In this document: positions 1-46,890 of the stretch, piece after piece
Layout: each line of letters opens with the position of its first letter
Numbering within the stretch: position 1 is the first letter of the stretch
Source: an uncultured Bacteroidota bacterium
GTDB taxonomy: Bacteria > Bacteroidota > Bacteroidia > Chitinophagales > LD1
NCBI GenBank assembly: GCA_903927935.1
Contig: CAIYOV010000293.1
Location: forward strand, 1-46,890
DNA: 46,890 bases
Direction of reading: 5' to 3'
Made by a program: the position numbers and the translations under genes
Notes under the pieces: generated by a model
Told to the model about the DNA's origin: nothing
The model's input: the letters and a program-made list of their open reading frames with translations, nothing else
Databases searched by the model: none

Positions 1-228
1 GAGAATGTTGTTTTCGATTTTCCAAATGGAGTGGTCGTATAAATATTTGTAACCTATGAAAGTAACCGTCTTCAAAAAAATCCCCGAAATCTGTGAACCG
101 ATACCGCAACTGAGATTTGCAATCGCATCGTTCATACGGTAGTAACTCAGGTTTTTCATTTTGGTGATTAACAGTTCAATGCCTATGAGCAAAAAGAAAA
201 CTGGGATAGCAAAAATAATTAAGCTCAT
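1..228 (-). CDS. sterol desaturase / fatty-acid hydroxylase family membrane protein, N-terminal fragment (gene runs off the left edge)
   Basis: Manual minus-strand translation from the ATG at 228-226 gives MSLIIFAIPVFFLLIGIELLITKMKNLSYYRMNDAIANLSCGIGSQISGIFLKTVTFIGYKYLYDHSIWKIENNIL, open to position 1. The hydrophobic N-terminus followed by a Y-R-x-N-D..N-L..G stretch resembles bacterial sterol-desaturase-family proteins. It is missing from the ORF track because it is truncated. Confidence 0.5.
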   Translation of the reverse strand, partial: MSLIIFAIPVFFLLIGIELLITKMKNLSYYRMNDAIANLSCGIGSQISGIFLKTVTFIGYKYLYDHSIWKIENNIL

Positions 229-321
229 TGTTTTAAAATTTACAGGTGAAAGTAGTGAATTGTAAAACTCGTTTTAATCATTTTTCGCCTTAGAGATATT
301 TTTTACGAAGGAAGGAAATGG

Positions 322-819
322 CTAATTAACAGTGGAGACATACTTTTCTATTCTCATGCCTACACTCTTTACATAATTGAGTGGGTTCACTCGCATATCC
401 TGTGAAATCTTAAAGGTGTATTTACCTGCCTGGGGAAAAAAAGCATTATCCTGGATCGGAATAAGAATATCGCAATTGTCGCCCAAGATGTCTCCATTCC
501 AGACACCATCTGCACCTGAGAGAACAAGATTTACCCGTCTTTCATATTGTTTGCCATCGGGGAAAGTAGTTTCAATCTTCACCCAAATGTTGCGCCATTC
601 AAAATTAAAACCGTGGCGCAGACTTACATAAATATTGTAATGCTGAACTGTATCGGTAATTTCTGCTGTAAAGGTTTTTGCATCAGTATAATCCCACTTG
701 TCGTTTGCGATGGATTGATGTGATTCCATCACCACCTTTTTATCACAGGAGGAAAACAACAATGAGCAAATGACTAAATAAGTAAATGAGTAAAGGGAAA
801 ATTTATAGCACAGCTTCAT
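322..819 (-). CDS. gldH: gliding motility lipoprotein GldH
   Basis: 165 aa with a signal peptide ending in a lipobox-like LLFSSC. It has the size and pattern of GldH (W.Y.., YNIYVSLRH..F.W.NIW, PDG, L....G.W.G). It lies directly downstream of a PSP1-domain gene, a recurrent Bacteroidota arrangement. Confidence 0.75.
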   Translation of the reverse strand: MKLCYKFSLYSFTYLVICSLLFSSCDKKVVMESHQSIANDKWDYTDAKTFTAEITDTVQHYNIYVSLRHGFNFEWRNIWVKIETTFPDGKQYERRVNLVLSGADGVWNGDILGDNCDILIPIQDNAFFPQAGKYTFKISQDMRVNPLNYVKSVGMRIEKYVSTVN

Positions 820-849
820 GTGTATTCTATTGTCAAATCGTCACATTCT

Positions 850-2034
850 CTAATTCTTCTTCCGGTTATCTCCACCCTTTCCTTTTGGTTTATTCTTGTG
901 CCGGTGCTGCTGATTTCCTCCTCTGCGTTTTTTGCGTTCCTTCTCTTCCAGCGTTTGCAGCGTAACCTGACCCACTAAGTCTTCGTGTTTGCTCTCATCC
1001 ACCTTCACGGTTTCTACAATGGCAAAATCTTCCAAGCTCTTAGGTTTCTTGCCGCTTTTGTTCATGGCAATCAGTTCCTTAACATCTTCAATATCCAGTT
1101 TAAAGAAATTGCCGCGCTGAGCATCGTATTCATACCACATCTGTTTTTTCAGAATCTCGGTTTTCTTGAGCCAGGCTATTCCCTCTTCAGTTTCAATTTT
1201 ATCGGCATGTTTCGGAAACTTCTTCAGCGAGTCGTTGTAAGTATCCAGTTCGTAATTCAAACAACATTTCAAACGTCCGCATTGTCCGCTTAGTTTATCG
1301 GTGTTGATGGCTAGGTTTTGATAACGCACCGCCTGTGTGGTTACCGATTTAAAATCGTTCAGCCAGGTAGAACAACATAACTCTCTTCCGCAGGTGCCAA
1401 TGCCACCCACGCGCGCAGCTTCCTGCCGGGCACCTATCTGGCGCATTTCAATTTTTACTTTAAAATCGCGGGCATACACTTTCACCAGTTCGCGGAAATC
1501 AACTCTGCCATCTGCTGTATAGAATATTGTCACCTTCTTGTTGTCCCCCTGATATTCGATATCGCCAATTTTCATTTCAAGGTTCATCTGCCGCGCCATA
1601 GCACGCGCACGCACCATAGTGTCTTTTTCTTTGTTGCGGGCATCCAGCAGTGCATTAATATCAGTCTCAGTGGCTACGCGCAGCACATTGCGGATGGTAT
1701 CATCACGCTCTGTTACTTTGCGTTTTTTCATTTGCAGTTTCACCAATTCACCCTGCAAACTTACCTCGCCCACATCGTAACCTTGTGCAGCTTCCACCAC
1801 TACCAAGTGTCCTTTATGAAAATCGAGATTGGAGGGGTTGCGGTAAAAACCTTTGCGTGAACCCTTCTTAAAACTCACTTCTATAATGTTGAAATTCTCG
1901 TTAAACGAAATAGGCATTTCGGCAAACCAGTCCATCACATTCATGCGGTTACATCCGCCTGTGCTGCATCCTCCGGTGGTCTGGCAGCCAGCCACTATAC
2001 CGTCTTTAGCAGTGGTGCATGTTGAACATCCCAT
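850..2034 (-). CDS. PSP1 domain protein (RicT/YaaT-like, stage 0 sporulation protein homolog)
   Basis: 394 aa. Cys-rich N-terminus (GCSTC...GCQTTGGCSTGGC), PSP1-type core (IEVSFKKGSRKGFY...GDIEYQGD.KKVTIFYTADGRVDFRELVK) and a CGRLKCCLNYE motif. Lys/Arg-rich C-terminal tail. Confidence 0.85.
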   Translation of the reverse strand: MGCSTCTTAKDGIVAGCQTTGGCSTGGCNRMNVMDWFAEMPISFNENFNIIEVSFKKGSRKGFYRNPSNLDFHKGHLVVVEAAQGYDVGEVSLQGELVKLQMKKRKVTERDDTIRNVLRVATETDINALLDARNKEKDTMVRARAMARQMNLEMKIGDIEYQGDNKKVTIFYTADGRVDFRELVKVYARDFKVKIEMRQIGARQEAARVGGIGTCGRELCCSTWLNDFKSVTTQAVRYQNLAINTDKLSGQCGRLKCCLNYELDTYNDSLKKFPKHADKIETEEGIAWLKKTEILKKQMWYEYDAQRGNFFKLDIEDVKELIAMNKSGKKPKSLEDFAIVETVKVDESKHEDLVGQVTLQTLEEKERKKRRGGNQQHRHKNKPKGKGGDNRKKN

Positions 2035-2114
2035 CTTCTTTTATTTATGTTGAATCACTTTATTTTCTAAGCGGACGAAGCTAAAAGAAAAATCGAGAAA
2101 GGTTATCGCATAAA

Positions 2115-2142
2115 GAAGCCCTCCGAAAAATCGGAGGGCTTC
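2115..2142 (-). terminator. hairpin downstream of the 1265-aa surface-protein gene
   Basis: GAAGCCCTCCGA-AAAA-TCGGAGGGCTTC forms a perfect 12-bp stem about 40 nt past the stop at 2181. The T tract is weak on the minus strand (TTTAT) and stronger on the plus strand. Confidence 0.5.
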
Positions 2143-2180
2143 TTTGTTTTGTCTCTCAAATCTTCTTTAGAGGTTTGGGT

Positions 2181-5100
2181 TTATCTCACCAAAGTAATCG
2201 TTCCGCTCTTATCTTCCGTAGTACTATTATAGAACAAAACTTTCAGCTGATAAACATAAGTATCGTAAGGCATGGCCTTGCCACCTTTCTTTCCGTCCCA
2301 CGCATCGCCATTATTTAAAAGCCCGTTGTGTTGTGCGGCATTATAATAAACGCGCTCGCCCCAACGGTCGAACACAGAAACCTCAATGGTGTTGGCACCC
2401 AAAATGTTCACTTCAAAATAATCATTGAGTCCATCTGCATTTGGTGTAAACGCAGTAGGAATAAAGTATTCCACTTTGTTTTTTACAATCACCGTTATCG
2501 AATCATAGCTGCTGCAATTTCTTCCATCGGTAGCAGTTAAAAAATACATAAACGTTGTATCAGGAGTAGCGTTGGTGCTTTGGCAAGCCGTACAGCTCAA
2601 ATGATTATCAGGCGACCATAAATAACCGGTAATGCCGTTCACCGAAGAAGCTGTTCCGTTCAAAGTAACTGTTTGTCCACGCACCGAAACTAAATCAGGT
2701 CCTGCATCTACAAAAATAGAAGTAGGCTCGCTAATGGTAAAGTTCTGCGAACCAAAACAACCGTTGTTATCCTGCGCAATAGCCGTGTATTCACCTGCTG
2801 CTAAACCGGTAAGCAAGCTGTCTGGCTGGTAAACATTATTTAATGAATACTGATAAGGAGCACTTCCACCCGAGGCGTAAATCAGCACTGTTCCGTCATT
2901 GCCGTTAAAACAGGTTACGCTATCTGGAACCGTACTCACCACAACCGGTGTAGGGTCAGTAAGCAGAACGCTGTTGGTACTGGTACAACTGTTGCCATCG
3001 GTAATAGTTACGGTGTAAGTAACATTACCTAAAAGATTGACTCCCATCACCCCGCTTTGAGCAGGAACTGTGCTCCATGCATAAGTATAAGGAGGCATGC
3101 CGCCACCCGCACTTACAATTGCAAAGCCTGTAGCTTTCCCATGGCAATCAGGATTATTACCTGCAACCGATGAAATTAAATCAGGTGGACTTGGAACGGT
3201 GTACGATTCTGAATGGCTGCATCCGTTAAGGTCAGTTATAGTAACCTGGTAATTACCTTTAGTTACACCAATTAAATTTTGGCCGACTCCACTGTTTGAC
3301 CATACATAATTGTAACCGGGTGTAGCGCCTGTAACTGTAATATATACAGCACCATCGGCAGAACTGAAACACTTGGCTGGTATAATACTATCGCTTACAG
3401 CAAACGGATCAGGCTCAGTTACCTGCACATTAGTAACAAAACTGCAACCGTTGCTATCAGTCACGGTAACTACATATAGACCTTCCGTCAAGTTAGTAAT
3501 GCTGGGAAGCTGTTGAGCAGTGCTCCATAAATAGGTATAAGGTGGCGTTCCTCCTGCAACGGTTGCGGAAGCTGTTGCAACCGAAGTATTCGGGCAAATA
3601 ACTCCTGTTACTGAGGTAGTAACACTTAATGGCGAAGCCGGTTGAGTGATAGTGTAGGCGGCCGAAGTAGAACATCCTGCAAAATCGGTAACGGTTAATG
3701 AATAATTACCGGAACTAATGCCGTATACATCTTCACCGGTGTAGCTGTTGCTCCACGAATAAGAATAAGCCGGAATTCCGCCATTTACAGTAATATCTAA
3801 ACCACCACTCGATTGGCCGAAGCACGAAACATTTATCTGATGCTCTAAAGACAGAACCAATTGATTGTTCTGGCCAATAGTTCCGCTGGTGGAAGCCGTA
3901 CAACCTGCCCCATCAGTAACCACAACTGAATAATTTCCCGCAACAACATTTGCAAGGTTTTGGGCAACGGAACTGTTCGACCACAAGTAAGAATAAGTTC
4001 CATCGCCACCGGTTGCTGTCATATTGATAGCACCGGTGCTGTCACCAAAGCAATGTACATTAACTACTGAAGTAACGGTTGCCGTCAGAACAGGTCTTTC
4101 AATAATAGTAACCGATACACCATCAGTACAGCCATTCGCATCTTTAGCAATAACGGTATAAACACCGCCCGATAATCCGTTGAATGTAGGACTTGCCTGA
4201 TAAGTGTTGGCGCCATCAATTGAATATTGATAAGGAGCTAATCCGCCTGTTTGCGTAATAGTTACTGAACCATCGGCTCCGCCATGACAACTAACATCTG
4301 TTTGACTAAGCACGCTTGCAACAAGTGAATAAGTATTTCCAACAGTGGCAGTAGTAGAAGCCGTGCAGCCGTTTACATCCGAAACGAGGATAGTGTAGTT
4401 CCCCGATCCAACATTTGTAAAAGTTGAGTTAGGAAAGAATGGTCCATTGTTTAATGAAAAAGTGTAAGGTGAAGTTCCACCCGTTGCTGCTACGGTAATA
4501 GTTCCGTTGGTAGTAGTAGCACAACTTGAATTGGTGGCTGTAGTAGTTGCCGCAACCGGAACGGGTTGTGAAATAACCACCGGATTTCCGAGGAAAGGAT
4601 AGGAGCAATTGTTCGCATCTTTCACTACAATATTGTAGCTGCCTGCTGACAGATTGGCAAATATTGAACTTGGCTGATAAGTGCTTCCATTATTTATAGA
4701 GTAAGTAAGGTTGCCTGAGCCACCACCTGCAAAAATATCTATACGGCCGGTACTGCTCCCATTACAACTCGCATCTACTTTGTTTACGAAAATACTAACC
4801 GGATTCGGCTGGTTAAGAATAACCGAGTTGCCGGAATAAATAACATTGCAACCGCTGGCATCTTTTACCCATATATTATAAAACCCTGCAGCCAGATTGC
4901 TGAACACATTTGATGTTTGCCAGGTAGCTCCTGCATTGTCAGAATATTGCAAAGCACCGTTTCCTCCGTTAGCATTTACTGTTATGCTTCCGTTTGATGA
5001 GCCATAACAGGCCGGGTCTACCTTGGTAACACTTACAATATTTGGTTGGCCTACGGTTATCGTATATAAGCGATAGCTCAGACTTTCGCACGCACCGTTA

Positions 5101-5978
5101 GCTGTATGAACCCTAAAAGTTGTGGTAGTTCCTACAAAAGGCGTAATCTGCGAACCGGATCCTACTAATATGTTGGTAGCATTGTTATACCAGTGATAAT
5201 CGCCACCGAAAACCGCACCGTTTGTTTGCAGGGTTACTAAGCCCGGCTGACATAAAACGTTTGCTGTCGAAACAACAGCATCAGGAATCGGTGGTGTCCA
5301 ACTGGCAAGCACTTCTGCTCCAATGTCTCCGGTTCCGCAACCGGATGAAAAATAATCACCTACCCAGCCGTTGCCAACCGTTGGGGGTGAAAACAAACCA
5401 AGGCAAGGAGCCACTACGCGATAATTAATTGTGCTATTGATAATTTGAGGACCGCACTCGTTATCTTCTGCGGAACAACCGCAAAGTATATTGCCGCTGC
5501 AGCCGCAACCATGGTCGTTTATATAAGAACTGCACTGGTCGCAGGACCAGGTAAATGTGCCGGTAGAGCGATAGCAATCGTAACAATCATCTTCCCAACC
5601 TTCGCCCTGCAATTGAAAATATTGGGGAACAGCCTGGGGTGTAGAACCTATAGTGCCGTAAGTATAATTAAGCAGGTTTACATCTTGTGAGTTTATCCAC
5701 CCCACACTGGTAGTATTTGATCCTATGGTAGTTCCTCCTACAAAGCCCTGGCCGTCTAAGTTGGCATTGTCAGCTCCCCACCATCTCCAGCGGAATTCCA
5801 AATCGCCTAATTCGTTCGGGAAAACTATGCCATTAACATAAGAATACCCAACTGCCATTTTCAGGTTCATGGCACCGTCATTATATGTTTGAGCGGTAAC
5901 GTTGACAGAAGTATATATGGCAAACAACAGCAAAACTGTTTTTGCAAAATGTGCGTGTAATTTTTTAATCATTCTCAT
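2181..5978 (-). CDS. large cell-surface protein: Cys-rich N-terminal domain, about ten SprB-type repeats, T9SS type B (gliding motility-associated, CHU_C) C-terminal sorting domain
   Basis: 1265 aa with a signal peptide (LLLFAIYTSVNVTAQ). Repeated modules fit C.G..(D/N)G.(I/V).V...GG..PY.Y.WS. The C-terminus reads FIPTAFTPNADGLNDYFEV....VSVFDRWGERVY....DGK..GK..P.DTYVYQL, typical of the type B sorting domain. Confidence 0.85.
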   Translation of the reverse strand: MRMIKKLHAHFAKTVLLLFAIYTSVNVTAQTYNDGAMNLKMAVGYSYVNGIVFPNELGDLEFRWRWWGADNANLDGQGFVGGTTIGSNTTSVGWINSQDVNLLNYTYGTIGSTPQAVPQYFQLQGEGWEDDCYDCYRSTGTFTWSCDQCSSYINDHGCGCSGNILCGCSAEDNECGPQIINSTINYRVVAPCLGLFSPPTVGNGWVGDYFSSGCGTGDIGAEVLASWTPPIPDAVVSTANVLCQPGLVTLQTNGAVFGGDYHWYNNATNILVGSGSQITPFVGTTTTFRVHTANGACESLSYRLYTITVGQPNIVSVTKVDPACYGSSNGSITVNANGGNGALQYSDNAGATWQTSNVFSNLAAGFYNIWVKDASGCNVIYSGNSVILNQPNPVSIFVNKVDASCNGSSTGRIDIFAGGGSGNLTYSINNGSTYQPSSIFANLSAGSYNIVVKDANNCSYPFLGNPVVISQPVPVAATTTATNSSCATTTNGTITVAATGGTSPYTFSLNNGPFFPNSTFTNVGSGNYTILVSDVNGCTASTTATVGNTYSLVASVLSQTDVSCHGGADGSVTITQTGGLAPYQYSIDGANTYQASPTFNGLSGGVYTVIAKDANGCTDGVSVTIIERPVLTATVTSVVNVHCFGDSTGAINMTATGGDGTYSYLWSNSSVAQNLANVVAGNYSVVVTDGAGCTASTSGTIGQNNQLVLSLEHQINVSCFGQSSGGLDITVNGGIPAYSYSWSNSYTGEDVYGISSGNYSLTVTDFAGCSTSAAYTITQPASPLSVTTSVTGVICPNTSVATASATVAGGTPPYTYLWSTAQQLPSITNLTEGLYVVTVTDSNGCSFVTNVQVTEPDPFAVSDSIIPAKCFSSADGAVYITVTGATPGYNYVWSNSGVGQNLIGVTKGNYQVTITDLNGCSHSESYTVPSPPDLISSVAGNNPDCHGKATGFAIVSAGGGMPPYTYAWSTVPAQSGVMGVNLLGNVTYTVTITDGNSCTSTNSVLLTDPTPVVVSTVPDSVTCFNGNDGTVLIYASGGSAPYQYSLNNVYQPDSLLTGLAAGEYTAIAQDNNGCFGSQNFTISEPTSIFVDAGPDLVSVRGQTVTLNGTASSVNGITGYLWSPDNHLSCTACQSTNATPDTTFMYFLTATDGRNCSSYDSITVIVKNKVEYFIPTAFTPNADGLNDYFEVNILGANTIEVSVFDRWGERVYYNAAQHNGLLNNGDAWDGKKGGKAMPYDTYVYQLKVLFYNSTTEDKSGTITLVR

Positions 5979-6010
5979 GGTTTAATAATTTGTAATGCTT
6001 GGGGAATGAA

Positions 6011-6847
6011 TCAATGGTTGTCTTGTGGGTTAACAACTTTGCCATCTTTCTTTTCTTGTAATTTGGTGTTTACAATTAACCGGTAATTGGCGGCATCAAA
6101 TTCTTTAGGAAATTTATAATCCTTTCCATAAAGATGGTCGAACTCCTCTGGTTTAAAAACAAAATACCAGTTGCGTAATTCCAGCTGGTATTTGTATTCA
6201 TCCATCACGGGGTTATTGGTATTATGTTTGCCTGGCTTGCTGTAGGTAAGCGGTGAACCAATGAATTTAGGCAGGTAAGGAAGAGTAAAGTATCCTTTAT
6301 AATAAGGATTAAGCGCAGTCAGTTCAGGGGCATTCAGAAAGTGCTCGTATTCTTCGGTGTATAGACGTTGCCAGGCACCAAATTTTTCGGCATAAACCGA
6401 TAATTCCTTATCCATGTCATTCTTCAGATTAGGAAGCGGAAAGTGAGGGAATAGTTGGTTTCTTTTTACATCAGAAATATTTGAAGCTTTATACCATTGA
6501 TACATGGGGTGTGCAAAATCTTTCTTTGCTTCGGGAACCTGCACGCCTAAGGTGTTCCAGGCAATGTTCAGCTTTTTAACGGCCGGCTGGCTCGCAAAGC
6601 TGTTCCACTCAGCCTCATGGCTTTTAATAAAGGAGTTAACGTCTTCGGTTTTGTAATCTTTGTTTTTTACAACCTGATATAAATGAGGGAAATCTTTTTT
6701 CAAAGTTTCCTTATCCAGATTGGCGGTAATAAAAACTTGCTCGAAAGGAGTAGAGTTGATTTGAGCAAATAAAGAACGCGTGTTTAAAAACAGGAAAAGA
6801 AAAAGCAGCGAAAGCCATCTTCTTTTCAGAAAGTAGAGTTGCAACAT
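6011..6847 (-). CDS. hypothetical secreted protein
   Basis: 278-aa ORF with an N-terminal signal peptide (LLFLFLFLNTRSLFAQ). Rich in aromatic and Lys residues. I do not recognise a family. Confidence 0.55.
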   Translation of the reverse strand: MLQLYFLKRRWLSLLFLFLFLNTRSLFAQINSTPFEQVFITANLDKETLKKDFPHLYQVVKNKDYKTEDVNSFIKSHEAEWNSFASQPAVKKLNIAWNTLGVQVPEAKKDFAHPMYQWYKASNISDVKRNQLFPHFPLPNLKNDMDKELSVYAEKFGAWQRLYTEEYEHFLNAPELTALNPYYKGYFTLPYLPKFIGSPLTYSKPGKHNTNNPVMDEYKYQLELRNWYFVFKPEEFDHLYGKDYKFPKEFDAANYRLIVNTKLQEKKDGKVVNPQDNH

Positions 6848-7092
6848 GTGGTTAATTTTTTTTAGTGCTGCGTAAATATATCAAAGCAATTCAGATTTCC
6901 GAAAGTCAGGCTTTTTAACGTTTGGCTGAGTGTGCCTGCCTGCCCCTTACCCTGCGATTTTTTCTTTCAACAATTACCATTTTTTGGGGATAAAATAAGC
7001 TGCTTAAATCGCGGTAGGATGGGCAATTTTATTAGATTCGCGCTCGCCCCGACCCAAGCTATTTTGCGAAGGTGGGGCAATCATTTTTTTAA

Positions 7093-9081
<1,989 letters not shown>

Positions 9082-9109
9082 TTCAGTAGGCAGTAAGCAA
9101 GAAATACCA

Positions 9110-9138
9110 AGCCCTCCGAAGAATCGGGGGGCTTTTTT
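9110..9138 (+). terminator. rho-independent terminator of gyrB
   Basis: AGCCCTCCG-AAGAAT-CGGGGGGCT forms a 9-bp stem with one G-U pair, followed by TTTTTT, about 30 nt after the gyrB stop. Confidence 0.75.
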
Positions 9139-9165
9139 ATACCTTAAACATTCATTTTAACTCAA

Positions 9166-9417
9166 TAACAGGCTTGCGCGCTCGGTCGAGAGCCTTGCGA
9201 CCTATCTCAAAAGGCTTGCGCGCAACTTCAAATCGTTTGCGCGTCATTCCAAATCGTCTGCGCGTTACTTCAAATCGACTGCGCGCTAAACCAAATGCAT
9301 TGCGCGTTACTTCAAATGCTTTGCGCGTCAAGTCAAATCGTCTGCGCGTTACTTCAAACTGTCTGCGCGGCTCCGCAATCCGTCTGCGCGCCAGCTCAAC
9401 ACGACTGCGCGTTTTCG
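9166..9417. repeat. tandem array of 12 x 21-bp direct repeats, consensus CAAATCGTCTGCGCGTTACTT
   Basis: (T/C)TGCGCG recurs at 9174, 9216, 9237, 9258, 9279, 9300, 9321, 9342, 9363, 9384 and 9405, with a degenerate TTGCGA at 9195, so the period is exactly 21. Units 3-12 all start with CAA. Units 5 (9250-9270) and 9 (9334-9354) are identical. Confidence 0.9.
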
Positions 9418-9562
9418 GTGCAGCAGCAAAACTCTATGCAATTTCGGGTCCTTCTCAAGTCCCCTTCATGTGATCAAGGGGCTCACATCTTACTTCAAAG
9501 TGCACATCATGTTTTCTTTCTCTCAAATCATTCGCTTAATTTGGATTCGCAAATAAACAATC

Positions 9563-12500
9563 ATGAAGAACCTCGTCCTTGCTCTCGCACTTTTCATTTC
9601 CATTTTCAGTACACAACATACAATTGCCCAGCGCTGCGCCAGCATGGACCATTTAAAAGACCAGTTGCAGAACGACCCTGCCCTTGCCGCACGCATGCAG
9701 CAAATAGAAACCGAAACCAATCAGTTTGTTTCTTCGTACCATAATACCGGAAGCCGCGCTATTATTACCATACCTGTAGTGGTGCATGTAGTGTATAATA
9801 CAACCGCACAAAATATCAGCAACGCGCAAATACAATCGCAGATAGACCGCCTCAACCTCGACTATCATAAACTGAATACCGATATTAGTTCAGTGCCATC
9901 GGTGTGGCAAAGTTTAGTAGCCGATTACGAAGTTCAGTTTTGCCTCGCTAGCAAAGACCCGAGCGGCAATGCTACTACCGGTATCAGAAGAGTTTCTACC
10001 AGCACCACTTCTTTTTCAACCAACGATAATGTAAAGCGCACGGCCAACGGAGGCGATGATGCCTGGCCGGCAGCATCTTATTTAAACCTATGGGTGTGCA
10101 ATTTAAGCGGAGGCGTCTTGGGCTACGCGCAGTTTCCAGGTGGCGCAGCGGCTACCGATGGAGTGGTTATTACCTACACCGGTTTTGGTACCGGGGGCTC
10201 AGCTCAGGCACCTTATAACTTAGGAAGAACCGCTACGCATGAGGTTGGCCACTGGTTAAATCTATACCACATTTGGGGCGATGACGGCAGCGCCTGCTCG
10301 GGCAGCGACCAAGTGAACGATACCCCTAATCAGGGTTCGGAAAACTATGGCTGTCCTACCTTTCCGCATACAGATGCCTGCTCGGCTTCATCACCGGGTG
10401 TTATGTTTATGAACTACATGGATTACACCGATGATGCCTGTATGTATATGTTTACCAACGGGCAAAAAACACGCAGTCTGTCATTATTTAATAGCGGAGG
10501 TTCAAGAGCATCTTTGCTGAATTCGCAGGGTTGTCAGTCTATTGCCTCTCCACCGGTAGCCAATTTTACGGCAGATGTCGTGAATAGCTGCACTGGTATA
10601 ATCAGGTTTACGGATTTAAGCAGCAATGCGCCTACTTCATGGAGCTGGAATTTTGGCGATGGGCAAACTTCCACCACTCAAAACCCAACGCATTTATTTA
10701 ATGCTAACGGAACCTACACGGTTACCCTTACGGCTACCAATGGTTTTGGTTCTAACACAAAAACACTAACCAACTACATTACTGTAAGCAAACCGGCAGC
10801 ACCGTCAGCCAGCGATGCATCGCACTGCGGCTCGGGAACCTTTTCGCTTACCACTTCCAGCACCAATCCCGTAGCGTGGTTAGATTCGAACGGCACTAAA
10901 GTTTCATCGGCTAATCCTTTTGTTACACCGGTGCTTACACACACCACCACTTACTGGCTGCAGGATACTGTGGGTGGCACGCAATATCATGTAGGTCCTG
11001 CAACCAACTCAGGCAGCGGTGGATATTTGAACAGCAACTGGTCGCTTATTTTTAATGTAAACACAGCTTGTGTTTTGCAGTCGGTTTATGTGTATGCCAA
11101 TGGTGCTGGCAACCGCACCTTTGAATTACGAAATTCAGGAGGAACTGTACTACAGTCGTTAACCGTTAATGTTCCTACCGGAGCAAGTCGCGTTACACTA
11201 AACTTTAATCTGACTACCGGTACCGGTTTTCAACTCGGTTTCGCCATCGGAAGCACCATCAATCTGTATAGAAATAATGCAGGTATGGCTTATCCTTATA
11301 CAGATGCCGGTGGTTACGTAAACATAACCGGTAACAATGCCACCAACGCAACTTCCTACTACTACTATTGCTATGACTGGATTTTACAGGGAACCGGATG
11401 TGTATCGCAGCGCAAAGCGGTGACTGCTGTAGTAAGTGCGGGGTTAAATGCAGCGACTACGGTAACTAACGCTACCTGTGGTTCAAGCAACGGAAATGCC
11501 ACCGTAACTATTACGGGTGGAACGCCTAACTATACCTACAACTGGAGTACCGGAGGAACCGGTCCTTCAGTTTCTAATTTAACTGCGGCCACTTATACCG
11601 TTACCGTAAACGATGCAAACAGTTGCTCCGGTACCGCTACGGCTATTGTGGCTAATTCTTCTTCTCTGGTATCTGCAAAATCATCTACTGATATCACCTG
11701 CTTTGGCGGCAATAACGGAACGGCCTCAGTAAACGTAACCAGCGGAACACCCAACTATACTTATTTGTGGAGTAACCTGGCAAACACCTCTGCAGTGAGT
11801 AATCTAACCGCAGGAAATTATTCTGTCACCATTACCGATGGCAGCAACTGCCAGCATGTTGATTCATTTACACTTACTCAGCCGGCTGATATGACCATTC
11901 AGGTAACTACCAACAGTGCGCATTGCAATGGGCAGGCAACCGGAATGGCGAATGCAACAGCTACCGGTGGTAATTCCGGCTTCATTTTCAATTGGTCTAA
12001 CAGCACGAGCGGACCATCTAATATTAATCTTGCTGCTGGAAATTATGCAGTTACGGTTACCGATGCAAACAGCTGTTCATCCTCATCTACATTTATTATT
12101 GATGAACCTACCGCCATTACCATGAACACCACTTCAACATCGGTAAGTTGTTTTGGTGAGAATAACGGAACCGCAAATGTGATTCCATCAGGTGGTGTCG
12201 GCAACTTCACCTATTCATGGTGCAACGGAAATACCACACACAATGCTTCGAATCTAAGTGCAGGCAATTGTACAGTAACGGTTACAGATGATAATGCCTG
12301 CACCGCAACGGCCAGTGTAACTGTTCAGCAGCCTGCTCAAATTCAAATTACCACTTCAACAACTAACGGCAATGCTTCGGTCGATACGGTTACCGGAGGA
12401 GCATCACCTTTCACATATGTGTGGAGCAACGGACAGACTACCCAAGATATAACAGGACTACTTTCGGGAAATTATGTGGTAACGGTAACCGATAATAATG

Positions 12501-12799
12501 GTTGCTCGGCCGCAGCCGGAGTAACAGTGCTTGACAACCAAATAGGTTCCTTTGCCAACGAAATTTTATTCAGTGTTTTCCCGAACCCGGCTACCAACCA
12601 GGTTATATTGAAATTAGACAAAGTGAATGATAAAACGATGGTGGAACTGAAAAATGTATTGGGGCAAATTCTTTTCAGCAGAAACATTCCGTTGATTCAA
12701 ACTAAAATCGATCTCACTCATTTTGCTAACGGTGTTTACTTTATTGAAGTAAAACAAGGCGATAAAAAATCAGTGAAAGAAATTATAGTGAATAAATAA
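9563..12799 (+). CDS. secreted M43-family zinc metalloprotease (pappalysin/cytophagalysin-like) with PKD domain, uncharacterised middle domain, SprB-type repeats and T9SS type A C-terminal sorting domain
   Basis: 1078 aa with a signal peptide. Metzincin motif HEVGHWLNLYH plus FMNYMDY. PKD signature WNFGDG.TS....P.H.F...G.Y.V.L. Repeated C.G..NG.A.V...GG.P.Y.Y.WS modules. The C-terminus (FSVFPNPATNQVILKL...NVLGQ...IDLTHFANGVYFIEV) fits the type A Por secretion tail. Confidence 0.9.
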   Translation: MKNLVLALALFISIFSTQHTIAQRCASMDHLKDQLQNDPALAARMQQIETETNQFVSSYHNTGSRAIITIPVVVHVVYNTTAQNISNAQIQSQIDRLNLDYHKLNTDISSVPSVWQSLVADYEVQFCLASKDPSGNATTGIRRVSTSTTSFSTNDNVKRTANGGDDAWPAASYLNLWVCNLSGGVLGYAQFPGGAAATDGVVITYTGFGTGGSAQAPYNLGRTATHEVGHWLNLYHIWGDDGSACSGSDQVNDTPNQGSENYGCPTFPHTDACSASSPGVMFMNYMDYTDDACMYMFTNGQKTRSLSLFNSGGSRASLLNSQGCQSIASPPVANFTADVVNSCTGIIRFTDLSSNAPTSWSWNFGDGQTSTTQNPTHLFNANGTYTVTLTATNGFGSNTKTLTNYITVSKPAAPSASDASHCGSGTFSLTTSSTNPVAWLDSNGTKVSSANPFVTPVLTHTTTYWLQDTVGGTQYHVGPATNSGSGGYLNSNWSLIFNVNTACVLQSVYVYANGAGNRTFELRNSGGTVLQSLTVNVPTGASRVTLNFNLTTGTGFQLGFAIGSTINLYRNNAGMAYPYTDAGGYVNITGNNATNATSYYYYCYDWILQGTGCVSQRKAVTAVVSAGLNAATTVTNATCGSSNGNATVTITGGTPNYTYNWSTGGTGPSVSNLTAATYTVTVNDANSCSGTATAIVANSSSLVSAKSSTDITCFGGNNGTASVNVTSGTPNYTYLWSNLANTSAVSNLTAGNYSVTITDGSNCQHVDSFTLTQPADMTIQVTTNSAHCNGQATGMANATATGGNSGFIFNWSNSTSGPSNINLAAGNYAVTVTDANSCSSSSTFIIDEPTAITMNTTSTSVSCFGENNGTANVIPSGGVGNFTYSWCNGNTTHNASNLSAGNCTVTVTDDNACTATASVTVQQPAQIQITTSTTNGNASVDTVTGGASPFTYVWSNGQTTQDITGLLSGNYVVTVTDNNGCSAAAGVTVLDNQIGSFANEILFSVFPNPATNQVILKLDKVNDKTMVELKNVLGQILFSRNIPLIQTKIDLTHFANGVYFIEVKQGDKKSVKEIIVNK

Positions 12800-12885
12800 T
12801 CTGTTTATCACCGGCTTTGTTTAAGCAGTTGTTTAGTTAATACTCTTGCAATAAAATTACTTACTTTAATAAATAAATATTCGGC

Positions 12886-15800
12886 ATGAAGAAGGTTTGC
12901 TTCCTCTCTCTTTTGTGGTTTACAGCAATGCAGTCTTTCGCACAGGGAAAATTTATTGCAAAAGAAGTGAGAGGTGCTGAAGCCAATGCCATTTGGCAGG
13001 GTGCGGAGCATATATGGCTGAAACAGGAAAATACGGTTCCTGCTTTTATACAGTTTCACAATGGCTCTGAACCAGATGAAGAAGAATTCTTTTTCATTCT
13101 CAAAAAAACATTTCACCTCCCTACTTCTTATAACTTCAGTTTAATAAGCGATGAAAGCGACCAGATTGGCTGGCAGCATAAACGCTTTCAGCTAACAATG
13201 AATAGCGTTCCGGTCAGCAACAGTATTTTCATGCTGCATTTGATAGACAGCAAAGTGAAGAAATTCAACGGCTATCTTTTTAAAAATATTTCTACAAATA
13301 CTACGGCAACAGTAAGCGAAACATCGGCCCTTGATTTTGCTTTGGAGAATATTGGAGCGCAAACATATAAGTGGCAATTGCCGGAAGAAGAAAATTTTTT
13401 AAAGATAGAACTTGGCAGTGTCAATGCCTCTTATTATCCTAAAGGTAATCTCGAAATTCTTCAGGTTGGCGATAATGCATCAAACAGCTTTCGCTTAGTC
13501 TGGAAGTTCGACATTTATGCCCACACACCTTTGAGTCGTTATTATGTTTATGTAGACGCTCAAACCGGTGAGATGCTCAAAAAATCTTCTCGAATCCAAA
13601 ACGCTAATGCGACAGGAACCGCAACGACAGTTTATCGGGGCAACCGGACAATCACAACAGATAGTTATAATAGTCAATATCGTTTAAGGGAGGCTCCGCG
13701 CGGCTTGGGTATTCATACCTATAATATGCAAACAGGCACCAACTACGGAAATTCGATTGAGTTTTTAGATGCAAATAATCTCTGGAATAACATAAATGCT
13801 GCAAAGGATCAGTATGCCGGTGATGCACATTGGGGGGGAGAAATGACTTATGATTTTTATACCACCATGGGAAGAAACTCCATTGACAATGCAGGCTATG
13901 CGCTGAATTTATACATGCATTATGACGTAAATTATGTAAACGCATTTTGGGATGGCACACGAATGACTTTCGGGGATGGTAACAGTACATACAATCCCTT
14001 GGTTTCTTTAGATATCACCGGCCATGAAATTTCACATGGACTTACAGAACGTACATCTAATCTCGATTACCAGAACGAGTCCGGTGCATTGAACGAATCT
14101 TTTAGTGATATTTTCGGAACAGCAGTGGAGTGGTATGCCGACTCAACATTGGGAAACTGGCTGATTGGTGAAGATATTGGCAGTCCTTTTCGTTCTATGA
14201 GTAATCCGAACAGTTATGGAGATCCGGATACTTATCTTGGAACAAACTGGTACACCGGCACTGGTGATAACGGAGGGGTTCATACCAACAGCAGTGTGCA
14301 GAATCATTGGTATTACCGTTTATCTCAAGGTGGTTCAGGAACAAACGACATTGGTAATACATTTAATGTTACCGGTATCGGAAGACATAAAGCCACACAA
14401 ATTTCATGGAGAGATAATGTGAACTATCTGATCAGCACTTCCGATTATGCCGATTCAAGATTCTACGCAATCCAATCAGCCAACGATTTATTCGGTGTTT
14501 GCTCACCCGAAGCTATTGCCACGACCAAAGCCTGGTATGCTGTAGGCGTAGGTGGCGATTTTGTTTATGGTGCCGATGCACAGTTTACTGCAACACCGGT
14601 ATCCGGCTGCACCGTTCCCTTTACTGTCAACTTCACAAATGTCAGCACTAACACAAGTTCATACACATGGAATTTTGGTGATGGAGGAACAAGCACGGTT
14701 ACTAATCCTTCGTATACTTATAATACATTGGGAACATATACTGTGAAATTAGTTTCGGATGGTGGTGCGTGCGGAACAGATAGTTTAACCCGCACCAATT
14801 ATATCAGCATCAGTAACATCAATCCTTGTATAGTAATAATGCCAGCTACCGGCAGTTATCAGACACAGACAGCCTGTAACGGAACTGTTTATGATAACGG
14901 AGGCACCGGAAATTATACGAATAACACCAACAGCACTGTAACGATTGCGCCAACCGGTGCATCACAGGTAAAACTTCACTTTACCCAATTTGCTATGGAG
15001 AACACCTACGACTTTTTATATGTGTATGATGGCCCAACAACGGGAAGTCCTGTTATAGGTAGTTATACCGGCACAACTATTCCGGCAGATATTACTTCGA
15101 CCGGCTCATCTATTACCATTCGGCAATCAACTGATCCTGCAGTAGTTGACGTGGGCTTTACCATTCAATGGAGCTGTATTAGTCCAAACGCTCCTCCGGT
15201 TGCTAATTTCAAAGCGGATGTAACACAAAGCTGTAGCGGCAATATAAAATTCACAGACCTAAGCACCGGTGGGCCAAATGTATGGCTATGGAATTTTGGT
15301 GACGGCACTACATCAACAGCACAACATCCAACCCATTCGTATATCAGCAATGGAACTTATACAGTTTCTTTAAAAGCAACCAACACATTCGGAAACAATA
15401 CGATAACAAAGAATAATTATATAAGCATTGCAAAACCAGCTGGACCTTCCGTTGCCAATCAATCCAGTTGCGGGCCGAATTCTTTTACACTAAATTTATC
15501 AGATGTAAATCCGGTAACATGGTTTGATTCTACAGGAAATGTTATGGCCAATGGGAACCCGTTTGTTACTCCTGTTCTGAACAACACAACAACCTATTTT
15601 GTACAAGATACACAAACCCAACCTATTTATAAAGTAGGTGCATTGAATAACCAGATTGGCGGTGGAGCAGGACAATATTATAGCACCACACAATCACGCG
15701 CCCTTCGTTTTCGCGTGTATAAAAATTCGAAATTAGTAAGCGTGTATGTGTATGCGCAAGGTGCCGGTTACAGAACTGTTCAGTATCGCGATTCGTTAGG

Positions 15801-18375
15801 TGGTGTTATAACCAACAAAACCGTTTACATGCCTAACGGTGCCAGCAGAATTTATTTGAATATTGATTTGATACCCGGTGGACCTTACGAACTTGGTTTG
15901 CGAGATACCATGAATTTGTGGCGTAACAGTGCAGGAGCTGTTTACCCATATAACGATGCAAACGGGATTGTGAGCATCATCGGAAATAATGCTGCCGGCT
16001 CTGCGGCTTACTATTATTTTTTTTACGATTGGGAAGTAAAAGAGAACGATTGCATTTCGCAACGCGTACCGGTTGTAGCTACGGTTACCCCTGTTGTTAC
16101 CGCTGCCACTGCGTCAACTAATGTTTCATGCAACGGAGGATCTAACGCGACTGCAAGTATCACTCCTTCTGGCGGCACACCTAACTTTACTTATCATTGG
16201 AATAACAATGCTTCAACCTCTTTAATAACTAATCTTACAGCAGGAACTTATACGGTTACTGTTACCGATGTATCTGGTTGTTCAATCACTGCATCAAAAA
16301 CCATTACACAGCCAACGGCACTTGTAACATCTGTCACGGTAACAAATGTTTTATGTAATGGAGGAAATACCGGTGCAATTAATTTAAATGTAACGGGTGG
16401 AGTAACAAACTATTCTTACAATTGGGGTGCAGGAATTATTACACAAAACAGATCTTCACTTTCAGCTGGAACTTATACAGTTACAATTACAGACGGGAAT
16501 TTGTGTACAGCAACAACTTCTGCCATAGTTAATGCACCAAGTCCGTTAGTTGTAATTACAACCGCTACGAATGCAACATGCGGACAAAACAACGGAAGTG
16601 TTTTAGCAAATTCAACGGGAGGGACTTCAGGTTATACTTATTCCTGGAGTAACGGATCGAATACTTCTTCACTTTCAAATCTTACTGCAGGACTTTTCAC
16701 GGTTACCGTAAATGATAACAATAGTTGTTCCTCTACATCAACGGCTACTATAATCAACACCGGTTCAATTATTGCAACGGGTTCTTCTGCAAATGCAAAC
16801 TGTTTTGGAAGTGCTGACGGAAGTGTGGCTGTAAATGTGGTCAGTGGTACCCAGCCTTATTCTTATATCTGGAGTAACGGTGCCTCTGCTTCTTCCATTA
16901 GTAATGTAACAGCCGGAAATTATTCGGTAACAATTACAGATGGGGTTGGATGTGTCGCAACTATTACTCAAACAGTTTCAGAGCCACCATTGCTGAATGT
17001 TTCTCTTGCATCTACCGATGCTACCTGTGGTTCTGTAAACGGAACAGCATCTGTTAACGCCACCGGGGGAACACAAGGATACAATTATTTGTGGAGTAAT
17101 AATACTACCACTTCCTCTATCTCAAATCTTGCAGCCGGGAATTATTCGGTAACAGTATCCGATGCTCATAACTGCACTGCTGTAAATTCAGTAATTGTAA
17201 CTATCGTTTCTTCTATTTCGGCAAGTGTTTCTTCGACAAGTGCAAAATGTAACGGAAGTAGCGATGGAACAGCAATAGTAACAGTTGCTGGTGGCACACA
17301 ACCAATAAATTATTTGTGGAGTAATGGTGCATCTGCTTCATCTCAATCCACTCTTTCAAGCGGAAATTATGTGGTAACCATTACCGATGGAAGTAACTGT
17401 GTGCTTATACAGAGCATTACTATTTCTGAACCAACTCCTATTACACTTTTTGTTACTGCTAAGGAACCTTCTTGCAATAATGCAACAGATGGAAGTGCAG
17501 GTGTATCTGCCATAGGAGGTAATTCGAATTATTTATTTAATTGGTCGAATGCTGCCAGTGGGGATAGTATTAATAATTTGGTTGCCGGCAATTATTCGGT
17601 AACAGTTCATGATGCTAATAATTGCTCCGCTGTTTCCGATTTTATATTGATAGAACCTTCAGCACTTTCTGTAATTCCAACTACTACTGATGTTCTGTGT
17701 AATGGAGACCAAAGCGGAACCGCCAGTGTTTCCGTTTCCGGGGGAACTCCGGGATATTCATATCAATGGTGTAATGGAAACATTCTCGTATCAACCCAAA
17801 ATCTTTCAGCAGGTGTATGCACTGTAACTATTACTGACCAAAATGATTGCACTACAAGCATTACTATCCATACTTCAGAACCAAATCCAATTCAGTTTGC
17901 AACTTCTACCAGCAATTCAAACTTTGGGGCAAATGATGGAAACGTAGTGGTTAGTAATTTAACCGGTGGGGTAGGTTCTTATACATTTACATGGAGTAAT
18001 GGCGACACCACACAAAATCTCACAAACGTTGCAGGTGGAACTTATTCAATAACCGTTACAGATAATAATGGATGTGTTGAAACAGCAACTGTTATTGTTC
18101 AGGATAACCCGAACATAGTAAATCAGATTTCGAATGAAATTTCATTGAAAATTTATCCAAACCCGACTTCAACTGAAATAACTGTTGTGATGAGTAAGCC
18201 GAATGAAGGTTCCATATTGAATTTGAAAAATGTTTTAGGGCAAACCCTTCTTACAAAATATATTTCATCAACAGAGACGAAAATTGACCTCTCGTTTTTT
18301 GCTAGTGGAGTTTATGTTTTGGAGGTTAAGAGCGGTGAGAAGAATGCAATGAATGAAATTGTAATCAGCAGATAA
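12886..18375 (+). CDS. secreted M4-family (thermolysin-like) zinc metalloprotease with PKD domains, CUB-like domain, shared middle domain, about ten SprB-type repeats and T9SS type A C-terminal sorting domain
   Basis: 1829 aa with a signal peptide (LLWFTAMQSFAQ). M4 active site HEISHGLTE followed by GALNESFSDIFG, and GGVHTNS. Two PKD signatures (WNFGDGGTS, WNFGDGTTS). The C-terminus (LKIYPNPTSTEITVV...NVLGQ...IDLSFFASGVYVLEV) is a type A sorting domain. Confidence 0.9.
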   Translation: MKKVCFLSLLWFTAMQSFAQGKFIAKEVRGAEANAIWQGAEHIWLKQENTVPAFIQFHNGSEPDEEEFFFILKKTFHLPTSYNFSLISDESDQIGWQHKRFQLTMNSVPVSNSIFMLHLIDSKVKKFNGYLFKNISTNTTATVSETSALDFALENIGAQTYKWQLPEEENFLKIELGSVNASYYPKGNLEILQVGDNASNSFRLVWKFDIYAHTPLSRYYVYVDAQTGEMLKKSSRIQNANATGTATTVYRGNRTITTDSYNSQYRLREAPRGLGIHTYNMQTGTNYGNSIEFLDANNLWNNINAAKDQYAGDAHWGGEMTYDFYTTMGRNSIDNAGYALNLYMHYDVNYVNAFWDGTRMTFGDGNSTYNPLVSLDITGHEISHGLTERTSNLDYQNESGALNESFSDIFGTAVEWYADSTLGNWLIGEDIGSPFRSMSNPNSYGDPDTYLGTNWYTGTGDNGGVHTNSSVQNHWYYRLSQGGSGTNDIGNTFNVTGIGRHKATQISWRDNVNYLISTSDYADSRFYAIQSANDLFGVCSPEAIATTKAWYAVGVGGDFVYGADAQFTATPVSGCTVPFTVNFTNVSTNTSSYTWNFGDGGTSTVTNPSYTYNTLGTYTVKLVSDGGACGTDSLTRTNYISISNINPCIVIMPATGSYQTQTACNGTVYDNGGTGNYTNNTNSTVTIAPTGASQVKLHFTQFAMENTYDFLYVYDGPTTGSPVIGSYTGTTIPADITSTGSSITIRQSTDPAVVDVGFTIQWSCISPNAPPVANFKADVTQSCSGNIKFTDLSTGGPNVWLWNFGDGTTSTAQHPTHSYISNGTYTVSLKATNTFGNNTITKNNYISIAKPAGPSVANQSSCGPNSFTLNLSDVNPVTWFDSTGNVMANGNPFVTPVLNNTTTYFVQDTQTQPIYKVGALNNQIGGGAGQYYSTTQSRALRFRVYKNSKLVSVYVYAQGAGYRTVQYRDSLGGVITNKTVYMPNGASRIYLNIDLIPGGPYELGLRDTMNLWRNSAGAVYPYNDANGIVSIIGNNAAGSAAYYYFFYDWEVKENDCISQRVPVVATVTPVVTAATASTNVSCNGGSNATASITPSGGTPNFTYHWNNNASTSLITNLTAGTYTVTVTDVSGCSITASKTITQPTALVTSVTVTNVLCNGGNTGAINLNVTGGVTNYSYNWGAGIITQNRSSLSAGTYTVTITDGNLCTATTSAIVNAPSPLVVITTATNATCGQNNGSVLANSTGGTSGYTYSWSNGSNTSSLSNLTAGLFTVTVNDNNSCSSTSTATIINTGSIIATGSSANANCFGSADGSVAVNVVSGTQPYSYIWSNGASASSISNVTAGNYSVTITDGVGCVATITQTVSEPPLLNVSLASTDATCGSVNGTASVNATGGTQGYNYLWSNNTTTSSISNLAAGNYSVTVSDAHNCTAVNSVIVTIVSSISASVSSTSAKCNGSSDGTAIVTVAGGTQPINYLWSNGASASSQSTLSSGNYVVTITDGSNCVLIQSITISEPTPITLFVTAKEPSCNNATDGSAGVSAIGGNSNYLFNWSNAASGDSINNLVAGNYSVTVHDANNCSAVSDFILIEPSALSVIPTTTDVLCNGDQSGTASVSVSGGTPGYSYQWCNGNILVSTQNLSAGVCTVTITDQNDCTTSITIHTSEPNPIQFATSTSNSNFGANDGNVVVSNLTGGVGSYTFTWSNGDTTQNLTNVAGGTYSITVTDNNGCVETATVIVQDNPNIVNQISNEISLKIYPNPTSTEITVVMSKPNEGSILNLKNVLGQTLLTKYISSTETKIDLSFFASGVYVLEVKSGEKNAMNEIVISR

Positions 18376-18378
18376 GTT

Positions 18379-19449
18379 TTACTTAAAACTTGGGCAGTAA
18401 ACCTTTCTGTTTCCGAAATGCTGAAAAAAAGTACCTGTATGTACGAGCGAAATTTCGGGACCTCCATTGGCTTTGCTGGCACTTACTAATTTTGAAAGCG
18501 TAACATCGTAACTCAATAGCAAACGTGTTGTTTTAAATTGATAACCTGCTAACGGAGAAAGCGCATCTTTTCCACGATAATACAAGCCGAAGTAAAGAGT
18601 GTTATCTGCAGCGGATGTTCTTCGTTGGTAAAATCCGTAGCCGAACAAGGCACCTGCAACTATTTCTTGTGCTTTCTTTTCATAACCGTAATAACCGTTT
18701 ACTATAATCGAAATTCTTTCATTAAGGCTATACGTTATACCTGCACTTGCCTGATAACGGATTCCCAATCGCTCTGTTGTTCCTAAAAAAGAATGTTTAG
18801 GTCTTGTAAGATGCAGTATGGAAAAACCAAAATCTAATTTTACCTGATCATGAACATGCGCGCCTAAATTTATTCCTGCACCTAAATCGAGCATCTGAAA
18901 ACTTTCCTGCTGCACCGGTTCGTTATTAGCCAGTGAAACATCAAAGCCACTAGCATCTACCCACTGGTTATTGAAATAAAATCTAGAAAAATCAACCGAG
19001 CGAATGATATAGCTGAAGCCGATACCTACGGAGAGAACATAACGATGATCTTTGTCAAATGCCTGATGATATGCACCGCTCAAACTAATTTTTCGGTACA
19101 TCAATCTTCCGTCTCCCGCCTGGTCATTCACAAAATTGGCTCCCAAACCAAACCAGGCTGATTTGAGTTTTCGCTCACCAAAACTAAAGTCTACATAAGG
19201 TGACTCTGTGTGATAATTATAAATGGAATTTGAAATAGCAAAGGGCCATTGCGCTTTAAAATTGAAACCCACACGATAATTGCCTTCATAATTTCCGGTT
19301 TGTGCAGGATTAAGAATAAGCGGATTGGTAAAGAATTGCGTGAAGTGAATATCCTGACTATATGCAGCAGGTAACATGTAGTAGGCAATAAATACGCACC
19401 ACACTCTCAAGTGTAAACTCCTTCGTCTTATGTATTTCCATTTACTCAT
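18379..19449 (-). CDS. PorP/SprF family type IX secretion system membrane protein
   Basis: 356 aa. After the signal region comes the family-defining QDIHFTQFFTNPLILNPAQTG start, then beta-barrel-like alternating sequence. Its ATG overlaps the stop of the upstream type B cargo gene (TAATG). Confidence 0.85.
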   Translation of the reverse strand: MSKWKYIRRRSLHLRVWCVFIAYYMLPAAYSQDIHFTQFFTNPLILNPAQTGNYEGNYRVGFNFKAQWPFAISNSIYNYHTESPYVDFSFGERKLKSAWFGLGANFVNDQAGDGRLMYRKISLSGAYHQAFDKDHRYVLSVGIGFSYIIRSVDFSRFYFNNQWVDASGFDVSLANNEPVQQESFQMLDLGAGINLGAHVHDQVKLDFGFSILHLTRPKHSFLGTTERLGIRYQASAGITYSLNERISIIVNGYYGYEKKAQEIVAGALFGYGFYQRRTSAADNTLYFGLYYRGKDALSPLAGYQFKTTRLLLSYDVTLSKLVSASKANGGPEISLVHTGTFFQHFGNRKVYCPSFK

Positions 19450-22400
19450 TAGCGGAGTAAGGTTATATTTCCTTTCAACGGAATAGTTTTGCCATCGACC
19501 AAAGTAGCCTCCACGGCATAAGTGTACACTTCCATTTCCTGTAGCACACCTTTATAAATTCCATCCCAGCCTATATTTTTATCGTGCGTTTCAAAAACCT
19601 TTTCGCCCCACCGGTTGTAGATTCTGAACATCAATCCAACAATTCCTCTGCCTTCTACTTTCACCACATCATTAATGCCATCACCGTTTGGAGAAAAAGC
19701 ATTTGGCACTCCTACTAAACCATTGAATGAAATGAAAATGTTTTTGCAAATAGTATCAGAACAAGCATCGTTAAAAGCTTCGAGACAAACATTCATAGTA
19801 TAAATGCTTTCGTAAGCGTGAGCAGGATTTTCGTCGGTGCTGCTATCGCCATCGCCAAATTGCCAAAACAGATTTTGATAAGCGAAGCTGTGATTGATAA
19901 ATTGCACCGGTGTTTCAAAGTTGAAGGTATCTCCTTGTGTTGTGAAATCTGCTATTGGTTGCGCATAAATTTCTACATCGTGTGTTACAGAAGCCGTTAC
20001 ATCGCAGGTAGCTGAATCAACAATGGTAAGAAACACACTATGGTTTCCGATTATGTTATAAGAATGTGAAGGAGAATATTGCGTTGAAGCCCCTCCATCA
20101 CCAAAATTCCAAACAAAATTTGCATTCGAATCACTGAGGTTGTTGAACTGAACAGGTGTCCCCGCACAAACGTTTGCAACTGTAAAATCAACAAATACAT
20201 TCGGTAAAAGCGTTACATTTTTTAAAATGGTATCAAGCGGATGACACCTGTTGGTGTCCTGCACAATCAGAGTGATGGTATAAGTAGCAGGAGAAGTGTA
20301 AGAATGATTTTCGTTTTGTTGTGTTGAAGAAGTGCCGTCACCGAAAGTCCATAAATATTGCACCGCGTTAGAGCTGGTGTTGACTAAATCAACAATCAAA
20401 TTCGAATCGCAATCGTTCAGAATATTCAAATTGAAATCGGCATGGACTGAATCGTCAATCACAGTAATTTGTGCAAAAGCAGAATCAGCACCCACACAAG
20501 CGTTTGTATCAATAGCTACTGCGGTAACATTGAATATTCCGGTGCTGTTGTAAGTATGAATAGTAGTGTCACCGGTTGAGGAGTTCCCATCACCAAAATA
20601 CCAAATGAAATCGGTGGAAAGCAAAACGGAGTTACCAATAAATTCAGCAGCAAATGGCAAACAACCACCAGTGTCAGAAACTGTAATAGAAATATTCAGA
20701 GGCACTAAACTGACAACAATTTCAGCTGTGTCTAGCGGTTTACAAAACATATGCGAGTCAGTCAAATAATGAGTAATAGTAAACGAACCGGCTGTGCTGT
20801 ACACGTGATAAGCTGTATCAGCATTTGCAGTTTGGGTCCCGTCACCCCATGCCCACAGTTCCGAGTCTTCCCCTTGATACATTGACCATACTGTAACCTG
20901 CACTGAATCGCATCCGAAAAATGTTCGGATGAAATTAAAATCTCCTTTTGCAACCGAATCAACGGTAACGATGGTAGCAAAAGCTGTATCAGCAATGTTG
21001 CAGGAAGAAGAATCAATTACAATTAACAGTACATGAAAAGAATCGGAAGTTGTATACGTGTGCGTGTTATTTGCGAGAATGGAAAAACTTCCGTCACCAA
21101 AATTCCAATGATAACTTGAAGTTGAGATAAACGGTGCAATAAAGTTTACAGTTAGCGGGATACATCCACCGGAGTTGCTTGCAGTAAACGTTGCATCCAC
21201 TTGTTGCGGAATGGTAACCTGACTTGCAAAAGTATCAGCTAAACTGCACCGGGTTGAATCAGAAACTATCAGCGTTATATTGTAGGTTCCCGGATTAAGG
21301 TAAATATGATTTACTGAATCAGTAGTATAATGACTTCCATCTCCCATGTTCCAGGAATAACTCGCAGAAGGATAACTCACTGTATTCATCGAAACACTTT
21401 TGTTATAGCAATTAATATTCAAGTTTGGAAGAAAATCTGCCACTATGGAATCATCCTTCACAACTACATCTAAAAATGCAGTATCAGCAATATTGCATGA
21501 GTTGGAGTCAATTCCAATCAGCATTACGCGGTAAGTTCCTGTATCAGTATAAGTATGAAGTGGGTTTATCAGAAAGGAAAAACTTCCATCACCAAAATAC
21601 CAGGTGTGTGTTTGCACATTATTGAGCGTTGCCTGAAACTGCACAGTAAGCGGAACGCAACCGGTAGCTCGGGGTGAGGCATCAATGTGTACTTGCGCAC
21701 CAGCAAGATTAAAGGCAATCTTTAAACCTAATTCATTGCAATTGCTACTTTGATTATTTGGCGACCAAACTCCCGGTGTAGTTGGAGTAAGGGAGTTGCC
21801 TCCACAACCAGCACAAATTGCTTCGTAAATTACTCCACGCTTATCAAATCGACTCGTTCCCCCATCCACGTGTTCAATAGCCCCGTTACCTCCAAAATAG
21901 GAGCCATACAAAATATTCTGCGCGTTTTTCGATAAAACGAAAAAATAAAAATCTGTCCCATCAGTTGTAGTTTGCATTGCATCAGCAGTGAGCGGCATGT
22001 TAAACATGTTATTCTGGAAATTTGAAAATGAACCGCTGTTAGTTCCCCAACCTGCCACGTAAACGTTTTCACAGGTATCTACTACAAATGCAGTAGGAGA
22101 AATATTAGGAGATCCAATTCCGCTTCCAAAAACTGTAGAATAGAAAATATTGTTGAGGGAAGGATTTATTTTAGTAATAAACTGCCCGCTGTTCGGGTTT
22201 GAGTAAGCGGCATTTTGCACGGGATAAGAACCGGTAGTTTGCCCAACGAAATAAATATTGCCGGCAGCATCGGATTTTACAAAATAAACTTGGTCATCGC
22301 CTGAAGTGCCAATATAAGACGAACTTATCAGTTGGGTACCGGTTGCGTTTATCAATGCCAGAAACCCGTCATACTGTCCACCCTGATAGGTCGTGTGCAA

Positions 22401-23993
22401 GGATCCTGGAGCGGTTGGGAAATTACTACTCATAGTTCCACCGGCCAAATAAAGAGTTCCTGCGGGATCGATCTCTAATGAGTAGCAGGCATCATCATTT
22501 GAACCACCGAGATACGTACACCAAACTAACTGCGAACAATCGTTATTGAGTTTAAATGCACAGCCATCCTGTGTTCCTCCAAATGCTGTTTGTATAGCAC
22601 CACCGGTAACAGGAAAATCAGATGATTGCGTGCAGCTTGCAACATAAATATTGTCATTTGCATCTACGTTTACTTCACCTCTGTTTTGGTCGCCATAATT
22701 TCGTTTTAAATTTCCTGAAGTAAATTCCTGAGGTTCAAAATTAATTCCATCCATTCCTGTTCCTCCTATGAATGTTGAGCCTAGTAAAGCGGTGCCGGTA
22801 GAATTAAATTTTGAAACTACAATATCCCCACCGCCATTGTAAGAGTTATCATAAGCGTTTGCGGAAATAGGATAATTGGCAGAGTAACTGACTCCGTAAA
22901 CAACCAGATTATTCTGCGGATCAACCACAAGAGAATGGGGGGTTTCATTGTCATTTCCTCCAAGATAAGTAGAATAGATTATTTGAGTTCCATTAGCCTT
23001 AAATTTTGTAATGCCCATATCACAAGCGTAGCCAATTCCATTTCCGTTTCCAGGTCCAATTATTTGTCCCTGTAATCCTGTGCCGCTTCCCCACACCGTT
23101 TGAAATGCGCCAATAGTTGTTGGGTAAGTTGCGTTTTGAGTTGGGAAATTGGCATTCACATAGCCACCTACGTACATGTTTCCCTCTTCATCGTAAGTTG
23201 CCGTGTAGCCCCAGTTGTCAGCAGTAGCACCGGTGTAGGTTGAGAAGATGATATTGGGATCGATTACGAGCGGGAAGCTTTTATCGTATCCGTCAGGAAA
23301 TTCAAAACTCAATTCATCTGCATTTAAAGCGAAATTGCATTTCACCTCTCTTCTGAAACCATTTATTTTCTGATAGGCAAATGGACTTTCCTCTATTACA
23401 TCACCCACTGAAGTTTGAATTCGTAATTTGGAATCCGTAATTTGTAGTTTCTCTGCACCGGTGTAATGAATCTTAATTTTCGAAACATCTGCCTCGGGTT
23501 TTACCACCCAATCATATTTTAATTGTCTATTCTGTTTAGTGTAGAGCAGCAAATCAATCCCATTATAGAGCTCCGAATAATTTATCTGCGAAAATATTTT
23601 TGCACCCGAAGCCCAATGCTGAGGCTCATTACCGAGATAAAAATTGGCATAATCAAGAAAAGAATTTTCTCCTTGTAAAACAGGATTCGGATTTGCACCA
23701 ACAAATTCTTCTTTAAAGGCATGTCCATGAATAATTACATCTTCATTATTTCCTGGGTGTTTAATTTTTGAAAGATCATCAGCAGATTGAAGAAAGAAGT
23801 AAAACGCATTTTTTTCAAGCAGCAATCTTCCGTTGGGTATATCACCACGGAAAATAATTTTCTCATGCCATTGCCCTTTGTTCTCGGTAAAGCGGAGTTG
23901 TTCCGCCCTTGGAATTGATATTGCACTGCTCTGTGCAAAACTGCCCCAAGTCAAAAGCATTAAGTAAATACTGAAAAATAAAAATCGCTTCAC
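19449..23993 (-). CDS. large surface adhesin-like protein: SBBP beta-propeller repeats, multiple PKD domains, T9SS type B C-terminal sorting domain
   Basis: 1514 aa with a signal peptide. The N-terminal half has recurring D....D..GN.Y..G.T.S..FP motifs (SBBP-like). At least seven PKD signatures (W.FGDG..S). The C-terminus (VPNAFSPNGDGINDVVKVEG......IYNRWGEKVFE....GWDG......EVYTY) is a type B sorting domain. Confidence 0.85.
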   Translation of the reverse strand: MKRFLFFSIYLMLLTWGSFAQSSAISIPRAEQLRFTENKGQWHEKIIFRGDIPNGRLLLEKNAFYFFLQSADDLSKIKHPGNNEDVIIHGHAFKEEFVGANPNPVLQGENSFLDYANFYLGNEPQHWASGAKIFSQINYSELYNGIDLLLYTKQNRQLKYDWVVKPEADVSKIKIHYTGAEKLQITDSKLRIQTSVGDVIEESPFAYQKINGFRREVKCNFALNADELSFEFPDGYDKSFPLVIDPNIIFSTYTGATADNWGYTATYDEEGNMYVGGYVNANFPTQNATYPTTIGAFQTVWGSGTGLQGQIIGPGNGNGIGYACDMGITKFKANGTQIIYSTYLGGNDNETPHSLVVDPQNNLVVYGVSYSANYPISANAYDNSYNGGGDIVVSKFNSTGTALLGSTFIGGTGMDGINFEPQEFTSGNLKRNYGDQNRGEVNVDANDNIYVASCTQSSDFPVTGGAIQTAFGGTQDGCAFKLNNDCSQLVWCTYLGGSNDDACYSLEIDPAGTLYLAGGTMSSNFPTAPGSLHTTYQGGQYDGFLALINATGTQLISSSYIGTSGDDQVYFVKSDAAGNIYFVGQTTGSYPVQNAAYSNPNSGQFITKINPSLNNIFYSTVFGSGIGSPNISPTAFVVDTCENVYVAGWGTNSGSFSNFQNNMFNMPLTADAMQTTTDGTDFYFFVLSKNAQNILYGSYFGGNGAIEHVDGGTSRFDKRGVIYEAICAGCGGNSLTPTTPGVWSPNNQSSNCNELGLKIAFNLAGAQVHIDASPRATGCVPLTVQFQATLNNVQTHTWYFGDGSFSFLINPLHTYTDTGTYRVMLIGIDSNSCNIADTAFLDVVVKDDSIVADFLPNLNINCYNKSVSMNTVSYPSASYSWNMGDGSHYTTDSVNHIYLNPGTYNITLIVSDSTRCSLADTFASQVTIPQQVDATFTASNSGGCIPLTVNFIAPFISTSSYHWNFGDGSFSILANNTHTYTTSDSFHVLLIVIDSSSCNIADTAFATIVTVDSVAKGDFNFIRTFFGCDSVQVTVWSMYQGEDSELWAWGDGTQTANADTAYHVYSTAGSFTITHYLTDSHMFCKPLDTAEIVVSLVPLNISITVSDTGGCLPFAAEFIGNSVLLSTDFIWYFGDGNSSTGDTTIHTYNSTGIFNVTAVAIDTNACVGADSAFAQITVIDDSVHADFNLNILNDCDSNLIVDLVNTSSNAVQYLWTFGDGTSSTQQNENHSYTSPATYTITLIVQDTNRCHPLDTILKNVTLLPNVFVDFTVANVCAGTPVQFNNLSDSNANFVWNFGDGGASTQYSPSHSYNIIGNHSVFLTIVDSATCDVTASVTHDVEIYAQPIADFTTQGDTFNFETPVQFINHSFAYQNLFWQFGDGDSSTDENPAHAYESIYTMNVCLEAFNDACSDTICKNIFISFNGLVGVPNAFSPNGDGINDVVKVEGRGIVGLMFRIYNRWGEKVFETHDKNIGWDGIYKGVLQEMEVYTYAVEATLVDGKTIPLKGNITLLR

Positions 23994-24074
23994 AAGTAGA
24001 CTTATGCCTTAAAGATAGATAAAAATGAATTTGAGTTGGAAGTAGCTAAGTTTCTTTCTGATTTATTATTAAAA

Positions 24075-24107
24075 TAAAAAAGCCGACACTCTTTTTTGTG
24101 TCGGCTT
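24075..24107 (-). terminator. rho-independent terminator closing the beta-oxidation operon
   Basis: AGCCGACAC-(loop)-GTGTCGGCT hairpin. The minus strand reads AGCCGACACAAAAAAGAGTGTCGGCT followed by TTTTTTATTTT, about 35 nt past the acyl-CoA dehydrogenase stop. Confidence 0.75.
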
Positions 24108-24141
24108 TTGCTTAGTGTTTTACAATTAAGTCTATAGTTTT

Positions 24142-25947
24142 TTAATCCCAGAAACAGTAACCACCTTCTGAGATCAATTTATCAGCAACTGCTCTGCGAA
24201 TTTCTTTGGTGTTAATCATTTCATATTTAGTGAAACGTTTTAAACCCATTAACATCATACGAAGTTCATCGCCACCTGCAAATGATACGAGAGCAGATTT
24301 TCCTGCTATGTTTATTCTGTCCATCGCATCAAAGAAATAGCACTTCACCATGTCCACATAAATTTGTGAGGCTTCCTGTCCGTGAAGGTTTACTAATTTT
24401 TCAGCGCGTAGCATTCCACTTTCCATGTTAAGAATATCAGCCATCATATCAGAACAGTGCATCAGCAGTTCTTGCTCTTTCTCAAGACCCATCATTAATT
24501 TTTGAACTGCAGAGCCGGCAACTAAAAGGAATGCCTTCTTCGCATTCTTCAACGCATTTCTTTCTGCACCAAAAATATCATCAGCATCGGTCGAAGAAAA
24601 ATCAGGAACACTCATCAATTCTTTTTGAATAGCCATGCCAGGTGTCATTAAATCTAATTTTCCTTTCATGGCAAATTTCAGCAATGCATCCATAGAAAGC
24701 ATGCGATTGATTTCGTTTGTGCCTTCAAAAATTCTATTAATGCGACTATCTCTGTAAGCGCGCGCCATAGGATACTCTTCAATAAATCCATAGCCACCGT
24801 GAATCTGTAAAGCTTCATCTACAGTAAAGTCAAGTACTTCGCTTCCCATAACTTTCAGCAACGCACACTCTACCTGAAACTCTTCTGCCCCACCGGTTAA
24901 ATATTCGGTCATTGATTTTCCCTGTGCTTTCAATTCATGTTCCTTCTGCAATATCAAATCACAAACACGGTAAGAAGCACTTTCTGTCATCCAGGTGCGA
25001 ATAGTCATTTCTCCAAGTTTGCCTTTAATAGCTCCGAACTGCTGAATAGGTGTTTTGAACTGTTGACGCTCTGCAGAATATTTAACGGCTGTACTTATAA
25101 CTCGTTTTGTGCCGCCTAATACTCCGTTGCATAATTTGTAACGACCAATATTTAAAATCTGAAATGCGATTTTGTGTCCTTTGCCTTCTTCACCCAGTAA
25201 ATTTTCAACCGGAACTTTTACATCGTTGAAAAACACCGCGCAAGTGGAAGAAGATTTAATTCCCATTTTCTTTTCTTCTGCACCTATACTTAAACCTTCA
25301 TAACCCCGCTCAACAATAAAACCGGTGAATTTTTTATCGTCACCATCAATTTTTGCAAATACCACAAACACATCGGCAAAGCCTGCATTGGTTATAAATA
25401 TTTTTTGCCCGTTGAGGATGTAATGTTTTTTATCTGTACTTAACACTGCTTTTGTTTTTGCACCAAGAGCATCTGAACCGCTTCCGGGTTCTGTCAAAGC
25501 ATAAGCAGCTTTCAGTTCACCGGTGGCTAATTTTGGAAGATATTTTGCGCGTTGCGCATCCGTTCCGTAATAAATAATCGGACAAGTTCCTATACCTGTG
25601 TGTGCGCCAATGCCAACACTTACACCGTGTCCCCAGCCCAGAACTTCAGTAACGTACGAAAAAGTCATGAGGTCTTTTCCCAAGCCGCCATACTCTTCGG
25701 GAATATGAATACTGAGCAAACCAAGTTCACCGGCTTTTTCAATCACACCGGCACACAGCAATGGGTCTTTCTCTAATTTCTCAAGTGGAATATCAATTTC
25801 TTTTCGCACAAAATCTTTCGTCATTTCGCGCATAGCAGTTTGCTCTTCGTTGATCTGTTCAGGAATATAAACGTCCTGCCATTGCGATTCTTTAATCAGG
25901 TATTCGCCTCCTTTAAGTGTGGTTGCTTTTGTTGTTGAGGTTTCCAT
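24142..25947 (-). CDS. long-form acyl-CoA dehydrogenase (about 600 aa, with extra C-terminal helical domain)
   Basis: 601 aa with ACAD motifs: [45 protein letters not shown]-terminal extension of about 180 aa follows, as in FadE-like long ACADs. Confidence 0.9.
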   Translation of the reverse strand: METSTTKATTLKGGEYLIKESQWQDVYIPEQINEEQTAMREMTKDFVRKEIDIPLEKLEKDPLLCAGVIEKAGELGLLSIHIPEEYGGLGKDLMTFSYVTEVLGWGHGVSVGIGAHTGIGTCPIIYYGTDAQRAKYLPKLATGELKAAYALTEPGSGSDALGAKTKAVLSTDKKHYILNGQKIFITNAGFADVFVVFAKIDGDDKKFTGFIVERGYEGLSIGAEEKKMGIKSSSTCAVFFNDVKVPVENLLGEEGKGHKIAFQILNIGRYKLCNGVLGGTKRVISTAVKYSAERQQFKTPIQQFGAIKGKLGEMTIRTWMTESASYRVCDLILQKEHELKAQGKSMTEYLTGGAEEFQVECALLKVMGSEVLDFTVDEALQIHGGYGFIEEYPMARAYRDSRINRIFEGTNEINRMLSMDALLKFAMKGKLDLMTPGMAIQKELMSVPDFSSTDADDIFGAERNALKNAKKAFLLVAGSAVQKLMMGLEKEQELLMHCSDMMADILNMESGMLRAEKLVNLHGQEASQIYVDMVKCYFFDAMDRINIAGKSALVSFAGGDELRMMLMGLKRFTKYEMINTKEIRRAVADKLISEGGYCFWD

Positions 25948-25972
25948 TTATTTTATTTTAGTATTTATATTT

Positions 25973-27765
25973 TTAGAAACAGTATTGATCTTCTTCAATG
26001 AGTTTATCTGCAATTCTTCTTCTTGCTGCAATGGTGTTGTAAGCTTCATATTTTGTAAAACGCTTTAATCCCATCAGCATAATGCGAAGCGTATCTCCAT
26101 CATTAAATGCTGTGATAGCATGTTTGCCCGAAAGATTTATTTTTTCAAGAGCATCGCTGATATAAGTTTTTGCCATATCAATTTGCAAACTTGCAGCAGC
26201 TTCTCCGCGAATGCTGATTAATTTTTCGGTTCGAAGCAAAACCGATTCGCAAACGAATAATTCAATCAGCATGTCAGAAATGTTCATGATAATTTCCTGT
26301 TCCTTATCTAAATTGTTCATGAACTTCTGAACGGCTGCACCGGCTGTCATCAATATTGCCTTCTTAGCATTCTGCAATGCTTTCTTTTCTGCAGCAAAAA
26401 AATCATCCGAGTTATCGCTGCTGAAATCAGGAACACTCATCAATTCTTTTTGAACTGCCATAGCAGGAGTGAATAAATCAACTTCCCCTTTCATGGCTTT
26501 CTTCACCAACATGCCTACTGCAAGCAACGATTTATTTCATTTGTTCCTTCAAAAATTCTGCTGATTCTCGCATCGCGGTATGCACGAGCCACAGGATACT
26601 CTTCGCTAAAACCGGTACCGCCAAAAACCTGCACCGCTTCGTCCACCACATACGCCAAAATTTCTGAGCCAAACACTTTTAAGATTGCGCACTCAATAGA
26701 GTATTCTTCTGCGGCAATTAATTTTGCTTGCACCTTGTCAGTGCCTTTTGCCGAAAGGTCGGCAATCATATCATCAATTAAACCACCGGTGCGGTATGTT
26801 GCCGATTCGCAAGCGTATGTTTTAATTGCCATTTCTGCCAGTTTGTGTTTAATAGCACCAAACGAAGAAATGGGAACGTTGAATTGAACTCTTTCGTTGG
26901 CATATTTAGTGGCTACAGTTATTGTTTTTTTTGAACCACCTAAATTGAGAACTGCCAATTTGTAACGACCAATGTTCAGCACATTAAAGGCGATTTTGTG
27001 TCCTTTCCCAATTTCACCCAACAAATTTTCTACCGGTACTTTTACATTATTAAAAAATACCTGACGAGTAGACGAACCTTTAATCCCCAATTTATCTTCT
27101 TCGCTGCCTAAAGAAATTCCTTCGCTCTTTGCATCAACAATAAAGCCGGTGAATTTTTCCCCATCTACTTTTGCAAACACAGTAAAAATGTCGGCAAACC
27201 CCGCGTTTGTAATCCACATTTTTTGCCCGTTCAAAATGTAGTGCTTGCTATCTTCAGTTAATACAGCTTTTGATTTTGCGCCCAATGCATCGCTTCCGCT
27301 ACCCGGTTCTGTTAGGCAGTAAGCGGCTTTAATTTCGCCACTCGATAAACCAGGCAAATATTTTTGTTTCTGTTCAGCAGTGCCGAAATACAAAATTGGC
27401 AGTGTGCCGATGCCGGTGTGTGCTGCAAACGCGGCGGCAAATGAATGTGCAGTTCCCATCTCTTCATTGATAACTGTATCAGTGCAAACATCTACTCCCA
27501 TGCCGCCAAATTCTTCGGGCACGCTTGCACCGAGTAAACCGAGTTCACCGGACTCCAACATAAGTTGTTGTGTAAGTCCCGGTTCTTGTTTCTCAATTTG
27601 TTTTACAATGGGGTGGATGCGATTGGTAACAAAATCTGATGCCGTTTGAGCAAACATTTTTTGTTCTTCGCTAATTTCATCTTTAATAAAAACATTTTGA
27701 AACGAAGTTTCCTTAATTAAAAATTCTCCGCCTTTCAAGATTGTTTTGGTTTGAGTTGTTTCCAT
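25973..27765 (-). pseudogene. tandem paralog of the long-form acyl-CoA dehydrogenase, interrupted by a single -1 frameshift near 26515-26527 (pseudogene or sequencing error)
   Basis: ORF 26515..27765 ends ...[17 protein letters not shown] 25973..26527 continues in another frame with (LL)[35 protein letters not shown], which is colinear with the intact neighbour (..EINRMLSMDALLKFAMKGKLDLMTPGMAIQKELMSVPDFSS). Adding one T to the TT in AATCGTTGCTTGCA restores NR-LLAVGML. Confidence 0.8.
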
Positions 27766-27831
27766 TTTTTCAATTTGTGTTAGTATTAAAAAAAGACCTC
27801 CGAAATATTTTAATCAGTGAGGTCAAATAAT

Positions 27832-29001
27832 TTATAATCTTTCAAAAATTCCGGCAATTCCTTGTCCACCACCGATACAGGCACTTACCATTCCGTATTT
27901 ATTATTCCTACGTTTCATTTCGCCAATCAACTTTTGGAAAAGATAAGTTCCCGATGCTCCTAGCGGGTGACCAAGTGCAACCGCACCTCCATTTACATTG
28001 ATGATATCTGTATTCAGGTTTACTTCTTTAATTACTGCAAGTGACTGTGCTGCGAAAGCCTCATTTAATTCAATCAACTCAATATCATTCAGGTTTAATC
28101 CTGCTTGTTTTAAAGCTTTTGGAATTGCAGCTACCGGTCCAATACCCATTAAAGTTGGATCAACACCTACACATGCAGAGGTAACCATGCGCGCAATTGG
28201 CAGAAGGTTTAATTCTTTCACCACTCGTTCGCTTACTACTATAACAAATGCTGCGGCATCAGAAGTTTGCGAGGAGTTCCCTGCCGTTACCTGGCCACCA
28301 TTTTTGAAAGCAGGTTTGAGTTTTGCCAAACCTTCCATCGAAGTATCAGCACGCGGACCTTCATCTTGTGATACAGTGAACTTGCGTGTTTTCTTTTTGC
28401 CATCTTCAAAATAAGTTTCTTCAATTTCTACAGGCACAATATCTTCTTTGAACTTATCTGCTGCAAGTGCGGCCATTGCTTTTTTGTGACTATTAACTGA
28501 AAATTCATCGGCTTGTTCACGAGTGATACCATATTTAGTGGCAACATTTTCTGCCGTTAATCCCATGCCTATATAATATTCAGGATGGTCTTTGGCGATT
28601 TCGTAATTCGGAACGGTTTTGTAACCAACGGTTGGAACCAAACTCATGCTTTCTGTTCCACCGGCAATAATTACATCAGCCATTCCTGCTTTAATTTTTG
28701 CAGTTGCCATAGCAATACTTTCAATGCCGCTGCCACAGTAACGATTGATAGATACACCGGGAACTTCGATAGGCAGGGAACGAACCGCCACCCAACGCGC
28801 CATCTGCAACCCTTGTTCTGCTTCGGGTACTGCATTCCCAACTATCACATCGTCAACACGTTTTGGATCGAGTTGCGGAACTTTTTTCAATAAATCTGTA
28901 ATAGCGTAATACGCAAGGTCAACCGGTGTGGTAAATCTGAAACCTCCGCGTTTTGCTTTTCCTATGGCGGTTCTTGAACCGGCTATGATATATGCTTCCA
29001 T
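27832..29001 (-). CDS. acetyl-CoA C-acyltransferase (3-ketoacyl-CoA thiolase, FadA-like)
   Basis: 389 aa. Thiolase active-site regions: NRYCGSG (Cys nucleophile), NEAFAAQ, NVNGGAVALGHPLGASG, and CIGGGQG near the C-terminus. Confidence 0.93.
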   Translation of the reverse strand: MEAYIIAGSRTAIGKAKRGGFRFTTPVDLAYYAITDLLKKVPQLDPKRVDDVIVGNAVPEAEQGLQMARWVAVRSLPIEVPGVSINRYCGSGIESIAMATAKIKAGMADVIIAGGTESMSLVPTVGYKTVPNYEIAKDHPEYYIGMGLTAENVATKYGITREQADEFSVNSHKKAMAALAADKFKEDIVPVEIEETYFEDGKKKTRKFTVSQDEGPRADTSMEGLAKLKPAFKNGGQVTAGNSSQTSDAAAFVIVVSERVVKELNLLPIARMVTSACVGVDPTLMGIGPVAAIPKALKQAGLNLNDIELIELNEAFAAQSLAVIKEVNLNTDIINVNGGAVALGHPLGASGTYLFQKLIGEMKRRNNKYGMVSACIGGGQGIAGIFERL

Positions 29002-29019
29002 GTTTTATATTTTCTGATT

Positions 29020-29220
29020 TTATAAATTATAATTTCTTTTTGTTGTGTCGTGAGAAATTGCCTTTTCTACTGATGAATCAATTTTCGCTGTTGGATCTAT
29101 TTCAATTTGTCCTTCATTACCTCTCGAAGGTGCTTCATAAGCACCTTGTTTTGCCGGTTGACATGATGAAGCAACTGACGTTGCAGCAACAAGAAGTAAT
29201 ATGAAAGAGAAATTTTTCAT
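29020..29220 (-). CDS. small hypothetical lipoprotein embedded in the beta-oxidation operon
   Basis: 66-aa ORF starting MKNFSFILLLVAATSVASSC (signal peptide plus lipobox-like Cys). It is tightly packed: 2 nt after the upstream stop and 18 nt before the thiolase ATG. I do not recognise a family. Confidence 0.45.
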   Translation of the reverse strand: MKNFSFILLLVAATSVASSCQPAKQGAYEAPSRGNEGQIEIDPTAKIDSSVEKAISHDTTKRNYNL

Positions 29221-29222
29221 GA

Positions 29223-31658
29223 TTAGTTTCTCAATGGCTTACCGGTAGTTAGAATGGATTGAATTCTCTCTAAAGTTTTCTTTTCACCGCAAAGCGATAA
29301 GAATGCTTCACGTTCCAGATCCAACAGATATTGTTCGGTAACGTTTGTTTCGGTAGATAAATCGCCACCGCATAAAACCCAAGCAATTTTCTGTGCAATT
29401 TTAAAATCGTGTTCGCTTGCATACGCGCCTACTTTGAACGAAGCGGCACCGGCATACAATGCACTCAATCCGGTTTTGCCCAATACGGTAATATCATCAC
29501 GCTGTGGTTTTTGCACGTAACCGTTGTTGTAAAGTTCCAGCACTTTATCTTTTGCTTCGGCAATCAGGCGCGATGAGTTTACTACTACTACATCTTTCTT
29601 TTTATCTAAAACTCCAACACTGAAAGCTTCGTAAGCAGAAGTCGCAACTTTTGCTGTTGCAATTGCAGTAAAGCGTTCTGCCAATTGAGGAATCTGTGCA
29701 TCGCCTGCATAGTATGCATCGCTGGCACGAAGAGCCATTTCTTTGGTTCCGCCTCCGCCAGGGATAAGACCCACCCCAACTTCTACTAAACCAATATAAG
29801 TTTCGGCACTCGCCACCGCGCTATCACTGTGCATACTGAATTCGCAACCGCCACCTAATGTCATTCCGTGTGGAGCAGCTACTACAGGTATTGATGAATA
29901 ACGACAACGCATTGTCGCATTCTGGAATGCGCGAACCGCAAAATCTAATTCGTCATATTCCTGCTCAAGAGCAAACATGAAAATCATAGCAAGATTTGCA
30001 CCGGCACTAAAGTTCGGATAATCATGGCCGAGCACTAGACCTTTCCATCCTTGTGTTTCAGCAATATCAATTCCCTTATTGATAGCTTCAATTACTTCTC
30101 CACCGATTGAATTCATTTTTGTAGCCCAAGAAACATTCAATACACCATCACCGATGTCATCAATTCGGCAAAGCGAATTTTTCCAAACAGGTTTCTGGTC
30201 CTTGTAGTTATCAAGAATGATAAACGCTTCACGACCCGGAATCGCTTTGTAAGACTTTGAAGGAATATCGTAATACTTCTGCACTCCGTTTTCTACTTTG
30301 TAGAAGGTTTTGAAGCCAGCAGCCAACATTTCATCCACCCAGACATTTACTTTAAAACCTGCTTCTTTCATCCCTTTCGTCAATGCTTCTACACCAATTG
30401 CATCCCATTGTTCAAACGGACCTATTTCCCAACCAAAACCTGCGCGCATAGCATCGTCAATTCTGTAAAGTTCATCGCTGATTTCAGGGATGCGGTTGCT
30501 TACGTAAGCAGAAACGTAGTAAGTAAGTTTACGTAGAAAATCTCCGTGCTTATCAGTTTGTTTAGAGATTGCCGCCAACCGTTTTTTCAAACTCTCAATG
30601 CTCTTTAGCTCTATTGTGGCAGATTTTGTTTTTGCTGAAGGTTTGTATTCAAGTGTTTTCCAGTCAAGCGTGCTGAACGATTTTTTGCCGTTTGCGTCTT
30701 TCGATTTTTTGAAAAATCCCTGACCGGTTTTATCGCCAATCCATTTGTTGGTTTCCATTTGCATGATCCAATCCGGAACCTGCAACACATCGCGGTATTC
30801 ATCATTAGGTAAACTATCATGCGCACCTTTCATTACTTTAATCATGGTATCCAAACCAACCACATCAGTAGTTCTGAAAGTAGCTGACTTAGGTTTTCCG
30901 ATTAACGTTCCGGTCAATGCATCAACTTCATCAATAGTGAAATCCATTTCCTGCATTAACTTGATAACTGCCGCAATGCTGAATACTCCTACACGATTGG
31001 CAATAAATGCAGGCGTGTCTTTACATAATACAGTCTGTTTGCCGAGGAATAAATCGCCATAACTCATCAGAAAGTCAATTACTTCTGGATGGGTTTCGAC
31101 AGTTGGAATAATTTCTAATAAGCGCAGATAGCGGGGTGGATTGAAATAGTGTGTGCCACAGAAGTGTGCGCGGAAATCATCGCTTCTTCCTTCTGCCATT
31201 AAATGAATTGGAATACCTGAAGTGTTAGAAGTAATGAGTGTTCCAGGCTTACGGAACTTCTCTACTTTTTCGAAAACCAGTTTTTTGATGTCGAGACGCT
31301 CTACTACCACTTCAATAATCCAGTCAGCATTTTTAATCAGCGAAAGGTTGTCATCGAAGTTACCGGTGGTGATGCGCGAAGCAAAAGCTTTATCGTAAAC
31401 CGGATTGGGGTTGCTCTTTAAGGCAAATGCCAAAGCATCGTTTACTAATTTGTTACGCAGTGCCGGTTTCTTTGCATCGGCTTCACTTAAGTTAGGAGTA
31501 ACAATATCTAGCAAATAAACTTTTAAGCCGATGTTGGCATAGTGTAAGGCAATACGTGAACCCATTACACCGGAGCCTAACACAGCAACGGTTTTAATTT
31601 TTCTTGCTTTTGCGGGAGTTATGTTCACCGCTTTCTTTTCTGTAGCTGTTGCTTCCAT
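29223..31658 (-). CDS. bifunctional 3-hydroxyacyl-CoA dehydrogenase / enoyl-CoA hydratase (FadB/FadJ-like, dehydrogenase domain N-terminal)
   Basis: 811 aa. N-terminal Rossmann motif VAVLGSGVMGSRIA and HFCGTHYFNPPRY (HADH). The C-terminal crotonase fold includes GMTLGGGCEFSMHSD and GLIPGGGGT. Confidence 0.92.
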   Translation of the reverse strand: MEATATEKKAVNITPAKARKIKTVAVLGSGVMGSRIALHYANIGLKVYLLDIVTPNLSEADAKKPALRNKLVNDALAFALKSNPNPVYDKAFASRITTGNFDDNLSLIKNADWIIEVVVERLDIKKLVFEKVEKFRKPGTLITSNTSGIPIHLMAEGRSDDFRAHFCGTHYFNPPRYLRLLEIIPTVETHPEVIDFLMSYGDLFLGKQTVLCKDTPAFIANRVGVFSIAAVIKLMQEMDFTIDEVDALTGTLIGKPKSATFRTTDVVGLDTMIKVMKGAHDSLPNDEYRDVLQVPDWIMQMETNKWIGDKTGQGFFKKSKDANGKKSFSTLDWKTLEYKPSAKTKSATIELKSIESLKKRLAAISKQTDKHGDFLRKLTYYVSAYVSNRIPEISDELYRIDDAMRAGFGWEIGPFEQWDAIGVEALTKGMKEAGFKVNVWVDEMLAAGFKTFYKVENGVQKYYDIPSKSYKAIPGREAFIILDNYKDQKPVWKNSLCRIDDIGDGVLNVSWATKMNSIGGEVIEAINKGIDIAETQGWKGLVLGHDYPNFSAGANLAMIFMFALEQEYDELDFAVRAFQNATMRCRYSSIPVVAAPHGMTLGGGCEFSMHSDSAVASAETYIGLVEVGVGLIPGGGGTKEMALRASDAYYAGDAQIPQLAERFTAIATAKVATSAYEAFSVGVLDKKKDVVVVNSSRLIAEAKDKVLELYNNGYVQKPQRDDITVLGKTGLSALYAGAASFKVGAYASEHDFKIAQKIAWVLCGGDLSTETNVTEQYLLDLEREAFLSLCGEKKTLERIQSILTTGKPLRN

Positions 31659-31725
31659 ATTTTATTGTGTATTTATTCTGTAAGATTTTTTTCGGACAAC
31701 GAATTTATAGGTTTATTTTTTTATC

Positions 31726-31741
31726 TACCAACCGTTTGGTA
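31726..31741. promoter_or_regulatory. candidate TetR operator between the tetR stop and the fadB-like start
   Basis: TACCAACCGTTTGGTA is an imperfect palindrome (half-sites TACCAA / TTGGTA). A 14/16 match occurs in reverse orientation at 32419-32434, upstream of the TetR gene. Confidence 0.45.
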
Positions 31742-31745
31742 AGAA

Positions 31746-32375
31746 TTATTTTTTAGCTTTTTGAACTGCCTGTTTGCCAACCGCTTTACTGTTTGCTTTT
31801 CCGCTGGCTTCGCCGCTTTTCTCCAGGCGATTCAAAACTCTCTTTATTGTATTCTTTAAATAATTATGATCGTTAAATACACGGCTGAACATCAGGCTTC
31901 CTTCAATTTCCGCTACACTTCTTTCCGCTAATTCAGTGGCAATTGCTTCAGAATATTTATCGAGATAAATGGTTTTTACAGCGTGAAAAAAATCGAGAAA
32001 GAAACGTTGCACGAGCGTGTTGAACTCCGGAGCCATTAAGGCTGTTTCAACGCCCATGTTTCCTAAGAGGTTCCCTTTTTCTTCATTGAGGAAAACCTTT
32101 TCCGCTGCCAGGAAAAGGCGCTCTAATCTTTTCTGAGGGGGAACGCTTTTGTCGTAAGCATGGCTGAATACATTGGTCTTGAAAAATTCATGCACATTCT
32201 TAATCACCTTACACATCAAATCTTCTTTGCTGGGGAAGTAGTGATAGAGTGAACCTTTCTGCAAACCACAGGCATCGGCTATCTGACTCATAGAGGTATT
32301 GAAATAACTTTGCTTTCTGAAAAGCTTCAGTGCTTCAATAATGATAATCTGTTCGTCAACCTTCTGTTTAGGCAT
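31746..32375 (-). CDS. TetR/AcrR family transcriptional regulator (likely fatty-acid degradation regulator)
   Basis: 209 aa. N-terminal HTH IIEALKLFRKQSYFNTSMSQIADACGLQKGSLYHYFPSKEDL. It is the first gene of the minus-strand beta-oxidation cluster. Confidence 0.9.
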   Translation of the reverse strand: MPKQKVDEQIIIIEALKLFRKQSYFNTSMSQIADACGLQKGSLYHYFPSKEDLMCKVIKNVHEFFKTNVFSHAYDKSVPPQKRLERLFLAAEKVFLNEEKGNLLGNMGVETALMAPEFNTLVQRFFLDFFHAVKTIYLDKYSEAIATELAERSVAEIEGSLMFSRVFNDHNYLKNTIKRVLNRLEKSGEASGKANSKAVGKQAVQKAKK

Positions 32376-32418
32376 GTCCTTGAAATACGGGATACGAAAG
32401 TAAAAACAGTTTTTAATT

Positions 32419-32434
32419 TACCAAACGGTCGGTC
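32419..32434. promoter_or_regulatory. candidate TetR operator in the tetR / acyltransferase divergent intergenic region
   Basis: TACCAAACGGTCGGTC has the reverse complement GACCGACCGTTTGGTA, which matches 14 of 16 positions of the 31726-31741 site. Confidence 0.45.
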
Positions 32435-32474
32435 GGGAAAATATTTTGAGCTTTCGGTTACATTCGCCTCCACT

Positions 32475-33053
32475 ATGGGAAAACTTATTTCAAAACTGAT
32501 CTTCAAAATTTTCGGCTGGACATTTAAAGACCATGTTGGCGGTGGATATAGCCGTTGCGTAATGATTGCAGCACCGCATACCAGCAATTGGGACCTAGTT
32601 TTTGCCCGCGCGGCTTTTTACCTGATGGATATTCCGGTACGCTATACGGTTAAGAAAGAATGGATGCGTTTTCCGTTCGGTTTGATTTTCGGACCACTGG
32701 GGGCTATTGCTATTGACAGAAGCCCTAAAAAAGAAGGCGAGGAAAGACAAAGTATGACCGAAGCGATGATTGAGCTTTTTAAGCAAAATGATAATCTGGC
32801 GGTGATGGTAACTCCCGAAGGTACCCGCTCGCTGCGGACAAAATGGAAAACCGGTTTTTATCATGTAGCGGTTGGAGCTAAAGTGCCTATTGCCCTCGGC
32901 TATTTAGATTACAAAAACAAAGTGGCTGGTGTGGGCAAACTTGTTCATCCAAGTGGTGATATTCAGAAAGACATGAGGGAGATAATGGATTTCTACAAGA
33001 ACATTCAGGCGAAATATCCCGAAAATTTTTCGGTCGATTTAGATTATTTCTAA
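32475..33053 (+). CDS. 1-acyl-sn-glycerol-3-phosphate acyltransferase family protein (PlsC-like)
   Basis: I start at the internal ATG 32475 (MGKLISKLIFKIFGW...). The tracked ORF start at 32310 would overlap the TetR gene. HX4D acyltransferase motif HTSNWD and a PEGTRS motif are present. Confidence 0.8.
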   Translation: MGKLISKLIFKIFGWTFKDHVGGGYSRCVMIAAPHTSNWDLVFARAAFYLMDIPVRYTVKKEWMRFPFGLIFGPLGAIAIDRSPKKEGEERQSMTEAMIELFKQNDNLAVMVTPEGTRSLRTKWKTGFYHVAVGAKVPIALGYLDYKNKVAGVGKLVHPSGDIQKDMREIMDFYKNIQAKYPENFSVDLDYF

Positions 33054-33068
33054 AGCGGTCAGACTGCG

Positions 33069-33938
33069 TCAAACCGGGTTTGCAAAGAACTTCAACAGTT
33101 TTTCGTTTACCCAATCCGGATTGTCGTGTTGCACGAAATGTCCGCTGGTTGAATCGTATAATATTTCAAAACCCTTTTCGCAATATTCTTTGGTGTTATA
33201 GGTGAGTTCTTTACCAAGGGCAATATCATGTTCACCCCACAGCATCAGCACAGTTGCTTTTATTTTCGGAAATTGGGGAGATGAAAATAAATTCCGGAAT
33301 GCAGCACGGTAATATGCGATTGCTGACTTTATTGCTTCGGGTTGTTGATACGCTTCCACATATTTCATTACATCTTCTTCATTGAAAGCCTTTTTGTTCA
33401 TCGGCATTACTTCAAACATTTTTCTGAAAAACTTTTCTGTGCCCACTAATCTTTCAGGAACAAAAGGCAATTGGAAAAAGAAGATATACCAGCTCTTCTT
33501 CCATTGAGAAAGATTGAAACTTTCAAAAGCGCGTTTCATTTCGTTGGGGTGAGGCACATTTAAAATAGCCAGCTTCTTTACCACACCTGGGTGAAAAGCA
33601 GCTACAGCCCATGCCACTGCTGCTCCCCAATCGTGGCCTACTACTATGGCGCTTTCTACGCCCAATGCTTTTATGAGTTCGGCAATATCTTTTGCCAGAA
33701 TTTCAATTTTGTAATCGGAAACATTTGCAGGTTTTTCGCTTAAGTTATAGCCGCGCATATCCGGTGCTACTACCCGGTATTGTTTCGACAACACCGGAAT
33801 CTGATTTCTCCATCCGTACCAAAACTCGGGAAAGCCGTGAAGCAGAACAACCAATTCGCCAGTTCCTTCTTCTACATAATGAAGTTTGATGCCGTTGGCC
33901 TGAATAAAATTTGATGTCATATGAGTATGAAAATACAA
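33069..33938 (-). CDS. alpha/beta hydrolase (epoxide hydrolase / haloalkane dehalogenase-like fold)
   Basis: 289 aa. HGFPEFWYGWRNQIP, nucleophile elbow VVGHDWGA, C-terminal SGHFVQHD. The start could instead be the ATG at 33920 (MTSNF...). Confidence 0.85.
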   Translation of the reverse strand: MYFHTHMTSNFIQANGIKLHYVEEGTGELVVLLHGFPEFWYGWRNQIPVLSKQYRVVAPDMRGYNLSEKPANVSDYKIEILAKDIAELIKALGVESAIVVGHDWGAAVAWAVAAFHPGVVKKLAILNVPHPNEMKRAFESFNLSQWKKSWYIFFFQLPFVPERLVGTEKFFRKMFEVMPMNKKAFNEEDVMKYVEAYQQPEAIKSAIAYYRAAFRNLFSSPQFPKIKATVLMLWGEHDIALGKELTYNTKEYCEKGFEILYDSTSGHFVQHDNPDWVNEKLLKFFANPV

Positions 33939-34030
33939 AAACCTGTTTCACATGCATTAACGTTTCAAACGCTGATCGTGATAGAAAATAATATACTTTC
34001 GGTTCCGTTAATTGAATTCAATTTACCGTT

Positions 34031-34732
34031 GTGAAAAAACTGTTTCTTCTATTTCCGCTTTTTGTTTTTGCAGCGAATGTTGCATTGGCACAGGATGATG
34101 AATTACCCCCACCCAGCAGTAAACCCAAACAAACCGAAGAGAAAAAGAGCGACCCAAAGCCCCCTGATGTAAAAGATTTCAAAGGCTTTAGTAAGCCAAA
34201 GAAATTCGATATGTCGAAACTGCTGATTGAGCCGATTGTTAATCTTTCAATCAGCCAATTCAGAATAGATATCGGATTTTCACCTTCGGTAGCTTACCGT
34301 GTTTGGCAACCCAAAAATGCAAAACAAAAATCGGGGAACGTTGGCTTGTTTGTGGGAGGGGGAGTTACTTATTCATATACGCGCATCAACGAAACAGCCA
34401 ACCTGAAATATAATATTCAGACATACGGAGCGGGCCCGCTAATTCAGTATACCATCTGGCGAGGTTTGTTTGCGAGGGTTAAGCTGGAACTGCTGGGAAG
34501 GAAAATTCCAGTTTCACCAGGTCCTTATTATAATGGTCAGTATCATGTTATATATACAAATAAATTTACTCCAGCCTGTCTATTAGGTGCCGGCTATAAT
34601 CTGCTTCAGAGTAAAAACATTTTTGTTCCGCTGATTGTATCGTATGATTTGCTGCATTCGGTAGTAGATAAAAACTATTCTATTTACCCTCGCGGGTTTA
34701 CTGTTCAGCTAGGGTTTATTACGCTTTTCTAA
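34031..34732 (+). CDS. hypothetical exported protein, possibly a small outer-membrane beta-barrel
   Basis: 233 aa with a GTG start. Signal peptide LFPLFVFAANVALAQ, then a Pro/Lys-rich linker and alternating hydrophobic strands, ending in an aromatic residue (..GFITLF). Confidence 0.55.
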   Translation: MKKLFLLFPLFVFAANVALAQDDELPPPSSKPKQTEEKKSDPKPPDVKDFKGFSKPKKFDMSKLLIEPIVNLSISQFRIDIGFSPSVAYRVWQPKNAKQKSGNVGLFVGGGVTYSYTRINETANLKYNIQTYGAGPLIQYTIWRGLFARVKLELLGRKIPVSPGPYYNGQYHVIYTNKFTPACLLGAGYNLLQSKNIFVPLIVSYDLLHSVVDKNYSIYPRGFTVQLGFITLF

Positions 34733-34739
34733 TTTTTTT

Positions 34740-35453
34740 TTATGCGTTTGAAATAAAGCGCACCAGGCTCCTTTTTGCTACCGGCAACATGGTTTCGGGC
34801 AATGGGAATGAATATTTGAATTCTACCGCGTAAGTGGCAGGGTTAGGGACGTTCCGGTGTTCTTCTATCAGTTTATATTTTACCTGTTCGTAGGTATCAG
34901 ATACGGAAGTGGTGTAATTGAAGAGAAACTGTGTGTGAATGCCGCGGAACTTTTCGTGAAGGTTTTCAAAAATAGTGATGCGGTAGAAATAAACGTTGAC
35001 TAATTTCTTAATAAAATCGGAGAGGAAGAAATATCCTTCATCGGTGCGGAGGGGAAGAATGCCTATGGGAAATACTTCCAGCTTGTCTTCTACTTCTTCA
35101 TACAGTTCTTTTCCTAAGCCTATTTTGTTTTCTATTTCGGGTAAGGCAAATTCTACAATAGAATCAATTTCGCGGAGCAGTTCATCGTCTTCAAACTGTT
35201 GTTTATACGCCACTTTAAATTTTTCGAAATCGAGTTTCGAAATCTGTTTCGGAAAATCTTTTGCTACAGCTAACTTTTTTTCGCGGAAGAGCTGCAGGTT
35301 GTTGTAATGCTCTATCAACTCCGAAAGTTTGGGATACAGTTTTTTCTCATCAAAGTTTTTGGTGGTTTGTTGCAGATAGCCGAGCAGCAGATATTTTTTG
35401 TATTCAAAATCTATGGTGCCTTCGGTAAGCCAGTTTGGTTGCAATGTTTCCAT
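34740..35453 (-). CDS. hypothetical cytoplasmic protein
   Basis: 237-aa ORF with no signal peptide, charged and helical-looking. I do not recognise any motif. Confidence 0.6.
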   Translation of the reverse strand: METLQPNWLTEGTIDFEYKKYLLLGYLQQTTKNFDEKKLYPKLSELIEHYNNLQLFREKKLAVAKDFPKQISKLDFEKFKVAYKQQFEDDELLREIDSIVEFALPEIENKIGLGKELYEEVEDKLEVFPIGILPLRTDEGYFFLSDFIKKLVNVYFYRITIFENLHEKFRGIHTQFLFNYTTSVSDTYEQVKYKLIEEHRNVPNPATYAVEFKYSFPLPETMLPVAKRSLVRFISNA

Positions 35454-35636
35454 GGCAATTCGTTTTGTTATTTAACGGAAGTTAGCAGGAGAAGTTGTAG
35501 GGACCCAATGCTAATTAACAAGTAGTAATGCAGAATGTCCATAAACTGTACTCACGCCATAATTCAAAACCGTAGCACGGGTATACTTTACAACCAAATT
35601 AGTTTTTGTAATATAGCCCACACAAAAAAATCTGCA

Positions 35637-36692
35637 ATGAGAAAAAATCTATTTATCAGTTTAATACTTACCGGCATTTTCTGTCAGTCGGTATTTGCAC
35701 AGTATTTTACACTACGGGTAGGCGGTGGCTATGCGTGGCCTGGAATTACTGCCACACAAGGCGTGATGGGCCCTAAGGTTGATCCGTTATCACCGGATAA
35801 AGACGGGCTGCTGCCTATGAGCAACATGAACGATTCGATTCCTTCTATTCAAAGTGTTTATGGTTCTTACGGAAAGGGAATGAACCTTTCGCTTGGCTTT
35901 GGATATATGATAAACCCCTACATTGGCGTAGAGTTGGGCGTTGCCTATTTAAAGAGCGCTAAAATTACCTGCGACCAAACCCGACAGTTGAGTATTCAAA
36001 CCGGTTTTGGTGTGCCGCCTTCTTTTTCAACGGTACCCTATTATATGAATGCGCATATCACTACCAGTGCCTTTGGAGTTTCGCTGATGCCATCGGTTAT
36101 TTTAAAAGGTGCTAAACCGGGTTGGAAAATTTATCCTTACGGACATGTTGGAATTTCGATGCCGATATTTGGCGGGTTGGAGCACGACATAACTATTGAT
36201 GTTGACCCGAATGTTTTTACCGAGCAGCCGCTGCTGGCTAGCAGCATTTACGGAAGCCCTTACTTTTTAGGAAAACAAACTAAGGTGAAACTGAAAACCG
36301 AAGGCACCGTTTCGATTGGGGTGAATGGCGGTATGGGTATTGCGTACAATCCAATTCCGCTCATTAGTATTATGGCAGAAGTGAACGGACAATATTTGGT
36401 AACCCGTGCTAAATCGTCAAAGATTACCCAATGGGATAGCGAGAAAGCAGATGGAACTTTTGAGAGCCGACTGGCCGACCGCGGTGTTTACCGTACCCAG
36501 TTTAACTATGTAGATAAGCTGACGAATACATCGAACAACGAAGATTACAACAGCACCACCGATAAGACCAAACCTAAAGACGATATTCGTCCGGCTGGTC
36601 CGTTCAGCAACCTTGGATTTAATGTTGCGGTTTGCTTTAACCTAAGTAAAGAAATTTTGAAACCGTTTAAAGAAAAGAAGAAGAAAGGCTAA
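35637..36692 (+). CDS. hypothetical outer-membrane beta-barrel-like protein
   Basis: I start at the ATG 35637 (MRKNLFISLILTGIFCQSVFAQ is a clean signal peptide). The tracked start at 35535 adds 34 non-signal residues. Gly/aromatic-rich alternating segments with a Lys-rich tail. Confidence 0.6.
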   Translation: MRKNLFISLILTGIFCQSVFAQYFTLRVGGGYAWPGITATQGVMGPKVDPLSPDKDGLLPMSNMNDSIPSIQSVYGSYGKGMNLSLGFGYMINPYIGVELGVAYLKSAKITCDQTRQLSIQTGFGVPPSFSTVPYYMNAHITTSAFGVSLMPSVILKGAKPGWKIYPYGHVGISMPIFGGLEHDITIDVDPNVFTEQPLLASSIYGSPYFLGKQTKVKLKTEGTVSIGVNGGMGIAYNPIPLISIMAEVNGQYLVTRAKSSKITQWDSEKADGTFESRLADRGVYRTQFNYVDKLTNTSNNEDYNSTTDKTKPKDDIRPAGPFSNLGFNVAVCFNLSKEILKPFKEKKKKG

Positions 36693-36720
36693 GCCCATTT
36701 ATTTTACTTGAATTGAGTAA

Positions 36721-36755
36721 AGGTCATTCTGAGTCTTTTCGGAATGACCTTTTTC
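36721..36755 (+). terminator. rho-independent terminator after the 35637..36692 gene
   Basis: AGGTCATTC-(12-nt loop)-GAATGACCT is a 9-bp perfect stem followed by TTTTTCTTT. Confidence 0.7.
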
Positions 36756-36821
36756 TTTGCATTTTTTCAAATATTGATGATTTTTAAAGAAGAATGGCTG
36801 GAAAATGAAGAAGTCCCTCAT

Positions 36822-37073
36822 GGACTACTCCGCGTCCATCTTACAATTTTTGTCGTCCACCAAGGACTTTCAAAAAAGTAACTTAGTCTGCATGAATTCC
36901 TCGGTGGACTCCAAGGAGACTAACTTGGACTACATGGAGTCTAACTTGGTCTCCTTGGAGCGAAACTTACTTTTAAAGAAAAGTAACTTGGACTACTGCG
37001 CGTCCGTCTTGGTCTCCGAGTAGTCCAAGGTTCCGTCCGAGTAGTCCGAGAAGGACTAATCCATTTTTTAGCA
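36822..37073. repeat. array of 12 x 21-bp units, consensus GGACT-N6-AGTC(C/T)-AACTT (16-bp dyad plus 5-bp spacer)
   Basis: Cutting the sequence every 21 nt from 36822 gives: ggactactccgcgtccatctt / acaatttttgtcgtccaccaa / ggactttcaaaaaagtaactt / agtctgcatgaattcctcggt / ggactccaaggagactaactt / ggactacatggagtctaactt / ggtctccttggagcgaaactt / acttttaaagaaaagtaactt / ggactactgcgcgtccgtctt / ggtctccgagtagtccaaggt / tccgtccgagtagtccgagaa / ggactaatccattttttagca. Units 0 and 8 are 19/21 identical and 168 bp (8 x 21) apart. Confidence 0.85.
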
Positions 37074-37139
37074 GGATATAGTCGGTGTTAAAACTTAATC
37101 GAAGTTTTATGTAACTCCTGTTTTGAATTTATACCTAAC

Positions 37140-37175
37140 AAAAAAGCCCTATCCGGAAACGGAGAGGGCTTTTTT
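37140..37175 (-). terminator. rho-independent terminator after the T9SS esterase gene (sequence looks bidirectional)
   Basis: GCCCTATCCG-GAAA-CGGAGAGGGC hairpin flanked by AAAAAA on the left and TTTTTT on the right, about 20 nt past the stop at 37193. Confidence 0.7.
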
Positions 37176-37192
37176 ATATAAAGCGGAGGAGT

Positions 37193-38395
37193 TTAATCCA
37201 CCATTATTCGTTTAACCAGCAAACCGCCATTTGTTTTGGTCACTTTTACAAAGTAAATGCCACCTGAAAGGTTGTGAATATCGAGGGTCATCATCATATC
37301 TATTACTTTGTTTTCAGCTACTACCCGTCCGGTAGCATCCAATACCTGAATGTTGGAGTAGGCACTCATATCTTTTAATGAAACATAAAGAATGTCTTTA
37401 GCCGGATTTGGGTAAATCTGAACCATGTTATCGTTTGTAATTTCGGTAACACCTGTAGCGCAAACAAACTGTAATAAGTAGTTAGCCAGCGTGGTATCAA
37501 TCTGTGTCATTTCAGCTGCATTCGACTGCCAAGGAACGTGGCCTTCGCCCGGATAAACAATGCTGTAGTGATTTAATGAATATTGCTGATAAAGAGGCTC
37601 CATAGCTCCAAGTCCGCACAAACGAACCGGGGTAAGACCACTTTGAGCGTTTGCACACATATATGGAACTGTTGCATCTGCATCACCCTGTGCATTAAAC
37701 GATGGTGTATTGCCCGGGCCAACAAATTCAGGAACATTTAAGCCTCCTGCCAGATTGATTAGAGCAGTAATGTTAGATGGGTAGCCGGGGTTACCGCTGT
37801 TACCTTCAAGGCCTCCGTTTGCATTAATGATGGAACGCAAAGGAACGGGTGCTTCATTTAAACTATCGATAAACGCCACATGCGCATATAAAACTGAACC
37901 GGCTGAGTTACCGCCACAGAAAATTTTATTGGGGTCAATTTTGTAAGTGTTGGTGGTAGCTGCGTCCTGACGGAAAAAACGAATGGCTGCTTTCCCATCG
38001 CTGATAGCCCTCATTACAGTTGTAATAGCGTTGGCAGAATCGAGCATGGCAAGCGCGTTGCCTAAACGGTAATCAATGGAAGCACACACATAACCGCGCT
38101 TGGCAAAGTTGGTGCATATCTGGGTGCATACATTATCGTTGGTTTTGTTGCCACCAATAAAACTTCCGCCATGCGCCATAATAATAAGCGGGCGCGTACT
38201 CTGTACATCACCGGTGGGCTGGTAAATATCCATTTTAAGAGTAGTGCTGTTTGCCGTGCTATAAGTAACATCTGAAGTAGTGGTTACGTTCGAAAAAACC
38301 AGATCGTGATAACGGCCTGTACACTGCGCATTTGAGTACTGAGCCATCATCATAATGGAACAGCAAAGAAGTAATGAGTAAAATTTTGTTTTCAT
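37193..38395 (-). CDS. secreted alpha/beta-fold carboxylesterase/lipase with T9SS type A C-terminal sorting domain
   Basis: 400 aa with a signal peptide. Oxyanion-hole motif AHGGSF (HGG type) and nucleophile elbow GGNSAGS. The C-terminus (VQIYPNPAKDILYVSL....VLDATGRVV....LDIHNLSGGIYFVKV) is a type A sorting domain. Confidence 0.85.
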   Translation of the reverse strand: MKTKFYSLLLCCSIMMMAQYSNAQCTGRYHDLVFSNVTTTSDVTYSTANSTTLKMDIYQPTGDVQSTRPLIIMAHGGSFIGGNKTNDNVCTQICTNFAKRGYVCASIDYRLGNALAMLDSANAITTVMRAISDGKAAIRFFRQDAATTNTYKIDPNKIFCGGNSAGSVLYAHVAFIDSLNEAPVPLRSIINANGGLEGNSGNPGYPSNITALINLAGGLNVPEFVGPGNTPSFNAQGDADATVPYMCANAQSGLTPVRLCGLGAMEPLYQQYSLNHYSIVYPGEGHVPWQSNAAEMTQIDTTLANYLLQFVCATGVTEITNDNMVQIYPNPAKDILYVSLKDMSAYSNIQVLDATGRVVAENKVIDMMMTLDIHNLSGGIYFVKVTKTNGGLLVKRIMVD

Positions 38396-38522
38396 GTAAA
38401 AATGAAGTTTGAGTTAAAAATATATGTAACGAATGTAAACGAATATAGAATTAATAGTCACGAATTGCACGAATTAACAGGAACTATTTTTTGCCTTTAA
38501 TTCATGCCTTCCGCGGCATATT

Positions 38523-40580
38523 TTACCGGATGATACTTCCGTTATTCGTTAAATCTTTTGGTGATACGAAATGAAGTTTTCCGGCTTCGTCCTCTGACAT
38601 TAAGATCATTCCCTTCGATTCGATACCCCTGAGTTTTCGCGGGGCAAGATTGGCCACCACCGAAACCTGAGTGCCTATTATATCTTCGGGTTTAAAGAAT
38701 TCGGCAATGCCTGAAACCACAGTGCGCACTTCATAACCTAAGTCGATAGTGAGCTTTAAAAGTTTATCGGCTTTCTCCACTTTTTCTGCGGTAAGAATGG
38801 TTCCTACGCGCAAATCAATTTTTGAAAAATCGTCATAAGTAATTTCACTTTTTACGTTTGCTTCCATCTTTTTATTTGCTTTTTCCTTTTTGTTGCCGTT
38901 TGTTGGTTTGCCTGCGTGCAGTTTGTCAATCTGCTTCTGAATTACTTCATCTTCTAATTTCTGGTAAAGCAACGCTGCCTTGCCAAGTTGATGACCGGGT
39001 TTCAATAAATCCTGTCTACCTCCATCGCTCCACTGATAATCTTCCGCTTTCAGATTAAGCATGGCGTATAGTTTTTTAGAAGTGAAAGGCAAAAACGGTT
39101 CTGAAAGAATGGCAAGGTTGGCAATTATCTGCAGGCAATCGTAAAGTGTAATGCCGGTGTCTTCCGGATTTGTTTTGAAAGTTTTCCAGGGTTCTTTCTC
39201 AGTCAATAATTTATTGCCGTGGCGCGCAATATTCATCAACTCGGATAAGGCATCGCGGAACTTGTAATGTTCAATTGAATCAGAAATTTTATCGCGCTGT
39301 TGAGTGATGAAAGTTTTTAGTTCCGAACATTCATTTGCCTGCGGCACCTTGCCTTCAAAATATTTATCTGTTAAAACAAGAACGCGATTTACTAAATTGC
39401 CGAAAATGGCCACCAGTTCGCTGTTCACACGGGTCTGATAATCTTTCCAGGTAAACTCCGAATCTTTTGTTTCGGGGGCAATGGAAGTAAGTACATAACG
39501 CAGTTCATCTACTTTGTCAGGAAACTCTTCGAGATACTCGTGCATCTCCACACTCCACTTTCTACTGGTGCTCATCTTGTCGCCTTCCAGATTCAAAAAT
39601 TCATTGGCAGGAACATTATCCGGCACAATGTAATCACCATGCATGTGCAGCATTACCGGAAAAATAATGCAGTGAAAAACAATGTTGTCTTTTCCTACAA
39701 AATGAACGAGACGTGTATCGCTGTCTTTCCAATATAATTCCCAACTCGTATTGTTTTCTTTTGCCCATTGTTTGGTGGCAGAAATATATCCTATGGGAGC
39801 ATCGAACCATACATATAAAACTTTTCCTTCAGCATCTTTCAGCGGAACTTTTACGCCCCACTCTCCATCGCGGGTCATGGCGCGGGGTTGCAACCCCGCA
39901 TCAATCCAGCTTTTCGATTGTCCGTAAACGTTCTGTTTCCAGTCTTTAGCATGGTCACGAATGAGCCAGCGTTTCAACCATGGTTCATATTCGTTCAGCG
40001 GTAAATACCAATGCTTCGTTTCGCGCAACACCGGTTTGTTGCCGCTTAAAGTTGATCGCGGATTTATCAACTCATTCGGAGAAAGTTCTTTGCCGCATTT
40101 TTCGCATTGGTCGCCAAATGCATTTTCATAGGCGCAGTTCGGGCAGGTGCCTACAATGTATCTATCGGCAAGAAAAACTTTTTTTTCTTCATCAAAATAT
40201 TGTTCGCTCGTTACTTCTTTAAACAAACCTTTGTTGTAGAAATCAAGAAAAAATTCCTGTGCAGTTTCATGATGCAACGGTTCTGAAGTGCGATGATAAA
40301 TGTCGAATGAAATGCCGAGTTTTTCAAAACTGTTTTTGGTGAGTGCGTGATATTTATCAATAATAGCCCGCGGTGTTGTATTCTCCTGTATTGCCTGAAT
40401 GGTGATGGCAGTTCCGTGTTCATCGCTTCCGCAAACAAAAACCACATCGCGTTTTTGCGCGCGCAGATAGCGCACATAAGTATCGGCCGGTAAATAGGCA
40501 CCCGCCAGATGACCAATGTGTTTAGGGCCGTTGGCATAAGGCAGGGCGGCAGTAACGGTATATCTTTTCCAATTCTTCAT
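38523..40580 (-). CDS. metG: methionine--tRNA ligase
   Basis: I start at the ATG 40580 (MKNWKRYTVTAALPYANGPKHIGHLAG, with the HIGH motif near the N-terminus). The tracked ORF adds 15 residues upstream. Zinc knuckle CPNC...CEKCG, KMSTS motif, and a C-terminal EMAP/Trbp111-like tRNA-binding domain (DLRVGTIL.AEKVEKADKLLKL). Confidence 0.95.
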   Translation of the reverse strand: MKNWKRYTVTAALPYANGPKHIGHLAGAYLPADTYVRYLRAQKRDVVFVCGSDEHGTAITIQAIQENTTPRAIIDKYHALTKNSFEKLGISFDIYHRTSEPLHHETAQEFFLDFYNKGLFKEVTSEQYFDEEKKVFLADRYIVGTCPNCAYENAFGDQCEKCGKELSPNELINPRSTLSGNKPVLRETKHWYLPLNEYEPWLKRWLIRDHAKDWKQNVYGQSKSWIDAGLQPRAMTRDGEWGVKVPLKDAEGKVLYVWFDAPIGYISATKQWAKENNTSWELYWKDSDTRLVHFVGKDNIVFHCIIFPVMLHMHGDYIVPDNVPANEFLNLEGDKMSTSRKWSVEMHEYLEEFPDKVDELRYVLTSIAPETKDSEFTWKDYQTRVNSELVAIFGNLVNRVLVLTDKYFEGKVPQANECSELKTFITQQRDKISDSIEHYKFRDALSELMNIARHGNKLLTEKEPWKTFKTNPEDTGITLYDCLQIIANLAILSEPFLPFTSKKLYAMLNLKAEDYQWSDGGRQDLLKPGHQLGKAALLYQKLEDEVIQKQIDKLHAGKPTNGNKKEKANKKMEANVKSEITYDDFSKIDLRVGTILTAEKVEKADKLLKLTIDLGYEVRTVVSGIAEFFKPEDIIGTQVSVVANLAPRKLRGIESKGMILMSEDEAGKLHFVSPKDLTNNGSIIR

Positions 40581-40644
40581 TGCTGGCGAAGTTGAAAATT
40601 TAGAACAAACCCGCAAAGACGTCAAGAGTTTTATTTTCGTCTAC

Positions 40645-41541
40645 ATGTTGTTACGTCCACCGTCATTACAAAAAGGAGATTCGGTTTACATCCTTAGTAC
40701 CGCTAAAAAAATTTCTAATGAAGAAATTGCCTGCGCGGTGGAAACACTCAAAAGCTGGGGATTGAATGTTATTGTTGGAAAGACAATCGGTGCAGAATTA
40801 AACCAGTTTGCAGGTGAAGACGCCCTGCGCAGAGAAGATTTTCAGCATGCGCTGGATGATTCCAATATCAAAGCTATTATCTGCGCCAGGGGGGGCTACG
40901 GCACAGTGCGTATGATGGACGATTTGAACTTTGATGAGTTTATGAAACATCCGAAATGGATAGTGGGCTTCAGCGATGTTACTTATCTGCACACACATAT
41001 TTCGAATAACATAGGCACTATGGGGCTACATGCTCAAATGCCTATTCAGTTTGAACAGAGCACTCCCGAAGCTACCGAAAGTTTACGGAAAGAATTATTT
41101 GGCGAGAGGAACGAATACATCATCGCCCCGCACGAATTGAACCGGAAAGGAGAAGCAGAAGGAATTTTAATAGGAGGGAACCTTTCTATCCTCTATTCCA
41201 TTACCGGAACAAGAAGTGGTATGAACACCGACCGGAAAATTTTATTTCTGGAAGACCTCGATGAATATCTCTACCATATTGACCGGATGATGATGAACCT
41301 TAAACGTTCGGGAAAACTACAAGGGCTTGCCGGTTTAATTGTTGGCAGTTTTACCGATATGCACGACAACAAAATCCCATTCGGTAAAAACGCTTACGAA
41401 ATTATTCTGGAGCATGTAAGTGAATACAACTTTCCGGTGTGTTTTAATTTTCCGGCAGGACATGTTCCTGATAATAAGGCATTGGTGATTGGCAAAACTT
41501 ACAAGATGCAGGTTGGGAAAGATTCAGTAAAGGTTTTTTGA
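40645..41541 (+). CDS. LD-carboxypeptidase (peptidase S66, LdcA/MccF-like)
   Basis: 298 aa. IICARGGYG, nucleophile motif GFSDVT, FLED and a C-terminal FPAGH motif match the S66 Ser-Glu-His arrangement. Confidence 0.85.
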   Translation: MLLRPPSLQKGDSVYILSTAKKISNEEIACAVETLKSWGLNVIVGKTIGAELNQFAGEDALRREDFQHALDDSNIKAIICARGGYGTVRMMDDLNFDEFMKHPKWIVGFSDVTYLHTHISNNIGTMGLHAQMPIQFEQSTPEATESLRKELFGERNEYIIAPHELNRKGEAEGILIGGNLSILYSITGTRSGMNTDRKILFLEDLDEYLYHIDRMMMNLKRSGKLQGLAGLIVGSFTDMHDNKIPFGKNAYEIILEHVSEYNFPVCFNFPAGHVPDNKALVIGKTYKMQVGKDSVKVF

Positions 41542-42101
41542 TGGAAAGTTACCTGGAATACACAGCTGTTGCATTCGGGGTAATTTATGTGCTGCTGGCT
41601 TCGCGCAGTAACATTTGGTGCTGGTTAATGGGAAGTATCAGTTCGGCACTTTATATCTATATCAATATAACGCATCAGCTTTTTCAGGATGCTATTCTTC
41701 AGACATATTATTTATTGGCTGGTTTTTACGGATGGTGGCTTTGGAGCAAAAAAGGAAATATTGAAGATGAAATAAACATTCATTCATTTTCACTTCAACA
41801 AAATCTGAAACTCATTTTCTTCGGAGCTTTGCTGGTTCCTGTTTTCGGTTTTGTGTTTGCCAAACTCGGCAATTCACTTTCTTATTTCGATTCGACCGTA
41901 ACAGTATTTAGTTTTATTGCCACCTGGATGACGGCAAAAAAAATTCTGGAGAACTGGTATTACTGGGTGGTGATTGATTTAGTGGCGGCTGTCATGTATC
42001 TTATAAAGGGGCTTCATGCTACTTCGCTGCTGTATATTTTCTTCTCTATTATTTCAGTGTATGGTTATCTGGAGTGGCGAAAAAAAATCTCAGTGGAATG
42101 A
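41541..42101 (+). CDS. pnuC: nicotinamide riboside transporter PnuC family protein
   Basis: About 186 aa, polytopic and Trp-rich (WCW, GWWLW, YLEWRK), with the length and pattern of the PnuC family. The ATG at 41541 overlaps the upstream TGA (TGATG); the tracked TTG at 41538 is less likely. Confidence 0.8.
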   Translation: MESYLEYTAVAFGVIYVLLASRSNIWCWLMGSISSALYIYINITHQLFQDAILQTYYLLAGFYGWWLWSKKGNIEDEINIHSFSLQQNLKLIFFGALLVPVFGFVFAKLGNSLSYFDSTVTVFSFIATWMTAKKILENWYYWVVIDLVAAVMYLIKGLHATSLLYIFFSIISVYGYLEWRKKISVE

Positions 42102-42628
42102 TTTCAAGAATCACTATTACAGGAACTGAATCAACAGGTAAGTCAACGTTGGCCGAAAAACTTGCCGGGCATTACAAAACCGTTTTTGTTCCTGATTATT
42201 CCCGCGATTATATTTCGCTTCTTGAGCGAAGATACAACCATACCGATGTATTGCACATAGCGAAAGGTATTATAGAAGAAGAAAATAAAATGGCTCACTA
42301 CGCCCATCATATTTTTTTCAGCGATAACGACCTCATCAATATTAAAATATGGCTACGGCATTATAAATGGGCGGTGCCGGGTTGGTTAGAAGACCAAATT
42401 TTAAAACGCAAAAGTGATTTGTATTTGCTTTGTGATGTAGACCTTCCCTGGATTGCTGATGAACAACGCCAAAACCCAAATGATCGTGCAGAATTATTTA
42501 ACCAATTTAAAAATGAATTGGTTGGCATACACGCAAATTTTGAAATTGTTAGCGGAACCAATCCAAAGCTTAGGCTAAACGGGGCGGTGGGTTTTGTTGA
42601 TCATTTGCTCTCGTCCAAAGTGTACTAA
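42098..42628 (+). CDS. AAA-type ATPase / NadR-like ribosylnicotinamide kinase domain protein
   Basis: Walker A motif ITGTESTGKSTLAEKLA close to the N-terminus. The size and the adjacency to pnuC fit the NadR C-terminal kinase module. The ATG at 42098 overlaps the pnuC stop (ATGA). Confidence 0.7.
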   Translation: MISRITITGTESTGKSTLAEKLAGHYKTVFVPDYSRDYISLLERRYNHTDVLHIAKGIIEEENKMAHYAHHIFFSDNDLINIKIWLRHYKWAVPGWLEDQILKRKSDLYLLCDVDLPWIADEQRQNPNDRAELFNQFKNELVGIHANFEIVSGTNPKLRLNGAVGFVDHLLSSKVY

Positions 42629-42699
42629 GGTTATTTCGGCCAAGACTTTGGGAACAAAATCAATTCTGTTCCGTAAACAACGGGACTGAATCAATTTGA

Positions 42700-44499
42700 A
42701 TGAACGATACACTTGGTAAACAATCTGCCGTAGCCGAAAATGTTGAAGCGCTTATTGCTGCGCTTGAGGCACGCAAAAAGGAACGTGACACTACCTGTGC
42801 ACATCTTGGGTTAGAGGCCTATCAATTGGCAAAAGATTCATCTGACGATAAAACACTTTTGATAAAGGCAGCTACTGCTCTTACCCACTATTTTACTGAT
42901 ATAACAAGCGAGTTTGATAAAGCGGTGCTTTATATCAAAGAAGTTATCGGAATGTTGGATAGTGAATCGTATGCGGAGCCTAAATCGGAATTTTATAGAC
43001 GCCTTGGATTGAATTATGACTATCTGGGTGAACTTATTGAATCGAAACAGGCATACGACCAATCGGTTTTACTACTTGAAAATAAAGAGAATTTATCCGA
43101 AACTGGTTTTCTCACTTTGGCAAGATCGCTGTTCAACGAATCGATTATTTATGGCGATTTAGGCTTAGATACCTTAAAGAAGGATTACCTGCATCGTGCG
43201 TTCGGATATTTCCAGAAAGCCAACTATCAACAAGGTATTTCACGTTGTTACATTTCGTTTGGAGTGGATTCATACAACAGAAAAGAAATACAAAAATCGA
43301 TTTCTTTTTATGAAAAAGCTATAGCTATTGCTGAGCCAATGAAAGACATACCCCCATATTGTATTGCAATGGGTAATTCGGGAATTGTATATGCCGAATT
43401 AGGAGAAAAGGGAAAAGCAGTAAGTTGTGCTGAGAAATCTATTGCTCAGGTAAAGAACCAAACCAATAAGCATTTTGAACTGAGCATTTATCAGATGGCA
43501 GGTCGTGTTTATCAACTGGTTCAGGATTTTGAAAAGGCCGATTTTTGGTTTGGCGAAGCAGATGTACTGTATATCCAGATGGGAAAAGTAATAGACAATT
43601 TTGAGCTGTTAAGGTTTTGGGCAGAGAGTCTTCATTCGCTTGGCAGACATCAAGAGGCTTACCAGAAAATGGTTCGGTTTATGGATCAGAGAGAGGAATT
43701 GCATAAGCTGAATAAGCAGGCTGAATTAAGCGATGCCACATTGAAGTTTCAATATGAGGAGGGAAAGAAAGAACAGGAGTTGCTGAAAAAGAAAAACGCT
43801 GAAATAGAGGAGTACGCACATAAGTTAGAGATGTCAAACTTCGAATTAAATCAGTTTGCACATGTGGCTTCTCATGACATGAAAGAGCCATTGCGAACAA
43901 TTTCGAATTACGCCCAGCTACTGACAAAGACATTAAATACCGATTTAGAAGTTGATCAAAGAGATTACCTCCACTATATAAATGATGGGGCAAAACGAAT
44001 GATGAATGTGATACAAAGTTTACTGCAACTTTCGAAAATCGATTCTGCCCTTAAAAAACATGAGATAGAAATGGAAGAGGTAGTAGAAGATGTAAGGCTT
44101 ATGCTCAAATTGAATATTGAAGACAAGAAAGCAATCGTGCAATCAACCCGCCTACCAAAAATAGTTGCAGACCGGCCTTATATCACACAGTTAATTCAAA
44201 ACCTTATAGGCAACGGAATAAAATATAACGAAAGCGGAGCCCCAAAAATTGAAATCAGTTGTCATGAAAAGGATAATGCTTATTGCTTTGAAGTTTCAGA
44301 TAACGGTATTGGTATTGCACAGCAATACCGCGAAAAGGTTTTCATCATTTTTCAGCGTCTACATCACCGGAATGAATATGATGGAACCGGTATAGGACTA
44401 TCTATATGCAAAAAAATTGTTGAATCCCTCGGAGGAAAAATATGGATTGAAGATTCTCCCTTAGGCGGAACCAAGGTTTGCTTTACCATCCCCAAATAA
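42700..44499 (+). CDS. soluble sensor histidine kinase with N-terminal TPR-like repeats, coiled coil, HisKA and HATPase_c domains
   Basis: 599 aa with no transmembrane segment. TPR-like helices (..YDYLGELIESKQAYDQS.., ..SISFYEKAIAIAE.., ..GIVYAELGEKGKAVSCAEKSI..). H-box FAHVASHDMKEPLRTI, N-box LIGNGIKYN, G-boxes DNGIGI and GTGIGLSICKKIV. Confidence 0.85.
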   Translation: MNDTLGKQSAVAENVEALIAALEARKKERDTTCAHLGLEAYQLAKDSSDDKTLLIKAATALTHYFTDITSEFDKAVLYIKEVIGMLDSESYAEPKSEFYRRLGLNYDYLGELIESKQAYDQSVLLLENKENLSETGFLTLARSLFNESIIYGDLGLDTLKKDYLHRAFGYFQKANYQQGISRCYISFGVDSYNRKEIQKSISFYEKAIAIAEPMKDIPPYCIAMGNSGIVYAELGEKGKAVSCAEKSIAQVKNQTNKHFELSIYQMAGRVYQLVQDFEKADFWFGEADVLYIQMGKVIDNFELLRFWAESLHSLGRHQEAYQKMVRFMDQREELHKLNKQAELSDATLKFQYEEGKKEQELLKKKNAEIEEYAHKLEMSNFELNQFAHVASHDMKEPLRTISNYAQLLTKTLNTDLEVDQRDYLHYINDGAKRMMNVIQSLLQLSKIDSALKKHEIEMEEVVEDVRLMLKLNIEDKKAIVQSTRLPKIVADRPYITQLIQNLIGNGIKYNESGAPKIEISCHEKDNAYCFEVSDNGIGIAQQYREKVFIIFQRLHHRNEYDGTGIGLSICKKIVESLGGKIWIEDSPLGGTKVCFTIPK

Positions 44500-44583
44500 A
44501 TTTACCGGCCCTATTGATTACAGTTTGTTACACCGATGTGCAACAACCGAGTAATCACTGCTTTTTTCTGTAACATCATTTTA

Positions 44584-44591
44584 TACATTTG
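44584..44591 (+). promoter_or_regulatory. candidate Bacteroidota sigma-A -7 box (TAnnTTTG)
   Basis: TACATTTG matches the TAnnTTTG consensus and lies a few nt upstream of the first riboswitch stem. No convincing -33 TTTG element was identified. Confidence 0.35.
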
Positions 44592-44597
44592 TGTCAA

Positions 44598-44685
44598 CTT
44601 TCTGGGGGCGTTTCTATGCGTAAGTTTAGAATCTGAGAAGAACCCTTCGAACCTGAACATGGTAATTCATGCGAAGGGAAGAGAG
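44598..44685 (+). promoter_or_regulatory. TPP (THI-box) riboswitch
   Basis: CTTTCT-GGGGGCG...AATCTGAGAAGAACCCTTCGAACCTGAACATGGTAATTCATGCGAAGGGAAGAGAG carries the conserved GGGG(U/G)GC, CUGAGA, ACCC, ACCUGA, and GCG.AGGGAA elements. P1 can form between CTTTCT (44598-603) and AGAGAG (44680-85). A weak hairpin plus T7 tract follows (44687-44707). Confidence 0.85.
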
Positions 44686-44748
44686 ACGAGTTACTCGCCT
44701 TTTTTTCGAAACTATTTCTTCTACCTCTCTGGATAAAACTTATTCGCT

Positions 44749-46890
44749 ATGAAAAAGATTTTATTCTTTCTGGTGCTTGTGCAAAATGTATTCGCTCAAA
44801 CCGATTCTTCCACTCTAAAAATTGATTCGGCTAAAACCATTTTTAAAGATGATGTTTTCATCTTTTCTACAAGAGCCGGAGATAACACTCCAACCACTTT
44901 TCAAACTATCGACAAAGAAGCACTGAACAAGAACAACCTTGGACAAGATTTACCTTTTCTATTAGATAATACTCCTTCCGTAGTTACCACCTCTGATGCA
45001 GGAGCTGGTGTTGGTTATACCGGAATCAGAATTCGGGGAAGCGATAATACCCGCGTGAATGTCACTCTTAACGGTATACCGGTAAACGATGCGGAAAGCC
45101 AGGGAACGTATTGGGTTGATTTACCGGATGTGGTTTCGTCAGCTCAGAATATTCAAATACAAAGGGGCATCGGTTCTTCAACAAACGGTGGTAGTGCTTT
45201 TGGGGGAACGCTAAGCATGCAAACACAAATGCCATCTCAAAAACCTTTTGTAGAAGCGAATGTTTCTGGCGGCTCTTTCAATACGTTTAAAATAAACGGC
45301 AAAATAGGTACTGGTATACACAAGGGTTTTTTCTTTGAAGGCTCTGCATCATGGATTACTTCGGACGGATACATTCAGCGTGCTTTTTCTAATCTGCGCT
45401 CTTACTTTTCGCAAATTGGATATATGAAGAACAATACTTTATTGAAACTCGTGTACTTTGCCGGACAGGAAAAAACCTATCAGGCATGGGATGGCGTGCC
45501 GCAGGATTCTTTGAAAACCAACCGCAGGTTTAATGATTTGGGAACGGACTACGGTCAGCACTTTCCTGCTTACAAAAACCAAACCGATAATTACTCGCAA
45601 GATTATTTCCAATTGCTCTTTACACAACGCTTCGCTTCTTTTATAAACTTTAATGCCGGTTTGTTTGCCACCCTTGGCCATGGTTATTATGAAGAATATA
45701 AAGTAGGGCAGACCTTCAATAATTATTTCGAGAATCACGATACGCTTGGAACAGCTACTGATTTAGTTCGTCAGAAATGGCTGAAGAATATTTTTTACGG
45801 AGGAACTTTTGCGTTGAATTACGAGCGCATAAACATTTCAGCAACTTTGGGCGGTTTAATGGGGCAATATCGTGGTGAGAACTTTGGCAAAGTAATCTGG
45901 GCGCAGGGTGTTTCAGACTTTGACAAGAACACCAAGTATTACGATGGACACTCTATCAAGAATGACTTTAATGTGTATGCCAAATTCAACTACGAGTTGC
46001 TGCATAAAATAAATTTCTACCTCGACTTACAATACCGCTATGTGGGCTATACCGCTAATGGTATTGATGATGATAAATCGAATTACACGTTTACGAACCA
46101 TTGGCATTTCTTCAATCCTAAGGCAGGAATACTTTATAAGATAAAGCCGCAGCATCATATTTATGCTTCGTATTCTTTGGGTAACCGCGAGCCTAACCGC
46201 GATGACGTATTGGCTGCTATGGCGCAGAATAAAACGGTGAAGCCGGAAACCATGCACAATGTGGAGTTAGGTTATAAAGGGGCATTCTATCACGGCATGG
46301 AAAGAATAGCTGAACTTCGGGTGAATTATTATTTAATGCAGTATAAAGACCAGTTGGTGCTGACCGGCAGATTAAATGATGTAGGCAATCCGATTAAAGA
46401 AAACGTGCCGGTGAGTTACAGAACAGGAGTGGAGTGGAGCGGAAGTTTTAATTTCTTTTTCGCAAAAAAATATCTTGGTGCTGTTGTTGAAAGTAGAAAA
46501 GTTTTTGCTATCAATTACAACTTCGCCTACTCGCTCAACAAAATAAAATCCTTCGATGAATACATTTACACCTATGACGATTACTACTCACCTGTAGATT
46601 CACTCACACAAATCATCACGCACAAAAGCACCAACATTTCTTTTTCACCAAGCATTGTTGCTTCGCTTGAGTTAGTGGCTTATCCCGTAAAAGGTTTGGA
46701 GATTAGTTTAACGAACAAGGCGGTGAGCAAACAATATCTCGACAACACATCGAATGAAAGCAGAAAGATCAAGCCCTTCTATTATTCAAATTTCCACATC
46801 AGTTACAAACTGCCTTTAAAGCGCGATGACAAGGAGATTAAATTCACTTTGCTGTTCAATAACATCTTCAATCACCTCTACGAAAGCAAC
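44749..46890 (+). CDS. TonB-dependent outer-membrane receptor, probably thiamine-related (3-prime end beyond the window)
   Basis: Manual translation from the ATG 44749 gives MKKILFFLVLVQNVFAQ (signal), then plug-domain motifs DLPFLLDNTPSVVTTSDAGAGVGYTGIRIRGSDNTRVNVTLNGIPVNDAESQG.YWVDLPD....IQIQRG.GSSTNG. The frame stays open for 714 codons to the window edge. It sits immediately downstream of the TPP riboswitch. Confidence 0.9.
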   Translation, partial: MKKILFFLVLVQNVFAQTDSSTLKIDSAKTIFKDDVFIFSTRAGDNTPTTFQTIDKEALNKNNLGQDLPFLLDNTPSVVTTSDAGAGVGYTGIRIRGSDNTRVNVTLNGIPVNDAESQGTYWVDLPDVVSSAQNIQIQRGIGSSTNGGSAFGGTLSMQTQMPSQKPFVEANVSGGSFNTFKINGKIGTGIHKGFFFEGSASWITSDGYIQRAFSNLRSYFSQIGYMKNNTLLKLVYFAGQEKTYQAWDGVPQDSLKTNRRFNDLGTDYGQHFPAYKNQTDNYSQDYFQLLFTQRFASFINFNAGLFATLGHGYYEEYKVGQTFNNYFENHDTLGTATDLVRQKWLKNIFYGGTFALNYERINISATLGGLMGQYRGENFGKVIWAQGVSDFDKNTKYYDGHSIKNDFNVYAKFNYELLHKINFYLDLQYRYVGYTANGIDDDKSNYTFTNHWHFFNPKAGILYKIKPQHHIYASYSLGNREPNRDDVLAAMAQNKTVKPETMHNVELGYKGAFYHGMERIAELRVNYYLMQYKDQLVLTGRLNDVGNPIKENVPVSYRTGVEWSGSFNFFFAKKYLGAVVESRKVFAINYNFAYSLNKIKSFDEYIYTYDDYYSPVDSLTQIITHKSTNISFSPSIVASLELVAYPVKGLEISLTNKAVSKQYLDNTSNESRKIKPFYYSNFHISYKLPLKRDDKEIKFTLLFNNIFNHLYESN

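Follow-up and report, generated by a model that had tools for sequence, protein, structure and literature searches.

Plasmid iterons, such as those of F, R6K, P1 incA and pPS10, are direct repeats of 17–22 bp that are spaced about two helical turns apart in one orientation, and each carries two sub-sites about one turn apart that are read on one face of the DNA; up to ~9–12 units occur, and the spacers vary. LytTR operators are built from 9-bp repeats with 12-bp spacers, and the pho boxes of PhoB/OmpR regulators are phased at 22 bp; such operators have 2–4 repeats. CRISPR arrays consist of 23–50 bp repeats with unrelated spacers of similar length. BrickBuilt (and MITEPgRS) of Porphyromonas gingivalis is an intergenic, species-limited minisatellite or MITE with units of 23 nt that contain conserved and non-conserved sites; its SNPs are non-random, a genome carries 19 copies of it, which often have a gene for a protease or a T9SS cargo as their neighbour, and its leader and tail segments end in IS5-like terminal inverted repeats with a target-site duplication (PMC4596501). 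Our search of the literature on bacterial 21-bp repeats or TGCGCG repeats found nothing relevant, and by likeness of architecture BrickBuilt (PMC4596501) appears to be the closest published analogue of the array that we describe here. This array occupies positions 9166–9417 of the window, by which we mean the whole stretch of 46,890 nt that was analysed, and it is an intergenic bacterial minisatellite with internal constraint that is limited to one lineage.

The array lies downstream of gyrB (7102–9081, plus strand; Pfam and homologues), whose closest named GyrB homologues are from Chitinophagales MAGs, and upstream of the gene of a type IX-secreted M43 metalloprotease (9563–12799, plus strand; Pfam domains Peptidase_M43, PKD, SprB repeats and Por_Secre_tail), which is followed by an M4 protease gene, with SprB-repeat, PorP/SprF and GldH genes close by (Pfam). 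The intrinsic terminator of gyrB at 9109–9140 on the plus strand, found by the terminator scan and as an inverted repeat, combines a T-run with a hairpin at 9109–9134 whose 11-bp stem closes a 4-nt loop; it forms the left limit of the variable spacer, and equivalent hairpins stand 3′ of gyrB in relatives. Between terminator and array is a linker of 25 bp (9141–9165) which is partly alignable with relatives and is the same in two further assemblies, L154 and L155, of which L155 stops at 9143. The array is followed by a lineage-specific spacer of 65 bp (9418–9482), which contains a hairpin with a 9-bp stem at 9461–9481 and has no counterpart in relatives or in L154, and then by the promoter-proximal block of the M43 gene (9483–9562, plus strand), which reads TCACATCTTACTT ... 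TTTTCTTTCT.TCAAATCATTC.CTTAATTTG and in our alignments is mostly conserved over three lineages, with a mean column identity of 76%. Hence the position that the earlier note gave to the array, after the gyrB terminator and ~145 bp ahead of the ATG at 9563, is confirmed by Pfam and by the terminator scan, the M43 start being 145 bp past the array end. No rep, par, cas, hsd or transposase gene was found in the 46.9-kb window (Pfam, ORFs of at least 120 aa), and the rest of it consists of ordinary chromosomal genes. The gene content assigns the contig to Bacteroidota.

When the sequence is set in register, 9166–9417 resolves into 12 contiguous head-to-tail units of 21 bp each without any phase slip. 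The hexamer TGCGCG starts at 9175 and then at 9217, 9238 and so on to 9406 at a constant step of 21 bp, and in the unit that starts at 9187 it is replaced by TGCGAC. Unit positions 1–3 are CAA in 11 of the 12 units and TAA in the first, so that both blocks are intact in 10 of 12, and the units at 9250 and 9334 have the same sequence; the unit sequences listed in the earlier note, with their essentially fixed CAA and TGCGCG and two identical copies (its units 5 and 9), are thus correct. The two degenerate edge units (units 0 and 1, with TAA for CAA and TGCGAC for TGCGCG, respectively) cover 9166–9207 on the plus strand, and the ten units with a perfect CAA-N6-TGCGCG cover 9208–9417 on the same strand, with the consensus CAAATCGTyTGCGCGTTACTT and a higher-order period of 42/84 bp. 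Tandem Repeats Finder called periods of 21, 42 and 84 bp in the array, and the 84-bp register matched best (85%), suggesting that the array grew by duplication of multi-unit blocks.

Conservation within the unit is very uneven. Inter-unit identity at the twelve non-core positions is only 44%, and mismatches to the consensus are found in 4 of 108 core cells versus 63 of 144 non-core cells (Fisher test, 4e-14, for a core/non-core split that was defined post hoc with the data already seen); if the 67 mismatches were spread evenly, the probability of at least nine near-invariant positions would be 1.6e-4. The core is still present in the old, diverged edge units. The two blocks of each unit, CAA and TGCGCG, are held by selection, or an equivalent of it, on the DNA sequence itself, and the twelve other positions turn over fast, even between strains with identical flanks; a fixed core with drifting flanks thus bears out, at the nucleotide level, the proposal of constraint rather than recent slippage. 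The centre of CAA is 10.5 bp from the centre of TGCGCG and the period of the array is 21 bp, so that the conserved blocks share one face of the helix, in agreement with the earlier note, which had placed all cores on the same DNA face. Moreover, all 9 matches to CAA-N6-TGCGCG-N6-CAA in the 46.9 kb lie inside the array, versus 0.27 in shuffles. A weight matrix of the unit gave 22–32 bits for each of the ten good units, and in a scan of the rest of the 46.9 kb no score exceeded 13.6 bits, within the range of shuffled sequence; because significant single copies of the motif outside the array are absent from the 46.9 kb, no regulon is visible there.

Two physical properties of the DNA were also considered and rejected. 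Intrinsic curvature, calculated with a wedge model, is ordinary for the real array (ratio of end-to-end distance to contour 0.905, rank 534 of 2,221), although a hypothetical array of perfect consensus units would be strongly curved in the same model (ratio 0.58); it was therefore rejected as the property under constraint. Z-DNA formation by (CG)3 was dismissed on general grounds, 6 bp being too short.

Comparison of assemblies showed that the array evolves faster than its flank. L154 comes from the same species, was assembled independently and encodes an identical GyrB protein; over 6181–9415 it differs from the window at four positions, and a fifth difference follows at 9416. These substitutions amount to 5 in the 252 bp of the array versus 0 in 2,985 bp of flank (p = 2.8e-6), with a unit number of 12 in both assemblies. 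All five lie at non-core positions, which is suggestive only (chance p = 0.06), and the left half of the array has none of them (p ~0.02–0.03). The right end of the array (9416–9417) is a synteny breakpoint: the blastn match of L154 to the window ends at 9415, from the last unit on the right flanks are wholly different, and L154 leaves the window exactly past the last unit and continues into the conserved parE upstream region and the parE start. In relatives this parE upstream region is present and the array is absent from it. The L155 contig ends 22 bp short of the array. In a third assembly the distance from the gyrB end to the M43 start is 482 bp, the same as in the window, which independently supports the order gyrB–array–M43. 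Three readings of the parE junction are open to choice: a real rearrangement took place at the array, the array recombined with a second, near-identical copy upstream of parE, or a copy of that kind led to a chimeric assembly. Under each of these three readings the array is a repeat-driven breakpoint. The earlier note had reasoned that a unit dispersed over very many intergenic sites would speak for a generic repeat; such dispersal was not seen in the window, where the 46.9 kb holds no second copy of the array, and L154 hints at a second copy.

For eight relatives with 93–100% amino-acid identity in GyrB we fetched the corresponding loci. In L161 (GyrB 96%) the order gyrB–M43 is kept with a spacer of 168 bp and no array. 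In L153 (GyrB 93%) it is also kept, with an M4 gene next as in the window, a spacer of 512 bp and no array. Only window positions 9483–9562, the ~80 bp from TCACATCTTACTT to the ATG, are common to the window, L161 and L153. In L150 and L156 (98%), L157 (96%), L151 and L152 (95%), and L162 and L163 (94%), other genes follow gyrB and there is no array. Because the syntenic relatives have no array and share only the ATG-proximal block, the array together with the 65 bp that follow it is a species-specific insertion or expansion. On this comparison the array appears to be young, and it does not belong to the control region that is conserved ahead of the protease gene. This weakens the earlier proposal of a cooperative regulator-binding array for the protease locus, for two relatives with the gyrB–M43 order have no array and share only the ~80 bp by the ATG; the absence from close relatives, which the same note had named, in combination with unchanged expression of the neighbouring genes, as evidence against its interpretation, is what we find, and any role of the array is either dispensable or very recent.

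BrickBuilt and the array resemble each other in many respects: both belong to Bacteroidota, are intergenic and limited to one species, and consist of spacerless units of ~20 nt with fixed and variable sites; both show non-random SNPs between strains, have a protease or T9SS-cargo neighbour and contain no believable ORF. They differ in that the array unit has 21 nt and not 23, the sequences are unrelated, the unit number is equal in both assemblies, and the array has one copy in 46.9 kb, with a hint of a second, versus 19 per genome for BrickBuilt. Leader and tail segments and IS5-type terminal inverted repeats were not found around the array. As a separate observation, unit 1 (GAGAGCCTTGCG) matches the IS5/BrickBuilt inverted repeat GAGACCTTTGCA at 9 of 12 positions, and by our own estimate ~0.35 such matches are expected by chance in the region, so that this candidate was rejected.

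The array is like plasmid iterons in repeat size, phasing, orientation and paired sub-sites, with 12 × 21 bp of direct repeats that are all on the plus strand. It differs from them in its chromosomal context and in having no rep gene, no AT-rich unwinding element, no cluster of DnaA boxes and no similarity to plasmids or phages: no match to the array was found by blastn among 72,556 plasmids or among 50,697 phage records, and a viral scan gave nothing. DnaA boxes number 9 in the window versus 13.5 expected, and none is close to the array. Genes of the parA/parM and parB/parR types, which a centromere would have as partners, are absent from the 46.9-kb window. Hence of the earlier suggestion of an iteron-like or centromere-like site the likeness in architecture stands, and membership in either group does not. 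A replication origin was considered as well, gyrB being often near oriC, and was rejected: DnaA boxes are not enriched and GC skew tracks gene orientation.

Direct-repeat operators of the LytTR and OmpR types are similar to the array in their centre spacing of 21–22 bp, core of ~9 bp, variable spacer and position upstream of a promoter, and both spacing and position fit. However, the array has 12 repeats, it is absent from the orthologous promoters, whereas operators of these types are kept together with the gene that they regulate, and no gene of a LytTR- or OmpR-type regulator is present in the window. With REP/BIME elements and VNTRs the array shares a place just 3′ of a terminator, a non-coding and fast-evolving sequence and a proneness to recombination. 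REPs are imperfect palindromes in hundreds of copies, whereas the array unit is non-palindromic and the array has a single copy in the window. The array is tandem and, like a VNTR, polymorphic between strains in its sequence, with an equal number of units in both assemblies; it differs from an ordinary VNTR by a fixed sub-motif against strongly diverged flanks. A CRISPR array is contradicted by the contiguous 21-mers, whose variable parts are diverged copies with 44% identity and a clear consensus and not unique spacers, and Cas domains were not found by Pfam in window ORFs of at least 120 aa. The earlier note had stated that the array is not a CRISPR and had recognised no known element class, and the empty Rfam and plasmid/phage searches bear this out.

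The explanation that we prefer, and hold tentatively, is that the array is a young, fast-evolving intergenic minisatellite of no known family whose units are putative docking sites for a sequence-specific DNA-binding protein. The array would have arisen in a single species of Chitinophagales, within the spacer that the gyrB terminator and the conserved M43 promoter block delimit, and would have grown partly by duplication of 42/84-bp blocks. Docking is suggested by the bipartite motif on one face of the helix that is repeated 12 times in one orientation: each unit may be bound by one protein subunit reading two successive grooves, and by analogy with iterons, centromere repeats and direct-repeat operators, 12 same-oriented and helically phased sites would allow a co-operative complex of ~250 bp. 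Candidate roles of such a complex are to insulate or modulate the M43 promoter 65–145 bp away, to titrate the protein, or to promote local recombination. The uneven conservation within the unit, the core that is kept in the edge units, the non-coding sequence and unstructured RNA, the pattern of strain differences, the recent origin and the BrickBuilt precedent are all consistent with the docking of a protein. Against it, no regulator gene lies beside the array (Pfam, window) and no binding protein was identified; the lack of significant single copies of the motif elsewhere in the 46.9 kb, the absence of the array from close relatives and its ordinary predicted curvature also speak against it. 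If the units do dock a protein, the array would be a nucleoprotein platform of 12 sites and 250 bp that was born de novo beside a promoter in one species, and thus a natural experiment, and CAA-N6-TGCGCG would directly supply a recognition motif that can be used as bait.

The main rival is possible, although on balance unlikely: the array would be a selfish or neutral minisatellite, VNTR-like or MITE-associated and without host function, that expands, recombines and perhaps copies itself elsewhere. As part of the same explanation, the fixed core would result from the repeat's own mechanism of propagation or recombination, or from mutational bias, and not from binding of a host factor. Many of the observations suit such an element. 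It is species-specific and missing from syntenic relatives, and hypervariable between strains; the edge units are more degenerate and the 42/84-bp order is typical of unequal exchange; the array is the very place where assemblies break or switch partner; and the confinement of the L154 differences to the right half is what a hybrid with a second copy of ~96% identity upstream of parE would give. BrickBuilt provides a precedent here as well. Neutral homogenisation, however, acts on whole units and cannot hold 9 positions while 12 fall to 44%, and neither terminal inverted repeats nor leader and tail, a second copy in 46.9 kb, or a transposase nearby were found. A selfish or neutral origin is compatible with protein docking and does not exclude it. 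If there is no binding factor, the array would be another species-specific satellite of the BrickBuilt kind, of local interest only. As the array shows, intergenic minisatellites of bacteria can be under strong internal constraint, outpace their flanks and coincide with synteny breakpoints, which matters to the quality of MAG assembly and to strain typing.

It is doubtful, but hinted at by other arrays, that the array belongs to a so far unrecognised class of chromosomal cis-elements of ~200–300 bp, with helically phased 21-bp units and array-specific cores of 6–10 bp. Members of such a class would nucleate co-operative protein filaments or mark hot spots of recombination or epigenetic modification. 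In ~150 kb of DNA from the clade, all tandem repeats of at least 2.5 copies whose period exceeds 18 bp have a period of 21, 42, 63 or 84 bp. One of these arrays, at 1013–1306 of L159, has 14 units with the core ACGAGTTCG and lies between the OEP and NDH-2 genes, with ambiguous coding status; another, at 7389–7598 of L162/L163, consists of 10 units with the core CACTTTRGTG; stops interrupt every one of its six frames, and it is thus non-coding. These two arrays, the TGCGCG arrays of Bacillaceae described below and the Type I-like core CAA-N6-TGCG are what hint at a class. The other 21-bp arrays of the clade differ in their cores and so cannot all be explained by a single binding protein, and because the 21-bp arrays of the clade are heterogeneous we do not claim a single class. 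A scan of a genome collection for four TGCGCG at 21-bp spacing found at least 120 loci, mostly tandem repeats of high GC, and this lineage is not among the matches listed. Among those listed are many intergenic 21-bp arrays of Bacillaceae with a TGCGCG core and variable flanks, located 3′ of housekeeping genes, including at least 7 in Fictibacillus macauensis and one at a shared lipoate-ligase locus in two species of Sporosarcina; the Bacillaceae arrays have no Rfam or Pfam match, and they show no enrichment of a class because the search pattern itself fixed core and period. When metagenomes were scanned for three CAA-N6-TGCGCG units, 29 arrays matched, all of them unrelated and from outside this lineage.

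Three further explanations are less likely. The first, which we regard as improbable, is that the array acts as RNA, produced from either strand by read-through from gyrB or by its own promoter, with 12 unstructured motifs that serve as a sponge for an RNA-binding protein or are processed into small RNAs. All units having one orientation and the hairpin at 9461–9481 are in line with an RNA, a sigma-70-like match on the minus strand at 9458–9431 points into the array, and a lack of structure would suit a single-stranded sponge. On the other hand, a strong plus-strand terminator stands directly upstream, and the exactly two-turn period is a property of DNA. Rfam 15 gave sub-threshold matches only, which are confined to the terminator and leave the array without any, and folding of both strands compared with shuffles gave no signal (z −1.17 and +0.13). 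The Bacteroidota-type −7 motif TAnnTTTG, looked for by eye, is absent from the units.

Quite improbable is an array of targets for a methyltransferase with a bipartite site or for a Type I restriction–modification enzyme; it would be a hot spot of epigenetic modification or recombination, or a decoy for the enzyme. Typical Type I sites consist of two half-sites, of 3 and 4 nt, on either side of a 6-nt spacer, the first containing an A and the second a T that is paired with an A of the opposite strand. CAA-N6-TGCG can be read in this way, since its gap is always 6 bp and both strands offer a methylatable A; rearrangement at the array boundary is also consistent with such a hot spot. However, no hsd genes are present in the window, the conserved second half-site, TGCGCG, has 6 nt and is longer than usual, and outside the array CAA-N6-TGCG occurs 5 times versus 8.6 expected for the whole window, and is thus neither depleted nor enriched.

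The gene of a small heptad-repeat protein, or a decayed relic of one as the earlier note had proposed on the ground that 21 bp equal 7 codons, is extremely unlikely, for the open frames lack homologues, codon periodicity and synonymous bias, and the array is non-coding. The observation of several open frames was right, three being open across the array. Column shuffles that kept the composition of each position gave a mean of 0.3–0.6 stops in the open frames, so that openness is expected from composition and is uninformative, because the column composition alone rarely yields stops. Variation between units by codon phase is 21/26/20, without an excess at the third position, and 3–5 of the 5 substitutions between L154 and the window are non-synonymous whichever frame is read, with radical changes such as V→D, L→P, C→R and A→P. 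When the NRLRVTS frame was searched by phmmer against 1.84 billion representative proteins, only weak matches to spurious ORFs on unrelated tandem repeats were found (at most 80.7 bits); the DNA of one of them, P0247, was fetched and derives from AAGTTACAAGTAATGCCTTAC x10, a different 21-mer. The other two open frames gave no match among 5.8 billion clusters. Start options are poor: one is a TTG within the repeat, and the ORF of the other, an ATG, overlaps the true M43 start. The a/d hydrophobic pattern is absent in every frame of the array, none of the genes called in L154 covers the array, and relatives have no ORF or gene at the array site. In favour of coding, the same window does contain a 21-bp repeat in a plausible heptad ORF: at 36821–37072 there are 12 × 21 bp within an ORF of 72 aa (36805–37023), and its clean a/d heptad pattern together with fewer stops than in shuffles (p = 0.036) indicates that it is probably a real small coiled-coil gene.

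A last observation bears on where the repeat came from. The sequence TTACTTCAAA, which is the 10-mer of the commonest unit junction in the array, occurs once in the M43 promoter-proximal block, at 9490, and by our own estimate the chance of such a recurrence in the block is ~0.005. This hints that the founding unit may have been copied from local sequence.

Phased 21-bp repeats were also present in related Chitinophagales, with cores of their own. In one relative (loci L162 and L163), whose GyrB is 94% identical, 10 phased units of 21 bp lie ∼1.4 kb 3′ of gyrB at 7389–7598 and carry the palindromic core CACTTWRGTG; because all six frames are interrupted by stops, this array is non-coding. A second relative, contig L159, has 14 units of 21 bp in exact phase at 1013–1306, in which the flanks vary around a near-palindromic core, ACGAGTTCG(T); a terminator-like hairpin comes after the array. 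An outer-membrane efflux gene is located on one side and an NDH-2 gene on the other, and parE lies ∼2.7 kb downstream. Here a heptad reading is found on both strands, each with one stop. The parE gene of this contig (4001–6279) is split among at least eight short called ORFs, which suggests many frameshifts, caused either by a low-quality long-read assembly or by decay to a pseudogene, and because parE is broken in this way the stops in the L159 array are unreliable.

Outside the phylum, the scan for TGCGCG cores at 21-bp spacing, in which core and period were fixed by the pattern, returned among the matches listed intergenic 21-bp arrays in Bacillaceae genomes, with a conserved core (C)TGCGCG(CGAA) and diverged flanks. 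They comprise loci of Fictibacillus macauensis (L029, L038, L044, L080, L089, L115 and L117, among the matches listed), of Sporosarcina (L007 and L110) and of further Bacillaceae (L075, L077, L091, L109 and L068), and they follow immediately after housekeeping genes, among them bioB, eno, lplJ and mreB. At the lipoate-ligase locus, both of two Sporosarcina species carry the array with the common core TATGCGCGG, and the copy in L110 contains one 1-nt phase shift. No Rfam or Pfam match was obtained for the listed Bacillaceae arrays.

The window itself holds a second phased repeat of 12 units of 21 bp, at 36821–37072, with the core TGGACTnC; it is located between convergent genes. A 72-aa ORF (MKKSLMDYSASILQFLSS..., 36805–37023) that appears to be uncalled contains 21-bp repeat sequence. 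This ORF starts with ATG, shows a clean heptad pattern of the leucine type and is followed by a terminator-like hairpin, and it has fewer in-frame stops than column shuffles (P = 0.036). Its product has no Pfam match, and judged from these sequence features the ORF is probably the gene of a small coiled-coil protein.

We compared the 3′ side of gyrB in loci L150, L151, L153, L156, L157, L161 and L162 with the window from 9082 onward. Among relatives with GyrB identity of at least 93%, there were at least five different downstream neighbours, namely the M43 protease, EF-Ts, DUF5777 and unknown proteins of 335 aa and 130 aa, and in L150 a gene for an Arm-DNA-binding integrase is present 3.5 kb downstream. 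From gene order, this side of gyrB looks like a hot spot of rearrangement or insertion in the clade. When curvature was scored in 252-bp windows across the 46.9 kb by a dinucleotide wedge model, the peak of the whole stretch fell in windows within 8968–9240, which run from the 3′ end of gyrB across its terminator into the first units of the main array, and the predicted end-to-end/contour ratio was 0.65 there versus a median of 0.935; by the same model, the curvature of the main array alone was not unusual.

Two short motifs also recur. ATCTTAC(T/A) occurs at 9487–9495 and 36838 of the window, at ∼8410 in L153 and ∼3068 in L161 (relatives with the gyrB–M43 order) and at 7044 in L162; three lineages keep it ∼75 bp 5′ of the start codon of M43, it is present in two further intergenic regions, and it may act in this clade as a promoter or activator element. 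The inverted repeat ATCAACA-N9/10-TGTTGAT is conserved ∼100 bp 5′ of parE across three lineages (3283–3312 in the same-species locus L154, ∼1278–1305 in L158 and ∼3886–3912 in L159), and is likely an operator for a dimeric regulator.

Elsewhere in the window, an acyl-CoA dehydrogenase at 25973–27765 is apparently divided into two ORFs of 416 aa and 184 aa that overlap by 13 nt. It adjoins an intact 601-aa paralogue (24142–25947) with identical domain order, and the split may stem from a frameshift or from an error in the assembly, or may mark a pseudogene.

Follow-up and report, generated by a model that had tools for sequence, protein, structure and literature searches.

Tandem 21-nt arrays of constant unit size and variable sequence in a Bacteroidota genome: candidate platforms for phase-dependent protein binding

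Two intergenic arrays and their neighbours

The window, by which we mean the whole 46,890-nt stretch of DNA analysed, contains two arrays of 12 x 21 nt. Array 1 (9166–9417, plus strand; consensus CAAATCGTyTGCGCGTTACTT) lies downstream of gyrB (7102–9081), whose intrinsic terminator hairpin was located at 9109–9134 (plus strand) by a terminator scan and from the sequence. Its units keep an exact 21-nt register, with C1, A2, A3 and T10–G15 retained in 11–12 of the 12 and the invariant words CAA and TGCGCG spaced ∼10 nt apart, and the TRF score is 137–238. The few variable positions are recurring ones, which gives the array a 42/84-nt higher-order structure; the outer units are degenerate. The next gene (9563–12799, plus strand), which by Pfam encodes an M43 metallopeptidase with PKD and SprB repeats and a T9SS C-terminal sorting domain, starts 146 nt downstream of the array.

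Array 1 belongs to a dispersed element of ∼295 bp, present in four copies that share 90–98% identity and have unrelated flanks. Besides array 1 itself, its relatives number three and are located on contigs C255, C126 and C539; array 2 is not one of them. Alignment of the four copies delimits a 'leader' of ∼38 nt (9128–9165, plus strand; GCTTTTTTATrCmTTAAACATTCATTTTAACTCAATAACAsG) and a right edge at 9418–9424 (plus strand). The leader was copied along with the array, homology with C539 begins at the leader, and the T-run of the gyrB terminator adjoins the left end of the element. Homology among all copies extends through a TTTTyGGT tail, whose sequence overlaps the last unit (9397–9417) at its end, and is lost after ∼9424. 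Each of the four is oriented toward a gene start 46–164 nt away.

Array 2 (36822–37073, no strand assigned; consensus GGACTACnnGGAGTCyAACTT) has a unit composed of the dyad GGACT-N6-AGTCC plus AACTT. Lag-21 self-match is 0.62 over 36855–37020, with none at lag 20 or 22; only 6 of the 12 units match at least 15 of the 21 consensus positions, the others matching 9–12, and TRF detects only ∼3 copies (36905–36968). The preliminary description had noted the equal 12 x 21 geometry of the two arrays, and this holds for period and unit count, array 1 being clean and array 2 degenerate. Upstream of array 2 are an OMP beta-barrel gene (35535–36692; Pfam) and its terminator (36719–36752, plus strand; terminator scan). 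The convergent neighbour on the other side encodes a BD-FAE/alpha-beta hydrolase with a T9SS sorting domain (37193–38395, minus strand). Because the end of this gene, not its start, faces the array, array 2 sits in a promoter-less convergent gap. Imperfect terminal inverted arms of 34 nt, 76% complementary, lie at 36797–36830 and 37039–37072 (no strand assigned to either) and pair with each other; the left arm, read on the minus strand, includes a small hairpin plus T-run, and the right arm a hairpin plus T-run on the plus strand. Array 2 is single copy in the genome, all-against-all BLAST of arrays having returned no partner.

A genome-wide class defined by unit length

A self-match scan over the whole 3.9-Mb assembly (556 contigs) found 96–136 arrays at lag 21 and 133–165 at lag 42, compared to none at lags 19, 20 and 23 and 2–4 at lag 22. 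With a 147-nt window and a match threshold of 62%, lag 21 yielded 75 arrays and the other lags between 15 and 30 yielded 0–7. When lags 5–129 were scanned, the only peaks were at 21, 42, 63, 84, 105 and 126; lags 31, 32, 52 and 53 gave nothing, and lags 20 and 22 no more than 3. About 150 arrays of this uncultured Chitinophagales-like Bacteroidota genome keep strictly to a period of 21 or 42 nt, a very high density (∼1 per 26 kb). The two arrays of the window are therefore not independent oddities, as had been suspected from their geometry, and the counter-case of a genome with no further arrays is decisively contradicted. Nor is their equal length a coincidence of two arrays, since 12 units is the mode of the class: among 131 complete arrays, unit count peaks at 11–12 (median 12, IQR 10–14), and a typical array has ∼12 units, or ∼250 bp. 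In arrays inspected by eye, the central units are more uniform and the ends degenerate. Short-read assemblies are broken by 21-nt arrays, 38 of the 166 being located where a contig ends.

Only 12 of the 166 arrays are inside genes. No stop-free frame exists in any of the six frames for 38% of arrays, and variation between units lacks codon phase. Stops interrupt every frame of array 2 over its full length; array 1 can be read through in two frames, yet is located between a terminator and the next gene. Coding heptad (7-aa) repeats were rejected on the grounds that codon-phased variation is lacking and an open frame is often absent, and 57 ORFs of a crude gene call, composed mostly of array sequence, are spurious. 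Arrays are present in 38% of intergenic gaps of at least 300 bp, in every gene orientation. Occupancy is highest in convergent, promoter-less gaps (26/49), which excludes a purely promoter-linked role as the general one.

Unit sequence is as variable as unit length is constant. With redundancy removed, 95 unit types remain. Families range from 1 to 8 copies, 35 of them having more than one, and homology in most family pairs is confined to the array and 30–60 nt on either side. No word is common to all arrays, the best being (A)CAGAA(C), in 7–8 of the 95 unit types (8%); CTTCC is present in 11 of 95. Dyad symmetry is enriched, with arms of at least 5 nt in 32% of units versus 12.5% of shuffles. 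Conservation profiles of the units show raised power at the 10.5-nt harmonic (0.185 versus 0.099 for permuted columns, P = 7e-9), although this excess could partly reflect generally patchy conservation, as the 21-nt harmonic is likewise raised. We read the excess as a same-face signal, seen directly in array 1 in the spacing of CAA and TGCGCG. The A/T profile of the units has no 10.5-nt periodicity.

Gene linkage and patchy distribution

For some uncharacterised gene families, an array is always or often found upstream. In an 80-aa family, lag 21 was the best of lags 15–29 upstream of 20 out of 20 homologues from eight other genomes, and the upstream unit sequence was different in each of the 20; at some of these loci the periodicity reaches the ATG. 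In a 211-aa family, 4–5 of 8 foreign homologues have a lag-21 upstream array. Linkage between array and gene survives >50% protein divergence. Arrays thus stay linked over the long term to the 5' side of certain orphan families while their unit sequence turns over fully. These orphan families are restricted to the array-bearing subset of genomes.

The arrays are patchily distributed, even within one genus. They were found in genomes G000, G002, G014 and G021 and were not found in 240 kb of G012 or in samples of G004, G009, G010, G023 and G024. Along a 1.46-Mb contig of the relative G021, array spacing is irregular. None of 18 genus-mates has a TGCGCG-type array; in one of them the pattern matched once, where a contig ends. 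Arrays of 21 nt with a TGCGCG core also occur in Firmicutes, Bacteroidales and other groups. The suggestion that arrays might accompany T9SS cargo genes did not reach significance (11.7% versus 7.7% of genes, P = 0.06), nor did it for arrays upstream of a gene start (4.9% versus 4.0%, P = 0.58).

Known repeat systems, the proposed platform and its alternatives

Direct repeats in tandem, each spanning two or four helical turns or so and numbering ∼10–12, are known from the R6K, P1 and F iterons, parC/ParR and sopC (12 x 43 bp), where small dimeric proteins bind cooperatively along one face of the DNA. One-face cooperative binding is also the model we propose for the arrays. The plasmid systems, however, have one or a few fixed-sequence arrays per replicon beside rep/par, whereas here ∼150 varied arrays are chromosomal. 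Identification as a plasmid iteron or partition centromere fails on the neighbours of the arrays in the window (gyrB, M43 peptidase, OMP, esterase), with no adjacent Rep or Par genes, and on the lack of similarity to any of 72,556 plasmids. CRISPR and TIGR guide arrays likewise consist of phased short repeats in intergenic DNA. They too fail as a match: whole units repeat, unique spacers are absent, no array matches an Rfam family, and the 21-nt period falls outside both reported bands (18 nt for TIGR, 60–79 nt for CRISPR; bioRxiv 10.64898/2026.10.21.760802).

The class to which these arrays belong is already published, though obscure. Subirana and Messeguer reportedly treated the same constant-size, variable-sequence repeats in J Bacteriol in 2020 (202:e00229-20). 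The sections of their 2021 paper used here (Int J Mol Sci, PMC8161180) describe bacterial tandem repeats of constant size (20–21 nt) and variable sequence, with many non-coding arrays per genome, several species-specific families per species and patchy taxonomy, in finished genomes mainly of Bacillus, Paenibacillus, cyanobacteria and actinobacteria. The two-helical-turn length is noted there, and the explanations proposed are a protein whose polymerisation on DNA requires repeats of constant size, or small RNAs. Our arrays are alike in having one unit length for nearly all non-coding arrays (only multiples of 21 being populated), unit sequences that vary between arrays, several families, and species-specific families of patchy occurrence. 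They differ in that the 95 unit types have no counterpart of the characteristic short sequence that, in Bacillus, reportedly unites the repeats of a species. In those sections we found no equivalent of the sharp 12-unit mode, the dispersal of whole arrays, the 38% occupancy of long gaps or the linkage to orphan families.

We propose, with a probability of roughly 0.55, that the arrays of this class serve as phase-dependent platforms for protein on one face of the DNA, arrays 1 and 2 being independent instances. Two turns of B-DNA measure 21 bp, and a period of 21 bp alone would hold a dozen units on one helix face. As same-face placement arises only at this period, the arrays most likely function, with register maintained, as DNA-level platforms, and our best inference is that they bind protein along one face in a phase-dependent manner. 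The binding partner would be a protein oligomer or filament that steps by two turns and attaches cooperatively along that face, and an identical unit at each step would offer every protomer the best contact, irrespective of what the sequence is. Upstream of a promoter, an array may modulate the gene; elsewhere it could have a structural role or merely be tolerated. Counting against the platform model, the arrays lack a common short word, unlike the species-wide motifs of Bacillus, and in a wedge model the real units bend no more than shuffled ones.

More tentatively, the arrays may be the DNA half of a largely sequence-blind, phase-locked nucleoprotein system, in which a lineage-specific protein or a ruler-type enzyme, with a step of two helical turns, would bind or build platforms of ∼12 units on whatever sequence is repeated. 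Orphan families with private arrays would then be self-contained cassettes, and the same logic might perhaps operate across phyla. The families concerned are the 80-aa family, one of ∼211 aa (helical plus FN3-like), and others of ∼225, ∼316 and ∼320 aa.

A selfish origin, in which the arrays are MITE-like mobile minisatellites that bloom in certain lineages, have no host function and owe their gene linkage to co-mobilised cassettes, seems to us rather unlikely. Its precedent is BrickBuilt of Porphyromonas gingivalis, a minisatellite of 23-nt units, flanked by leader and tail, of which there are 19 intergenic copies and for which promoter activity has been shown (PMC4596501). BrickBuilt is likewise found in Bacteroidota. 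It is confined to intergenic DNA, is multi-copy, and repeats units of about two helical turns in tandem without spacers; array 1 has leader, tail and four copies as well. It is, however, a single 23-nt family with common inverted-repeat ends, whereas here there are ∼95 types of 21 nt with no termini common to the families. Inverted ends were seen at array 2 and not at array 1. A selfish element would fit the scatter of whole arrays among unrelated flanks, the 35 multi-copy families, the patchiness even inside one genus, the terminal arms of array 2 and the restriction of the linked orphan families to array-bearing genomes. The patchiness and the dispersal of whole arrays are as compatible with a selfish element as with a host function. 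Against selfish mobility, the families have no flank motif or terminal repeat in common (no 7-mer is found in more than 22 of 282 flanks), and the four-copy alignment of the array-1 element reveals neither inverted ends nor an evident target duplication. Mobility would also leave the exact 21 bp and ∼12 units in ∼95 unrelated types unexplained, and linkage persisting through >50% protein divergence implies that the arrays are retained although bacterial genomes are biased towards deletion.

We regard it as improbable that the arrays act as RNA, whether as repeat RNAs or as long 5' leaders (small RNAs, protein sponges or structured leaders). Array 2 as a single strand does fold far better than shuffled sequence (z = −9.2), one third of units could form a hairpin, periodicity runs up to the ATG at some 80-aa loci, and two papers (PMC8625621, PMC8161180) report transcription of 52-nt constant-size repeats of Bacillus coagulans. 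Array 1, however, is not structured (z = −1.2 versus shuffled), stems of at least 5 nt are missing from two thirds of units, and no Rfam match was obtained. Moreover, a strict 21-nt unit and a 10.5-nt harmonic are natural for duplex DNA and meaningless for RNA.

It is very improbable that arrays 1 and 2 arose from one element by divergence or are targets of two related sequence-specific DNA-binding proteins, as the preliminary description had envisaged. In favour were the common period and unit count, a few ACTT ends and two units of array 2 containing CGCGT. The words are there: of the 12 units in each array, 4 in array 1 and 5 in array 2 end in (T/A)ACTT, and array 2 contains CTGCGCGT at 36990 and CCGCGT at 36822. 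Nevertheless, the sharing is not above chance. The best cyclic, two-strand profile similarity between the arrays is 0.324, and array 2 is outranked in similarity to array 1 by 80% of the genome's other arrays, and array 1 in similarity to array 2 by 35%. The two profiles being no more alike than those of unrelated arrays, the ACTT and CGCGT words are shared no more than chance would give; the CGCG words also sit at different unit offsets, the true relatives of array 1 are those on C255, C126 and C539, and period and unit count belong to the whole class. With ∼95 different unit types, related sequence-specific binding proteins are unlikely as a general rule.

We think it equally doubtful that the arrays function through intrinsic curvature, unit bends adding in phase every two turns: the modelled ratio of end-to-end to contour length is 0.75 at 21 bp (0.94 and 0.91 at periods 20 and 22) and unit twist sums are nearer 720° than those of shuffles (4.6° versus 6.8° off, P = 2e-5), but real units are not more bent than shuffled ones (12.9° versus 14.9° per unit, in a wedge model, a model-dependent result) and A/T content lacks 10.5-nt periodicity.

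Satellite DNA is usually scarce in bacterial genomes. Here, more than one third of long intergenic gaps are occupied by a repeat that conserves its length but not its sequence, which implies selection, or a mechanism, that measures two helix turns and ∼250 bp. The pattern could indicate an unrecognised nucleoid or regulatory protein, or a new repeat-building process. To the known class, this genome adds a case from Bacteroidota of very high density, a preferred size of array and gene families with a private array, and these families provide concrete experimental handles.

Array 1, array 2 and their relatives

Array 1 (9166–9417) is preceded by the gyrB terminator (9109–9134) and lies 146 nt 5′ of an M43 peptidase/T9SS gene (9563–12799). 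It keeps an exact 21-nt register over 12 units, with the consensus CAAATCGTyTGCGCGTTACTT. CAA and TGCGCG are retained in 11–12 of the 12 units, the degenerate units are the outer ones, and TRF returned higher-order periods of 42 and 84 nt as well. As a single strand, array 1 does not fold far better than shuffled sequences (z = –1.2). The region downstream (9563–18375, + strand) encodes two neighbouring large T9SS-sorted metalloproteases, an M43 followed by an M4/thermolysin enzyme, both with PKD domains and SprB repeats.

Array 2 (36822–37073) is located between two convergent genes. One encodes an OMP β-barrel, with a terminator at 36719–36752 found by a terminator scan, and the other a BD-FAE esterase with a T9SS domain, 3′ of which a hairpin and T-run were read by eye at ∼37140–37175. 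When the DNA is compared with a copy of itself shifted by a given number of nucleotides (the lag), the 21-nt phase of array 2 is clearly real, with a self-match of 0.62 at lag 21 and nothing passing at lags 20 and 22. Just half of its units are near the consensus GGACTACnnGGAGTCyAACTT. The units are dyads, the element has imperfect inverted ends of 34 nt, and single-strand folding is far above that of shuffles (z = –9.2). We found no array beside orthologues of the flanking esterase in three related genomes (G012, G010 and G002).

The preliminary description had suggested that the two arrays belong to one repeat family, based on shared period, unit count and sequence words. As sequence relatives, this pairing was not borne out. 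The best profile similarity between them, allowing for cyclic shifts and both strands, was 0.324, and 80% of other arrays resemble array 1 more than array 2 does. Array 2 is single-copy, with no second copy in the genome by all-against-all BLAST, and array 1 has its true relatives elsewhere: the ∼295-bp array-1 element has three further copies, on contigs C539, C255 and C126 (90, 96 and 98% identity, respectively). The copies have in common their unit order, a 38-nt leader and a TTTTyGGT tail, while their flanks are unrelated, one case of whole-array dispersal. All four copies aim at a gene start, at a distance of 46–164 nt; the genes faced are those for the M43 peptidase, a ParE-like topoisomerase subunit, a dihydroorotase-like protein and a 230-aa protein of unassigned function. 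The element in the window (contig C293, 9128–9424) is directly 3′ of gyrB, and the copy at 2210–2431 of C126 is directly 5′ of the ParE-like gyrB paralogue, an adjacency that may be coincidence. In relatives with 80–92% GyrB identity, neither an array nor synteny was seen after gyrB.

Two other features of the window were noted. A TPP riboswitch (RF00059, 63.5 bits) at 44594–44696 (+) lies 5′ of the gene starting at 44749, and the overlapping ORFs at 25973–26527 and 26515–27765 (–), which adjoin a 601-aa ORF (24142–25947), look like one frameshift-split gene.

Period, size and coding capacity of the arrays

We extended the self-match scan to the whole assembly (556 contigs, 3.94 Mb), of which the window represents all of contig C293. 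Under strict settings, 75 arrays were detected at lag 21, compared to 0–7 at each other lag from 15 to 30; looser settings gave 96–136 at lag 21 and 133–165 at lag 42. The preliminary description was thus right that the common geometry of arrays 1 and 2 is not due to chance. Between lags 5 and 129, 21 and its multiples alone are prominent, with counts of at most 3 at lags 20 and 22, none at 31, 32, 52 or 53, and minor peaks, mostly coding repeats, where the lag is a multiple of 3 or 9. The period is locked, and there is also a preferred size. Unit number peaks at 11–12 (median 12, IQR 10–14, 131 complete arrays), so 12 × 21 = 252 bp is typical of the class.

Arrays occupy 110 of the 288 intergenic gaps of at least 300 bp (divergent, 28/88; tandem, 56/151; convergent, 26/49), and they face gene starts and gene ends equally often (137 versus 132). 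An association with T9SS cargo genes, which had also been suggested, was not significant. The arrays break up the assembly and generate false ORFs, with 38 of 166 at contig ends and 57 ORFs of a simple gene call lying mostly inside arrays.

Could the arrays be coding heptad repeats? An ORF of 72 aa at 36805–37023 (+) (MKKSLMDYSAS...SNLDYMESNLVSLERNLLLKKSNLDY...) spans most of array 2 and shows an N-L heptad pattern. Despite this ORF, the idea was rejected. Just 12 of 166 arrays lie inside genes, in 38% stops interrupt all six frames (versus 0.4% of shuffled perfect arrays), and unit-to-unit differences show no codon phase. Because the class as a whole is non-coding, the repeat probably gives rise to the 72-aa ORF as an artefact.

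The genome contains ∼95 non-redundant unit types and 35 multi-copy array families, in which homology mostly ends within 30–60 nt of the array. No leader, terminal repeat or flank motif is shared across families, and no universal short word was found in all units. Genome-wide, (A)CAGAA(C)/GTTCTG(T) occurs in 7–8 of the 95 otherwise unrelated unit types (∼1 expected), and GGAAG/CTTCC in 11 (3.3 expected). Dyad symmetry with arms of at least 5 nt is enriched, though not universal (32% of units versus 12.5% of shuffles). Those arrays that we inspected have degenerate ends beside more uniform central units. Searches for similarity to plasmids, phages and Rfam families gave no matches.

Arrays upstream of gene families

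In this genome, most copies of several uncharacterized paralogous families are immediately preceded by an array. These are families of 80 aa, ∼211 aa (with an FN3-like C-terminus), ∼225 aa, ∼316 aa and ∼320 aa (with a weak CarboxypepD_reg match). The 80-aa family (MKKITKEEAAKL...GSGWxVERV) has just 172 members, all unnamed, among 5.8 billion proteins. Copies occur here on C211, C504, C550, C141, C17 (two), C20 and C36 and in other genomes at loci L131–L133 and L174–L193, and wherever a copy was examined, a private 21-nt array lay upstream of it. In public genomes, the 21-nt register was read from the sequence upstream of all three homologues found. Among the lags tested (15–29), lag 21 scored highest upstream of 20 of 20 homologues from eight genus-mates, at 0.47–0.75 (≥0.60 for 16 of 20) compared to 0.38–0.54 at other lags. 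The unit sequences of these arrays are unrelated. For the 211-aa family, a 21/42-nt array was present at 4–5 of 8 foreign homologues. Unrelated units upstream of homologues in other genomes indicate that the array–gene architecture persists through deep divergence while unit sequence turns over.

The 80-aa protein had no match in Pfam, NCBIfam or PHROG, and its AlphaFold model (pLDDT 80) matched no solved fold significantly (best E = 0.2, TM <0.5). It is unlikely to be a 'ruler' for the arrays, because G021, a relative from another family, carries arrays and lacks the gene.

By GyrB, the organism is an uncultured Chitinophagales-like Bacteroidota, with Chitinophagales bacterium STL-BAC31 the best match (92%). 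Among 11 relatives, sampled at 80–400 kb each, arrays were found in two of the same genus, G002 and G014, and in G021. None were found in G012 (240 kb) or in the samples of G004, G009, G010, G023 and G024, and G019 and G022 each gave a single weak lag-21 match at the detection threshold (0.58–0.59). The array-linked gene families are confined to the array-bearing subset, yet G021 is without them.

A proposed DNA-level role and its alternatives

Subirana and Messeguer (PMC8161180) describe non-coding repeats with units of 20–21 or 52 nt, in several species-specific families per genome and with patchy taxonomy. These authors pointed out that the unit length equals two helical turns, and they proposed either a protein polymerizing on DNA, which would need constant repeat size, or small RNAs. 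Compared with that account, the arrays of this genome show each defining feature that was tested except a species-wide short motif. The nearest described element in the Bacteroidota is BrickBuilt of P. gingivalis, though it comprises one family only, with a unit of 23 nt (PMC4596501).

We favor a DNA-level platform, in which cooperative protein assembly would read one face of the helix. No step other than 21 bp would hold ∼12 units on one face, and this step, together with the 10.5-nt harmonic in conservation along the unit (power 0.185 versus 0.099, p = 7e-9), argues for such a role. Repeat RNAs and selfish mobile minisatellites are both live alternatives to the platform. A-tract phasing was rejected, since a 10.5-nt periodicity is absent from the A/T profile. 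Selection for intrinsic curvature was likewise rejected: in a wedge model, which is exploratory only, any array of 21-bp period is moderately curved and real units are no more bent than shuffled ones.

Arrays with a TGCGCG core and 21-nt spacing occur at ≥120 loci across phyla, cultured Firmicutes included. Examples with otherwise different units are L222, L231, L237 and L273 (Fictibacillus macauensis) and L270 (Cerasibacillus quisquiliarum); others are L253 and L249, from Prevotellaceae and Dysgonamonadaceae MAGs. Bacillus simplex is a further cultured carrier of 21-nt arrays. Such arrays in distant phyla, those of cultured Firmicutes among them, could serve as experimental models.
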